Positions 1 through 64,000 of a stretch of 64,000 bases of DNA are shown here, piece after piece. This stretch comes from Narcine bancroftii (taxonomy: Eukaryota): NCBI RefSeq assembly GCF_036971445.1, contig NC_091470.1:191394001-191458000 (forward strand). The letters are read 5' to 3'. The notes beneath the pieces were generated by a model. That model searched no databases. It saw only the letters and a list, made by a program, of their open reading frames with translations, and was not told the origin of the DNA. The position numbers and the translations under genes were made by a program. Position 1 is the stretch's first letter; each line of letters starts with the position of its first letter.

Positions 1-59
1 TGAGGCCTTGGCTGGAGGGAGAGGGATCCATGCTGGGTGGCTGAACAACTGGGGCTGAA

Positions 60-2260
60 TCCCATCACCATCAGATCTACATTCATACACCATCACTGAA
101 CGGTGAACAGTCACATCACATCACCAAATAGTGTAGAGTCACACCCTGTCATCTAATGGTGAACAGCTACACACCAATCGCTGAACGGTGAACAGTCACA
201 CCCCACTGAATGGTGTACAGTCACACCTCATCACCGACTGGTGAACAGTCACACCCCACAGAATTCTGTACAGTCACACCTCATCACCAACTGGTGAACA
301 GTCACACCCCACCGAATTGTGTACAGTTACACGCCATCATTGAACAGTCACACATCAGACTGTGTGTGGAACCAAAGTATGAGGGCCACATGTACTGAGG
401 ATATGTGCTGAGGATCTACCTGTCCCAGGTTTTACGAAGGATGGGCCTGGCCTCAGTTAGCTGGACTTTGCCTCACCACCTCTCCTTGGTGGAAAAGTTT
501 TTCCAGATCAACATCTTTGACCACAGGCCATCAGGGGCTTGAGGAACTGAGTTACAGAGGAAGATTAAATAGGTTCGGGGTTTATTCCCTGCAGTGTCAG
601 AGATTAAGGGAGATTTGAATGAGGTATACAAAATTGTGAGCAGTATAAAGCAAGCAGATATTTTCCCTTCTGAGGTTCAGTGAGACAAGAAGTAGAGACA
701 TGGATTAACAGTGAAAGGTAAAATGTTTAAAGGGAACTTCACACAGACAGTGGTGGGTGTGTAGAACAAGCTGCCTGCTGAAGTGCTGAATACAGGCTCA
801 ATTTTAACATTTGAGAAGATTGTGAACAGGCACATGGTTGGGAGGGATATGGGGGGGTGGGGCGGTTATGGTCCGGTTACAGGGCAATGGGACTGGGAAG
901 GATAAAATTTCAGCATAGTCCAGATGGGCCAAAGGCCCTGTTTCTGTGCCGTAGTGTTTTATGATTTCATGGAACAGCAGATGGAATTTAGAATAGCATG
1001 AAGTGATTTAAATAGGGAAGTTCAACCAGGGCAAGGCTTGCAAAGTGAATGACAGGGTCTTAGAGAGTGTTGCAGAACGGAGAGTCCTGGGGTGCAGGTT
1101 CTGTTCTCTTGAAGTAACCATGGAACTGAGAGATGAGGACTTGATGGACCTGGTGGGATGGTTCCCTGAGCAGACCATCCAAGTCATCTGGCGGAATGCC
1201 TCATCGGCAGGGCCCACTAACAAGCACCAGGACTTGGTCTGGCTGCCAGTGAGAAGAACCCTCCCAGTGAGGTCCTTTCTGCACAACCGGAACATCAGCC
1301 TCCATATACGTTGACATCTGACGGCTGTGGTAGAGGGAAACTGTCACTCTTTACTGAATGCAGATACACAGAGAGTGTGGAGAGGGATGGAGGGGGTGAC
1401 AGAGGACTTTGTGATCTATGGACTGTTCCTGGCGATGCACACAGAGTCTGACATCAGAACTGCCGGAAGACCATCAACTCAGTGGAAGACGTACTTGTCC
1501 GCCCTAAACCTGTTGGACGTTCAGTACACGGAGATGTCGGTGAGGGAATGCTGTTGACTGGCACATTCCAGGCAGCAGGAGCACGTGCTGAGGGACACCC
1601 AGAGGCTGGTGCAGCCAACGTGAGGGCGCTGGGGGGAAGGTCCAGTCTAGAGTCCTTCCATTACTGGGCACTGAGGGGCTGAAACTGAGGGTGAGTCCCT
1701 CAACCCATAGAGGGGGGAGTATCGACAAGGTGTCACAGTGATGACAACTGGATGTGGAGAGAACAAATGTAACAATGTACATTGAAGGGAATGTAGAGAT
1801 ATGACTGACACTGAACGGTTGACAGTCACAACCTGTCATCAAAAAGTTTTAAGTCACAACCTGTCACCAAATGATGAACAGACACACCTGTCACTGAACG
1901 GTTTATAGTCATAATCCATCACTGAATGGTGAACATTCAAACCCCATCACTGAACAGTTTAGAGTTACATCCCGTCACCGAATGGTGAACAGACACACCC
2001 ATCACCGAACAGATTACACTTACACCCCATCACCAAACAGTCTACAGTCACACCCTGTCACAAAATGGTTTACAGTCACAACCCATCACCGAATGATAAA
2101 TAGTCACACCCTGTCAGTGAATGGTTTACATTTAATCCTGTCATCGAACGGTGAACAGTCACACACCATCACTGAATGGTGTACATTCACATCACATTAC
2201 CAAATGGTTTACAGTCACACACTGTCACCGAGCGGTTTACATTCACATCCCACCACTGAA
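60..2260. repeat. About 28-bp tandem repeat (60-360 and 1810-2260) split by nested Tx1/CR1 insertions
   Basis: Unit approximately TGAACGGTGAACAGTCACACCCCATCAC, repeated many times on both sides of the insertion. Confidence 0.8.
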
Positions 2261-3070
2261 TGAGTAAATAATTTCCAACAGGAGTTTTGTGATCCTTGAC
2301 GATTCAAAACTTCGGGATTTTCGACAAGCATCTGGAATGTGGGACAATGCATTACAACACATTCCGAAAGAGCAATCACAGGTAAAGTGGGCCAATTTTC
2401 CTCCTCTGCTAGTGGAAGTTGCAGGCATGGAAACAGACCATTGAGCCCCACATCCACCTTGATTTGTGAGCACACATCAGTATTAACCCCATGACCCTGC
2501 ACAACCTGTAGCTGTCTGCCCATGGGTGATTCAAGAACATGTCCCACCACTTTCTCCGGCAGTGTATTCTCCCACGCTACGTAAAGAAGGTCCCCCTCAG
2601 ATAGCCCCATAATTCTACCCCGTTTACCCTAAATCTACGTCCTCTGCATTTACCCCTTTCAGAATCAGAATAATAAAATTCCTTGTCATGAAGTTATTGG
2701 AATGTGGTGTATTGCAGCAGTATCATTGTCCAAACCACTTTTATGACAAAAACTTTATAAAAATATTACACGGAAAGTGCTAAGGTGAAAGATTTCAGGC
2801 AGTCCAATCTATCTATACTCCTCGTAAATTTATAATCTCCAATCATGTCCCTTCATAAACTGCTCCCTCCAGGGGGAGCAGGCCCACATCACTGAAACCA
2901 CTCTGTCCTAGTAATACACTGGTGACTCTCCTCTACACCCAGTGCAATCATATCCTTCCTGCAGAGTGGGGTTCGGAACTGCACACAGTGCTCCAGCTGT
3001 GGTTGGGTCCATATATTATAAAGTTGGAGCATAACTCCCTCCTTCCCCATCTAATGCCCGTGAACGGAGG

Positions 3071-3703
3071 TGTAATGGAGAGGCTGTGGCCATCACATGG
3101 TGGCGCTGCTGTGCTCCTATTCAGAGGACACATTGCATGTCAATCAAGGTCGGACCCACCAGGTGCTGGAGTCCAGACAGCCTACCTGGACTCGGCCATG
3201 ACCTTCACCCAATTGGCCCAGGTAAATCACCTCAGCTGACCCCTGCACTTAGCTTCGAGCCATTGACCACAGCAGCCAACAGGGCCCAGCCTGTCCCAAG
3301 TGATTGGCCCCTCAATACCTGCTGCAGGGATATAAAGGACTATGTTCCCTTTTGTACTGTCTCTTTTTGACCCCTCATGGCACAAGAATATCACCTTTCA
3401 CACTGGGTTGGGTTGAGTCCCGAGGTTAGCTAGCTAGAGCCGTGTCCGTATCGGTCAAGGGGTGGGGGCACGTAGTATCGCCTTGATTTTGATTGTTGAT
3501 TGTATGTGTATTTGAGTCATTTCCCCAGTTTCTCTCATTCTCCCTCATTATCCTAAGTGAATATTCACCGCTTGAGTATTGTGTGTGTGTGTGTGTTTAG
3601 GTCTATTTAGCATTTTGACCCTGTTTCCCCATTTGCGTCCCCGAAATACCTCGACTTTGGTCTAGTTCCTTAACCTGTGGGACCCACACGAACCCTTACA
3701 ACA
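3071..3703 (+). mobile_element. Solo LTR inserted in a CR1 fragment
   Basis: TGTAA...TTACAACA flanked by a 5-bp TSD GGAGG (3066-3070, 3704-3708); internal TATAAA about 3331. Confidence 0.75.
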
Positions 3704-4729
3704 GGAGGGCAGTATTCAATGTGTCTTCCAACTAAGTTATCTAACTGCACTGCCTTCTTCAATGATTCATGAACATACATCAAGGTCCCCCTTTCCGTCG
3801 ACACTCCCAAGGATCTTCAAATACAGCAGCTCACGTTTTTCAGATTAAACCCCATCTGCCACTTACTTCCCAGTGACTTAAGATGACCTTCCATTCTGTC
3901 AACAACATCACAGTGATCGACAAACTTTCTAATCATACTTCCCACATCCAAGTCATTCATTTAAGCTACAATCAGCAAAGGTACCATCACAATCCCTGGG
4001 GGACACCTATCATAAAAGCAACCAAATACCATTACACTGCCTCCTCCCTTGATTCCAATGAGCCCTAAGATTTGGAACCACTCTCTCATTTGGGACCTTG
4101 TCAAATGTTTACTAAAATCTATGTAAATCACATCTACTGCCCTAAATCACATCTACTGCCCTGCCCTCATCGATACACTTTCAAATAAATTGGTCAGATG
4201 GAATCTGCCCTTGACAAAGCCATATTGGCTATCTCTGATCAATCCTGCCTTTCCAGGTGACCTCTGAGAAAATGGTCGATGTTTTGAGCCGAAACACTTC
4301 TTTGGGACTCAGATGTTTGTACAGAAATTGTGTTAAAATGACAGGATGGGAGTCGAGGGACAGGAACCCACACAGCAGGCAGAGGTGGAATGTGACAGAC
4401 AGAGGCAGAGGAGAGGGAGAGGGAGGGGGAGGCAAAAAAATCAGTCAGAAAAAGATAAATGACACAGTGGGGAGTGTGTGGCCAGTACTGGGATCTGATC
4501 TGGAGAAGGTGAGTGCGATAGTTGAAACAGAAGGGAGGGAAGAATCCAGTGAGGAGATGGGATAAGAAAAATGAAAGAGGAGGGCAAAGGAGAACAGATG
4601 GGGACGGGGTAGAGGAGGATGGGAAAGGCGACAGAAAAGGGGGGAGGAGAGGAATAGAATGGGGTACAAAATAAGAGGGGTTTGCTACCTGAAACTAGAA
4701 ATGAGTCACAGGGTCACACAGGTCCATTT

Positions 4730-5240
4730 TGCAGATGCCGACCCCGTCTGCACACCACCCTGTCTGAACTGTCCCCGTCTGAATGGACCATGTCCCGAAC
4801 CAACCCCATCCCATCGGAACTCCATCCCGTATGAACCCCGTCTGAAAGGTCCCATTCTGAAATGATCCTGTCTGAATCGTCCCGTACTAAAATGTCCTCG
4901 CCTGAACCCTGACCCCGACAGGGTTCACCCTGTCCCCCTCTGAACTGTCTCCATCTGAACCAACCCTGTCTGAGCTGAACTTGTCTGAACCATCCCTGGC
5001 TGAACCATCTCCAGCAGAGCCATCTCTGTCTGAATTGACCCTGTCTGAACCCTATCCCCATCTGAACCCTGCCTCCATCTGAAATGACCAAATTTCATCT
5101 CAGACCCAATCCAAACCCCAACTAAAGCCTGACCCCGTCTGAACTGTCCCCACCTGAACTGACGCCGTCTGAACTGTCCCCACTGAATTAACCCCGTCTG
5201 AACCCTGACCCAACTGAGTTGTCTCCCTGTTTGAATTGTC
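4730..5240. repeat. 15-20-bp minisatellite downstream of the MHC IIA stop codon
   Basis: Recurrent CCCGTCTGAACTGTC / CTGAAC units. Confidence 0.8.
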
Positions 5241-5352
5241 TCCCCCTCCGTACCTTGTGGTAGGAGGCAATGAGTCTCTGACTGAGGCCCTCTTCCCTTG
5301 ATGGGACACAGGGCGCAGCCTGGGAACCGTCCCCATGCCCCCCTACTCACCC

Positions 5353-5498
5353 CTAGATGCCATGTTGCTGTGCCTGCAGCCGCTGCCTCTCCTTGATCAG
5401 CAAGACGATTCCCACCACGGCACTGATGATCCCCAGAGTGAGTCCCAGAGCACAGATCACAGTTCCAGGGCCGGACCTTTCCTCAGGCACCTCGGGCT
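5353..5498 (-). CDS. MHC-IIA: MHC IIA exon 4 (connecting peptide, TM, cytoplasmic tail)
   Basis: Acceptor ccccAG (5499-5500); [24 protein letters not shown] class II alpha TM with Cys/Gly motif; TAG at 5355-5353; donor GTGAGT at 5350, 2 nt after the stop. Confidence 0.95.
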
Positions 5499-8400
5499 CT
5501 GGGGAGAGATGGAGAGACGGTGAGCATCTCACAGTGCAACACGAGAGGATCACAAAGCTGAGAGCTAGTCCGCCAGCCCATCTGACAGGTGGAAGGATGG
5601 AAAATGTTTCCCCGAGCTGTACCGTGTTACAGATGTTAATGTCATTTCATGGAGTGTAGACAGTTGCAGCCATTGGCTGCTCTGCACCCATTGCAATCGC
5701 TTTGCGGCCACCATACTCACAACATCACACAGCACATGTGTGAGATCCGCAAGGGTGCGTTAGTTGAATCGAGTACTAGCAGGCGCCACGCTGTGAGCTC
5801 TCTCTCCCTGCCCTGTTTATTATCATGTTTGGTTGTGTTCAGTAAAGTCGTTATTTGGTTTACTTCTGCCATTATCTGATACCTCTGTATTTTTAAAATG
5901 AACAGAGATGAAGAAATGGCGGCGCTGCCAGAACTGCTGTAACAGCAGTGCTGCCACTGGTGTGGCCCCGTGGAGAGTGAGGAGCAGACACACAGCACTC
6001 CACAGGGTCCTATTGCATTCCCCTAATGTTGACGGCTCCATACAGGCTTTAAACGGCCTGTTAAAGGAACCAACTTTCTTTTTAAATCCTGCAATTTCAG
6101 AGGTCCTGTGTTCAGCAGCAGCCACGTAGGGCTGCGGACATCGGGGGAGCACCAGGCTGGCACAGGGCACCAGAAACAGGGAGGACACCCCCAATGAGAA
6201 GGAGAAGCAGAGGAGAAGACCCTCAGGACCGTGACTATGGTCGCAGACCAGCAAAGAGCACTGCTGCTGAAGGAGTCACACCAGGCTGCAGGCTGCTGGA
6301 GACTGGCTGATGAGAACCAGGTATCAGCACCAGAATTCGAGAGGGTGCTGAGGGTAACAAGGCTCCCAAAGGGCCCTGGATGCTGAGGGCTTCCTGATTG
6401 TGTTGGAGGTTTGGATCTGGGTCAGTATCTGAACTGAACTGGACTCTGTGTGACTGCAGAAGCTGTGAGAGTGCTGAAGGTGAATCCATGGGCACTCGGT
6501 GACTCTGGCAACTTGCTTTTGCTTCTCTTTCTCTGACTGTAAGGAGCACCAGGAATTGCTAATGTCAGATCTTTGTCTGATTTTTTCAAGATTCAATTGT
6601 CATTGAAATAAAACATTGTTATGTTACATGAAATTGCTTTTGCCTGTATAAGGCAGACAGATTCGCTATTGGCAGAAATTGCCTGGTGCTTCTTACAGTC
6701 AGAGAAAAAAAAAAGAGTTCCCCCCCCCCCCCCCCCAGATTCCCTGAGTGTCCATAGATTTGTCTGCAGCCACACAAGAGTCCAGTCCAAACCCTGGGCA
6801 ATCCGAGCTCCTTTCCAAACTTCTGACACAGTCACAAATCCTTCAGTGTCCTTGGCACCCCCTCGCATCCCAGTTCCAATACCTGGTGCCCCTCCAGCCA
6901 TCCAAACCCCAGTGCGAGTCTCCCGACACCAGTCTCCAGAGGCCCCCAGCCTCCATGGGTTCCTCACCTTGAGTCGCAAGCTGCCCACTGCATACGTGGG
7001 TCTTTTAGCCACAGAGCCCCCTCACTGGTCCACCACCGTGGTCACCGTCCTCTCGGGTCATCTCTCTGTTTCTCCTTCTCAAAGGTCCCCTGTTTTCTGG
7101 TGCCCTGCACCAGTCTGCCACTCCTCTGGAGTCTGGAACCTCTCGTGGCTGCTGCCGATCTGCGGCATTATCATCTTGGGCGCAGACCCTGCAGTCGTGG
7201 GATTTTAACTAACTGCCATTGGCTCCTTTAATGGGCTGCATAAAGTCTGTGGAGCTGATGGGAGTTGACTGGCCTGTTGGACCCCATGGAGTGGAGTATC
7301 CTCATTCCCTGGGAGTCTACACTAGCAGCAGTGCTACCGTTACAGCTGCTCTGTCAGTCCTGCCATTTTTGACTAAAGGCAATTTCATGTAATTTTACAT
7401 TTTTATTAAATGAATATAAATAGTATCTGATCTTCCTCTTTTTTCTTTGTCAACTTGCCAATATCTCTCGGCATTTTGGGTTCCCTGCATTTGTTGAACT
7501 GACCCTTCAGTGAAACATGAACAAGTTGGCCCCAAACTCATTCTATTTCACTTTGTAGTGATGGAGTTCTACCACCAGGAGGAGTCGGAGATGGAGTGTG
7601 TAGCATCTGGGGAATGTTGCATCTTGGGCGTGCTGTTGCAATTTAGTAGATTCAAGGTGGGTGCCTCCAAACGACGTCTGGCCCCTGTATGTTCTGTTCT
7701 TAGTGCTGTTTGTTTAGTTAATAAATTTAGTTGTTCAAAAAGAACCAGTTAAAATTTGCGGTGTTACCTCGCATCGCCCCGAATTTTCTAGCTCAGTAGA
7801 AACACCTTCAAAGACTTTCACTTCCAACACATAAATCTCCCTGCAGTGTTTCCAGTTCATATTTACATGTTCCTTCTAGTGCTAATAAAGTAAACCTTCC
7901 CCAGTTTAGACGTCATAGTTCCAGACTATCTTTACCCCTGTCCCCAAATAATTTGGAACGAACCAGTTTATAGTCTCCATCCCAAAGTACTCACTCAAGT
8001 CCAGATGATTCCCTGAGATTAGGTGTATTATGGCCTTCTCCTTGTTCGATCTCCAGTTAATTTGATTCACTGATGAAGTCTAATCAATGTTGGGTGTGGC
8101 AGCTGATATTCAGAGGAACAAGGAGGCTCAGTGAAAATCTCCCAACACAGCAAGTTCATTATGAGGGCAGCCTGGTTAGTGTAGGGGTCAAAACAACATT
8201 CCTACTGCACCAGCGACAGGGGTTCAAATCCAGCACTGTCTGTAAGGAATTTGTATGTTCTTCCCATGTTTCCAAAGACTGATAGGGATCATTGGTCACA
8301 TGGGTGTATTTGGGCAGTGAGGGCTCGTTTCTGTGCTCTATCTCTAAAATTTAAAAACATTAAAATGATGCTGGACACTCTGATGGAAGGCACTAGGGTT

Positions 8401-11400
8401 GGGGAACCTGGAGACTGAAATCTGCCAGCGAGCACCTTTGTGAGCTTGAAGTGCCGACTTTTCGAGAGATGTCTATCCTGAAGACATTCTTCCTGTCTTC
8501 GAAGGGAGTTCATACTGCTCCTCCTCTGTTATCCCCACTGCTCGAGCTCCTAAAACCTGTGCTCCTTCCTCTTCCCACTAACCTCCCACCACCTTCCCCT
8601 CCCCACCACCACCGCCACCTTCTTATTCAGACATCCCCCTGATTTTCGGCATCCCTGAAACGTCGACTGCCTTTTACTTCTCATGGATCCTGCGTGACCT
8701 GCTGAGTTTCTCCAGCACTCTCGAGTACCGTACTAGACCCCGGCATCTGCAGATTTCTTGTTTACCAACCTTTACTTTCAATTCCCCACCCTGGTTAGAT
8801 CACCCAGTACCAGACAACACAGTGTTTCTATGGTTACACAGTGTTTCATGGGGTCATGCAGGGTTACATGGGGGCACACACCATCTCCCTGCTTGTAGCT
8901 GCAACAGAAGTAGACTCCTTACTCCTGAACTTGGCGAATCTGGGATCATCCAGTTGCCTATCCAACCTGTCCCAGTGCTGAGATCAGACCCCATGCTACT
9001 CTGCTCCGTACTGACCCCAGAAGACGGCGTCTAGCGTCTGCAGACCCTCGTGCTCTACGTGGCAGGAGTACAGGTCTCCTGGACTTGGGACAAAGCTCAG
9101 GTAGGTGAACCTCTGGAAGTGATAATCGGACTTCATATAGTACTCTGTGATGTTGACTCCGTGAGTCACAAGCTCGCCATTCCTCATCCACTTCATGCTG
9201 ACCCGCGGAGGAAAGAATCCATCAGCCAGACAGATCAAGGTGTTGGGCCAACCCCACTCCACGGGCTGTTCAGGGTACACTGCAATCTGAGGGGATTCTG
9301 TGGGCAAACAGAGAGAGCATATATTTGCTGAGGTGATGGGAACACAGCAATGCACAATATAATACATGGGGAGTGGGGATGTAGACGGGAGAAATCTCAC
9401 AGTGTTGTACATAATGTATAAGGTTGTTGAAGGTTACAGTGGGATACGGACGGGACGCAGAGTTTGGCAGAGGAGTGGCAGAAAAGTGTGAAATTCTGCA
9501 CTTTAGAGGGTCAAACAGGATGGGGGAATACATGCTTAATGACAGGTTCTTAACAGTGTGGAGGATCAGGTCCATACATCCCTCAAGGTGGCCATGCACG
9601 TTGATAGGATGTTTAAGAAGGTTTATGGTGTGCTGGCCTTCATGAGTCGGGTTATTGAGTTCAAGAGCCGTGAGATCATGTTGCAGCTCTACAAACTCTG
9701 GTTATACCAGACTTGGAGTATTGTGTTAGTTCTGATCACCTCATGACAGGAAGGATGTGGAAGCCTCAGAGAGGGTGCCGAGATTTACCAGAATGCTGCC
9801 TGGATTGGAGAACATGTCTTATGGAGAAAGGCTGAGTGAGCTAGTGCTTTTCTCCTTGGAGTGAAGAAGGGTGAGAGGCAATTTGACAGAGGTAATGAAA
9901 TTATGAACAGCCAGCATCTATTCCCGGGGTAGCAAGGTGAGTAGAAGAAAGTTTTATTTTAGTCAGAGAATGGTGGGTGCCTGGAATGCATGACTGGAGG
10001 AGATGATGGAGGCTGGAACAATAGGGACATTTAAAATACTTTTAGATTTACAAAGACTGGAGGGTTATGGGTGTTAGAACAGGAAGAGTTAGATTGTTCT
10101 GGAGTAGGTTTTCAAAGGTCAGCACAACATCGTGGGCTGAAAGGCCTTTACTGTGTTGTGACATTCTAAAAGGCCAATGAAAGTTCTGTTCCTATTTCCA
10201 CAGATGCCGTTTGACCATTGGGTGTACCCAACATCCCAGGTTTCACCTCATCAAGGAGCTTTCCCAATGTCTCAGAGTTGGTGCATCTGAAGCGCAGCAA
10301 GGACTGGATCACCTCTCCTTCCCTCTCCACCGGTCCATTCACAAGAATGCGGGTTAATGTCTCCAACTGCAGGACCAATGTCAGTAATCCCACATTGGTC
10401 TCATTGGGCACATCGATTCCGCAGAATCAGGGATGGGGTGTGGCTGGGTAAGGGTGTACAAGAGGGATCTGGGATGATGCTGAGCCACAAAGCAATGGGA
10501 CAGGTGGGTGGGAGGGGTCTGAGAGGGGTATGGGTGGGTGGGGAGGGATCTGGTGAGTAGGGAGGGGTCTGGGAGGGTGTCCTGGTGGGTGGGGAGGAGA
10601 GAAGGTAGGTGGGGAGGGGTCTGGGAGGGTGGGGAAGGATCTGGTGAGTGGTGAGGTGGGTGGGGAGGGGTCTGGGAGGGATCCATGAAGGATCTGGTAG
10701 GAGAGGGATCCGGGTGGGTGGGGAGGGATCTGGTGGGTGAGGGGTCCAGGAGAATTGGAGGGGTACGGATGGGTGGGGAAGGATCTGGTGGGTGGGGAGG
10801 AGTCTGGGAGTATGGGTGGGTTGGGGAAGGCCCAGATAGGTGGGGATGGGGGGACTGGAGGGTGGAGAAGGGGCCGGGTGGTTGGGTTGAGGTGGGGGCC
10901 GGGAGGGTGACAGTGCTGCTTCCCCCCACCCCACCCCCCATTCTCTCACCTTTGGGCTCCGGGCTCCAATTCGACAGGTTCTTGCAAACATTTAAATTAT
11001 TTTGCAGCACGGCGATTTGAGCGGAGATCCCCGCCTCTCCGCCCTGCATGGCGAGGAGCTGGAATTCGGGGATTCTCGCCACCTCCTTCTTTAGCTTGAA
11101 GTCCATGTACAAAATCTCGTCTCCGTCCAGCAACACATCGAACTGTTTGTTGGGGCTGCTGTCCTGGACGAGATACACCAGGAAATCCGCGTGTCGGTCT
11201 GTGGGGAGGGAGAGCAAGGAATGAGAGGGTGGGAGCGGGGAGGGTCGCCGGGGACACCCAGACCCAGGGAGTCGACGCCCGGTGTCGGAGCGGGAGAAGC
11301 CGGCAGAATGAAACACTGATAAACCCGAACACCGGGTACATTCGGGATGCCGAAGGGCTAAGGCAAGCCCCGGTGTAACGGGAATATTCAACGGCGATCA

Positions 11401-14400
11401 CAGCATCAAACAAGATTGAAACAGCAATGAAGTGGAAGCAAGGCCAACCCGACCGGCCTGGCACTGCTCCGCGNNNNNNNNNNNNNNNNNNNNNNNNNNN
11501 NNNNNNNNNNNNNNNNNNNNNNNNNNNNNNNNNNNNNNNNNNNNNNNNNNNNNNNNNNNNNNNNNNNNNNNNNNNNNNNNNNNNNNNNNNNNNNNNNNNN
11601 NNNNNNNNNNNNNNNNNNNNNNNNNNNNNNNNNNNNNNNNNNGTCTGTTCACGTTTATTGTGATAATTTAATGGAAAAGTACAACTGGACCAAACATGGT
11701 CCTTGGTGTAAAAACACGCAAACACGTGCAGACATAACACACAAATTTACAAGCAGTACCTTTATAAAAATAAATGAATTGTTTAATAAATAGTCGTGTC
11801 TGGGAGTGTTTGTATGAGCCGTTCAGCATTCTCCTGCCCGTGGGGAGAAGCTGGTCCTCCTGGATCTCTTCCCTGATAGGAGCAGCTGAAAGTTGCTGCG
11901 TGCAGGGTGGGAGGGGTCCCAAGTCACTCTGCGCACCCTCTTCCGACAATGATCCCGGTAGATCTCGTTGATGGTGGAGGGAGGGAGACCCCGGTGATCC
12001 TCGCTGCCACGCTTATGGGCCTGTAGATTGACCTCAGATCCATTTCTCTGCAGTAATGTCCCGCACTGTGATGCAGCCAGCCGGGACGCTCTCCATAGAG
12101 CTCCTGTGGAAGGTGATGGTCCCGCTTCAGTCTTCTCAGGAAATGCAGTCACTGTTGGACCTTCCTGACAAGTGAGGAGATGTTGAGGGCCCACAATAGG
12201 TCACTAGTTAAGGAACTTGCTGCTTTCCACTCTCTCACCTACAGAGTTATTGATGTGTAGTGGAGGGTTACACTTCTATTGGTAAGAAGTGCTTCCAGAG
12301 ACTCGTCATGGGGCACATCAAGTACCTTCTGCCTCCATCACTGGACCCCCCTGCAGTTCGCATACAACCCAACCAACTGTATGGACAATGACATCACCAC
12401 CACCTTCCATCTGGCCCTCACCTACTTGGATAACAAGGACTCGTATGTTTAATTCTGCTTATTGACTTCAGCTCAGCATTCAACACAATCACACCTCAGT
12501 ACCTGATGAGGAAGTTGGACCTGCTGGGTGTAAACACCTCCCTCTGCAATTGGATGCTTGACTTCCTGTAGGAGAGACCTCAAGCAGACCAGATTGGAAA
12601 CAGTACTTCCAAGACCATCACACTGAGCATGGGGCCCCCAGGGCACCTGGTTTGGAAGTGGTACCACCTCAGACCACAAGGTCCTGCAGAGGATAGTGAA
12701 GTCAGTGGAAAAGACCATTGGGGACCCTCTTCCTAGCATGGAGGATATCTACTACAGTCGATGCCAGCAGAAAGCAATAAATATTATGAAAGCCTCCACA
12801 TATATCATATATAAACTGTTCTCTCTTCTGCCACTGGCAGGAGGTACCGTAGCACTCGGGCCCTTTCCTCCCCAAGCCATCAGACTCCAGAACTCCCAGT
12901 TCAGATGTGCATCGTGTGCCATGGACTTTCAGTGAAAACATCTTAATACCTTAATATTTTAATGTGTTAACTGCTTTCCTACCTTATATCTATGCAATAT
13001 GTTCTGTAGTCCTGGAGAAGCACTATCTCGTCTTTATCATGTGAGCATGGTACGAACAATAAATAAAGTTGACTTGACTTGGTGGTTGTTCCTGGTTCCC
13101 CTAAAGTTCACGATCATCTCCTTCATCTTGTCCATGTTTAGACTGACGTTGTTACCCACCTACCATATCACAGATTTTCCATCTCTGTCGCGCGACTCAT
13201 CATTGTTGCTGATGAGGCCAGCGACTGTAGTGTCACCTTCAAACTTGATGACACTGCTGGAGCTGGATCTGGCCATGCAGTCATGGGTCAGTAGCATGAA
13301 CCGGAGTGGGCTGAGCTCACAGCCCTGAGGTGCATCAGTGCTCAGTGTGATGGTGTTCGACATTCTGCTACTGACCAGGACAGATGGTGTTCTTTCCATT
13401 AAGTAATAAATATAACATAAATCTAATTTTAAAAATTCTGCTACTGAACAGCCAAAAATATGATTCAAAAACAAATGAGATGTTAAACAGTCCTCAAAAC
13501 TAAAACTAAACATGTACCTTTTGAGGTTGACATAAAGTATGTGGAATTGTGGAGAGTGAAGACAGTTAGAACCATAGAAGACTACAGCACAGAAAACAGG
13601 CCATTTGGCCCTTCTAGTTTGTGCTAAAACATCATATCACTAGTCCCACTGACCTGCACCCAGTCCATAATCCTCCAGTCCTCTCCCATCCATGAATCTA
13701 TCCAATTTATTTTTAAAACATAAGAGTGAACCTGGATTTACCACATCAGATGGCAACTCGTTCCTCCGCTCACTGAGTGAAAATGTTCCCCCTAAACCTT
13801 TCTCCTTTCACCCTAAAGCCATGAGCTCTCATAGTAATGTCTCCTAATCTATGATCTAATCTGCCAAAGATTGCAATAGGATATTGATTGTTTGGGCAGG
13901 TGGGGAGCGGAATGATGGGATTTAATGCATAGAAATGTGAGGTGTGGCATTTGAGGAGGCCTAATGTGGGTAGGACCCACACTGAACGGTGGGGATCTGG
14001 GAAGTGTGGTAAACCGGAGAGATCTCGAGTACACGTACCTAATACCTTGCAAGTGGTGTCACAGGTAGATAGGGTGGTTAAAAAGGTTTTCAACACGCCA
14101 AGGTTCATAGTCAGCGTACTGAGTACAGAAGTTGAGAGGTTATGTTGCAGTTGTACAAGACATTGGTGAGTCCCCATTCGGAATATTGTGTTCAGTTTTG
14201 GTCACCATGCTACAGGAAAGTTGTTGTCAAGCTGGAGAAGGTGCTGAGAAGAGTTGCGAGGACTTTGCTGGGACTCAGGAGCCTGAGCTATGAAAGAGAT
14301 TGAGCCGGTTGGTGTTTTATTCCTTGGATTTCAGGAGGATGAGGCTAGAGGAGGAGCTGGGGAACGGGAAAGGTATGACCACACTCATGGGGTTGTACTA

Positions 14401-17400
14401 TAGATCACCCAATAGTCAGCAAGAATTGGAGGAGCAAATATATAGAGACATAGCAGACGGCAGCAGGAAACATAAAGTTGTGACTTTATTGAATGGAACT
14501 CCTACACTGTTAATGTGTTTAGAAAAGTTTTCATAATTGTTATATAGAGGTACCATCTGGAGAGAGTGCAACACTGGCTATCTGATTAGGGGCTGAAAGA
14601 GGAGAGGTGACAGAAGTATGTGTAAGGGAACATTTTGGGTCCAGTGATCGTAAGGCCATTGGTTTCAAATTAATTATGGAGAAGGATAGGTCTGGTCTCA
14701 GGTTGAGATTCCAAATTGGAGAAGGCCAATTTGAAGAAATGAGAAAGGATCTAGAATGTGTGGATTGGGATAAATTGATTACAGGCAAGGATGTGCAAGG
14801 TTAGTGGAAGTGCTTTAAAGGTGAAATTTTGAGAGTACAAAGTTTGTCTGTCCCTGTCAGGATTAAAGGCAAAGTTAACAGGCATAGGGATATTGGCGAT
14901 CTGGTTCAGAAGAGAGAGGTGTATAACAGGAATAGGTTCTTGAGGAGTATTAAAAAATGCAGGAACAAACTGAAGAAAGAAATCAGGAAGGCAAAAAGAA
15001 GACGTGAGGCTGATTTGGCAGACAATGTGAAGGAATATCCAAAGGGTTTCTACAGGTATATTAAGAGTAAACTGATTGTAAAAATTGGTCCTCTTGAGAT
15101 CAGAGTGGTCAGCTATGTATGGAGGCAAAAGAAATGGGGAAAGATGTTGTTTGCATCAATACTTACTCAGGAAACTGGCACAGAGTCATGGGAAGTTAGG
15201 AAAACAAGCAGTGAGATTATGGAACTGATACAGATTAAAGAGGAAGTGCTTGCTGTCTTAAGGCAAATAAAGATGGATAAATCCCCTAGGGCCTGACAAG
15301 ATATTACCTCAGGCCTTGAGGGAGCGAGTGTAGGAATTGCAGGGGCTCTGGCAGAAATGTTTAAAATGTCCTTAACCACATGTGGTACAAGAAGATTGGA
15401 AGGTAACTCACATTGCTTAAAAAATACCCCAAAGGTTATCTTGGAAATTACAGGCCAGTGAAGCTGATGCCAGTAGTAGGTAAATTATTGGAAGGTGTTC
15501 TAAGAGATCAGAAATACAAGTATTTGGATAGGCAGGGATTGACTGATTAGGGATAGTTAGCGTGGCTTTGTGCATAGTAGGTCATGTTTAACCATTTTTA
15601 CAGAGTTTTTCGATGCAGTTTCCAGGAAAGTTGATAAAGGAAAAGCTGTGAATGTTGTTTACGTGTGCTTTAGTAAGGCCTTTGACAAGGTCGAACGTGG
15701 TAAGTTAGTCAGGAAGGTTTAGACGCTCCAGTCCGGAGCAGGACTAGTCCTGGGGAGGTCAACCAGGATGGCAGCATTGTTCCCAGTGCGGACTTCTTGG
15801 GGAAGCAAAACATTTTTACACATGGCATGGTGTTAATGCTGCACACAGGACGGATCTAATCATGTGGAGCACCTCAGGGAGGACCTCCTGGCAATGGGAA
15901 ATGGGTAAGCCTTTTGATTTCAAGGCTAAGAGGACTGCCTTCCGAATGGTGGCATTCTCCCATTCCATCAGGCTGTTCCCCCAGGGGTTATAGCTGGTGT
16001 TTCTATTGGTGGTGATACCCTGTGCCAAAAGGTACTGGTGAAGGAGGACCCCCAATCGCTTTTGATGTAGCTTGGGAACCCGAATAGAGTAAAGATGTTG
16101 TACAGTGTCTTTATGACTATGGCCTCATGTATGTTTGGGACCGCCAGTCCAGATGATGATTCTTCATGGACACAGGAGCAGAGGTGAGCATCCTGCTCCC
16201 ATTGGGACAAGACATCAGGAACAGGAAGTCGGGCCCCATGCTGAGGGCTGGCAACAAAAGTATGATTTGGACCAACTGTGCCTGCAAGATCCAACTGCAG
16301 TTGGGAGGCAGCCTCTTCTCATGGGTGTTCACGCTGGCCGCAGTGGAACAGCTGCCCTTCCAGGCAGACTTTCTGCTTGCCCACAGTCTGCTTCTGGACC
16401 TCAAGGGAAGGAGATTGGTCCATGCCAAGACTTTTCAAACCTTCCCCCTCAAAGATGCCAGGCTCCCAGCATTCCACCTGAACTTTGGGCAGTGATCAAC
16501 CAACAAATATGCCAGAGTCCTGGCAGAATTGCCTGCAGTGCTTGCCCCAATTCACCACGGTAATGCCCCGACATGGAGTACAGCACCAAATCCTGACCCT
16601 TGTCCCACCGCTTCACACAAGGGCAAGACGCCTTCCTCTGGAGCACCTCCAGCTGGCAAAGGAGGAATTCAGGAGGCAGGAGGAGCTCGCCATCATGCGG
16701 CATTTGGACAGCCCAGGAGTCTCCTGCACATGGTATCCAAAGCAACTGGGGCTGGAGAGCATGTGTCAACTACTGCCAGCTCAACAAGGCCACAACATCA
16801 GATCTGTATCCCATGCTGCACATTCAGTAATGTGGCAAACCTGCATTGGGCAAGGATCTTTTCCAAAGTTGACCACGTGCGGGGACATCATCAGATCTCG
16901 CCACACCATGATGATATCCCCAACACTGCCATCATCATCCCATTCAGCCTCTTGGAATTCCTCCAAATGCTGTTTGGGCTAAATAACGCTGCACAGACCT
17001 TCCAGCAACTCATGGACACAGTGGGCCGAGGCCTGGATGGCACCTTTGTGTACCTGGATGACTTCCTGGTGGAGAGCAGGAACCAACAGGAGCATATGGT
17101 GCACCTCCACAACCTCTACATCTGATTGAGCGAGTTCAGCCTGACGATCAACCCAGCCAAATACCAGTTTGGATTGGAGGCCATTGACTTCCTGGGCCAC
17201 AGGATAGCCAGGGAAGGAGCCACACCACTACCCAGCAAAGTGGAGGCCATCTGGTAGTTGCCCAGATGCAACTGGGTAGATGAGCTACCAAGGTACCCAA
17301 GGAGGATCTGAACACCTCTTCAATCTAACTATGGAGCTCCACTGGTGGTCTTGGTAGAATTCATACCATCACCGGGCAGATGCAAGATGATTCTGCAGCA

Positions 17401-20400
17401 TTCCTCAGCAAGCTAAGAGAAAGAGTTGGCAATCTGGCCCTGATTCCATCTTCCAGGAATGAACATGTGAGGACATTAGCAGGGGTCTACATTGTCCACC
17501 ACTTCAGAAGCCATATGAGGGTCCGTTCCAGGTCATCCACAACAAAGGGGCCACATTTCAGCTGGAGGTTGGAGGCAAGATGGAGGTCTTCATCACAGAC
17601 AGGCTGAAGCTGGCACAGCTAAACCCAATGTACCTTGTCAAGACACCAGCAACATGCCAAAAAGCCAGGTCACTGAAGGACAACACCGTCTGTTCTTGGG
17701 GTGGGGTTTCATGTGACAGCACACTGTTGCAGCAATTGATCCAGTGCTCCGGATGGTGAACACAACTAAACGCCAGCAGCCCACACAGCAACACTGACCC
17801 CAACAAGTGAACTGGCATGGGAAAGGCAAGGGCAGCTTAAAGGCAAGTGACCCCAAAATAGTGCTGGCCTTGCTGCGCAGCCAACAGACAGGGACAGCGC
17901 AGAGGAAAGAAGGCATTGTTATGCAGTAAAGTGCCCGCATGTGGGAAACCTGCTTTTGTTATGCATGTTGTGACGTCAGCCAAGGGAGGAGGGGGGCGCA
18001 GCGGGAACAGTGCAAATATAAAAGTCAGGCTTGAGCCCTAATAATGAGCTTAACCTGACTACACTACGTGTGTGTGTCTTCTTTCGATAGGTGCACAGCT
18101 ACAAAAGAATGATAAATTCTGTAATCCAAGATTTAAATCCTACACATTGGAGAAATTGTTTGCAAGATTATCTGAAGCAAACTTAACTGTCAATTTAACT
18201 AAAAGTGAATTTGGGCATGCCACTGTGACATACTTAGGACATGAAAATGATCAGGGCAAAGTTGCACTATTCAAGTGAAAATGCAGGTGATTTCTTGAAT
18301 TCCCCATTCCCAATGGCAAGAAAGAAGTGAGAAGGGATTTAGGAATGATAGGAAGTTTTGCAAGAATTTTGCAGAAATTGGTTAAAGGAAGACCAATCTT
18401 TTGAAGAATGGTGAGAAATTTGTAGACAAAATCTGGTCAAGAGTTGTAGAAAATTTAAACCAGATATTGTGCCATAACCCTGGCACTGATTCCAAGACAG
18501 GCAATGAAAATCAAAAAAAATGATTCTATCATCAAAAGAACCATTGTCCCTTGTATTGGCTTTGCAGCACTTTGATGTTTATATCCGCACAGCTCAGGGA
18601 CCGATTATTATGTATGTGGACCATAATCTCTTGGTGTTCTTAAGTAAGATGAAAAACAAAAATAGAAGATTATTAAACTGGAGTTTAATTCTGCAAGAAT
18701 ATAATTTAATGATAACTTTATTAGGGAATTCCAGGGGGAGGAGTCACACAGATACAGTACTAATGGCATAACAGCATCACTGTGGTATCACCACTCTAGG
18801 ATGTTGCCAGGTCTTTGGGATCAGAGTCAGAGGTATTTTGAATTATGAGGGGTATAGACTGTAAATGTAAATAAGCTTTTTCCACTAAGGGGTAGGCGAG
18901 ATACAAATCAGAGGACATGGATTAAGGGTGAAAGGAGAAAAATGTAAGGGGAACATTTGTGTGAACTTCACACAGAGAGTGGAACGAGTTCCGAGCTGAA
19001 GTGGTGAATGAAGACTCAATTTTCACATTTAAGAAGAATTTGGACAGGTACATGGATGGAAGGGGTATGGAAGCTATGGGCTGGATGCCAGTCAGTGGGA
19101 CTAGGCAGAAAATAGTTTGGCACAGATTAGAAAGGCCAAAGGGCTGTAATGTTCTTTGGTTCCCTCTCTTTGATCTGTATAAAATCATGAGAGGAATAGA
19201 TGGGGTAAATGGTGAAAGTAGGGGAATCAGTAACCAGACACAGGTTTAAAACTGGGAGGGAGAGATTTAACAAAAACACGAGGGTAACCTTTTTATATAG
19301 AGGGTGGTGGCTGAATGTAATGGGCAGCTGGACAAGGTAGTTGAGGCAGGTACTATTGTAATATTTAGGAAAGAAATGGACAGAATGAGATCTGGACTTG
19401 GCAAATGTGGGTGGGACATTTTGTCCAAATTCAATATGTGCCCTTTGAGCCCAATGGCCCTTATGGGTACCTCTCATTATTGTACAAACCTCCTTTCTGA
19501 TGTTATGGTCCCCCCCCCCCCCCCCACCCCTCAGCATTTCAAATGATCCAGGTAGAAAAAGCTTTCTTCTCTGAGGTTTGGTGAGGCAAGAACTAGAGGA
19601 TGTGGGTTTAGGGTGAAAGGGGAAGTGTTTAGGGAGAACATTAGAAGGAACTTCTTCACACAGAGAGTGGTGGTGGGAGTGTGGAACAATTTGCCAGCTC
19701 GAATGGTGAATGTAGGCACAATTTTGACATTTTTAAAGTTTGGATATGTACATGGATGGGAGGGGTTCAGAGAGCTATGGTCAGATACAAGTCAATGGGA
19801 TGGAGAAAAATAATAGTTTGGCAAAGACTAGATGGGCCAAAGGGCCTGTTTCCATGCTGTGCTATAGTTCTATGTCACAACCTCTCTAGGCTCAGGAACG
19901 TGGTCCTGAATCTTTCCTGCTCCGTGTGCAGTTTAATAACATCCTTCCTATAACAAGACGACCAGAACTGTACATAATACCCGAAATGTTGCCTTGCTAA
20001 TGACCGTCACCATGCAGCACACCCTCTGTTCTCACTGCTGGCACCAGGAAAGAGGTTCCGGTGCCACAAGACTCGCCCCACCAGGTACAGGAACAGCCGC
20101 TCACCCTCCACCGTCAAACTCCTCAACGACAAACTCAATCAGGGACTCGTTTAAGGACTCTTACTTGTGCACTTTACTGATTTATTTTCTCTCTGTTTTG
20201 TACATTTACATTCACTGTCCATTTACAGTTCTTTATTTGTTTACATATTCATGCTATGTACAGTTTAGTTTTTCTCTGCCAATAAGTGGGAATTCTGCCA
20301 TGCCTGCAGGAAAAATAATCTCAGGGCTGTATGTGATGTCATGTATGTACTCTGACAATAAATCTGAAAATGTCTTCCTACACCTGTAACAGGATGTCCT

Positions 20401-23400
20401 TGCTCCTGTACTCAATACCCTGACCAACCAAGGCCAAATGTCTTATTCCCCACCCAGTCCATCTGTAGTCACCACTTTCAGGGAAAGTACCAAACTCCAC
20501 AGGGCCCCTCCATTTACTGTATACATCCTGCCTTGGTGTGACTTACCAAAATGAAACACTTCCCACTGATCCAAATCATTCCTCAGTCCACTGGCTCAGT
20601 TGGTGACATCCTGTTGTAATCTTAGATAACGTTCCTCACTGTACCATCGATTTTGGTCTCGTCCGCAAATTTACTAACCACCTCAACAGCATTTTCATCC
20701 AGTCTTCAAACATGGTAAACCCAAATATTACACCAGTACCTCAGAATTTAACACTGATAAACCTGGAGATCATCATGGACTAGAACTTCAGGGAGGTGGC
20801 CAGGGTGCTGGGTGACTACCAAGAGGGGTGTCGAGGGGGAGCAGAGAGAATCATCACCCTCAGTAATACATGGAGTGCTTTCGACCTGGCTGTGGGGTTG
20901 ACCATTCAGGGGAGGACAGCTCACAATAAACTTGAGGAACAACATGTCAGAATCCTCCTGGACCTCTTTCCGAGAGTCTTCAGACAGCTTCACTGTGTCT
21001 GCGTGTCGCTACCAAGTCCGTGAGGCACTAATCGGCCATAATCAGAATGTCTTTTCATGAATTCATGTCCCGAAATTCGTTGGTTTGCAACAGCACGATA
21101 ACGGGCCCTTTTTCGGCCCACGAATCCGTCCTGTCCAATTTACACCCCATTAACCTACACCCCCGGTACGTTTCGAAACCGGAGCCCCCGGGGAAAACCC
21201 ACGCGAGGACGGCCTTGCAGACTGCGCAGGATTCGAACCCACCGTCCCTATCGCTGGCGCTGTAAAGGCGTTGCACTAATCTCGACATCAACCGTCCCGC
21301 CCTGTACTGTGATTTACGGGTCCAAAGATGGCTATAAATTACATCTCCGTAAATACACAATTTTTTTTTAAAAAAACCTCTAAATTGATGTAAGATAAAG
21401 TGGATAGCGTCTGTGGTTGATTGTCCATAGGAAAATATGATGGCAGAGGGGGAAGAAGCTGTCCTTGTGCCGCTGGGTGTTCGGCTTCAGGCTCCTGTAC
21501 CCCCTTCCTGGATGGGGAGGGTCGATGACAGAAGCTGCTTTCTTAAGACCCTGCCTCTTGTAGATGTCCTGAATGGACATAAATCATCACACGCGGAATA
21601 GATTTCCGATCGAACCCATTCTCCGTGTGGGGAATGTTTCCCAATTTAACCCTGAGGGACCTGCTTTCATCCTGTGACCGCACCCTGGACTCCCCAACCT
21701 GGGGGAGTCAAATCCCTCCCAGTTCCCCTGCCTGTGTTGGATACTACATCTACTACAGGAGCATCAAAGTCAGGGCTACCAGGCTGGGAAATAGCATATT
21801 TTATATAAATAAATCATATATTTGTACCTGTATACTGTGTGTGTGTGCGCGCGTCCAGTGGTCCGGAAAAACGTTGTTTCTTCGGCTTGTATGCGTGCAG
21901 TGAGAGATGATCTCTGTCCTGAACTTGAACAGAGTCCGTGAGGACAGCTGCTGTTTCTGCGTCTCCGATCACGCTTTAACTGGAGTCCGTCGGTGGTTGC
22001 GCTGAATGGGAACTGCACTCCGTCCAGGGACATGACAGCCTTCCCACGGCGCAGGGTCGGACCCGCTCCCAAGTCCAGCCCCAGTTTGCGGACGGGACTT
22101 GCCGCTAATCCCGGGTATCACTGTCGAGGAACCCCCCCACCCCGGCCGGCGACATCAGTGGTGTCGGCGCACGGGCTCAAACCCCTCCACTTCTCTCCCC
22201 CGGGTGCGGCCTGGGCACCCGCTCCCACACACGGTGCGCTTCTTTCGCCCCCCCCCCCCCCACAGGGTCATCGGTGACCAAGCACACGCCCTCCCGGTGT
22301 GAAATGTACCCATCTGACCACACCCGGTCCTAATTCCCGACACCTCCACCAACCAGCGAGATGACCACGGTCTCCTCTATTCCGAGGTCAAACAGACGCT
22401 GAGGTCGAATGCAACGCACATGGGAGAAAGAGCAGCGTCCGCAGGAAGTTACGGGTAACCAATGGTTCGGGCCCGAGCCCTTCATCAAGTGTGAGCAAAA
22501 ATAGGCAGGTGCGGGTGTTGAGTTTTGGGCGGCAGCTGGTGGTTTTATTTGAAATCTGTTTCACGGATGGAAAGAGAGGAGAGCGAGAAGGGGGAGGGGA
22601 GAGGGAGAGAGAGAAAGGGGAGGAGAGCGAGAAGGGGGAGAGAGAAAGGGGAGGGGGAGGGAGAGACTGATTATTTGGGGTCTGAAAGCTCTTTGAAAAA
22701 GAGGTGGAGAGGAGAGAGGAAGGGGTGGAACAGGAACGCAGTAGGTCTCGCAGAGTCCAGAGGAAGTAAAGATTGAAAACCGATATTTCGGGCTGAGATT
22801 TCAAGGTTTGAGTAAAAAGCAGGGAGGCATGGGGAGGGGAAGGAGCCCAGACGAACAGGTAGAGGATAGAAAAGTTCTCTGGTGGGAAGGAGACAGAGGG
22901 ATTGGGAAAGAGCGAGACAGAAGCCGGAGAAGTCGATGTTAATGCTGCCGCTCGGCAGCGCTTGAGTTGTCGTTGTGGGAATGGGGTGTGGATTTAAAAT
23001 AAAAACACAATGCTGGAGAAACTCAGCCGGTCAAACCGTGTCCTTTATAGGTAAAAATAGATGACCTGCGTTTCGAACTTGAGCCCTTCAACAAAGTTTT
23101 ACTACCGTGGATTTAAAATGCTTGGCCGCTAGGAGATTCATGCTCTTGCGGCGGACAGAGTGAAGGTGCTCAGCGAAGCCATCTCCCAGTCTGTCCGATG
23201 TAAACGGGACCATCGAGGGAGCACCGGGTGCAGTCGATGAGCCGCGCAGATTCACAAGGGAAGCGTTGCCTCACTTGGAAGGGCTGGTGAGGGAGGAGTC
23301 GTGGGCACAAATGGAGCAGATCTGAAGGGGGATTAATAAGAGGGGGGGGGTGACTGGACAGAGGATAGCTAGTGAGGGAAGATTGGTGGGAAGGAGTTAG

Positions 23401-23785
23401 TGGACTTCTGTATTCCCCGGGGTTGTCGACTGTGAATAGCACACTCACGCCGGCTCCCCAAGAGCGACTCAACTCTCTCACCGCTGATGCGCTAATGTCT
23501 CAGAACCTTCGGCTTCCCTCTCGCTCGCCTCTCATACCAACCCGAGACTTTAGTGCATAATGTTTCAATATAAACGGAGAGCGAGCACGGAGGGTGCCCT
23601 GCCAGAACAGCACACTGACCCGCTGAGGTCACTTCTCGGTAGAAAGCCCGTGGACCGAACCAGGGTCAGGCTTTATTAATGATCCCAGAGAGAGAAATGC
23701 TCCTGTTTAACAACTCACATTTTCCAGCCCAGGCTCCACCTATTAACGCCATCGCCAGCACCGAGAGGTAACTCCCAGCTCCCAT
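5353..23785 (-). CDS. MHC-IIA: MHC class II alpha chain, 4 coding exons: 23785-23719, 11198-10950, 9297-9016, 5498-5353 (247 aa)
   Basis: Spliced [37 protein letters not shown]...[48 protein letters not shown]...[66 protein letters not shown]. All introns are GT-AG phase 1; exon sizes 67/249/282/146 sum to 744 nt in frame. Caveat: an N gap lies in intron 1. Confidence 0.93.
9016..9297 (-). CDS. MHC-IIA: MHC IIA exon 3 (alpha-2 C1-Ig domain)
   Basis: Acceptor cccacAG, donor GTCAGT; 282 bp (canonical size); [32 protein letters not shown] motifs. Confidence 0.97.
9410..10165 (+). mobile_element. CR1 LINE 3' fragment (intron 2)
   Basis: [21 protein letters not shown] and typical CR1 3' UTR. Confidence 0.8.
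10490..10915. repeat. G-rich minisatellite in intron 2 adjoining exon 2
   Basis: Repeated GGGTGGGTGGGGAGGGATCTGG / GGGGTCTGGGAGGG units. Confidence 0.8.
10950..11198 (-). CDS. MHC-IIA: MHC IIA exon 2 (alpha-1 peptide-binding domain)
   Basis: Acceptor ccccacAG (11199-11200), donor GTGAGA (10949); [28 protein letters not shown] matches the class II alpha-1 DGDE..Y.DF..KE...R.PEF motif; 249 bp. Confidence 0.96.
11474..11642. other. Assembly gap (169 N)
   Basis: Run of N within intron 1 of MHC IIA. Confidence 1.
11650..13400. mobile_element. Cluster of Rex1/Babar LINE fragments in both orientations
   Basis: [18 protein letters not shown] (+, about 12340-12500) with 3' tail aataaagttgacttgactt; [22 protein letters not shown] (-, 13081-13400); minus-strand 3' end 11650-12260. 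Confidence 0.75.
14350..15725 (+). mobile_element. CR1 LINE ORF2 fragment (EN-RT)
   Basis: [45 protein letters not shown] remnants. Confidence 0.85.
15770..16140 (-). mobile_element. Gypsy integrase fragment
   Basis: [19 protein letters not shown] and [18 protein letters not shown] rve-like remnants. Confidence 0.7.
16140..18103 (+). mobile_element. Degenerate Gypsy pol fragment plus 3' LTR (intron 1)
   Basis: DTGAEVS protease, [28 protein letters not shown] with frameshifts; LTR-like segment about 17712-18103 ending GCTACA. Confidence 0.8.
18110..18720 (+). mobile_element. Gypsy RT/RNase H fragment
   Basis: [22 protein letters not shown]; [27 protein letters not shown]; a related fragment lies at about 40670-40960. 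Confidence 0.7.
21065..21305 (-). mobile_element. tRNA-derived SINE
   Basis: B box GGTTCGAATCC and conserved core gcgtgggttttccccgggggctccggtttc; related copies at about 8165-8360 (+), 39760-39990 (-), 56390-56560 (-). Confidence 0.7.
22385..23330 (-). mobile_element. Penelope-like element remnant (GIY-YIG end plus tandem terminal repeats)
   Basis: [39 protein letters not shown] motif (23290-23180), NIDFSGF ORF end (about 22930), repeated TGATGAAGGG..CCCGAA motifs. Confidence 0.7.
23719..23785 (-). CDS. MHC-IIA: MHC IIA exon 1 (signal peptide)
   Basis: aggATGG start; hydrophobic leader [22 protein letters not shown]; donor T|GTGAGT at 23718; T+AC gives Tyr, so the junction reads WAGKY, as I recall for shark class II alpha leaders; lies about 185 bp downstream of an X-Y promoter. 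Confidence 0.88.
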
Positions 23786-23968
23786 CCTCGGTCTCCTGTG
23801 GCTCGCAAATTTCCCGCGGCCGCTCTTCACCCAGCGGCGTCCGCTCGTTCAGGACACCGGCTTCTCTCTGGAAGTCAAGTCTCACTCACTTCACCAAAAA
23901 CCACGGACTGTGATGGGCAGGTGGACGAGGGTTGCGGAGCCCATCCCTGATGGGGTTGGGTGAGGGTG

Positions 23969-24011
23969 AGCCAATCGCACGCTGCGCTTCGCCGCGTCAG
24001 CTGTTTCCTGG
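23969..24011 (-). promoter_or_regulatory. MHC II proximal promoter X1/X2/Y module
   Basis: Minus strand CCAGGAAACAGCTG (X1, RFX-like), overlapping TGACGCGG (X2, CRE-like), 19 bp spacer, then GCGATTGGCT (Y, inverted CCAAT); canonical order and spacing upstream of exon 1. Confidence 0.88.
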
Positions 24012-25799
24012 TAAGTTGCAAGTTTGCCCTGAATTTTACCAAGCCTGGAGTTTGCTCCACAAGAGGAAGGAATTGCAAATGTGAGGAGGGGCCACTTCCA
24101 ACACTCCCACGGTCCACGCTCCCCCCCCCCCCCCCCATCCATCGATGTGGAGCTCACACGCTGGTTGAAGGAAGTGTTGGAAGTTTGGAGACCAATGTTG
24201 GGAGTTCTTCTTTGAATCGTTCGGACAGGCTGGGCGCGCCTCAAAGAGGGAGAGGCACGTGTGGCAGGTCAGGCGCTGTGCCATGTCCAAATGAACCCCG
24301 GCCGCTTGTTCTGACACCCACCATCATTCAGGGCTCGGAGAGGATGGTCCTGGTTCACATCAACTCCAGCCACCCTCCGGCTCCCACACCACTGAACAGC
24401 CGCCTTCTCCGTGACCTGGAGCTCAGCACCCTCGCTGCAGTCGGATCGCACAGTCAGTGAGGTTCGGTTTCAGCGCCACCTCCACGATCACCCTCCATGC
24501 CGTGTACTCGGCCCCCGACCCCAATCCCTGTTCGCCCGCCAAGGCGAACCGCACCCAGGGCCAACTCCATCTGGGCATCCACCGCGCAGGGCAGGATCTC
24601 CAAAAATCGGGCTAGAGAGGAGAATGGAGGAACGTGCTTTGGGGCTAGGACAACGACCTCTCCCTCAGTGTTAACAACGGTCCGCAACGACGGTGCTGAG
24701 CAGGGGATGGCCGAGGGCTTTGTGACTGGGGAGTAAACGTCTGCAGTGACCGGTCCTGGTCCATCCAATGGCCAAGAAAGGGCAGGAGGAGGCTTCACTT
24801 GTCACCAGTTTCCCCGAACCCCGTCTACAGGGGCCCCAGTGGGAGGATCCTGTCATGGTCCCTGTGGGATGGGAACCCGTCCCCCAACACCCCGAGGAGC
24901 TGCAGAGGGTTGTGAACATGATCAATACCTCCGCCGCAACACTCCTCCTCTCCGCCACACCCTCGCCCCGCAGAATTATTACTAATTGGTAGTGCAAAAT
25001 TAAACTGTACACAGTGTAAACATGTAAACAAATAACAAGTATACGGACAGTGAATGCAATGCAATACAGAAAGAATTTTTAAAAATCAATAAAGTGCACA
25101 AGAGCCCTTAAATGAGACCCTGATTGAGTTTGTGGTTGAGGAGTCTGATGGTAGAGGGGGAGCAGCTGTTCCTGAACCTGGTGGGGCGAGTCTTGTGACA
25201 TGGAGACCTCTTTCCTGGTGCCAGCAGCGAGAACAGAGGGTGTGCTGCGTGGTGACGGTCATTAGCAAGGCAACATTTCGAGTATTGTGTACAGTTCTGG
25301 TCGTCTTGTTATAGGAAGGATGTTATTAAATTGCACACGGAGCAGGAAAGATAAGGCCCTTCAGCCCATCTAGTCTGTGCCAAACTATTTCTCTCCATCC
25401 CACTGACTTGTATCTGACCATAGCTCTCTGAACCCATCCCATCCATGAACATATCCAAACTTTACTTAAATATCAAATTTGAGCCTACATTCACCATTCC
25501 AGCTGGCAGCTGGTTCCACACTCCCACCACTCTCTGCATGAAGATGTTCCCCCTAAACCTTTCCCTTTTCACCCTAAACCCACGTCCTTTACGTCTTTGC
25601 CTCACCAAACCTGAGAGGAGAAAGCATCAGAAAGGTGATTTGTACAATAATGAGAGGTATCCATAAAGTGGATGGACACTGTTTCCCTGCGGATAGGGAT
25701 GTCTAAAATGAGAGGGTGTGTTTGAGGTGAGAGGGGAAAGTTTGAAAGGGGAAGTGAGGGGAAAGGTTTTCACAAAGGGGTGAGTCACGACTGCTCTTC

Positions 25800-26760
25800 A
25801 GTTACTTGCAGCAAAACATGTCCAAATACAGAAGATAAATCTTCATAAAAAAAACTTTATAAAATTCAGCTGAAAGACCATCATCTCCTGATGACTTTCC
25901 ATTTGGCATTTCCTGTATAGCCTCTTTAATCTCAAAATCTGTGAATGGAGCTTCCACTTCTTTAACCTCTTTCTCCCCTAAAACAGGTAAATTTAATTTA
26001 GATAAATAAGATTCAATAGAACCAGCATCCTGTTTCCCCTCAGAAGTATATAATTTTTTTTGTAAAATGAATAAAACTGATCATTAATTTCCTGAGGTTT
26101 ATAGGTAACTGATGAATTCTTTTTCACAGCATTAATAGTTTGTGATGCCTGTTCTGTTTTTAATTGCCATGCTAATACTTTATGAGCTCTCTCACCTAAT
26201 TCATAATAACGTGGCTTAGATCGATTAAGTAGGCGCTCATACTGATAAGTTTGTAATGTATTATAATGCAACTTCAACTTCATTAAAGCAGCTTTTTTTA
26301 ATCTTCTGTAACATCTTTCTGAAATTCCTTATCCAAGTCAGTAATTTGTTTCTCTAACATTAAACTTTCCGCTACATATTGCTTTTTAACTTTCGTAGTA
26401 TAACTAATGATTTGCCCTCGTAAATAAGCTTTCAAAGCATCCCACAGTACAAAATCACTACGTACTGAATTAACATTCTCAACCAAAAATAATGCAATCT
26501 GCTCCTTAACAAAAGTAATAAACTCAGGTGTCTTCAATAGCATTATATTAAATCTCCATCTATAAGATGATTGCACCACCTCTGAACTCACACAAGAAAA
26601 AAATAACATAGAATGATCCGATATTACCTGACTTTTATATTCAGCCTGCAATACTCTACCCAACAAATGTGCTGAAATAAAAAAAATCTAGAAAATGAGT
26701 CATGTCTAGAAGAATGAAAAGAAAAATCTTTCTCTGTCGGGCTCACTCTCCTCCAAACAT
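25800..26760 (-). mobile_element. L1 ORF2 fragment (endonuclease C-terminus to pre-RT)
   Basis: ISDH..WRFNIMLL..LWDALKAYLRGQIISY; YYELGERAHKVLAWQLK; a second deleted L1 piece lies at about 28800-29075. Confidence 0.8.
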
Positions 26761-26764
26761 CCAG

Positions 26765-28720
26765 GTAGAAGACAATGAAATCAAGGTCCTTGCTGACCAT
26801 GTCCATGAAATGCTGAAACGTCTGGGCTATATTCATTAATTCAAAAAGCATTCAAAAAGGCCGAAAGGTGTAATAATGGCTGTTTTCGGGATGTCGTTAG
26901 GGTGCACCAGAATCTGATGGTACCTCTTGATGAGGCCTACCTTTGAGAAAATTTGTCAACCCTGAAGTCATGTGGCAAAGTCCTAGACATGTGGGAGGAG
27001 GTATCCTTCTGGGACTGTGATATCATTGAGTCGTCTAAGCCACCGCATGGACCCCAACAGACAGAGTTCTTCTGGACCATTTGCAGCGGGAATGCCCAGA
27101 AGCTGTTTGAAGGCAGATGATACCCAACTCCTCCATGGCAGTAGACTTGGTCTTGGCTTGGAGGAGTTTGTCTTGTGAGAGGTGCCATGCCTGTGCATAA
27201 ACTGGGGGCCACGGTGATCTTGATGTGGTGCTCCACGCCATGTGCTGGTTTAGCTTCGTGGAAATTGAGTGTACAGTGACAGGTACTTGGCCAGTAAAAG
27301 GGCATATTCATCGCAGTCTGTTGATGCCCAACGGTGAAAAGGAACTTGAGGGGGTATGACTGGAATGTGGTAGCATTGATCAAGTGGCATCTGTTCATGT
27401 TACCACGATCTTATGTGTCGGGAAGAAATCGTCTCCGAGTAGGACTTGCCCAATGGACGCAATCATACACTTCCAATGTAAAACAGTTCCCACAGCATGG
27501 ATTGTGACCAGATGAGTGCCAAAGCTTGGAATGGAGGAGCCATTGGATGCCTGTAGGGGGAGGCCCTTGGGGTTGTGCTTGAGCTTGAAGTACATCGGCA
27601 GGATGAGCCTTATCTCTGCATCCATGTTGACTAGGAAATCTCTCCTTGTCTGCTGGTCCTTTAATAGGGTAGGCCTTTATGTGTGCCAACCGCGAGGCCA
27701 CTATAGGTGGCCTGTTTGTTTTATGTTGCTGTGCTTGACTTGGTGTTAGGGTACAAGCATGGAGGGATGCACCGCCAAGTGTTACAGCCCTATCTGCAGT
27801 GGTAGAAACAGTAATTACTCTGTTTATCTGAGCGCTCGTTACATTGCAGTTAGGCCGCGGCTACTGCTGGCAGAATTGATGGGCAGCTGTGCTGGAGGCA
27901 CCAACTGCGTAGATCAGTGGTACATGTTGCAGGGTGCAGAAAACCCTAATTGCTTCCTTGGTTACCAGGTGTGGGGGGCTGGAATCCATGTCGGATATTG
28001 TCGAGGAAATGTGCACCGGTACCTTGGAGAGGAACAGGGCCTCGAACAAGAAACAGTTTGTGTGTGTCCGCTAAAGTCACCATTTCGTGTATGAGCTCAG
28101 ACAGATTTCTATCGCCCAGGCCTTGCATATTCAGGATGTGGACGGCGCGCTTGTGTTGGCTGAGTTCTATGGAATCGAGGAGGAATTGTTCATTCATACA
28201 CTCCGTAGGAGGATTTTTCATGAAAGAGCTTACTTTTACTGCAGTAGCAGTGTCCAGGACACTGATGACATGCCAGAACTTGGTATCCTCTGAGACACTG
28301 CCTCTGATCTAGAACTGTGACTCGGCCAGTTGTAACCAGTTCCTAGGCTGATTGGCTCAGAAGGGTGGCAAATGCATGCCCACAGAGTTGGTCACATCCT
28401 GCATTTTGTCGTATTCGAGGTGGGTTCCAAAGACCACACACAAAGTGAACCAGTAAATTACTTTATTTGAATCTCTCATGCTGCTTTAAGGGGACAACCT
28501 ACTTCCTGTCTGGGGAGCATTGGTCTAAAGGAGTGATGTCAGCCCTTTGTGGGGTCACTGACTGCCCAGCGACGCACAACCAGAAAGTGGCGACATCTCC
28601 CAGGCAACGCGGATCGCCAAACATATACTTCTCCTGAGAAGAGAAGGAGGCCCACGCCATCTTGTCTCAACCGACTGGGGCAGCGATTCGGCCCATCTAA
28701 CCATGTGGTCACTTGGCCCA
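26765..28720 (-). mobile_element. Degenerate Gypsy gag-pol (similar to the 16.1k and 46.9k copies) inserted among L1 fragments
   Basis: Gag GLGDRNLSELIHEM, PR-RT remnants HGVEHHIKIT, MEELGII, FQHFMDMV..YLD. Confidence 0.75.
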
Positions 28721-29074
28721 CTACATTTTTCTCTTTATTAAGCCTTTCCTTTATTATCAGAAGCCTTTTCCCAAACTCTCTATTTATTTTTCCAATTGGT
28801 CAACTTCTTTAGCATAATCCTTCTTCATTTTAACTAAGTAACTTATTATCTGACCTCGTAAATACGCCTTCAAAGCATCCCATAAAATAAATTTATTATC
28901 CACTGAATTAGAATTTATTTCTATAAATTCCCAGCAGGATTTGTGACCATAAATTGAATCTTAACAGGTAAAATCTTTTTAATCAAAATAGCCCAATGAT
29001 GAAGCTGCCACTTGTCCTGTCCAATCACTTTTTAATTTTTGTTGTTCTTTCTCTGTTAAATGTGTCTCTTGTAA

Positions 29075-30775
29075 ACCTCCCTCACCCTACCCCTCCCTCC
29101 CTCCACCCCAGCCTCACTCCACCCACTTAAATCTCACCCTACCCCACCCCAGCCTTATTCACCCTCCTTAAACCTTACCCTACCTCTCCCATCTTCACCC
29201 CAGCCTCACTCCCCTCCTTAAACCTCACCCTACCTCTCCCATCTTCACCCCTGTCTCATTCCCCTCCTTAAACCACACTCTACCTCTCCCCACTTCAATC
29301 CAGCCTCACTCCCTTCCTTAAACCTCACCCTACCTCTCCCTTCCTCATGCCAGCCTCACTTCCTGTAAAGGTTAAAAACCTTGTGTTTCTGATTTTAGTT
29401 GATTTTGTGCCTATCCCTTTAAGAAAAACTGTTGTTTGTAGTGTTACAATAGTTACTATGATGTCATATATCATAATATCTGAGCAGAAAGAATCATGAG
29501 ATTTTCGAGAATCATGAGAAGCTCGAGACACTGAAATCGTCTTAAATCATCTTAATCATCTTAATTTTGGCTTATATCTGTTTAAAGTTGAATATCGTTA
29601 TCTTATAATACAGTATAATTTGTTTACTCATTGCTATGAAAATCTCAATGTGAAGTTATGCAAAATGTTTATTAATTTTATCAACAAATTAAAGCTACTT
29701 ACAGCTGCTACTATGGAATTTGATTTATGGATTAATAAGATGGTAATTCGGAATATCATCACTCATGTTTCTGAGAAGATGACACGTTTTGAAATTGGGA
29801 AATATTAGAACTTGGAAAGTGTTTTCTTTATTCTTATTCAAAATAAAGTTATGATTGTAAATTATGTTTGGGAAAAGGCTCATAAATTTTGGATGAACAA
29901 ACTCAATGTATTAAGCATTTAAGCTTTAAAGAAGTCTCCATGAGAACATGTTGGTCTGACTGCAGACACCTGTAAACTTGAAGAGATTATATAGAAAGCT
30001 ACCAGCCAGAATCTGGCAGGAAGCCCTGAAGAATGTTTTGAAAAGTTGTACAAACAACTGATATGCCACCCTGTGTGAAGAACACAGATTGAAGACAGCC
30101 AGAGAAATCTTCTTAAAGGATACAAATTTGTTTACAGTTCACAGGAAACCAGGAGAAGACCGGCTGCAGTGTGAAGAATTCAAGATGGAGAAGAAGTCTC
30201 ATTGGGCTAAAGATCTTGAGCAAACATTCCCCTCCTTAAACCTCACCCTACCTCTCTCTTCCCCAACGCAGCCTAACTGCCCCTCTTTAAACCTCCCTCA
30301 GCCTCCCTCTCCCTTCCTCACCCCATTCCCACTCCCCTTCCTTAGACCTCACCCTACCTCTCCCTCCCTGAATCCAGGCTCACTCGCCCTCCTTAAACCT
30401 CACCGTACCTTACCCCAGCCTCACACTCCCTTCTGAAACCTCATTTGACCTCTCCCTCACCCCATCCTCATTCCCCTCCTTAACCCTCACCCTAATTCTC
30501 CCTCCCTGAATCTAGCCTTACTTGTCCTCCTTAAACCTCACCCTACCTCTCCCTTCCTCACCCTCATCCTCATTCCCCTCCTTAACCCTCATCCTATCCC
30601 TTCCCCACTCCTGCTCCCCTCCTTTACTCCCTCACCCCCTTACCCCACCATCCTCTTCCCTCTTCCTCTCATCACTCATCTCCTCACCCCACCCCTTACT
30701 CAGTCTTCCCCCTCACTATGCTCCTATTTCCTTCATCCCAACTTTACTCCCTCACCCCCATTCTTCAAGCCCCCC
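29075..30775. repeat. C-rich about 50-bp minisatellite (29075-29363, 30227-30775)
   Basis: Repeated CCTCCTTAAACCTCACCCTACCTCTCCC..CAGCCTCACT units. Confidence 0.8.
29364..30226. mobile_element. Solo-LTR-like insertion splitting a C-rich minisatellite
   Basis: TGTAAAG...AAACA with a TTCC 4-bp TSD; AT-rich; the same minisatellite resumes on both sides. Confidence 0.65.
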
Positions 30776-30900
30776 ATAATTCTGAACACCGAATGCAAAA
30801 CAATAGAACATGGAACGTAGAACATTGAATTCTGCAGAACATAATGCCCTTCAGCCCACAGTGCTTTGCTGACTTCATAGCCTCTACTGGAACAACTGCC

Positions 30901-32325
30901 CTGAATTTCCCTGCTGCTTTCCCCCACCCCCTTTTTCTCACCCTTCCTTTTTTCTTTTAAAAGATCCTATTGTCCCTGCCTTCACCACCATTGCTGGCAG
31001 CACATTCCATGCACCCACTCCTCTCTGTGTGAAGAACCTGCCTCTTATATCCCCCCTGTATTTACTTCAAAGCACCTTAAAAATATCTCCGCTTATGTTA
31101 GCCAGTTCAGCCCCGGTGAAAGCCACTGACCATCCACATGATCAATGCTGCTCATTGCCTTGAGCACCTCTATCAGGTCATCCCCTCCTCCTTCGCTCCA
31201 AGGAGAAAAGACCAAATTCACTTGACACCTCCTCATAAGGTGTGCACTCCAATCCAGGCAATTCACCATCTCTGTAGCACCCACATCCTTCTTGTTGTGA
31301 GGTGACCAGAATTGTACACAATGTTCTAAGTGGGGTCTAATTAAAATCTTGTATAGTTGCAACATTACCTCATGGCTCTTGAACACGATCCCACAGTTAA
31401 TGAAGGTGTTTACCTTCATGACAACACTATCAATCTGTGCAGCACCTGTGGACACGTATCCTCAGATTTCTCAGTTATGGTCTTTCAGCACACGTTTTGT
31501 ATCCATACATTTCCATCACTGTATATATTGTTACATTAATTTCCATTGCCACCACTGTGACACCTTGTACTTAATCCCTCCACCTCATGGAGTGAGGGAC
31601 TTACCCTTGGTCTCACCCTCTCAGTGCCCAGTAATGGGAGGGCTCTAGACTGTGGACCTTCCCCCCCCCCCCCAAGTGCCCCCACATTGGCTGCACCAAG
31701 CCTTAGTGCGTCCCTCAGCACATACTTCTGCAGCCTGGAATGTGACAGTTGGCAGCACTCCCTCATCAACATCTCCGTCTGCTGAAAGACCATAACTGAG
31801 TGTTGTCACGAAGGTAAACGCCTTCATTAACTGTGGGATCGTGTTCAAGAGCCATGAGATAATGTTGCAACTATTAGAAGATTTTAATGAGACCCCACTT
31901 GGAACATTGTGTACAGTTCTGGTCACCTCACTACAGGAAGGATGTGGGTGCTACAGAGAGGGTGAATTGCCTGGATTGGAATGCACACTTTATGAGGACA
32001 TGTCGAGTGAATTTGGCCTTTTCTCCTTGGAGTGATGGAGGAGGAGGAGGAGGGGGTGACCTGATAGAGGTGCTCAAGGCCATGAGCAGCATTGATCATG
32101 TGGATGGTCAGTGGCTTTCACTAGGGCTGAACTGTCTAACATAAGCGGAGATATTTTTAAGGTGCTTCGAAGAAAATACAGGGGGGATATAAGAGGCAGG
32201 TTCTTCACACAGAGAGGAGTGGGTGCATGGAATGTGCTACCAGTACAAGGCAGGGACAATAGGATCTTTCAAAAGAAAAAAAGGAAGGGTAAGAAAAAGG
32301 GGGGGAAAGCAGCAGGGAAATTCAG
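30901..32325. repeat. Inverted duplication arms 30901-31430 and 31799-32325
   Basis: The CR1 pieces share identical deletions and frameshifts and the same non-CR1 flank (ctgaatttccctgctgctttccccc and its reverse complement). Confidence 0.85.
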
Positions 32326-32945
32326 ACCTTCGGTGGAGTAGACTCTGAAATATATTTACCCTCTACCCAAGACAGATCAAACCAGAGGGCATACATTTGG
32401 CAACAGTGGGGAAATTTTGAGGGGATCTGAGGGGGACCATGACATCAAAGATGATGGGTAGAAGTGCTCCTGTGACTTATGGCCTTAAGGACATGACCTT
32501 CTTCACCCAGAGAGTGGGGAGTACCTGGAACACATCCAGATGGAGTGGTGGGAGGAGAGGGTTTAACAAGTGTCACCCAGGGATAGACAGATGCCGGTCA
32601 AGCGCTGGATTGTGAGGTTAGTCCAGATGGACAGACCAAATGTAGTGTTCCTGTCTTGAAATGACTCTGACGGGCATCGTTCTGATTCCAAGGAGGAAAG
32701 TGTTGGACAATGCAAGGTTAACCTATTGTGCACTTGAACCTGACGTGCATTGTACAGGGAAGAAAATGTCAAGTGAGTGGTATCTGGAAAGTCCCTGGAA
32801 CAGGTTCAACCAAACCACGGTCAACTGATAGGTTCACCAGTAACTCCGCCCCCAGCCAATCGACCAATGCTCAGGGGCAGCCGAAAGGTGTCACCAGTTG
32901 CTGGCAGAAATAGGTCCGTTCTCGTGTGAAATGGCTGGATGTTGT

Positions 32946-35900
32946 TGTCATGATAATGAATATGTATGAGATGTACCGGAAGTCACGTAGTAGGAGAGAG
33001 AGATAAGAACACAAGCAGGAGAACAAAGGAAACGGGAGAATAAAGCCACAGAGAAGTTTACCTGATAAACTTGTGTTTAATGTTTTATTAACTTCACATT
33101 TCGGGCCACAAATGTGACATTGGCGACGAGGATGAAAGAAGCTTGAAGAAAATTAAAGACTAAACAAGATTACAGAGGATTACAGACAACTTCAAGGTGA
33201 TAAGAATTTTCTCTGTGACTCAGTACTTTGGGGCTGAAATATTTCCTCATGGCTGGTGCAAACAGTGACTTTCTAACACATAGTGGAATTGCTCATTTTG
33301 ACCCGACTGGTGATGCAAGCACTGTAAGTGTGAAGTGGAAGACACGGCTGGAAGAATTTGAATCCTATGCCGACAGTCATGGCCTATTTCTACATACCGG
33401 TACGGTTGAACAAAAAGCGCAGAGAAGGGCGTTACTTCTTTTCACTGCGGGACCCTCTGTTCGGGAAACATTTAAGACACTTTTGAATACTGGAAGAAAG
33501 GATGAGTACCAGAAAGCGGTAGATGCATTAAATGCACACTATGTAGTGACACCGAATGCTACATTTCAACGCTATTTGTTTCGGAGAACGAGACAAGAAG
33601 ATGACCAGACAATTGCTCAGTACGTGACGAGACTACGCCAGCTAGCTGTTGGATGCAATTACATGCCAGCTGATTTGGACAACCAATTATTGGATCAAGT
33701 CGTACAGCACTGCAGATCAGATAAACTCAGAAGACGTCTACTGGAAAGAGGGAGTGAGTTGGAACTCACCGATGCTTTAACCATTGCTGCTGCATTAGAG
33801 GCTGTTGAAGGGCAATTTCATACCATGACCCTGAAAGACAACTCAAGCCAGCAAATTAAGAGGCTCTCACATCGCCATAATCAGCCAAGATATACGTCGA
33901 CACATGACGTGGAGTGTTATCGATGTGGAAACCGAGGTCACTTTGGAAAAGACCCATATTGCCTGGCCAAAGTCAAACTTTGCAGAAAGTGTAGAGGTAA
34001 GGACCACTTTGCAAAGAAGTGCAAAAGCAAGTCCAATGCAGACCAGAAGAGGAAGAGTACAACTTCCAAAGGCAAAGCCTGGGGGAAAGAAAAGTATCCT
34101 GGAAAGAAAGATACCATTCGCCAGATAGACAGTGACGATGATGATACCCAGGAGGAACAGAGTTGTTACCAATTTACGTTGAATGAAGTACATCATGAGA
34201 AAGTCCCAGTGATCATTGGTAGAGTGACAGTTCAGGTCATTGTAGACTCAGGCAGTGACAGTAATGTGATTGATCGACATTTATGGGAGAAGTTGAAAAG
34301 GAAAAAGATCATCTGTACCTCAAAGAAGTGTTCCAAGAAACTGTATCCATACAAAGCAACCAAGCCATTGCAGACCATTGGATGTTTTACTGCAACTTTT
34401 GAAGCTGGAGGTAAGTACACCGAAGCAGAGTTTATGGTCATAGAAGAGAGGGGAGAACCATTGCTGAGTAGAAGAGACCTGGCAATACTTCATATTGGAG
34501 CTTGTGTCAATTCAATTCAGTCATACGAGGATATGAAGCAAGAATTCCCCGCAGTTTTCCAAGGAGTAGGAAAGCTGAAAGGTCGACAATTGAAGCTAGC
34601 GGTAGATGAAACGGTCAAACCCAAGGTACAACCAATGCGCCGAACTCCGTTTGGACTTCGTGGGAAAGTTGAAGTCAAAATTAAAGAATTGATCGAACAA
34701 GACATTATAGAACCGGTGGAACATTCGACACAATGGGTCAGTCCCGTAGTGATTGTGCCCAAACCAAAGGGTGACATAAGACTATGTGTTGACATGAGAA
34801 TGGCCAATGAAGCTATAATTAGAGAACGACACCCTATACCAACAGTGGAAGAAATACTTCAAGAACTAACTACCAGCAAGGTATTCTCAAAAATTGATCT
34901 GAAATGGGGCTATTATCAATTAGAGCTGGATCCATTATCCCGAGAGGTAACTACATTTGTGATTCACTGTGGATTGTATCGTTACAAGAGACTATCATTT
35001 GGAATTAATGCAGCTTCGGAGATCTACCAGCATGAAATCCATCGAGTGATTCAAGGCATTCCTGGAGTTGCCAACATTTCTGACGACATCATAGTCCATG
35101 CACCAACGAAGGAAGAGCATGACAAACGGTTGAGGCGTGTACTATCTAGACTACAGGAGGCAGGCCTTACCGTGAATGGAAACAAGTACCAGTTCGGTGT
35201 GTCAGAAATGGACTTCATGGGACACAGACTTACACGGAAAGGACTAAACCCTGCAGAGGCCAAGGTGAAAGCTATTGCAGAGGCACGTGCACCTCAGAAC
35301 GCAACAGAGGTGAGGAGTTTCCTAGGATTAGTCAATTTTTGTGCAAAGTTCATTCCTAATTTCGCTACAGTGGCAGAACCACTAAGGAAACTAACCAGGA
35401 AAGGTGTACCATTTCATTTTGGATCTGAGCAGAAGAAAGCGTTCACAGCGCTGAAGCAAAGCCTGACAGATGCAAAAACTCTTGGATATTACGATCCGGC
35501 GGCATCAACCAAAGTCATAGCGGATGCCAGCCCGGTTGGTTTAGGAGCAGTGTTGGTCCAGATGCATGATGGAGGACCAAGAATCATTGCCTATGGCAGC
35601 AGATCGTTATCAGATGTGGAAAGAAGATACTCTCAGACAGAGAAAGAAGCACTCGGACTTGTATGGGCCTGTGAGAGGTTCCATGCATATTTATACGGCA
35701 TTGAATTTGAACTTATCTCAGATCATAAGCCATTAGAGGTGATCTATGCACCTAGATCCAAACCATGTGCCAGAATAGAGAGATGGGTACTCAGACTACA
35801 ATCCTACAAATATAAAGTAATCCACATTGCAGGGAAAGCAAACATTGCTGATCCGCTGTCCAGATTGGTGAAGGATGGTGGTCCACAATCCAAGTCAGAA

Positions 35901-37687
35901 TTGGGAACAGAAACAGAGAGCTTTGTACGCTTCATAGCTATTCAGGCGACAACGAAAGCTGTGACTACGAAGGAAGTCGAGAGAGAATCCGAACGTGATC
36001 CAGAACTCATGGAAGTAAGAGAATGCATACAGAGTGGACAATGGGACAAGTGTACTCACAAGGCTTACATTCCCATAAGAGACGAACTTTTTTGTATCGG
36101 ACAGTGTGTATTGAGAGGTTGCAGATTGGTGATACCGGAAAGATTGAGACTGAAGATCGTATCCTTAGCGCATGAAGGACACCTAGGTATTGTTGGTACC
36201 AAGCAAAACCTCAGGACCAAGGTATGGTAGCCAAGTTGTGATAAAGACGCAGAGAGATTTGTTAAAACTTGTCATGGATGTCAAATCACAAGTAGGAGTA
36301 ATCCGCCAGAACCGATCCGGAGTACGCAACTTCCGACAGGACCATGGATTGACGTAGCTGTTGATTTTCTTGGACCTTTACCGACGGGTGAATCAATTAT
36401 GGTAGTGATAGATTACTACAGCAGATACTATGAGTACGTGGTGTTGAAGTCCACAACCACTGAAAAAACAATACAAGCGTTAGCAGAGATATTCACAAGA
36501 TATGGATTACCTGTTACATTATACTCTGACAATGGTCCACAATTCATTTCAGAGACATTTACGGAATACATGAGGACCACAGGTATCCACCATCATAAAG
36601 TAACTCCGAAATGGCCGCAAGCCAACGGAGAAGTAGAGAGACAAAATCAATCCATTGAAAAACGATTGAGGATTGCACACGCAGAAGGACAAAATTGGCG
36701 AGAAGCATTGCTATCTTATGAGGCTGTCTATCGAGCAACGCCTCATGCAACCATGGAAAAAGTCCTGCAGAAGCATTTTTTGGGAGAAAAATCCGCACAA
36801 AAATGCCAGAAATAAAGGAAATCCGAGACGACCAGGAGATGAGGGACCATGATGCTGAAAAGAAAGGTGCAGCAAAGCTATACACAGATTCGAAACGTGG
36901 AGCCAAGTATTCAGACATCATGCCAGGAGATAATGTTCTAGTGAGGCATGAAACTGGTGGTAAGCTAGACACACCTTATTACCATCAACCCTATACTGTC
37001 ATATCCAGAAGTGGCAGTATGGTGACAGTCAAGTCTCCGACTGGAGTCCTGTATAAGAGAAATGTCTCAGGTGTAAAAATGTACCAATCCAGAGATATAT
37101 CGAGTGAAGAGGTTGAAAGGCCAATACGAGATGCTGAAACTGAGAAACCTGATGATGTTCCAGAGGCAGTTACCAGCACTCCTGATGAAGTGACTAGAGC
37201 GCCAGAAACACCCGAAGCCGTGGCGAGCAGTATTTCCGACGCTGAGAGTGAACAACCGAGAAGCGACGACAATATCGCAGGCAGGCCAAAACGAAACCGG
37301 AAAGTGCCCAAACGATACTAAGACTTTGTGCCATAGTTTTAATAAGAACTTTGGGACAGTATTTAATCTTATATTATAAAGTGCATGTATGAGTGCTGTA
37401 GGAAGTAAATTTTATGTAGTTGAGTTATAGTATTACCATTAGTTACGATGTTTGTAGGTTTCCGAGGGATATTGGTAAGTGAAGGTAAAGTTTATTTCTA
37501 ATTAGAGGAGGGATGTCATGATAATGAATATGTATGAGATGTACCAGAAGTCACATAGTAGGAGAGAGAGATAAGAACACAAGCAGGAGAACAAAGGAAA
37601 CGGGAGAATAAAGCCACAGAGAAGTTTACCTGATAAACTTGTGTTTAATGTTTTATTAACTTCACATTTCGGGCCACAGATGTGACA
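32946..37687 (+). mobile_element. Full-length young Ty3/Gypsy LTR retrotransposon (Mag-like, single gag-pol frame)
   Basis: 174-bp LTRs 32946-33119 and 37514-37687 (TGTCA...TGACA, 3 mismatches); 5-bp TSD GTTGT; PBS TGGCGACGAGGATG 33121-33134 complementary to the tRNA-Ser(GCT) 3' end; PPT AGAGGAGGGA 37504-37513. Confidence 0.97.
33249..37321 (+). pseudogene. Gypsy gag-pol polyprotein (Gag CCHC x2, PR, RT, RNase H, IN) disrupted by one stop and one frameshift
   Basis: CYRCGNRGH...C and CRKCRGKDH...C knuckles; DSGS protease; LCVDMR, KIDL, YKRLSFG, ISDD RT; DASPVGLGAVL and DHKPL RNase H; integrase HHCC and DDE (VDF, SDNG, NGEVER). TAG at 36228-36230 (expected KVWWP) and a frameshift near 36753. 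Confidence 0.93.
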
Positions 37688-38579
37688 GTTGTCACTTTCC
37701 CTGCTCCACAGTGTCCACCCGACCACCGAACCATCCCGATAGTACCGTCGCCCTTCCTATCCCTCCTGCTCCCCCTCAGATCATGGAGCCCCCGTTCTCC
37801 GTCGCTTCAGCGCGCTGCTGATTGGAAATCCCTGCCCACACTCGAAATCTCAAGCAAGCAGGGAATGTTGGAAACCCTCAAATTCAAGTTCAAAGAGTTT
37901 TAAATAGTAAAAGTAGACTTTATTCATAATAAATTATTTGCAGCCAAAAACCATTCAAATTCTTTTCGTACCTTTCATTTTGTATCCATACATTTCCATC
38001 ACTGTATATATTGTTACATTAATTTCCATTGCCACCACTGCGACACCTTGTAGTTAATCCCTCCAACCCATGTAGTGAGGGACTTACCCTTGGTCTCACC
38101 CTCTCAGTGCCCAGTAATGGGAGGGCTCTAGACTGTGGACCTTCTCCCCAGTGCCCCGACATTGGCTGCACCAAGCTTTAGTGCGTCCCTCACCACGCAC
38201 TCCTGCAGCCTGGAATGTGACAGTTGGCAGCACTCCCTCATCAACATCTCTATGTGCTGACAGACCATCAGAGTTTAGACAGACAAATGGTCACCTTTAA
38301 CCAAATTTATGGTGTTCCAGTGGTCCTCAATGTTTGACTGTGTGTGCGACCCTGGGAATAAGTTCAAGTTTATCATCTGACTGCACATATACTGTACTGA
38401 ACCAGACAAAAGAGCATTTCTCCAGACTATAAGTGTGTGCGCACACAATAATCGCGTCTAAAGATGAATAGATGATGTAAAATAAATAAATAGAAATATT
38501 TTGGAATTATTTATTTATTACAGAATATTGCTTATCAATCTCAAAGCCAGCAGGAAGAAGCTATTACCCAACCTGGCAG

Positions 38580-39385
38580 TACAATTTAATGCAGACAAGT
38601 GTGAGGTGTTGTATGTTGAAAGGGCCAACCAAGGGAGGGTTTACACAGTAAATGATAGGGCCCTGAGGATTGCAGAGGAACAAAGGGATCTGGGAATACA
38701 GAAACATTATTCCCTGAAGGTGGTGTCACATGTGAACAGGGTTGTAAAGAAAGCTTTTGACATCTTAGCCTTTATAAATCAAAGATTTGAGTACAGGAGT
38801 TGGGATGTTATGTTGAAGTTGCTTAAGACATTGGTGAGGCCAAATTTGGAATATTGTGTGCAGTTCTGGTTGCCAAACAACAGGAAGGATATCAATAAGA
38901 TTGAAAGAGGGCAGAGAAGATTTACTAGGCTGTTGCTGGGTCTTCAGGAGTTGAGTAACAGGGAAAGATTTATAGGCTAGGATTTTATTCCTTGGAGTGA
39001 AGAAGAATGAGGGGAGATGTGATGGAGATTTACAAGATTATGAGAAGTATAAACAGAGTGGATGCAAGTCAGCTTTTTCCACTTGGATTGGGGGAGATAA
39101 ATATAAGAGGTCATTGTTTTAAGCTGAAAGGGGAAAGGTTTAGGCAGAACATCAGAAAGAAGTTCTTCACTCAGAGAGTGGTGGGAGTGTGGAAACGAGC
39201 TGCCATTTGATGTGGTGAATGTCGACTCATCTTAGTTTTAAGAATAAATTGGATAGATACATGGACAGGAGAAGTCTGGAGGGTTATGGAATGAGAGCAG
39301 GTCAGTGGGACTAGGAAGATGATGGTCAGCACAGATTAGAAGGGCCGAATGTCCTGTTTTCTGTGCTATAACGTTCTATGGTTCT
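38580..39385 (+). mobile_element. CR1 LINE 3' fragment
   Basis: FNADKCEVL..LVRPNLEYCVQFW..FFTQRVV; TTCTATGGTTC tail. Confidence 0.85.
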
Positions 39386-41019
39386 TCTGATTTTGACTCT
39401 CCTTCCTGTTGGCAGTGGGTTAAAGATACTGAGTATTGGATGGAAAGGGCCTTCTGTAAATCTTGTCATCAACGAGGAAATATAGAAATGGAGATCACAG
39501 CACATAAGGCAGCTTCTGCGGGAGAAAATCAGTCAACAGCTCAAGCCGGCCTCTGACATAATGTTGCACTAATTAATGGGCTGAGGATCATTGGTGTTTA
39601 AACTGAGATGTTTCCCAAGAGTTTGCCCTTCTGCGACCCAGTGAGCACCTATCTCCAAACTGGCACATCCAATGAGAGCTGCTGGCGATACATCTCAGTT
39701 CTCCCAATGCTCACTATACCCAATATCAGCCACGGTGCCCACTCTAATTCACAAGCAGCACAGAAACAGGCCCTTTGGCCCATCATTGTGTCTACCATCA
39801 GACTGGTTCTCACCTACATCAAAAGTTATCCCACAGACCTTGTCTCTGGGAGAAAACAGGAGTTCATTGAAGAAACCCACATGGTGACAGGGAGAAAGTG
39901 CAACCTTCACAGCCAGTGCCGGAGATCAGCATCAAACCTGGGTCTCTGGAGCTACAAGGCATCATCTCTACCAGCCATGCCACTGCCCAGCCACATTGCT
40001 CATTGTCTCATTGTCATGGTACTCAATGACCATTGTACATGGATCCTACAGTGTTCACATTACCCAGTGCACTCTGTACCCAGTGTTCATTGTACTTTGT
40101 TTCTACTGTACCCAGTATATCTGATGCTCAGTATCCAGTGACCACTGATCCTGATGCCCATGTTACCAGTGCCCACATTACTGGTACCTGCTTTACTGGG
40201 CTCTGACCCTGGTTGGGAACCCTGTCCACCCAGATTGAGATACCAGTGATCACAGTCATCTGCTGGGTCTCCTCGTCCTAGTTTTGGGCATGATGCAGGC
40301 CTGGACCAGAACTGGGGTGCCTCTGCTCCACTTCACTGCCCATTAACCATATGAGGAGTGGGTGTGAGGAGCATGAGATGTGTTGGTGGGAAGTGATGCC
40401 AGGGTCTGAGTGACTGTGCAAGCTCTTCAGCAGAATATTTACAATAGGCCCAGTCAATTTGGCCTTCAGTGGTACATCAGTCCAAGTGCTGTTCCCCCCC
40501 CCCCTCCCCCCACCCTCATCAGTGGGGGGAAGTGGACACTCCCAAAGCAGGAGGCTGCCTTTGGCAACAGGAGAGTTGAGTCCAGAGCTGAACTGCTGGT
40601 TGGAAGCCTCAATTAGTATCTGAACCTTGTCTCTGGTCTCATGACCTCATGCCAGCTGGTTCATTGTTTAAACTGATCATAATCTCTTGGTATTTTGGAG
40701 TAAAATTAAAAATATGAATAGGAGAGTATTGAACTTGAATTTAATTTTGCAAGAATATGACTTGGTTATGACTCATATAATAAGCAAGGATAATGTGCTT
40801 GCTGATTGCCTATGCAGATGTTGAATTTACAAATTGTTTCTGCAATATTTGTTTGTATTATATTGTAAAATAATGCGAAGTCCACCAGATAAATGGTTGA
40901 TTGCAGTTTAAAATTTTGACCTTTTAGAAGTTCAAATTTTCTCTGTGGGAAGGTGGTGTTACAGATTTGTGTTAAACTTTAAATTAAAATCTTTCATTAT
41001 AAAATATATATTTCTTAGT

Positions 41020-42125
41020 TAACATAGAACATAGAACAATACAGCACAGAACAAGCCCTTTGGACCTTGATATTGAGCCAACAAATATATCCCTTCCTAA
41101 AAATTGCAAAACCACCTTACCCCATAGCCCTCTATTTTGCTTTCATCCTTGTGTCTGTCTAAGAGTCTCTTAAGTGCCTCTAATGTTTCAGCTTTCACCA
41201 TAATCCCTGGCAAAGCATTTCAGGCTCCCACTATGCTCTGGGTAAAAAAAACCTACTCCTGACATCTCCCCTAAACTTCCTTCCCTTCACTTTGTACAAA
41301 TGTCCTCTGATGCTTGCTGATTCTGCCCTAGGAAACGGGTGCTGGCTGTCCACCCTATCTATGCTTCTCATAATCTTGTACACCTCTATTAAGTCAACTC
41401 TCATCCTTCTACACTCCAAAGAGAATTGTCCCAGCTCTGCTAACCTTGTCTCACAAGACTTGTTTCCCAATCTAGATAACATCCTGGTAAATCTCCTCTG
41501 CACCCTCTCCATAGCTTCCACTTCCTTCCTTTATGAGGTGACCAGGACTAAACACAATACTCTGTGTTTTATTTCCAGAGATTTGGAGAATTGCAACAAT
41601 GATCTCTCTACTCCTGAATTCAATTCATCTATTAATGAATCCCAACATCCCATAGGCCTTCTTAATTATCTTATCAAGCTATGCAGCAACCTTGAGGGAT
41701 GTATGGATTTTCACCCCAAGCTCCTTCTGTTCATCCACACTTTTAAGTATCCAACCATTAATCCTGAACTCAGCCTTCCAGTTTGTCCTTCCAAAATGCA
41801 TCACCTCACACTTACCCAGATTGAAATTCATCTGCAACTTTTCTGTCCAACTCTGCATCCTACCTATATCCTTTTGTAACCTTCAACAACCTTCAGCTCC
41901 ATCAACTCCTCTAACCTTTGTGTCATCTGCAAACTTACTGACCCATCCTTCCACCTCTTCATCCAAATCATTTATAAAACTCACCAAGAGCAGGGCTCCC
42001 AGAACGGTTCCTTGTGACACTCCACTAGTCACCGACCTCCAGGAAGAATACTCTCCTTCCACTACTACTCTCTGCTTTCTTCATACAAGCCAATATTTTT
42101 ACCCATACAGGTAATTTTCCACTGA
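41020..42125 (-). mobile_element. CR1 LINE 3' fragment
   Basis: KFADDTK, ERVQRRFTRML, DLIEVYKIM; tail repeats aacatagaacatagaac. Confidence 0.85.
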
Positions 42126-42988
42126 TCCTGTGTTATAGAGTTAAATATATTTTTAGTGAGGGAACTGTGGGCTGGATTCAGGATAACACAGAAACACCAC
42201 AGATCTTTACACAGAAGTCATTTTTGGAGTTGCTGCATCTGGAAAACAGAGCCACAAAGCTGGAGAAGTGCTTTTAATTGAAGCTCAAGTACCATGTGTG
42301 GTTCTTAAAAGCATTTTTGTGTATGCACACCATTCTACTGGCTGAGGGAAGCCAGAATTTCCAGAAACATAAACCAATTAAATCTTTAGACTAAGATGAG
42401 GTCGATTGTTTTTATGGATATGAGGTGGTTTTGAAGTAAAGCAGAATATTTTTCAGAATGAAACTAAAACTGTGGTGATGTCACATCACATGATGTCAGA
42501 GAAATATAAATGAAGAGAGAGACACATTTTGAGACCACTGAAGAAAACTGGCCATCCTGTAAAAAGACAGAATTGAAATGGTAGTATCTGGAGAGAGAGG
42601 GAGATGCTATTCTGTATTCTGATATCCTTAACATAGGAGATACACAACATAAGTGTTTTTTTTTTAAGTCAGACCACTTCCAACTGCTCTTTTAAGAAAA
42701 GAGAGGCAGCCTCATTTGTGTCTAGAAGATGGTCATTCCTGTTTGAGAAAAATATTCCATTGGGAAGCTCACAGTTCTGCAACCGTAACAAGATAGGGGA
42801 AAATTGTGAAAACACGTGTGAGAAGAAGTATCTCTCTAAAAGAGACTTCTGAGTTTAAAGAGATCTGAAGATATAATGTTTACTTCTGAACTTTGATTTT
42901 AAAAGATCCTCAAATTCATCAAGATGTTTTAAACTGGACTTTAAAAATGATTTTTTTCAGAATCAAGCTTAAACAGTAATAATTTGGA

Positions 42989-43028
<40 letters not shown>

Positions 43029-44249
43029 GTTAGAGTTAAGTTTAGAAGAAGTAAGAAGGGTTATGTTATTAATAGTTTAATAAAAACTATTATTTTACAT
43101 TTACCATTGGGAATTTTCCATTGCTGTTCCATTATTAGGATGAATAACATTTTATTAGTTTGTAACAGTGGGTCACACACAGTGATACAAGTGTGATCCA
43201 TGTAAATGGGGGACCCACACAGTAAATCACATGTGATCCATGTAAATGGTGGGATACACACAGTGACGTACACAATCCCAAGGTGACATGGGGGGGGGGG
43301 GGGGTTGTAACTCCCTATCGGTCAGGGTCCTCTAATCCCTTCCAAACCTTGGGCTTTAACTGGTGATATTTGAAGGCAGGGAGGGAATGACACTTCAACA
43401 GACATTCCCTGCCCACCCTCTCCATCAGAGGCCACATACAGAGCTAGGGGAAGAAGACCTGCGGCAGCGAGGGCAAGCAGCTCCCATAACAGGTGATGTT
43501 CCCTGAGTTACCGATTTATACACAACACATGGGAGACCACCTGAGCACAACAAGTGTCAACAGAAGTAGAGCACAAGGTCTCAAATGGTCTCTGCAAGTG
43601 AAAGCTCAGCTCTGCAATGCAACCAGGAGGGTGCTTGGAGAAGTGAAACTTGCCCCGTGCTTCCAAGAGGAAGTAACACGAAGCCTAAAATGGAATGATC
43701 ACGGAGCTTCTACACTGGAATGCACAGTCCTGCATTGGGAAATGCTGCCCTAAAGCAGACCTGAAATGGGTGCGTTGATCCTTAGGTCACACGGACCAAA
43801 ACCTCAGCAACAATGATAAGAATGTGTGTTAGACTTGGCCCAGTGGGGATCGTAGATGAATGGTCAATGATGAAAGGCTTGAGTATATAAGGAGGCTGGG
43901 ACCAGTAGAAGGGACAGAGCCTCACCATCATATCCAAGACTGGAGGGCAACTCTGCTTTAAGTTTATGGCCCCCTTTCCCTGTGAAGCTGAGAAGCTTTA
44001 GTTTCTTTCATACTTCTCTCTTAATGACTACATAAAAAACATTTAAAGATATTTATGTTACGGGAGGTGAAAAGAAAACAAGGCTTTTATATAAATGTGC
44101 CATGGGGCCCTTGTTGGGAATGGCTGGTTTAGGGTAAGGGGTAGAAGGTTCTGAGGGAACCTGTAGAAGAACACTTTCACCCAAAGAAAGCCTGAGGGTG
44201 TGATGGCATCAGAGACTCCTCACAATTGAAGAAGAATCTGGATGTGGAA

Positions 44250-45405
44250 AGGAAAGGCTGTGAATGTTGCCTCCATGGATTTTAGTAAAGGTTTTGGCAA
44301 GGTCCCACAAGGGAAGTTAATTCAGAAGTTTCAGACACTAGGTATCCATGGATTGGTTGTAAACTGGATTAGGAATAGGCTGTATGGGAGAAAACTGGAG
44401 ACCTTTGGCTAATGGTGTGCTTTAAGGATCGGTGCTGAGACCATTGTTGTTTGTTGTCTATATCAATTATTTGGATGATAAAGTGGTAAATTGGATCAGC
44501 AGGTTTGCTGATGACACAAAGATAGGAGGGTTGTGGACAGTGAGGAAGATTTTTAAGCTTGCAAAGGGATCTGGACCAACTGGAATAATGGGCCAAAAAA
44601 TGGAAGGTGGAGTTTAATGCAGACAAGTGTGAGGTGATGCATTTTGGAAGGGCAAACAAAGGTAGGACATAGACAGTAAATGGTCGTGCACTGAGGAGTG
44701 TGGAGGAACAGAGGGATCTGGGAATACAGATATATAATTCCCTGAAAGTGGCATCACAGGTGGATAGGGTTGTAAAGAGAGCTTTTGGCATATTGATTTT
44801 CATAAATCAAAGTATTGGGTATTGAGTATAAGAGTTGGGATGTTATGTTGAAGTTGCTTAAGACATTGGTGAGGCCAAATTTGGAGCTTCGTATGCAGTT
44901 CTGGTCACCTAACTACAGGAAGGATGTCAATAAGATTGAAAGAGGACAGAGAAGATTTACTAGGATGTTGCTGGTCTTCAGGAGTTGAGTTACAGGGAAA
45001 GATTAAAGAGGTTCAAACTTTATTTCTTGGAGTGAAGAAGAATGAAGGGAGATTTGATAGAAGTTTACAACATTATGAGAGGTGTAGACAGAGTGGATGC
45101 AAGTCAACTTTTTCCATTTAAATTGGGGGAAATAAATACGAGAGTTTTAAGCTGAAAGGGGAAAGGTTTAGGGGGAACATTAGGGGGAGGTTCCTCACAG
45201 AGAGTGATGGGAGAGTGGAATGAACTGCCATCTGACGTGGTGAATGCGGGCTCGATCTTGTGTTTTAAGAATAGATTAGATTGATACATAGATGGGAGAG
45301 GTGTGGAGGGTTATGGAATGGGAGCAGGTCAATGGGACTAGGGAGATGATCAGCACAGGCTAGAGGGGCTGAAGGGCCTGCTTTCTGTGTTCTATGGTTC
45401 TATGG
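44250..45405 (+). mobile_element. CR1 LINE RT and 3' fragment
   Basis: DFSK, PLLFVVYINYLD..SRFADDTKIGG, 3' UTR ttctatggttctatgg. Confidence 0.85.
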
Positions 45406-46651
45406 ATGAGCCATCAAGACATAGAGGGCTACAGCTCATGCTGGTAAATGGGATGAGTGTGGATACGTGTTTGTTGGTCTCAGATACTTCTGCCAAGGGG
45501 AATGTTTCCTATTGCCCACCAGTTCATACCTCTCAAAATTGTGGTGCCCTCTATCAGACTCCTGCAGCCTTTTCCACTTCATGGAAAACAAACCCAACTT
45601 ATCCAACCTCTCCTCATACTGGCAACAAACTGATGAATCTCCTCTACACCCTGTCTGGTGCAATCACATATCTCCTGTGGCACAGTGACCAGTAATGTAC
45701 ACAGTACTCCAGCTGTAAAGTTGTACCAGTTCTGGACACTCTGGACAGGGTGCAGAAGAAATTTATCAAGATGTTACCTGGAATGGGAAACAAATCTTAT
45801 GAGTCAAGTCAGCAAAGCTGGGACTTTTCATTTTGGAGTGCAGAAGGATGAGAGGAGACGATAGAGGTCTACAAGACATGCACCTGTTTCCCAGGGCAGA
45901 ATCAGCAAACACCGAAGGACTTCTGTACAAAGTGAAGGGAGGGAAGTTTAGGGGAGACACCAGGGTTGTTTTTTTTACAAAGAGAGTTGTGGGTGCCTGG
46001 AATGCCTCGCCAGGGGTGGTGGTAGGGGCATTTAAGAGGCATGTAGATGAAAGGAAAATAGAGGATTTGGGGTAGGGAGGGTTTAGTATTTTTGAGAAGG
46101 AATATATGGGTCAGCACAACATCGAGGGCCGAAGGGCCTGTACTTTACTGCATTGTTCTATGTTGAAGATCCCTGCTCCAATATTCCATGACCTGACTAA
46201 GTAAGGCATGCTTTCCTAATCACCTATCCAGGTGTGCTGCTTCCTTAAGGGATGGATGCCCAGCACCCAGTTTCTAACCCAGCCACACTGTTTCACCACT
46301 AATTTGGGGAGTGTTGTGTCCTAGGACCTGGAACCTGAGAAATTAGAAACTCCAGGATAACAGCTTCCCCATGAATTACAAAAATGCCGCAAGTGCTTGA
46401 AATCTTGGGAATACTCATCGGGTCAGTCAGCGTCCGTGTCGAGAGGCGCAAAGTTACCACCTCAGACCCAGTTGGGGGCCCCAACTCTAAAATCAGCCAA
46501 TGAGTAGGTAGCCTGCGGAATGCATCACCAGCTACCGGGAAGAAAATATTCGGGCTGCTTTCAGCCTCTCTCAGCCACCGAGGCTCAGGCGCCCTCTGCA
46601 TCCGCGGATCCACATATTTCTGTTAAAGTAGGTGGGTACCGATGGAATTCT

Positions 46652-46716
46652 GGCCAATAGCTGACCATGGATAATTTTCATCACCGGTTGTCAGGCAAAA
46701 GCAGCAGTGAAGGTGT
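46652..46716 (-). promoter_or_regulatory. Second (orphan) S/X/Y-like module
   Basis: Minus strand ACACCTT (S-like), 14 bp, CCTGACAACCGGTG (X), 20 bp, GCTATTGGCC (Y). Confidence 0.55.
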
Positions 46717-46855
46717 GAATCTGTGCAGGACTTGGGATGGTAATGAGTTAGCTTATTGCCAGACACACAAGTACAATGCATTTGAAATTCTTACTTCCTG
46801 CAGCAAAACCTTGTAACGAGAAAACCAAATCAAATAATATATTTTAACTTACTGT

Positions 46856-49272
46856 TGTGGTGACCCACTACTCGATAGGTGTCCTGACACACAAGATGGC
46901 TGTTGAACACGGCGATCCCACATGGACCACACCAACTAAATGGCCTTTTTCACGCCGCACAGTGGGAAACGACGAGCACTGGCGGCATCACTGACCAATT
47001 GGCGGTCGGCAAGCCAGTGACATAATTGCCGCTGGAAGCAGCACGACACTAGGCCCCGTGGGCCTATATAAAGCAGGGCAAACCACTCAATAAACCAGAT
47101 TTGACTGTACTCACGGAGTGTGCGTCTTGTTTCTGTGCCCTCCTGTGTAGCACATGCTACATTGGTGACCCCAACTGGTTCAAACCATGTTTTGGACCCA
47201 GCGATGGAAGAGCAAGCAAAGCTCCATGAAGTTTTACTGAAATTGCCGACATTCTGGCCACAACCACTGGTGTGATTCAAGCAGGCTGAGGCCCAGTTAC
47301 AGCTACGACAGATCACAGCTGACAACATGAGGTACCACTACTTGATGAGCTTGCTCAACCAGGACACAGCCACCAGGGTCATTGATTTCCTCTGGCAGCC
47401 TCTGGAGCAGGACAGATATGTGGTCCTAAAAGAGCTTTTAACTCGCACAGGGCCCCTTGATGAGTGACATGATAGGTTTAACTGATGTGCACAAGCATTG
47501 CCTGCTCTTCAAGCAGATATTCCTGGAGTGACTACCAGAGGATATCCGACTGCTGCTTGCTGAAGGAGGATTTCAGTGACCCCAGGAAGGTTGCAGTCTG
47601 AGCAGACATGTTCTAGGGAACAAAAAGAGACAACAGTGTTGTGGTGGAGCAAGTCACAAAGCCTCACATGCACCCAGTGAGCAGTATTGCTTCTCTCACT
47701 TGCGATGGGGTTTAAAGACCTGTCGATGCTGTCCCCCCACCCCCATGTTCCAAGGAAACACCACAGCCGACCGTCGTTAGTAGCTGCAACGCCCAGCCAT
47801 TGAGACAGCCTCCTCCACATGTGGGCAATGGTTCCTTGTCACATCCTGCCCCCCCTCAGACTCTGATACTCGTAACAGGAAACTGGGCCCATCCCTGAGG
47901 GCTGTGAACAATTCCAATGTAAGAACTTTGCTTCAGAGACAGACAATTCACATGACATTCACCCTGGTGGCAGTGCAACAACCACTCCTAGGAGCGGATT
48001 TCCTCAGGGCGCATTACCTGTTAGTGGACCTCAGGGGCGGGAGGTCAAGCTACCCGCTCCCAACTACATTTCATTACCACCACCAGCGAAGAGTTTGCAC
48101 ACATCCTGGCAGAATTGCCTCTGTTGTGGTGCCACAGTTTACTCAGCAGAACTGAAACATGGGTTACGGCACCACATCCTCACAAAGGATGGGGGGAGGT
48201 GGCATGTCCTTCTCCATGCCAGGGCACACCGTCTCACAAAGAGTTCCAAAAGATGGAAGAGCTGGGAATCGTGCAGCAGTCCAACAGTCCCTGGGCATCC
48301 CCCCCCCCCCTACACATGGTACTGAAGGCAGCAGGGGGACGGACAGGTATCTGTTGCCCCACATACAGGGCTTTACTGTTAACTTACAGGGGGCACGGAT
48401 ATTTCTGAAGGTCGAACTTATCAGGGGCTATCACCAGATCCCGGTCCACCCTGAGGACATTGCTAAAACTGCCATCATCACACCCTTCATTTTGTTTGAG
48501 TTCCTCAGGTTGCCCTTCGGGCTAAAAAACATGGCTCAGACATTCTAGAAGCTGATGGACGCAGTGGGCCAGGATCTTAGACGTGTTCATTTACTTGGAT
48601 AACATGCTGATAGCCATCCATAACCACAAAGAACATGAGCCCTGCATCAGGCAGTTATGCACCCACCTCAGTGCATTTGGCCTGACCATCAACCCGGACA
48701 AATGCCAATTGGGGTGAGAGCCAATAGACTTCCTGGGCCACAGGATTAATAGACACAAGGTGACACCTCTGTCTGAAAAGGCAGAAGCTGCCAGGTGCTT
48801 CACCAAGCCACACGGTGAAAGGCCTCAAGGAGTTCGCTGGTATGATTAATTCCTTTCACCGCTTCACATGCGTGGCTCAAACCATCACATTTGGACACCA
48901 TCAACCAATCACCCCACCACCCCACATCGTAAAGGCAAGCCACCAAAATCCACCAAAAGACAGCTCACGGATCATCAGGTCTGGGGGGGGGGGGAGGGGG
49001 GGTAGTCACGTGGTAGTCCGCTACCCGATAGGCATCCTGGCACACGAGATGGTGGTTGAACGTGGCGATCCCACAAGAACCACACCAACTAAATGGCCTT
49101 TCTTCCTGGGCTGCAGATCATGCAGCAGAAAACAACGAGTACTGGCGGGAATGCCGACCAATTGGTGATGTCATTTCCACTGATATAAAGCAGGATAAAC
49201 AACTCAATAAACCAGTATCAATTGTACTCATAGTGTGTCTTTTTTCTGTGCCCTGCGGTAGCATGTGCTACA
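46856..49272 (+). mobile_element. Degenerate, internally deleted Gypsy element with both LTRs
   Basis: LTRs about 46856-47161 and 49009-49272 (TG...GCTACA, diverged); 4-bp TSD CTGT; PBS TGGTGACCCC (tRNA-Trp-like); G-rich PPT; gag KLPTFW and RT ELIRGYHQIPV..LPFGLKN remnants. Confidence 0.85.
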
Positions 49273-49979
49273 CTGTACGCTAAAGATAATAAATATTAAA
49301 TGGTGGAGAGATAATTGATATTTATAATTTCAGTAATGCAAGTCCTTAGAACAGACAATATTTTGTGTTTATGATTAACATAGAACATTACAGCACAGTA
49401 CAGGCCCTTCAACCCTCGATATTGCGCTGACCTCTATTCCTTCTTCAAAAATACAAATACATGAGAAAAAAGGAGGGAGAGCTGGCAGTGCTCCCATTCC
49501 CTCCCTTGACAGTCACCCAGTTACTGAGTTTTAGGGGTGACTGCCTCCCCGAAACTCCTCTCTATCATTACCTCTTCCTCCCTTATAATCCGAAGTGCAT
49601 CCAGCTCTAGCCCCAGTCCCTTAACTCGGTTTTTTAGGAGCCACACCTTTTGCTGGTGTAGTCATCAGGAAAAAACTGCTCTTGAGCATAGAGGTACTGG
49701 TTTTCAAGCTTCTGCCCAAAGGTGGCAGTGAGAAGAGGTTGCTACCAGAGGGGTGGTGGCCATTTATGATGTTGGCTATCTTCTTGAGGCAGCGCCTCAC
49801 ATGCATATCTGCAATGGAAGGGTGGCCAGAGCCTGTGATGGACCTGGCCATGTTTGCTACCTTCTGCAGCTTCCTGGACATTCAAATTCCCAAACCAGGC
49901 TGAAATGCAACCAGTCAGCCTAGTTTCCCCAGTGCATTTGCAGAAGTCTGATGAAGTATCCAATGCCGCCAAATCCTCT

Positions 49980-51560
49980 TAAAAATTAATTGTCCCGGGG
50001 AGCAAGAAGTACACATGTTGCTGGTTAATGAACGTGGACCAATGGCACCTGAGGTGGGGAAAAGTTTTGAAAAAGATATAGCCCCCAAGGAGGATGTCTG
50101 GGCTTCATGTACACTTCTGATCTGAGCTCCAACAGAACTCCATACACTGAACCCTGGTGAAGATGCTGGAGATCTGGTTTGGAGCGGCTGAGGCATGTAA
50201 CAAAAATTGGTTGGATCAGATTGCAAAGGTCAACAAGAAACTGTGTCTGTGGGAGCTGTGCTCTGTCTCAATAAAGGGGAAGAACCTGGTCACCAAGAGT
50301 GAGGTGCTGTGGTGGTCACCCTCACCAAGGCAGTCTTCCAGTTCATATGGGCATCCAAAATTGAAAGGGTTTGAAGGGTCACCATTTAAAAGTCACCAGA
50401 CAATGGAGGCGAGAGGGTACCCAATGAGGGCCCACAACTTCATGTGTGGCTGCATTGGGCTGTGCGTGGAACCAACTTACCAAGTGCTGCTGTGTACTGA
50501 GGATCTACCTGTCCCAGGTTTTGTGAAGGATTGGCCTGGTCCTTTGGCCACACAGTGTCCCAGTCACTGGATCTTGGGTGGTTCCATCAGCAGACTGTCC
50601 AGGACATCTGGCAGAATGTGTCATCGGCAGTGCTCACTAATCACCATCAAGACATGGCCTGGCTGGTGTTAAGGAAAGCTCTCCCAGTCAGGTCCTGCCT
50701 GTACTCCAGAAATATTTCCTGCGCGTTGTCAACGCATGGTGACCCCGAGATACGGTGGAGTGGAGACAGTCTTTGCAGAACATGGATTTGCTGAAGATGG
50801 TTGGTGCTTGGGTTCCCTCCCAGCTGCACAGTGTTGATTGACTGCACTCAGCAAATGCAGGGCTGGAGGGTTGGGGGTGATGGAGGGGGGGTGGGCAGAT
50901 GTGGCGGAAGGTGGCAACTCTAGCTGGGGCGATGGAGGGGGAGCACGGATATTTACCTGGGTGAATGTGGTTCCAACATCCCCCAGGACAAAGCAACGAC
51001 TTGATTGACAGGTCTGTTTCATGTTAACCATTGTGGTGCTGTCATGGGATGTGGAAACAGACCCTTCAGCCCATCATGTCCTGCCAACAATCATATTCTG
51101 TCCACATGAACCACATCCCAGCCCTATCACTCAGGCACATTTATAATCTGATTTAAACAATTAAATTTTCACGGTTCATCCCCAGCAGCAGTGTGTCAGA
51201 CGACTCTCTGATCTATGGACTGTTCCCAGGGATGCACACAGAATCTCCATAACCACTGGAAAACCATCAACTTGGTAAAAGATGCACTTTAGCATGCCCA
51301 AATATTTGTCTTTCAGCATACATGCTGAGGTCAATGCAAAGGTGCTGGGGGTGCGGGGAGGTGGGGGGGAAAGGTCCAGTCTAGAGTCCTCCCATTACCA
51401 GGCACTGAGGGCCTGAGACTGAGGGGAAGTCCCTCAAACAACAGTGATGGTGGGGACGGGTGGCGAAGGAAGAAACGACAAGGTGTCACAGTGGTGAATG
51501 TAACAATCTACAGAGAAGGGAATGTATGGAAACGAAACAATAGGAAGAGACTGCACTATG
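49980..51560 (+). mobile_element. Tx1-like (L1 clade) LINE 3' fragments
   Basis: KMLEIWFG..SIKGKNLV; HQDMAWLVLRKALPVRS; related copies at about 360-530 and 1115-1800 (+), 31490-31793, 37900-38360, 57040-57560 and 59990-60600 (-). Confidence 0.7.
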
Positions 51561-51569
51561 TGGACATAG

Positions 51570-54500
51570 TTTTATTGTGTATATTTTGGTTGGTGGGGGG
51601 GGGGGGGGAAAGACTCTCACAGTATTGGATAATCATCCAGGCAGAGAACCAAATGGAATTGCTGTGGTCAGGGATAATAGGAAACATTTTATTCACATGT
51701 ACAGCATGGTAGAAAGGTAAATTGGCAAGAATTTCTAGAGAAGTTAACATGGAAATATGAATCAGGAGGATTACAGGTTCCTAATTTTAAGAATTATTAT
51801 TGAGCAGCACAGATGAGATTACTTCTTTCTTTGAAAATGTAAAAGCAACATGATTTAATATAAAACTGAACAAAATTGAAGAAAAGAAATCAGAAGAATT
51901 TATATCTAAATGGGAATCGAAATTGTTGGTTACTTATAAAAACACACCATTATTGAAGTGTTTACTCAATGTTTTCTTATAAAATGAGTCAAGATATTGG
52001 TGGAGAGCCTTTTATCACCTAACGTGCCATTTATTAATCCTCTTTTGTTTTTTCCCAAGAGATAATCAGTTCTTAAATACATGATATCTTAAAGGGATTG
52101 TTAACGTGGAAGACTGCTGAGAGAGAGGACAATTAATGTGGTGGAACAATTGTGGAATAAATATGCCATGCCATAGAACACTTTTTTTGTTATTTTCAAT
52201 TAAGGGCATATTTGAGAGATAAATTGGGGCCAACAATGTTTTTGTCTAATTGTTCTGAGGCAAAACTTCTTATTAGGGGTGAGAATGTAAAAATATATAT
52301 TTCTTTGATATATATTTGTTATTACAAGTGGGATTGTGTAGATCTAGGCAGAGATGGGAAACAGATTTGAATATTACAATTGTTACGAGTCTAGAGGACT
52401 CCAAAACCCAGCAGCAATGGATATGCTCCACAACAAAGAGTTACTTAACAAAAGTTGCTTTTAATTATCTTTGAACATGAAAACAGAATCAAACTTTAAC
52501 CTATTACTATCAACTTACTTAACCCCCCTCTAATTCTAAGCTCACGTGTGTGTAATGTGTATACAAGTGTAGAAAAGTTATTTGGTTCACTGTCCAATCT
52601 CACTGGTTGCAGGCAATTCTTGTACTGTGCACAGAAGCTCACATTAATAAAGTTCACCAGGCTTTGGTGCTTAACAGGCAAATGATTACCACTCAGGAGG
52701 GTTCTTGCTGGTTTTCAGAGAGAGATTCCTTTGTTCCAGGACGTGATTCCTTTTTAATCAGTCTTGCTGACGAAACTTGCCAGGGTTCTCCAGATGATAA
52801 CCTCTTTCTTTCAAGTCACCACAGAGTTCCTTTCTGCTTCTCCTATTCCAAGGTGTTAGAAATTAACGTACCTTTAAAGAAATTGCTCGAGACAAAAATT
52901 GAGAACAAAGAACATTTATTACTACAACAATGCAAAGTTGGGTGCTTCCCCTTACCCTGGGAATACACACACACACTGGGGCTCACCCAACCTTTATACA
53001 GTCAATTTCAGTATCAGAGTGCCCTCCCCCCTTACATTCTTCTGCCCCCTGGATGGGTTGGGCATAGGTAATCCTTCCTGCCTATGTGCAGTTTCAGTAC
53101 ACTTGGAGGACCAGGGGGTATCCTGTGGGTGCCCCATCATGTCATTGTCCTTATTCACACCTTCCTGATTCTCAGGGCTACAGTCTCTTGATATGCAGAG
53201 TTGACTCATTCTATCTAGGGTTGGCTAATTTCATATGTATAAATCTGTGTATGGTTAGCTAATTAGATATGTAGGACTTGGTACTTCTGTCCAGGGCTAG
53301 GAGACCCTTATCTGATCCAGACTACCTCAACTTCCTAGATTCTATTGTTCCTTACCACTCCTTATCTTAGTCTTATGGTCTTGTCACAAAGACTAGAAGA
53401 TTCTTATGTTAATCGTGCTGACTCTGCTTTCCTGCATCCTAACCCCCCAAGCTTATCCTGTTTGTACTGGTTACAGCCATTTACTGATGGACTTTAGTTT
53501 TTTCCATGTTCATAATTTTAGATCAATTTTCCCATCTCTCACAAAGGGAAACACTGGACAGCCAGTCCTCTCCTTTGACCAGGCCGTCTTCCAAAGCTTG
53601 CCAGCTTGTCCCTCTGGAACCGAAGTCTGTGTCTCTCTCCTCTCTCTCTCTCACTCGCTCGCACTCTGAGAGCAAAAAACTGTTCTGCTCCTCTTTACAC
53701 AAAGATCACCTGCTCTTTCAGACAGCAAACTTTTTTTTCAGACTAAGATGCAGTGACACGTTGCTGCATTGCTGTCTTTTGCAAATACCAGTCCATCATA
53801 AGTCTCTTGCAAAAGCTCATGCAAATATTCTGTGTTTTAAAGTGCTTGTGTGTGACCTGATCTAACAAATCTTTCCCAATTTATCTCCCAAACACCTCTA
53901 TATCCTTTGTCACACAATAGATCAACAAATTTGGGAAAATTTATGAGGAGATTCTATGACTAATATTAATGTAAAGTATAGATTAGTTCAATATAACATT
54001 TTACATCAGTTATATGTTACCCCACAGAGTTGAACAATTTGAAATCTGATTCATCCGATCAATGTTTTAGATGTGGTGAGGATGTAGGATCTTGCATACA
54101 TTTAACACGGTCTTGTCCAAATATGAGACCCATTTGTTTGTCTAATTAATTTTATACAAGTTACAGGAGTTGTTTTTCTATTAAATCCCAATTTATTTTT
54201 ATTAGGAAATATTGAAGGTACAGATCCTAAAATGAAATGATCAATTTAGCAATTAAAATTTGTTAAATTAGTATTAACAGTTGTGATTAAAATGTATTGC
54301 AATTACTTGGAAATCAGATATATCTTTAGCATTGCCAAGGTGCTGTGCTGAAATACAAAGTTGTATCCCTTTGGCAAAAAATACTTACTATCTAAGGAAT
54401 AAACATTTTAAGTTTTTACAAATTTGGTGCCCCTATACTCAGGTAATGGGATACAATTTGGGTGATATCTTTTTTATCTGGCTCTGAAGAATTCTCCTCT

Positions 54501-54770
54501 ACATGTTTGTGTTAGAACTGATGAGTTGTGCTGTTGGACATGTCTCTCTGCAATCCAAAATTCTTTGTCGCTTTTTTTCTTTTTCTTATCTTTTTATATA
54601 TTTTTTTACTTTTGCAATTTGTATATTTTTTTCTTTTTTTGGGTGAGAGGTTGGATGGGGGTGAGGAGTTCTGTGGTGGGCTGAAAACCATCATGTATTT
54701 AATCAATTTGTTCCTTTTTGATATCTGTATTGTTATAATTTACCCCCTCCATAAATCTTCGTCCGCGAAG
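51570..54770 (+). mobile_element. L1 ORF2 3' fragment (interrupted by solo LTR)
   Basis: AT-rich degenerate ORF2 with C-terminal CCHC motif QCFRCGEDVGSCIHLTRSCP at about 54060-54120. Confidence 0.75.
52381..53914. mobile_element. 1.5-kb solo LTR inserted in L1 ORF2
   Basis: TGTTAC...GTCACA termini with CAAT TSD; removing it rejoins the L1 reading frame DLNITIDQQIWE. Confidence 0.8.
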
Positions 54771-54849
54771 CCAAGCCAAAGAAGTTATTGCATGCATGGT
54801 GTATTAAATAAATTATTTTAAAAAACGTACAATATGGGTAACAGGCCCT

Positions 54850-55090
54850 ACCCGCCCACCAAGTACATCCCAGTTTATATCTCCCTGGGAAGTCCCCGCT
54901 CCGCGTCCTTGCCCCAACAACAGCTTCCTTGACCCCTGTCCCAGCAACAGCTCCAGGGCGGAGCCTGGGAAGTCCCGTCCCACAGGTCGGAGCGGCCCGG
55001 CCCCGCCCGAACTCTCGGATCGTTGCCAACTCGTGTCAACGTTTAAGTCGCTTTATTGTTTGATTTGCGTCTGCCCGAGTCACCACTTTC
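54850..55090. promoter_or_regulatory. CpG-rich promoter-like island with two kB sites, GC boxes and X-like boxes
   Basis: GGGAAGTCCCC 54887-54897, GGGAAGTCCC 54967-54976, GGGCGG/CCGCCC boxes, CCCAGCAACAGCTC 54940-54953; high CpG density. Confidence 0.45.
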
Positions 55091-55619
55091 ACGGGTCAGT
55101 GAGACATCGCTGACAACCCCCCACCCCTTCTGTAAAACCTCTCAGAACGTATGGTCTCGGGCAGAGAGGGATAAATGTTTGAAAGGTCGAGGGACTGAGA
55201 GTTCCGGGCAACGGACACAGAAGAGGAGTTGGGGGCAGCCCAGAGCGGCCATTGAAGGGGATAGGTTTGATGGGTCGACTCTAGCCTATACCTTCCCCGG
55301 GGAGTCACCCTCACTACCCCATCCCTCCCACTCCGACCTCAGGCCCATGATAAACCCCACGGGTAATGCACACTGGAGGAATCAATTTCCAGGAGGCCCC
55401 AATTTCCAGGAGGCCCCTTCACTCCTACCTGTCCCTTTAAATACCCCCCCCCCCCAACTCCCAATCTTTGGCCAGTGGAGCCCCAGGTAAATCAAGGAGC
55501 AATACCTCATCTTCTGACTGGGCATATTGCAGACAACAGAACTCCACAATGACATCAACCAGCCATTCCAGTTTGTGTCAGGATTGGCCGATGATGTCAA
55601 GGTATCAATCTGAAACAGA

Positions 55620-55882
55620 AAGGATGGGGGTGAGCTGTGGCCATTCCTAGGGGAGAGGAGAGGGGTTTCAGCTGTGAACGTCCCTGGGGGAGGGGTTGAG
55701 AGTGACCTGTTGCCGTTCCCTAGATGGAGGGGGTTTGAGCTGTGAAAGTCCCTGTGGGAGGGGGTGAGCTATGAACTTCTCTGGGAGGGTATGAATTTTG
55801 ACCGTCTCTGGGGGGGTGGGGAGGGGGATTGAGCTGTGTCCGTCCCGGGGATGGGGGGGAATTGAGCTGTGACCCTCCTGGG
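55620..55882. repeat. About 30-40-bp tandem repeat
   Basis: Repeated GGGG(T/A)TGAGCTGTGACC(G)TCCC units; a single copy of the unit occurs at 61201-61222. Confidence 0.7.
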
Positions 55883-58069
55883 AGTGAAACCGGAGCCATG
55901 GCGAAAACAGACGTGGTCCAAACAACCGGTGTAAGCGTTGTTCAGGGTCATCATTGTTCCGGTGAACCTATGTACTTTTTTGCCCTTTTCCCTTGCAGTT
56001 TGTTGGTGCCCGGCTTGCCACAGGTCACCCAGTGGCGAGTGACTGATCCCAGCAAGTGCAGGGTGGAGTGGGGAGGGGGAGAGATGGAGGGGTATAGGTG
56101 GTGGGGGTGAGTGTCGAGGTGAGATTGGGGTGGGATGAGTAGGGGTGGGAGACATTTACCTGGGTGAATGAGGTTCCAACACCCCCAGGACAAAGCAACC
56201 ACTTGATTGACAGATCACCCCCTCCTCCCATGGTGGTGCTGCCCTGGTGCATGGAAACTGATCTTTCGGCCCATCATGTCCTGCCGACTATCAAATCCAC
56301 ATGGACCATGTCCCAGCCCTTGGTCAGTGACCATCTCTGCCCTGACCACTCAGGCATGTTTATAATCTGGTTTATTATAATTTAATAATTTGGAGATACT
56401 GCAGGTAACAGGCCACTCAGTTACATTGATGTGACCAATTAACCCACTAACCCCATATGTATTTTCGAACATGAGAGGAAACCCATGCAGACACAGGGAA
56501 AATGTACAAACTCCTTACAGACAATGCTGGATTCGGACTCGGGTCTTGGCACAGCCATGGTGTGCAAATGTGGTGCCACTCCGCAAGTTCCAGATTCCAA
56601 CCACTGGGGTTAATTCTTCCCCGTATCCCCTCTTAACCTCTGACCCCTCACTCCAAACCTTATATATTTTGACACCTCTGTCAGCAGCCTCACCCCCCAC
56701 CCTCCCAATCTCAGCATCCACCACTCCAAGAACAAACCCAGCCTCTCCCATCTCTCCTCATAACTGAACCATTCCAGCCTAGGGAATGTCTCGAGGAATC
56801 TCCTCTGCACCCTCTCCAGTGTGGCCCCCTCGCACGGTGGGGGACTGGAACTACTCACAGGCCTCCAGCTGTGTTCTGATCCATGTTTTGCTGGGTGGTG
56901 CCACAACCTCCCTGCTCTGATCTTCAATGTTCCATAGATTGAATCCTGTATCACATGCACCTTCCCCTCCATCCCTCCACCTGTCCAGTCACCTCCCAGC
57001 ACAACCAGGTCACATTTGTTTTGATATTTCACAAATAAAGTTTATTTTAATAAAAAAATACACAAAGAAACAATATAGGCGATGTATTTTAACCTTCAGA
57101 ATGTTCAGTCTATGTATTCAGAGCAACTGGTTCTGTAACACAACAGTGTTGGCACATCCTTTTATTTCATGGATGGGTATCCATGGGGTGATGAACCTTT
57201 CATTGTTTAATGGGCTTCCCTACCCTGCAGCTCTCCTGTCCTTCCCATCTCAAGGTCTTTGATACACTACCCAAGTCACCATCATATTGGGTCCACCAAG
57301 CCTCACTGTATCCCTCAGCACATACTCCTGCAGCCTGGAATGTGCCAGGTCAACCACATTCCCTCATCAACAACTCCATGTGCTGGAAAACCAATAGGAC
57401 GAAAGGACATCGTTCAGAGTCAAGGATCTTCAAGCACACTGAGGTCCCTCAGTTTCCACCCCTCAATGTGTATCCAAATCTTAAAAGTCCTCCCAGACTG
57501 TATGACCTCACAGTTGTCAGGATTAAATACCATCTGTTCTACCCATCTCCCCCACTGACCAATCTCATTCTGTGGAACGGGGAATGCAGGAATCTGCAAA
57601 GGCTGGAATCTTGAGCCAACAATGAGAAGCTGCAGGTACTCAGCAGGTCAGGCAGTGACCATGGAGAGATACAGTCTGTCAGTGTTTTGGGTCAAGATAC
57701 TTGTCAAGAGATGCAGGGAGGAATCTGGGGTCTCTCTATCCTCTATTGATGACATTCACTAGAAACGTTGCTAAAATTACCAAGGACTCTTTTCATCTAG
57801 CACACAGTATCTTTGACCCACTATCATCAGGAAGGAGGTACAGGAGCATCAAAACCATGACCGGCAGGCTGGGGAATAGCTTCTTCCCACACGCTGTGAG
57901 ATTGATGAACTCTGAGCCTCTTAGTAAGGAAATAGAGTAAATTATTCCACAATATTTATACATATTCATTTTATATAATATCTTTTAATGTAAACTATGT
58001 CTGTGATTATTATCTGTTGTATTTGAGAAGTGTGGTCCTGTTTTGTCTGATAACAAGTTATTATCAACT

Positions 58070-58760
58070 TAAGACAGGTAGGGAAGGAGCCCAGTGAAGT
58101 AGGGAGCTTTGGGCAAAGGTGGAGGTCAGGTGGAAACTGTGGAACTGGATTAGGGTGGGGTGTTACTGATCTGCTGCTCTTCAAGTTTGGGGTTGGCCAC
58201 TCCCAGACCATAGGCAGTCACATCTGTGTGGGAATGGGGAGGGGAGGTAACATGGCTGGAAACTGCGAGTTACAACCAGCTCCATCAGAGTGCAGGTGCT
58301 CAGTGAAGCGGTTGGCCCATGTAGGTCTGGTGTTACCAGGGGTGGTGTCACTAGGTGGAGGAGGTCACACTGAGTGAACTGCATGCAGATTAGGATGAAT
58401 GATGGACATAAGAAACTCTCACCCCAGAGATGTGTTAGTGGCTTTGGATGGAGGTGAGGGGAGAGATATGCGGACAAGTTGGGTGAAATGTGGGAACCTA
58501 GTGAACTCAGCTCTTGTTCTACCCATGGGGGTGAGGATGGGGAGAGGGGTGAGAGCAATTTTGTGGAATGGAGATGTGCATTTGGACTTTATTAATGACA
58601 GTGGCAGGTGTCTGCAACAAAGAGGACATTCCAGATTTGCTGGAGTGGAGGCTTCACCTGGGTACAGAAGGGTGCAGACCAATGACTGGGAGAAGGTTAT
58701 AGTGTCCTTACAAGGGGCCGGATGAGAAGAGGTGTAGTCCAGGTAGCTGTGGGTGTGAAT
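58070..58760 (-). mobile_element. Degenerate Penelope-like element (GIY-YIG region)
   Basis: accgcttcactgagcacctgcac (RFTEHLH) and LICMQFTQCDLLH remnant motifs. Confidence 0.55.
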
Positions 58761-59175
58761 TTGTCACAGGAGTTGGTGGATAATTTTATCTCCTGTGATG
58801 GCTTCCCACAAAACCACCCCTTTATCACTCCATCTCCCTTCACCAAGCCAACCATGGATCCAAGTTTCTCACTTGGCCTGGATCCCATTGGCTCCAACCT
58901 TCTGGGCCAGTCTCCCCTATGGGACCTGGTCAAAGGCCTCGGTGAAGGTCAGGTGACCACATCAAGACATTCAGTTGTGGGTGAACCCTCCCAATGTAGT
59001 TGTTCAGACTGCTGTCCCTCCAACAAAGCCACAGGACCAGTTCTGTCCAAGTTTAGGTTCATCCAATCCATCGGAGTTTCCCCACTTAGCTCATTCTCCC
59101 CCATCACCCCCACCCACTGAGCTTCCGCCTGTCCCATCCACCCTGTTTGGACATAATGGGAACCAGCACTGAGCT

Positions 59176-59291
59176 GGAAAGTCCCCAGAAGTGAAACCAG
59201 GAACTATTGACTTGCACCTGACCACCCTGCTTCCCTGCCAGACGTTCACCAATCACAGGCTGACTCTTTGGGCGCGTCACCCGTTGTTCGG
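59176..59291 (-). promoter_or_regulatory. Distal X/X2/Y module with adjacent ISRE and NF-kB site
   Basis: Minus strand CCGAACAACGGGTG (X), TGACGCGC (X2), 21 bp spacer, GTGATTGGTG (Y); then GGTTTCACTTCT (ISRE, 59198-59187) directly abutting GGGGACTTTCC (kB, 59186-59176). Confidence 0.7.
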
Positions 59292-61013
59292 TGAACTGTG
59301 CAACTTGTGGTATTGTTGAGCCCCAGTGGATACGGGCTGACCCCTGGAGACCGGTGGCGGGACTGCAGGCGAGCCGCTGCCTCCGTCATTCACCCAATCT
59401 ATGTTTCGCCCTCATGGGGTTCAATCGCTTTGACCCACGGCCCAGATTGAAACCGAACTGAGTTGTTTATTTCCACGTGTACTGAGTGCAGTAAAATACT
59501 TCTTTTTGCGTGTTATCCAGACAAGTCAGCTCATACAGCCGCACTGCAATAATATACAAATAACTCAACAAAAGTCCAGGGAATCGTGTTACAGAAAGTC
59601 GAAACGGGTTGGATGCAGTGTTAGAAAGTCATGGTTCAGGAGACAGAGAGAAGTTAAACAGTGCATCTGTTACCCGTTTGAGGACCATTCAAGACTCCGA
59701 TAACAGCAGGTATGAAACTGCCCTGAATCGGGATGCATCTTGTCCCTGAGGAAAAGGAGGAGAAGAGAGTGTGACCAGGGTGGGGTGGGACTGAGAAAAT
59801 ACTGGCAGCTTCCCCGAGACAGCAGGAGGCGCAGATGGAGTGGGTGGGGGGGGGGGGTGATGCCCTGAGTTGCTCTCACCTCTCTCTCTGTAGATCCCGT
59901 CCCAGGCCCTGCTGCATCCAGGCAGCATACGTTCTATGGGATATCTGTAAAAGTCGGTAAAAGACCCAGGGACATGTCATGTGAAAATTCCTCAATCTTC
60001 TACGAAAGCACACTCTCTCACAGTTCCTCGGACAGGGCGTTGGTGACATTTATGGTGGGCAATCTGCTCAACTTCACTGCAGGATTCCCAAGTGCATTGG
60101 GACTGAGGTTGTGATCGTACATGAAGGATCCTATGGGGAATGCTTGTTGGTGAATTTCTCCAGACGTCCTGGACAAGCTGCTCAGGGAACCACTCCACAG
60201 TATCCCTCGAGTCCTTGCCCCTCAGTTTCTGCAGGACGTTCCGTGCTGACCCCTGCCTGATCGACTTGTGGTCAAAGGTGCTGGAAGGTGGTGTGGCAAC
60301 GTCCAGCTGAGTGGGACATTGCGTGACAACGGGACCGGGCCTGTCCCTCACAACACCTGGGACAGGTAGAATAGTTCCCTCCCTCTGACATAGATGTTGG
60401 AGGCTCCGTCAGAATCATTGCTAGTCCTCGGTGTCAGCCCGGGGGTCGGGGCCCTCTCCAGGGACATGAACACACAGTCAGGGCTCGTATGGGGTACTGC
60501 GATGACAGAGAGGTCAGTTCAGGGATTCACTGAATCAGCTCGCGAGGAAACCCGTGTGGTGTCGAAGGCAGCTTTAAACCCGAATGAAACTCCCCAGGTC
60601 ACATCATGAAGTGTCGCAGTGTACCTCCGGCCTGGTAACCCGTTCTGCAGGAACCCCCCCCCTCTCATCCGTCAACCCATTTCAGGTACTCCTCCCCCCC
60701 ACCCCTTGCAGCCCTTCCCCGGCAGACCACAGAACCCTCACCAATGTGAACACCGTGCACCCCCCCCCCCCCCCCCACCTCGACCACAGAAAGAGCAGCC
60801 TGGGTGGGGGGAGGTGGTGGTGACGGGGACAATGACAAAGACAGGGAAGGATTAAAGTGAGGTGGGTTTAGATTGACAAGTTGGTCAGCAAGGAGAAGTC
60901 GGGCCGAAGGGCTGTCTCACTCTATGAGACTGACACTTCTCGGCTCTGCGGTGAGGCCATTCAGCCCGACACACTGACTCTGGGTCTGTCTCCACGGGCG
61001 CTGCCCGACCACC

Positions 61014-61046
61014 TGGAGTTTCCTGGTTTGATTTCCTTTCGGTTTC
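61014..61046. promoter_or_regulatory. kB-like plus triple-GAAA ISRE-like element
   Basis: TGGAGTTTCC 61014-61023; TTTCCTTTCGGTTTC 61032-61046 (GAAACCGAAAGGAAA on minus). Confidence 0.45.
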
Positions 61047-62149
61047 TCCCCATCGGAGAGAGAGGGAACGCAATCCCTCACTCGGGGTTGGGTTGGCTCT
61101 CAGAACTGACACGGTTACAGTTATGGCGTCCTTGCGGGGTGGGGGGGGGGGGGGGGGAGGTGGGCAATGAGCATCCCTGGGTGTGGAGAGTGGGGGGAGG
61201 GGGGTTGAGCTGTGACCGTCCCCATGACTGAAACTTGAGCCGCGGGATACAACCGGTGTGAATATCAGCCGGAGCAAGCGCATCAGTCTCCGGGTGAACC
61301 CGTGGGCTTGCTCTCCTTTTTCCCTGCAGTTTGTTGGTGCCCGGGTTCCCTCTGGTCTGATCTGATCCCAGTAAGGGTCGGGATGGAGGTTGGGCGGGTG
61401 CCCAAGGTCCCCGCTCCTGCAAGGCCCCCTTCCCTTCCAGGCCCCTAGTCTTGAGTCTCCCCAGCGGTAATGATTAATCCACCTCTGGGTGGGGGTGGGG
61501 GATGAGTGGGGGTTTGGATGGGGCAGGGCTGTGTAGGTGAGTAAGGGACTGAGGGAGTGTCCCACAAGGTCTGGGTGGGGGGGTGCAGAGGATCTCACCC
61601 TCCCCAGGATTGATCTGTAGGCTTCACTCAAGGGTTGTGTGAGTGTCTTGAAGCAGGGAAGTCAGCCCTTTGGCCCATCAAGTCTGTGACTCTGCTCCCA
61701 ACACTCTCTGCAGCAGTGCATTCCAGTTATACCTACTCTCTTTGTGAAGATGGTTCCCCTCAGATTCCTCAAATCTATGTCCTGTGGATTGATTTACCTT
61801 TGATGTTGGGGATCATTCCCTGCAGTTTCTCCTGTCACACCTGCCCCCAGTCATTGAAGATTATGGGGACAAGGCTGGGCCATGGGGCTGTGGGAAAATG
61901 GATCAGCTTGTGATTGAATGGTGGGGCTGGCTTGATGGGCTGAATAGCCTATTTCTGCTCCATTCTGTATTATAGTGTCAGATGGTATGGGGTGTTGGCA
62001 GAGGCTGGTCCTGTTCTCACCGGAGGAAGTTACCAGGGACATGTCCCTGCAGGATTCCCAAGTGCGTTGGGAGCAGGTCAATGGGACTAGTGAAATATTG
62101 GTTGGCACAGTCTAGAAAGGCATAAACATTGAGCAGAGTCCTAAAGGGG

Positions 62150-63012
62150 ATAGAGATTGAAGATGCCTGATAGATGACAATGTGAGAAATTGGATCAGCA
62201 GGTTTGCAGATTACACTAAGATTGGAGGCATTGTGGACAGTGACGAAGGCTTTCAATGCTTGCAGAGGTATCTGGACCAACTGGAAAAATGACTGATGGA
62301 ATTTAATGCAGACAAGTTATTGCATTTTGGAAAGACAAACCGAGAAAAGACGTGCATGCTGAATGGTCAGGCACTGAGGAGCACAGCAGAACAGAGGGAT
62401 ATGGGAATATAGATACATAATTCCCTGAAAGTGGTGTCACAGGTAGACAGGCACATTGGCCTTCATAAATCAAAGTATTGAGAATAAGAGTTGAGCTGTT
62501 ATGGTAAAGTTGCATAATATATTGGTGAGGCCAAATTTGAGTATTGTGTGCAGTTTTGGTCACCTAACTACAGGAAAGAAAATTACAGAATTTTTTGAGA
62601 TGCTGCCAGAACTTGAGGAACTGAGTAACAGGGAAAGGTTAAATAGGTTGGGACTTTATTCCCTGGAGCATAGAAGAATGAGGGGAGATTTTATGGGTGT
62701 AAATGGAATAAATACAGGTCAGTTTTATCCACTGAGGTAAGGTGAGATGCAAACCAGTGGACATGGGTAAAGGGTGAAAGCTGAGCAGTTTAGAAGGAAT
62801 AGTAGGGTAAATTTCTTGACAAAGAGAGCAGTAGGTATGTGGAACGAGCTGCCAGCTGAAGTGGTGATTGTGGGCTCAATTTTAACAATTAAGGAAAATT
62901 TGGACAGGTGTGAGGATGGGAGGGGTGCAGGCCAGTGGGACTAGGCAAAATAATAGGCACAGGCTAGAAGGGCTGAAAGGCCTCTTCTGTGCAGTAATGT
63001 TCTATGGTTCTA
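62150..63012 (+). mobile_element. CR1 LINE 3' fragment
   Basis: SRFADYTKIGG, LVRPNL..CVQFWSP, RRMRGD, tail ttctatggttc. Confidence 0.8.
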
Positions 63013-64000
63013 ATAGATCCCACTGCAGCTAACAATGCCCCCCTGTTACATCTGCCAGAGGGATGATCTCACCCTGATCCACCTTGTCCTGCACCAGCTG
63101 TGTATCTGCCTGAATCACCCTGGAGCTTCTCTGCATCTACCTCATATATCATTCTCTCACCCATCCTGCTCTCTATCTGTGTCGGGACATTGTCCTCAAA
63201 CCCATCCATGTTAACGTGGCACCTGAGTCTCTCAGGTGCAACTGCACTGAGAGGCTTCTGGAAGTCCAGCTCCCATCTCTTCACCAATACATCGATCTGG
63301 CCTGTTTCCCATCCTCACAAGGACATGAGTTGAGGCCACCACTTCTGAACCTGCTTTCTAACTTTGCTGCATATTGCAGGAGCCCACCTTCCTCTGCCTT
63401 CATCAATGTGTGCGCCTAACCACATTCCTCCCCAGAACACCGCAGCCACTCTGAGACATTCCTGACCCTGGCATCAGGGAGGCTACAAACCAGATTGAGC
63501 TCGCTGATCTCTGCTGTGGGAGATTAAAGGGGTCAGTGAGTTAATTGGGTCAGAGGATAGTGGGATTAAGGGGTCAATGGGATCATGAAGTAATCGGGAT
63601 TTTAAGTTAATCAAGGTCAATAGAGATCTGGGATTAATACAGGCATTGAGAGTTTATGGGGAGTCAATAGTTAATGGACAGGAGTTAATAGAAAGTCATG
63701 GGTTTATGGGAAACCAAGTATGATGGATTATGTTATATTTTATATTGTATATAGATATGTTTTAAAGGAGATTATTGTGGGGTTTTTTTTAGTGTAGGTC
63801 ACAAACAAACATAAACATTTCAAAACAGATCTCATTTAAAATGCCAGAGCTTGGTTTAAGTGAGACAGTCCAGGCTCCGAGGGTCTTTGCAAAATCTTTG
63901 AAGAATGCCTACAGAGACTTCACAAGTAGGTGTTAATTGGACATGATGTGGAGTGATGGATTATTGTTTTGGAAAGCAATAGATGAACAGACTCGGAAGA

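What the first reader, a model, noticed from the sequence alone, without database searches (positions are those of the whole stretch)
23969..61400. Candidate distributed MHC II control region: immune cis-modules surviving as islands within TE debris
Seen: the few non-TE, CpG-retaining islands in the 40 kb upstream of IIA (24.0, 46.6, 54.9, 59.2, 61.0 kb) each carry immune motifs (X-Y three times, all co-oriented; kB four times; ISRE-like GAAANNGAA at about 24460, 59187, 59449 and 61032). Established: HLA-DRA and H2-Ea have upstream RFX/CIITA-bound S-Y modules acting as an LCR. Inference: an LCR-like architecture in the oldest MHC-bearing lineage; I am not aware of a description of this, but cannot check the literature here.
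Basis: inference. Interest (0 to 1): 0.75.

Follow-up and report, generated by a model that had tools for sequence, protein, structure and literature searches.

The report
Distal MHC-II X-Y modules in ray
Upstream of an electric ray's MHC class II alpha gene lie four extra copies of the X-X2-Y switch that sits in the gene's own promoter, 9 to 35 kb away and spaced as in humans; they are likely distant enhancers of a kind known from mammals, but their activity and any locus-control role are untested.

Summary
The window is the Narcine bancroftii MHC IIA locus (minus strand). A motif read from human CIITA-bound sites picks exactly these five of 174 Y boxes at human spacing (0.07 expected per shuffle; 0 of 500 shuffles reach five). 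Only the boxes are shared; spacers and flanks are at chance identity, and no class II exon relic lies beside them. Two carry a kB site 63-68 nt past Y. A diverged contig in another public run holds the 59.2 and 61.0 kb islands as one 0.84 kb element, split here by repeats. Best reading: distal RFX/CREB/NF-Y/CIITA enhancers, like mammalian S'-Y'/XL elements (0.6); promoter relics or alternative promoters are the main rival (0.25). 'LCR' is untested. New member of a known kind; no cartilaginous-fish description found in the library searched.

The parts
5353..5498 (-). MHC IIA exon 4 (connecting peptide, transmembrane, cytoplasmic tail, stop)
   Evidence: tblastn with P0001, 100%; splice acceptor and stop read
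9016..9297 (-). MHC IIA exon 3 (alpha-2)
   Evidence: 100% to P0001, Narcine bancroftii class II alpha
10950..11198 (-). MHC IIA exon 2 (alpha-1)
23719..23785 (-). MHC IIA exon 1 coding part (leader), GT donor; intron 1 is 12.5 kb
   Evidence: P0001 residues 1-22, 100%
23971..24018 (-). Proximal promoter X1-X2-Y module (X1-to-Y gap 27 nt), 190 bp above ATG
   Evidence: 11 of 13
24208..24471 (.). GAS-like site (24208-24216) and ISRE-like site (24463-24471) in the promoter CpG island
   Evidence: motif matches only
24765..24817 (-). Weaker sixth X1-X2 with Y at a 38-nt gap (28 plus one helical turn); no pyrimidine tract
32786..32912 (-). Distal module A, 9.1 kb above ATG: X1-X2 32887-32906, Y 32864-32868 (gap 28), second CCAAT 32856, GC box 32846-32851, kB 32786-32795
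32946..37687 (+). Gypsy-type LTR retrotransposon inserted 40 bp above module A; LTRs 98% identical, 5-bp target duplication
37688..37900 (.). CpG-rich other flank of that insertion (o/e 0.77), kB-like 9-mer at 37824-37832; contiguous with module A before the insertion
   Evidence: contiguity inferred from the target duplication
46497..46546 (-). Distal module B, 22.7 kb above ATG (gap 29)
   Evidence: 11 of 13; inside a unique X1 contig 46117-47090, depth 7.2
46654..46702 (-). Distal module C, 157 bp from B (gap 28)
46853..49275 (+). Decayed LTR element starting about 155 bp above module C; supplies part of the CpGs of the '46.6 kb island'
54887..54976 (.). kB pair 80 bp apart in a CpG-rich stretch (o/e 0.89); no X-Y; next to a very high-copy repeat
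   Evidence: bin depth
58939..59457 (-). Distal module D, 35.5 kb above ATG: kB 59073-59082 and 59176-59185, IRF-like 59187-59196, Y 59249-59253, X2-X1 59273-59292 (gap 29), ISRE-like 59449-59457
   Evidence: 11 of 13; X6 record 23 matches 58939-59448 with 42 substitutions and 19 gaps
59449..60881 (.). 1433 nt, largely repeat, where the diverged contig has 127 nt
   Evidence: table 8; X1 bin depth 465-577; self-match 60302-60370
60882..61051 (.). Second half of the module D element: kB-like 9-mer at 61015 and ISRE GAAACCGAAA 61037-61046
   Evidence: X6 record 23, 35 substitutions and 8 gaps

Best explanation
Four distal X1-X2-Y modules lie 9, 23 (two) and 35 kb above the Narcine MHC IIA gene, with the same boxes, order, orientation and spacing as its promoter; they are likely enhancers that would assemble RFX, CREB/ATF and NF-Y and recruit CIITA. 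Shown: the modules, their geometry, their excess over chance, no shared flanks, low copy of B, C and D, and a diverged copy of D. Inferred from mammals: CIITA recruitment would evict nucleosomes, spread acetylation, start intergenic transcripts and contact the IIA promoter, and perhaps a divergent class II gene beyond the window. The kB and IRF sites beside A and D would add inflammatory and interferon input. Transposons have inserted around and between the modules without hitting the boxes.
For: (1) A 13-position motif read from the human CIITA-bound XY alignment (PMC4381081 supplement) at gaps 27-30 scores 11-12 for exactly 5 of 174 Y boxes, none at 10, next 9; 0.07 expected, 0 of 500 shuffles reach five; 13 other gap bins in the real window give 3 hits in all (Poisson about 1e-4 for four). 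(2) Leave-one-out: each module ranks 1 of 170; a model of the four distal ones alone picks the true promoter, 11.7 bits vs 3.9 next. (3) With self-repeats masked, an unguided search seeded with the promoter returns exactly the four; 0 of 320 decoy anchors reach that score; a fifth member collapses it. (4) The pyrimidine tract 5' of X described in PMC2278383, not in the model: 20 of 24 in the distal four, p about 0.001. (5) Spacers 2-8 of 17 and flanks at chance identity: boxes kept, the rest not, as PMC4381081 reports for mammalian MHC II. (6) kB 68 and 63 nt past Y in A and D; 0.007 expected per module (post hoc). (7) X6 record 23: 42 of 510 substitutions over D vs 35 of 170 over the 61.0 part, p 4e-5. 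(8) Weak hint: the four zero-difference pieces listed for X5 (RNA is a guess; one study) flank D within 58.6-60.6 kb, as intergenic RNA flanks the DRA S'-Y'.
Against: No binding, accessibility, methylation, looping or reporter data. No S/W box at the mammalian distance (best 4 of 6; one perfect match only 5 nt from the window scored). I had seen the ray modules before reading off the human motif, so one search is not blind. The promoter-only match count is modest (7 seen vs 3.1 at 11 of 20, 10 of 200 shuffles). Unmasked searches were partly or wholly captured by LINE copies. Background is one 64-kb window, not the genome. X6 also holds zero-difference pieces of the window, so record 23 may be a paralogue or old allele, not an orthologue, and I could not see whether its boxes are intact. 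Uniform co-orientation fits promoters as well as enhancers. RFX5/CIITA in rays is recalled, not shown (0 hits).
Confidence: 0.6

Rival explanations
1. The modules are promoters: relics of decayed tandem class II duplicates (as proposed for human XL-7 and XL-8), or alternative upstream promoters that splice into IIA.
For: All four face the same way as IIA (about 0.05 by chance, 0.477 to the fourth power). Module A has promoter-like double CCAAT plus GC box. PMC2292219 calls XL-7/8 likely DRB pseudogene promoter remnants. Several annotated elasmobranch IIA genes span 37-96 kb against an 18.4-kb coding span here.
Against: No IIA exon relic from 29 class II alpha proteins (best E about 0.03 outside the gene); no MHC or Ig Pfam hit in 195 frames from 20.7-64 kb; no similarity of the downstream 420 nt to the promoter/exon 1 and no leader-plus-donor exon. 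Relic boxes would need selection to outlast their flanks, which makes them functional elements anyway.
Confidence: 0.25
2. Module D (with the 61.0 kb half) is the promoter of its own CIITA-, NF-kB- and IRF-regulated non-coding RNA or of a gene beyond the window, and the modules do not act together.
For: X5 pieces on both sides of D, the deepest at 59352-59710 (RNA is a guess). Upstream of IIA lies a divergent class II gene in sawfish (21 kb), catshark (14 kb) and white shark (222 kb).
Against: No Pfam or Rfam match in the region. It does not explain A, B and C.
Confidence: 0.1
3. Chance matches or transposon-borne motifs without function.
For: Generic kB and ISRE counts are at or below chance; about a quarter of the window is self-repeated; modules A and C abut LTR elements.
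Against: no module overlaps a self-repeat; B and C lie in a unique contig and D in a low-depth bin (79 vs up to 4e5 in repeat bins); A and C lie outside the LTR ends.
Confidence: 0.05

Closest known systems
HLA-DRA distal S'-Y' enhancer (-2.3 kb) and the H2-Ea distal X-Y element (proposed MHC II locus control region)
   Same: Second X-X2-Y module upstream of a class II alpha gene (passages of PMC2677874, PMC1904273, PMC2292219); same box order and gap.
   Different: Four modules at 9-35 kb rather than one at 1-2 kb (the weak 24.8 kb site is the nearest positional match); all co-oriented, whereas I recall the DRA and Ea modules as inverted (recalled, not found); kB and IRF sites beside two modules; no S box; no functional data.
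[quoted passage not shown]
   Same: Multiple non-promoter X-Y modules in the class II region, bound by RFX and CIITA.
   Different: Homology to any human element is not shown, only a shared grammar; some human ones are pseudogene promoter remnants, for which no sign was found here.
XY box of CIITA-bound sites (PMC4381081)
   Same: X1-to-Y gap 27-29 against 27-30 counted by hand in top rows of that alignment; boxes kept, spacers free; W/S box dispensable outside promoters.
   Different: There binding is measured, and many bound sites do not regulate a gene; here only sequence is known.

Membership tests
MHC II X-X2-Y (S-Y) module | X1, X2, Y boxes in fixed order and orientation | tested here: met
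   5 modules, 11-12 of 13 to the human-derived motif
MHC II X-X2-Y (S-Y) module | Constrained X-to-Y spacing | tested here: met
   gaps 27, 28, 29, 28, 29; off-phase bins nearly empty
MHC II X-X2-Y (S-Y) module | Pyrimidine tract 5' of X | tested here: met
   24 of 30 positions
MHC II X-X2-Y (S-Y) module | S/W box at fixed distance 5' of X | tested here: not met
   recalled 6-letter consensus not found at the expected distance, in the true promoter either; so these are filed as X-Y, not full S-Y, modules
Distal S'-Y'/XL enhancer | Located away from any class II promoter | tested here: met
   9-35 kb above ATG; no class II exon nearby
Distal S'-Y'/XL enhancer | RFX and CIITA binding; CIITA-dependent enhancer activity | not testable with these tools
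   needs ChIP or reporter assays
Distal S'-Y'/XL enhancer | Sequence conservation | tested here: inconclusive
   one diverged copy of D, orthologue or paralogue unknown; A was outside the laid stretch
Locus control region | Position-independent, copy-number-dependent, tissue-specific expression of a linked transgene | not testable with these tools
   definition recalled; no data
Locus control region | Cluster of tissue-specific open-chromatin sites with intergenic transcription | tested here: inconclusive
   only X5 contig pieces flanking D, RNA status guessed
Class II pseudogene promoter relic | Adjacent decayed leader or domain exons, or flank homology to the live promoter | tested here: not met
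   class II beta was not used as a query

The most novel reading that the evidence does not exclude
Long-range control of MHC class II by arrays of CIITA-enhanceosome modules is ancestral to jawed vertebrates: the ray keeps a 35-kb co-oriented array, two members coupling X-X2-Y to NF-kB at a fixed 63-68 nt, that acts as one control region for divergently paired class II genes and has been stretched apart by transposon insertions.
Probability: 0.3. Interest if true: 0.72.

Novelty: new member of a known kind. Interest (0 to 1): 0.55.

Why it matters
Distal X-Y enhancers of MHC II are described in human and mouse. Finding the same boxes at the same spacing, at the promoter and at four distal sites, in a cartilaginous fish would date both the enhanceosome grammar and its long-range use to the base of adaptive immunity. 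It gives exact 50-bp targets for cross-species reporter assays in existing CIITA- and RFX-mutant B-cell lines, and a motif for finding class II regulatory DNA in shark and ray genomes. The kind of element is known, so the gain is evolutionary depth, not a new mechanism.

Tried and rejected
No whole genome is held, so no genome-wide background; shuffles, decoy anchors and off-phase gaps in the real window stood in. The first greedy search (mean score) was captured by LINE copies; the unmasked minimum-score version found A, B, D at k=3 but mixed a LINE pair in at k=4; only the masked run is clean. Pairwise alignment of ten islands gave no significant module-to-module homology (best A vs D, z 3.5); 55.75-56.3 and 61.1-61.4 kb are copies of one repeat also at 50.8-51.1 kb. 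In one search no long X6 piece was listed over B and C or the 54.9 kb pair, and no zero-difference X8 piece was listed; table 8 was cut to 32 rows and holes prove nothing. No related locus in metagenome contigs. No Rfam match. No exact CTCF-like core, one 1-mismatch site (motif recalled). No earlier findings. The S-Y profile supplement of PMC1802633 could not be read; it would give a second independent model. The human alignment was used only as a short majority motif, not as a full matrix. CIITA/RFX terms gave 0 hits in the elephant shark paper and its supplement. One search (X-box word) returned unrelated papers.
Full report
Locus. The alpha-2 exon is 100% identical to an annotated class II alpha chain of Narcine bancroftii (P0001). 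tblastn with 29 class II alpha proteins places four coding exons on the minus strand: 23785-23719, 11198-10950, 9297-9016 and 5498-5353. No other class II alpha exon was found (best E about 0.03 elsewhere). Pfam found only retrotransposon domains and three weak unrelated hits in 195 frames from 20.7 to 64 kb (the 113 frames below 20.7 kb and inside the Gypsy element were not scanned). No genome is held.

Observation. Listing all 174 Y boxes showed two more composites of the same build, at 32868 and 46658. All five are on the gene's strand with X1-to-Y gaps of 27, 28, 29, 28 and 29 nt. The kB and ISRE sites are mostly where stated, except 59187. Generic consensus counts are at or below chance (kB 9 vs 16.6; GAAANNGAA 11 vs 13.65). 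Narrow forms exceed it (GGGACTTYCC 5 vs 0.43; GAAACCGAA 3 vs 0.23; 0 of 300 each) but were chosen after looking. CpG-rich tiles are as often transposon as island (at least 8 of 16).

Is the composite more than chance? The promoter 20-mer alone ranks D and B first and A and C in a five-way tie behind them; the count excess is modest (10 of 200 shuffles). In leave-one-out each module ranks 1 of 170 (10.5-16.7 bits vs 2.5-5.4 next), and the distal four alone find the promoter. To allow for my own selection I ran an unguided search seeded with the promoter. Unmasked it was disturbed by LINE copies. With self-repeats masked (126 Y boxes left) it returned exactly A-D, beat all 320 decoy anchors (10.5 vs at most 8.9), and collapsed at a fifth member. 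An outside model came from the human CIITA-bound XY alignment (PMC4381081, supplementary file read whole), reduced by eye to 13 positions and gaps 27-30. It gives 11-12 for the five, 0 at 10, 2 at 9; 0.07 expected; 0 of 500 shuffles reach five. Thirteen other gap bins give 3 hits, one being A's second CCAAT. This test is independent in origin but not blind. The pyrimidine tract, outside both models, is present (20 of 24; p about 0.001). An S box is not.

Origin. The modules share boxes only: spacers 2-8 of 17, post-Y 12-20 of 60, flank alignments within the null apart from the trivial B/C overlap. None overlaps a self-repeat. In same-species DNA contigs B and C lie in one unique 974-nt contig and D in a low-depth bin; A lay outside the laid stretch. 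A Gypsy element with 98%-identical LTRs and a target duplication sits 40 bp above A and splits a CpG-rich stretch; a decayed LTR element starts about 155 bp above C. Run X6 (organism B, DNA guessed) holds an 837-nt contig matching 58939-59448 (42 substitutions, 19 gaps) and then, 127 nt on, 60882-61051 (35, 8); the window has 1433 nt there. It is the longest X6 piece listed, and the X-Y part is less diverged than the ISRE part (p 4e-5). X6 also has 178-222-nt pieces with no difference from the window, so the contig may be an orthologue, a paralogue or an old allele. X5 (RNA guessed, one study) has four zero-difference pieces, 1231 nt in all, on both sides of D; they account for most of its 0.19 share. 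This is a weak hint only.

Mechanism. [quoted passage not shown] I infer the same for A-D (0.6). The kB sites 68 and 63 nt past Y in A and D, and IRF-type sites at D, would add inducible input. Class II genes flank IIA divergently in sawfish, catshark and white shark (supplement rows of PMC10751288), so the targets may include a gene beyond the window. The main rival is promoter relics or alternative promoters (0.25): co-orientation favours it and human XL-7/8 are a precedent (PMC2292219 passages), but no exon relic or leader was found, and class II beta was not used as a query. Chance or transposon origin is unlikely for the composites (0.05) and open for the 54.9 kb kB pair.

Literature and novelty. 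Searches joining shark, cartilaginous fish, elasmobranch or teleost with MHC II promoter, X/Y box, SXY, RFX or CIITA (listings only) showed no description of distal X-Y modules in cartilaginous fish. 'Promoter' occurs 0 times in the main text of PMC10751288 and PMC8010645; PMC7281430 and PMC1351924 passages add nothing on this. The library lacks most subscription papers, including early nurse shark class II work and the 2003-2005 LCR papers, which I saw only as citations, so absence is not established. It works like the mammalian distal S'-Y'/XL elements; it meets the X-Y sequence criteria, fails the S box, and binding and LCR criteria are untested. Verdict: new member of a known kind, interest 0.55.

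Noticed in passing
window 32946-37687 and 46853-49275: Both LTR elements upstream of IIA inserted just above an X-Y module (40 bp and about 155 bp), sparing the boxes; could reflect open chromatin or chance.
   Followed up: partly
window 24765-24817: Sixth X1-X2 with a Y box one helical turn further away, 0.8 kb above the promoter module; the closest positional match to the mammalian DRA/Ea distal element.
   Followed up: partly
window 21000-23700: A 2.7-kb CpG-rich stretch (o/e 0.75) at the 5' end of the 12.5-kb IIA intron 1, continuous with the promoter island; holds a weak X2-Y match at 22463 without X1.
   Followed up: no
window 11474-11642: A 169-N assembly gap about 280 bp above exon 2, within a CpG-rich stretch around exon 2.
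   Followed up: no
window 55749-56320, 61080-61400, 50790-51125: Three diverged copies of a low-depth repeat with an acceptor-like polypyrimidine tract on the plus strand; no Pfam match; identity unknown.
   Followed up: partly
window 58603-60596: Contig pieces identical to the window in run X5 (RNA guessed) on both sides of module D, deepest at 59352-59710; possible enhancer RNA or non-coding transcript.
   Followed up: partly
window 24208-24216: GAS-like palindrome 200 bp above the promoter X box, with an ISRE-like site at 24463-24471; a possible direct interferon input to the IIA promoter.
   Followed up: no

What the first reader, a model, noticed from the sequence alone, without database searches (positions are those of the whole stretch)
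59160..59470. Distal composite immune enhancer: X-X2-Y module next to a perfect NF-kB site and an ISRE, about 35 kb upstream of MHC IIA
Seen: in a non-repetitive, CpG-containing island the minus strand reads CCGAACAACGGG-TGACGCG-19 nt-ATTGG. This is the same X2 heptamer (TGACGCG) and near-identical geometry as the real IIA promoter (TGACGCG-17 nt-ATTGG). About 50 bp further on is GGTTTCACTTCT (matching the HLA class I ISRE core) directly abutting GGGGACTTTCC (canonical kB); a further GAAACCGAAC lies at 59449. Established: X/X2/Y binds RFX/CREB/NF-Y and recruits CIITA or NLRC5; kB+ISRE+SXY is the class I/B2M promoter grammar; mammalian MHC II loci have distal RFX/CIITA-bound S-Y enhancers. Inference: either a cartilaginous-fish distal MHC enhancer combining class I-type and class II-type inputs (here kB/ISRE lie 3' of Y, unlike class I promoters), or the promoter of an unannotated or lost antigen-presentation gene.
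Basis: partly seen in the sequence, partly recalled or inferred. Interest (0 to 1): 0.82.

Follow-up and report, generated by a model that had tools for sequence, protein, structure and literature searches.

The report
Orphan MHC-style promoter module in ray
A tight cluster of the DNA sites that switch on MHC genes (an S-X-X2-Y box plus an interferon site and an NF-kB site) sits 35 kb upstream of a ray's MHC class II alpha gene with no coding gene attached. A non-coding RNA seems to start right beside it, so it is most likely an orphan MHC-type promoter or enhancer and not a chance match.

Summary
On the minus strand, 59306-59176 reads S-like box, X1, X2 (TGACGCG), 19 nt, Y (ATTGG), 50 nt, ISRE, then an abutting kB site.

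TGACGCG-N10-30-ATTGG occurs twice in 64 kb against 0.03 expected. The other copy is the true MHC IIA promoter. The stretch is low-copy and lies in a CpG-retaining island (o/e 0.74, against 0.12 just to the left).

No MHC-type coding exon lies between 24 and 64 kb.

In one likely-RNA run of the same species, exact contigs flank the module but skip it. The strongest covers 59352-59710 at depth 59, against 3-10 for its neighbours. It starts about 46 nt past the S-like box, ends on CAG|GTATGA and has no usable ORF. Two other samples of that study lack the stretch.

Related copies of the block exist elsewhere, one about 88% identical over 510 nt.

Best reading (0.4): an active orphan MHC-type promoter that fires a non-coding, partly TE-derived RNA rightward, much like human HCP5. 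It may also act as a class II enhancer.

Pure enhancer, a gene beyond the window and an inert fossil promoter remain open. Strand, tissue and factor binding are untested.

The parts
59298..59306 (-). S-like box AAGTTGCAC, 6 nt upstream of X1
   Evidence: It aligns with ACTTGCAAC of the IIA promoter. The assignment is tentative because no PWM test was possible.
59280..59291 (-). X1 (RFX-type) box CCGAACAACGGG
   Evidence: It shares ACC..AAC.G with the IIA promoter X1. On the plus strand it forms GTTGTTCGGTGAAC, an imperfect RFX palindrome read directly from the sequence.
59273..59279 (-). X2 (CRE-like) box TGACGCG
   Evidence: It is identical to the X2 of the IIA promoter at 23999-23993.
59249..59253 (-). 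Y box ATTGG (inverted CCAAT), 19 nt after X2
   Evidence: The extended match is CAGCCTGTGATTGG, against CAGCGTGCGATTGG in the IIA promoter.
59187..59198 (-). ISRE / IRF site GGTTTCACTTCT (plus strand AGAAGTGAAACC)
   Evidence: GAARTGAAA occurs 3 times in the window, with 2 expected.
59176..59186 (-). NF-kB site GGGGACTTTCC, abutting the ISRE
59073..59082 (-). Second kB-consensus match GGGAAACTCC
   Evidence: This is a consensus match only.
59352..59709 (+). Transcribed segment, read as a non-coding first exon. It starts about 46 nt beyond the S-like box and ends at CAG|GTATGA.
   Evidence: run X5 has an exact 359-nt contig over 59352-59710 at depth 58.8, with neighbouring contigs at 3-10. The donor is read; four short uORFs and no ATG-started frame open to the donor. 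The strand is inferred from the splice site, not measured.
58917..59351 (.). Gap without any exact RNA contig, containing the whole motif module
   Evidence: X5 exact contigs stop at 58916 and resume at 59352. This fits a non-transcribed promoter core, but the coverage is patchy.
59151..59800 (.). CpG-retaining island
   Evidence: CpG o/e reaches 0.80 and is 0.74 for 59200-59599. The IIA promoter scores 0.68 and the window median is 0.28.
58939..59448 (.). Block kept in a second genomic copy, about 88% identical
   Evidence: X6 contig 11 shows 42 mismatches and 19 gap letters over 510 nt. At 59181 (kB) and 59193 (ISRE), the two positions where the other paralogue differs, that copy lacks the variant letter. 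The rest of the kB, ISRE and Y letters cannot be read from the printed rows.
59139..59268 (.). 130-nt core (kB, ISRE, Y) shared with another paralogue
   Evidence: an X5 733-nt contig and an X6 151-nt contig carry the same 11 mismatches and 2 gaps. The match stops 4 nt before X2.
59449..60881 (.). 1.43-kb stretch absent from the related copy, containing a LINE-like fragment in antisense
   Evidence: X6 contig 11 has about 127 other letters here; repeats I15 and I19 at 60154-60370; a LINE-like minus-strand ORF at 59995-60408. Pfam found nothing.
23971..23999 (-). X2-Y of the MHC IIA promoter, used as the comparison standard
   Evidence: The signal-peptide exon starts at about 23786 on the minus strand.

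Best explanation
The stretch is a genuine MHC-enhanceosome-type regulatory module. An S-X1-X2-Y platform, which in known systems binds RFX, CREB/ATF and NF-Y and recruits CIITA or NLRC5, lies beside an IRF site and an NF-kB site.

It works as an orphan promoter. In at least one tissue it is active and starts a spliced, non-coding RNA running rightward on the plus strand, away from MHC IIA. The first exon is about 59340/59352-59709, and its 3' part lies in a stretch with TE-like content that a related copy lacks. No MHC coding body is attached in the window.

Weak transcription on the other side suggests the promoter may be bidirectional. The sense-side (minus-strand) gene would then have been lost among transposon debris.

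What is shown: the motifs, their non-random architecture, low copy number, CpG retention, and sample-specific RNA on the flanks. What is inferred: factor binding, strand and start of the RNA, interferon/NF-kB inducibility, and any enhancer effect on the class II genes.
For: Motif block:
- The motifs sit at the stated coordinates, with the same X2 heptamer as the adjacent IIA promoter and nearly the same X2-Y spacing (19 vs 17 nt).
- Expectation by chance is about 0.03 per window for X2-Y alone, and about 1e-5 with kB and IRF sites nearby.

Not a repeat:
- It is not an interspersed repeat.
- Read depth is low over 59000-59399, while flanking TE bins reach 10^3-10^4.

CpG:
- The CpG o/e of 0.74 starts exactly at the module and extends rightward. 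It resembles the IIA promoter (0.68). The left flank scores 0.12.

RNA:
- X5 is a different sample of the same organism. It holds 52% of the words of 58300-60300, while two other samples of the same study hold none.
- Per-bin depth ratios between these three runs vary from 0.39 to 1.96, with one outlier of 64-fold. DNA of one species would not do this, so they behave as RNA (my reading).
- The exact X5 contig 59352-59710 has depth 58.8, against 3.3-10 for its neighbours. It ends one base into CAG|GTATGA, and AG does not precede its start. This fits a first exon.
- Measured from 59352, kB is at -176/-166, ISRE at -165/-154 and the SXY block at -103/-46. Class I promoters also place EnhA/ISRE and SXY within about 200 bases of the start (PMC3987962).

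Precedents:
- Human HCP5 is an HLA class I promoter driving a non-coding antisense retroelement RNA (PMC6562477).
Against: - Logan contigs carry no strand, no true ends and no expression level. The plus-strand first-exon reading rests on one contig and one GT.
- The tool labels X5 only as 'RNA?'.
- Relative to a plus-strand start the S-X-Y block is inverted. In MHC genes its order and orientation are said to be tightly constrained (PMC2278383).
- Another X5 contig breaks at 59879/59880, where the minus strand reads GAG|GTGAGA. A weak minus-strand spliced RNA may therefore pass over the module, which would make the module intronic for it.
- A paralogous 130-nt copy lies in the middle of a 733-nt RNA contig. 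It is transcribed through, not from.
- That paralogue carries changes inside both the kB and ISRE sites, so there is no clear sign of motif-specific constraint.
- No cross-species alignment was possible.
- The exon has four uORFs and no coding frame, so no gene product is known.
Confidence: 0.4

Rival explanations
1. It is a distal enhancer or LCR-type element of the class II genes. The S-Y module with IRF and NF-kB inputs would loop to the IIA promoter (35 kb away) and the IIB promoter. The flanking RNAs would be enhancer-type extragenic transcripts, not a gene.
For: - The location is intergenic, and the module has the same strand orientation as the IIA promoter.
- A third S-X-Y-like module with the same orientation lies at 46491-46557.
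- RNA is present on both flanks in one sample.
- Mammalian class II loci have RFX/CIITA-bound distal S-Y enhancers (Krawczyk 2004 and Gomez 2005, as cited in PMC2278383).
- The block is retained in other copies. That fits an element duplicated together with class II units, and elasmobranchs carry 1-4 IIA/IIB copies (PMC10751288).
Against: - The depth is asymmetric: 59 on the right against 5 on the left.
- The high-depth contig ends on a donor-like site, which looks more like a stable spliced RNA than eRNA.
- No contact or binding data exist.
- kB plus ISRE next to SXY is class I/B2M grammar. It is not described for mammalian class II distal enhancers.
Confidence: 0.25
2. It is the working promoter of a protein-coding gene whose coding exons lie to the right, beyond position 64000. 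In that case 59352-59709 is a non-coding first exon.
For: - The plus-strand exon-like contig has a donor.
- The CpG island extends rightward.
- Only 4.3 kb remain to the window end, and introns here are long: IIA intron 1 is about 12.6 kb.
- The elasmobranch class II region adjoins the class Ia region with its antigen-processing genes (PMC10751288).
Against: - Four upstream ATGs with short ORFs make it a poor 5'UTR.
- MHC-family genes usually start translation in exon 1 (my knowledge).
- No acceptor or coding exon could be seen in 59.7-64 kb.
Confidence: 0.13
3. It is a fossil: the decaying promoter of an MHC-type gene that was lost to deletion and transposon insertion. It would now be inert, and the RNA contigs would reflect read-through or pervasive transcription.
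For: - No coding exon is attached on either side.
- The surroundings are TE debris: a Penelope-like fragment at 58.4-58.76 kb and a LINE-like fragment at 60.0-60.4 kb.
- One paralogue has substitutions in the kB and ISRE sites.
- The possible minus-strand spliced RNA would cross the module.
Against: - All six motifs are intact with correct spacing.
- CpGs are retained, whereas the neighbouring 400 nt have lost them (o/e 0.12). This argues against long-term germline methylation of a dead element.
- RNA is sample-specific, and the module itself is skipped by the exact contigs.
Confidence: 0.15
4. It is a chance motif cluster, or a motif set carried by a low-copy transposon or LTR fragment, with no MHC-related role.
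For: - Part of the block (130 nt) occurs elsewhere in the genome.
- LTRs can carry kB, IRF and CCAAT sites (my knowledge).
- Single consensus hits such as kB are common: 9 in the window.
Against: - The joint expectation is about 1e-5 per window.
- The architecture is the same as that of the IIA promoter 35 kb away.
- Copy number is low in DNA and RNA runs.
- No TE hallmark, Pfam or Rfam hit was found.
Confidence: 0.05

Closest known systems
Proximal promoter of MHC class I and B2M genes (Enhancer A/kB + ISRE + SXY)
   Same: It has the same six elements. kB and ISRE are adjacent, and everything lies within about 180 nt of the inferred RNA start. The layout is described in PMC3987962. The X2 heptamer TGACGCG is, from my memory only, also 'site alpha' of HLA class I.
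   Different: The SXY block is inverted relative to the inferred plus-strand start. Read on the minus strand, kB/ISRE lie downstream of Y. No class I or B2M exons follow, and the module sits in the class II region.
Distal S'-Y' enhancers and the HLA-DRA upstream control region of mammalian MHC class II loci (Krawczyk 2004 and Gomez 2005, cited in PMC2278383)
   Same: It is an intergenic S-Y-type module tens of kb from a class II gene, with nearby extragenic RNA.
   Different: The mammalian elements are defined by RFX/CIITA occupancy, which is untested here. They are not described with an abutting ISRE/kB pair.
Human HCP5 lncRNA (PMC6562477)
   Same: An MHC-type promoter with interferon and kB elements and no MHC coding body drives a non-coding RNA. 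The body of that RNA lies partly in antisense retroelement-like sequence inside the MHC.
   Different: [quoted passage not shown] Here there is no sequence homology to the IIA promoter beyond the motifs. The TE nature of the exon's 3' part is only suggested.
[quoted passage not shown]
   Same: A gene of unknown function lies in reverse orientation next to an NLRC5-occupied SXY site, so the SXY block points away from it.
   Different: In the mouse the sense-side MHC gene is present. Here it is not seen.
The MHC IIA promoter of this same window (23971-24029, minus strand)
   Same: It shares the S-like TTGCA core, ACC..AAC.G X1, an identical X2, nearly the same X2-Y spacing, the extended Y, and the strand.
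   Different: The IIA promoter has no abutting ISRE/kB pair and is followed by a signal-peptide exon.

Membership tests
S-X-Y (S-Y) MHC enhanceosome module | X1 (RFX) box immediately 5' of an X2 CRE-like box | tested here: met
   CCGAACAACGGG abuts TGACGCG. X1 shares ACC..AAC.G with the IIA promoter. This is a sequence-level match only.
S-X-Y (S-Y) MHC enhanceosome module | Y box (inverted CCAAT) at a tightly constrained distance from X2 | tested here: met
   The spacer is 19 nt, against 17 nt in the IIA promoter of the same window. There were 0 such hits in 300 simulations.
S-X-Y (S-Y) MHC enhanceosome module | S box upstream of X at fixed spacing | tested here: inconclusive
   AAGTTGCAC lies 6 nt upstream of X1 and resembles ACTTGCAAC of the IIA promoter. 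No position matrix was available, and the spacing is shorter than I recall for human DRA.
S-X-Y (S-Y) MHC enhanceosome module | Order S-X-X2-Y pointing toward the transcription start | tested here: inconclusive
   The order is correct on the minus strand. The best-supported RNA lies on the other side and is read as plus-strand. Only weak RNA (depth 4.8) lies on the minus-strand downstream side.
S-X-Y (S-Y) MHC enhanceosome module | Occupancy by RFX5/RFXAP/RFXANK, CREB and NF-Y, and dependence on CIITA or NLRC5 | not testable with these tools
   This needs ChIP or reporter assays in ray cells.
MHC class I / B2M type promoter | kB (Enhancer A) and ISRE adjacent to each other and upstream of SXY, all within about 200 bases of the start | tested here: inconclusive
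   The pair abuts. Relative to 59352, the elements span -176 to -46 in the order kB, ISRE, SXY. However, SXY is inverted and the start is inferred from a single contig.
MHC class I / B2M type promoter | Followed by class I or B2M coding exons | tested here: not met
   There is no C1-set or MHC-like exon in 24-64 kb by ORF listing and tblastn with the IIA alpha-2 domain. Only 4.3 kb are visible to the right.
Distal MHC class II enhancer / LCR | Intergenic S-Y module tens of kb from a class II gene | tested here: met
   It lies 35.3 kb upstream of the IIA promoter, with no coding exon between them.
Distal MHC class II enhancer / LCR | RFX/CIITA-dependent enhancer activity and contact with class II promoters | not testable with these tools
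   This needs ChIP, 3C or Hi-C, and deletion experiments.
HCP5-like orphan-promoter lncRNA | Non-coding RNA starting at an MHC-type promoter, with a transposon-derived body | tested here: inconclusive
   The contig 59352-59710 has no usable ORF. Its 3' 260 nt lie in the 1.43-kb stretch that a related copy lacks and that holds a LINE-like fragment. Strand and full length are unknown.
HCP5-like orphan-promoter lncRNA | Promoter is a recognisable duplicate of an MHC gene promoter | tested here: inconclusive
   Homology to the IIA promoter is at motif level only. The promoters of IIB, class I and B2M of this genome could not be read.
Interspersed repeat | Many dispersed copies | tested here: not met
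   There is no other copy in the window. Depth is low in DNA and RNA runs, and only two related low-copy versions were seen.

The most novel reading that the evidence does not exclude
The module is a conserved control element of the cartilaginous-fish class II unit and is duplicated along with it. It would wire interferon (IRF) and NF-kB signals directly into an RFX/CREB/NF-Y-NLR enhanceosome. That would be a class I-type input grammar governing class II genes from 35 kb away, possibly reflecting the regulatory state before class I and class II promoters diverged.
Probability: 0.1. Interest if true: 0.75.

Novelty: new variant of a known kind. Interest (0 to 1): 0.45.

Why it matters
SXY enhanceosome regulation by CIITA and NLRC5 is well worked out in mammals. 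I found no description of it for cartilaginous fish in the searchable literature.

This window shows the same X2-Y architecture at a true ray class II promoter and again at a gene-less site that also carries ISRE and kB. If the site is active, it gives three things:
- Direct sequence evidence that the full MHC promoter grammar is as old as jawed vertebrates.
- A concrete, small element for testing whether ray CIITA or NLRC5 distinguish class I-type from class II-type modules.
- An elasmobranch counterpart of orphan MHC promoters such as HCP5, or of distal class II enhancers.

If it is only a fossil promoter, it marks a lost MHC-type gene beside IIA.

Tried and rejected
1. Intra-window repeat search and sensitive blastn of 58900-59720 against the window found no other copy.
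2. Alignment of the three S-X-Y modules (59 kb, 46 kb, IIA promoter) showed only motif-level similarity. A recent duplication of the IIA promoter is rejected.
3. A search for a served gene found no MHC or Ig exon in 24-64 kb. This used stop-to-stop ORFs of at least 70-80 aa on both strands and tblastn with the window's own alpha-1 and alpha-2 exons. Pfam on ten flanking ORFs gave nothing.
4. I used the open 93-aa frame across the module as a proxy for a nucleotide search of public assemblies. No candidate was found.
5. The look-up of encoding contigs was tried to reach sequence beyond 64 kb.
6. Rfam at E up to 1 over 57.5-61.5 kb gave only a chance miRNA hit at 21 bits against a 72-bit gathering threshold. 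A structured small RNA is rejected.
7. Earlier-findings look-ups by sequence, words and relatives came back blank.
8. Minus-strand exon readings were checked. For 59710-59352 there is no AG acceptor and no poly(A) signal near 59352. For 58916-58603 there is an AG at the top end but no GT at the bottom. Neither is supported.
9. A clean target-site duplication was considered: AGATTGA at 59444-59450 and 60870-60876, flanking the 1.43-kb stretch. It is suggestive, but the related copy has about 127 other letters there, so I do not claim it.
Full report
**What is there.**
On the minus strand, 59306 to 59176 reads as follows:
- an S-like AAGTTGCAC;
- 6 nt, then X1 CCGAACAACGGG;
- X2 TGACGCG;
- a 19-nt spacer, then Y ATTGG;
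- 50 nt, then ISRE GGTTTCACTTCT;
- without any gap, kB GGGGACTTTCC.

A second kB-consensus match lies at 59073-59082.

**More than chance.**
TGACGCG-N10-30-ATTGG occurs twice in the window against 0.03 expected. With N17-21 it never occurred in 300 first-order Markov simulations.

The other hit is the real promoter of the MHC class II alpha gene, at 23999-23971 on the minus strand. It lies about 185 nt upstream of an ATG followed by a signal peptide and a GT donor. The alpha-1, alpha-2 and transmembrane exons lie further down the minus strand.

Using the simulated densities of a kB consensus (17 per window) and GAARTGAAA (2 per window), having both within 120 nt of an X2-Y hit multiplies the expectation by about 5e-4. 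That gives roughly 1e-5 per window. This is my arithmetic.

Aligned to the IIA promoter, the module shares four things:
- the TTGCA core of the S-like box;
- ACC..AAC.G in X1;
- the identical X2;
- CAGC.TG.GATTGG around Y.

There is no similarity beyond this motif frame. The two are alike in architecture but are not recent duplicates.

**Copy number and sequence state.**
No other copy exists in the window. In the laid runs, the bins 59000-59399 have depths of 3-24. TE bins on either side reach thousands to tens of thousands.

CpG o/e is 0.74 for 59200-59599, the 94th percentile of 400-nt windows. The IIA promoter scores 0.68, the stretch 58700-59099 just to the left scores 0.12, and the window median is 0.28. 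The CpG-retaining stretch starts at the module and extends rightward to about 59800.

**No gene body in view.**
Between 24 kb and 64 kb I found only transposon material:
- a young Ty3/gypsy-like element at 32.9-37.7 kb;
- reverse-transcriptase debris;
- a Penelope-like fragment at 58.42-58.76 kb on the minus strand;
- a LINE-like fragment at 59.99-60.41 kb on the minus strand;
- CR1-like tails.

There is no Ig C1-set or MHC exon by ORF listing or by tblastn with the window's own alpha-1 and alpha-2 exons. Pfam found nothing in ten flanking ORFs.

No signal-peptide exon follows the module on either strand.

It also identifies the animal as an electric ray. I did not check either point.

**Transcription.**
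One run, X5, comes from the same organism as the window but from a different sample than the assembly. It holds 52% of the sampled words of 58300-60300. Two other samples of the same study, X7 and X8, hold none.

The tool marks these three runs only as 'RNA?'. I take them as RNA because the depth ratio between runs changes from bin to bin. X7/X5 ranges from 0.39 to 1.96, with one bin at 64-fold. X8/X5 shows one bin at about 10-fold. Genomic DNA of a single species would not behave this way.

X5 has these exact contigs:

| Contig span | Depth |
|---|---|
| 58603-58916 | 4.8 |
| 59352-59710 | 58.8 |
| 59879-60140 | 10 |
| 60122-60298 | 3.3 |
| 60301-60596 | 5.7 |

Nothing exact covers 58917-59351, which is the module itself.

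The deep contig starts 46 nt beyond the S-like box and is not preceded by AG. It ends one base into CAG|GTATGA. The simplest reading is a plus-strand first exon of about 360 nt with a splice donor at 59709/59710.

That exon has four ATGs, each followed by a stop after 3-15 codons. No ATG-started frame reaches the donor. It is therefore non-coding, or a very poor 5'UTR. Rfam gives no family.

Measured from 59352, the elements sit as follows:

| Element | Position |
|---|---|
| kB | -176 to -166 |
| ISRE | -165 to -154 |
| CCAAT | -103 to -99 |
| X2 | -79 to -73 |
| X1 | -72 to -61 |
| S-like | -54 to -46 |

HLA class I promoters also place EnhA/ISRE and SXY within about 200 bases of the start (PMC3987962). 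Here, however, the S-X-Y block is inverted.

**Complications.**
- Contigs have no strand and no true ends.
- A further X5 contig lies on 59879-60140 with only 262 of its 326 letters. At that break the minus strand reads GAG|GTGAGA, a good donor. A weak minus-strand spliced RNA may therefore jump over the module.
- The minus-strand readings of the two other contigs lack proper acceptor, donor or poly(A) signals.
- I could not lay reads a second time.

**Related copies.**
A 733-nt X5 contig (depth 27) and a 151-nt contig of a DNA run from a second, very close organism (X6) both match 59139-59268. This stretch holds kB, ISRE and Y. Both contigs carry the same 11 mismatches and 2 gaps, including one change in kB that still fits the consensus and one in the ISRE. 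The match ends 4 nt before X2.

That paralogue sits inside an RNA contig, so it is transcribed through, not from.

A second X6 contig (837 nt) matches 58939-59448 at about 88%. It has about 127 other letters where the window has 59449-60881. It then resumes at 60882-61051 at lower identity, 35 other letters and 8 gaps in 170 nt. At the two positions where the first paralogue differs, 59181 in kB and 59193 in the ISRE, this copy does not carry the variant letter. The remaining motif letters of this copy could not be read, because most differences seen only in this contig were not printed.

X6 also has exact 151-nt matches inside 59849-59999, so the 837-nt contig is a paralogue or a divergent haplotype, not the orthologue.

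The block therefore belongs to a small duplicated family. The 3' two-thirds of the putative exon lie in a stretch, with LINE-like content, that this copy has and that copy lacks. The data are too thin to show selection on the motifs.

**Interpretation.**
I commit to an active, orphan, MHC-type promoter with confidence 0.4. The SXY platform with IRF and NF-kB sites fires a spliced, non-coding, partly TE-derived RNA rightward. It may be bidirectional, with the sense-side gene lost.

Two precedents fit:
- Human HCP5 is an HLA class I promoter with interferon and kB elements, linked to antisense retroviral sequence (PMC6562477).

The rivals are:
- a distal class II enhancer of the kind known in mammals (Krawczyk 2004 and Gomez 2005, as cited in PMC2278383), 0.25;
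- the promoter of a coding gene lying beyond the window, 0.13;
- an inert fossil promoter, 0.15;
- chance or a TE-borne motif set, 0.05.

Elasmobranch class II regions hold one to four IIA/IIB copies and adjoin the class Ia region (PMC10751288). A lost or copy-variable neighbour gene is therefore plausible.

**Limits.**
- An ORF-proxy search of public assemblies found nothing.
- No genome of another elasmobranch could be searched.
- Cross-species conservation, the sequence right of 64 kb, strand, tissue identity and factor binding all remain untested.
- Two statements are recalled from memory and are leads, not tests: that TGACGCG equals HLA class I 'site alpha', and that GGTTTCACTTCT closely resembles the HLA-B ISRE.

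Noticed in passing
window 46491-46557 (minus strand): A third S-X-Y-like module reads GGTAGCTGG-TGATGCA-19 nt-ATTGGCTG. It has the same orientation as the IIA promoter and the 59-kb module, and CpG o/e is 0.58. No gene is attached.
   Followed up: partly
window 59879/59880 (minus strand): An X5 contig breaks here, with 64 letters unplaced. The minus strand reads GAGAGAGAG|GTGAGAGC, a strong donor. There may be a weak antisense spliced RNA that passes over the motif module.
   Followed up: partly
window 32946-37687: This is a young-looking Ty3/gypsy-type retrotransposon. Its 174-nt LTRs are 98% identical (32946-33119 and 37514-37687). It has a 1003-aa gag-pol frame followed by integrase-like frames.
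   Followed up: no
window 56400-56600: A tRNA-derived SINE piece. The loose-end consensus contains GGGATTCGAACCC. It has the highest summed depth in all four runs (14,000-85,000).
   Followed up: no
window 58200-58399 and 60800-60999: Depth is sample-specific for look-alike sequences. X7 reads 414 against 6 and 1 in the first bin. X8 reads 104 against 11 and 3 in the second. This suggests related copies expressed in other tissues.
   Followed up: no
window 5400-23800 (minus strand): The MHC IIA gene has an intron 1 of about 12.6 kb, filled with reverse-transcriptase debris. An assembly gap (N run 11474-11642) lies just upstream of the alpha-1 exon.
   Followed up: partly
window 59444-59450 and 60870-60876: The same heptamer AGATTGA sits at both edges of the 1.43-kb stretch that a related copy lacks. 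It may be a target-site duplication of a 5'-truncated LINE inserted in antisense. The related copy does not show a clean empty site.
   Followed up: partly
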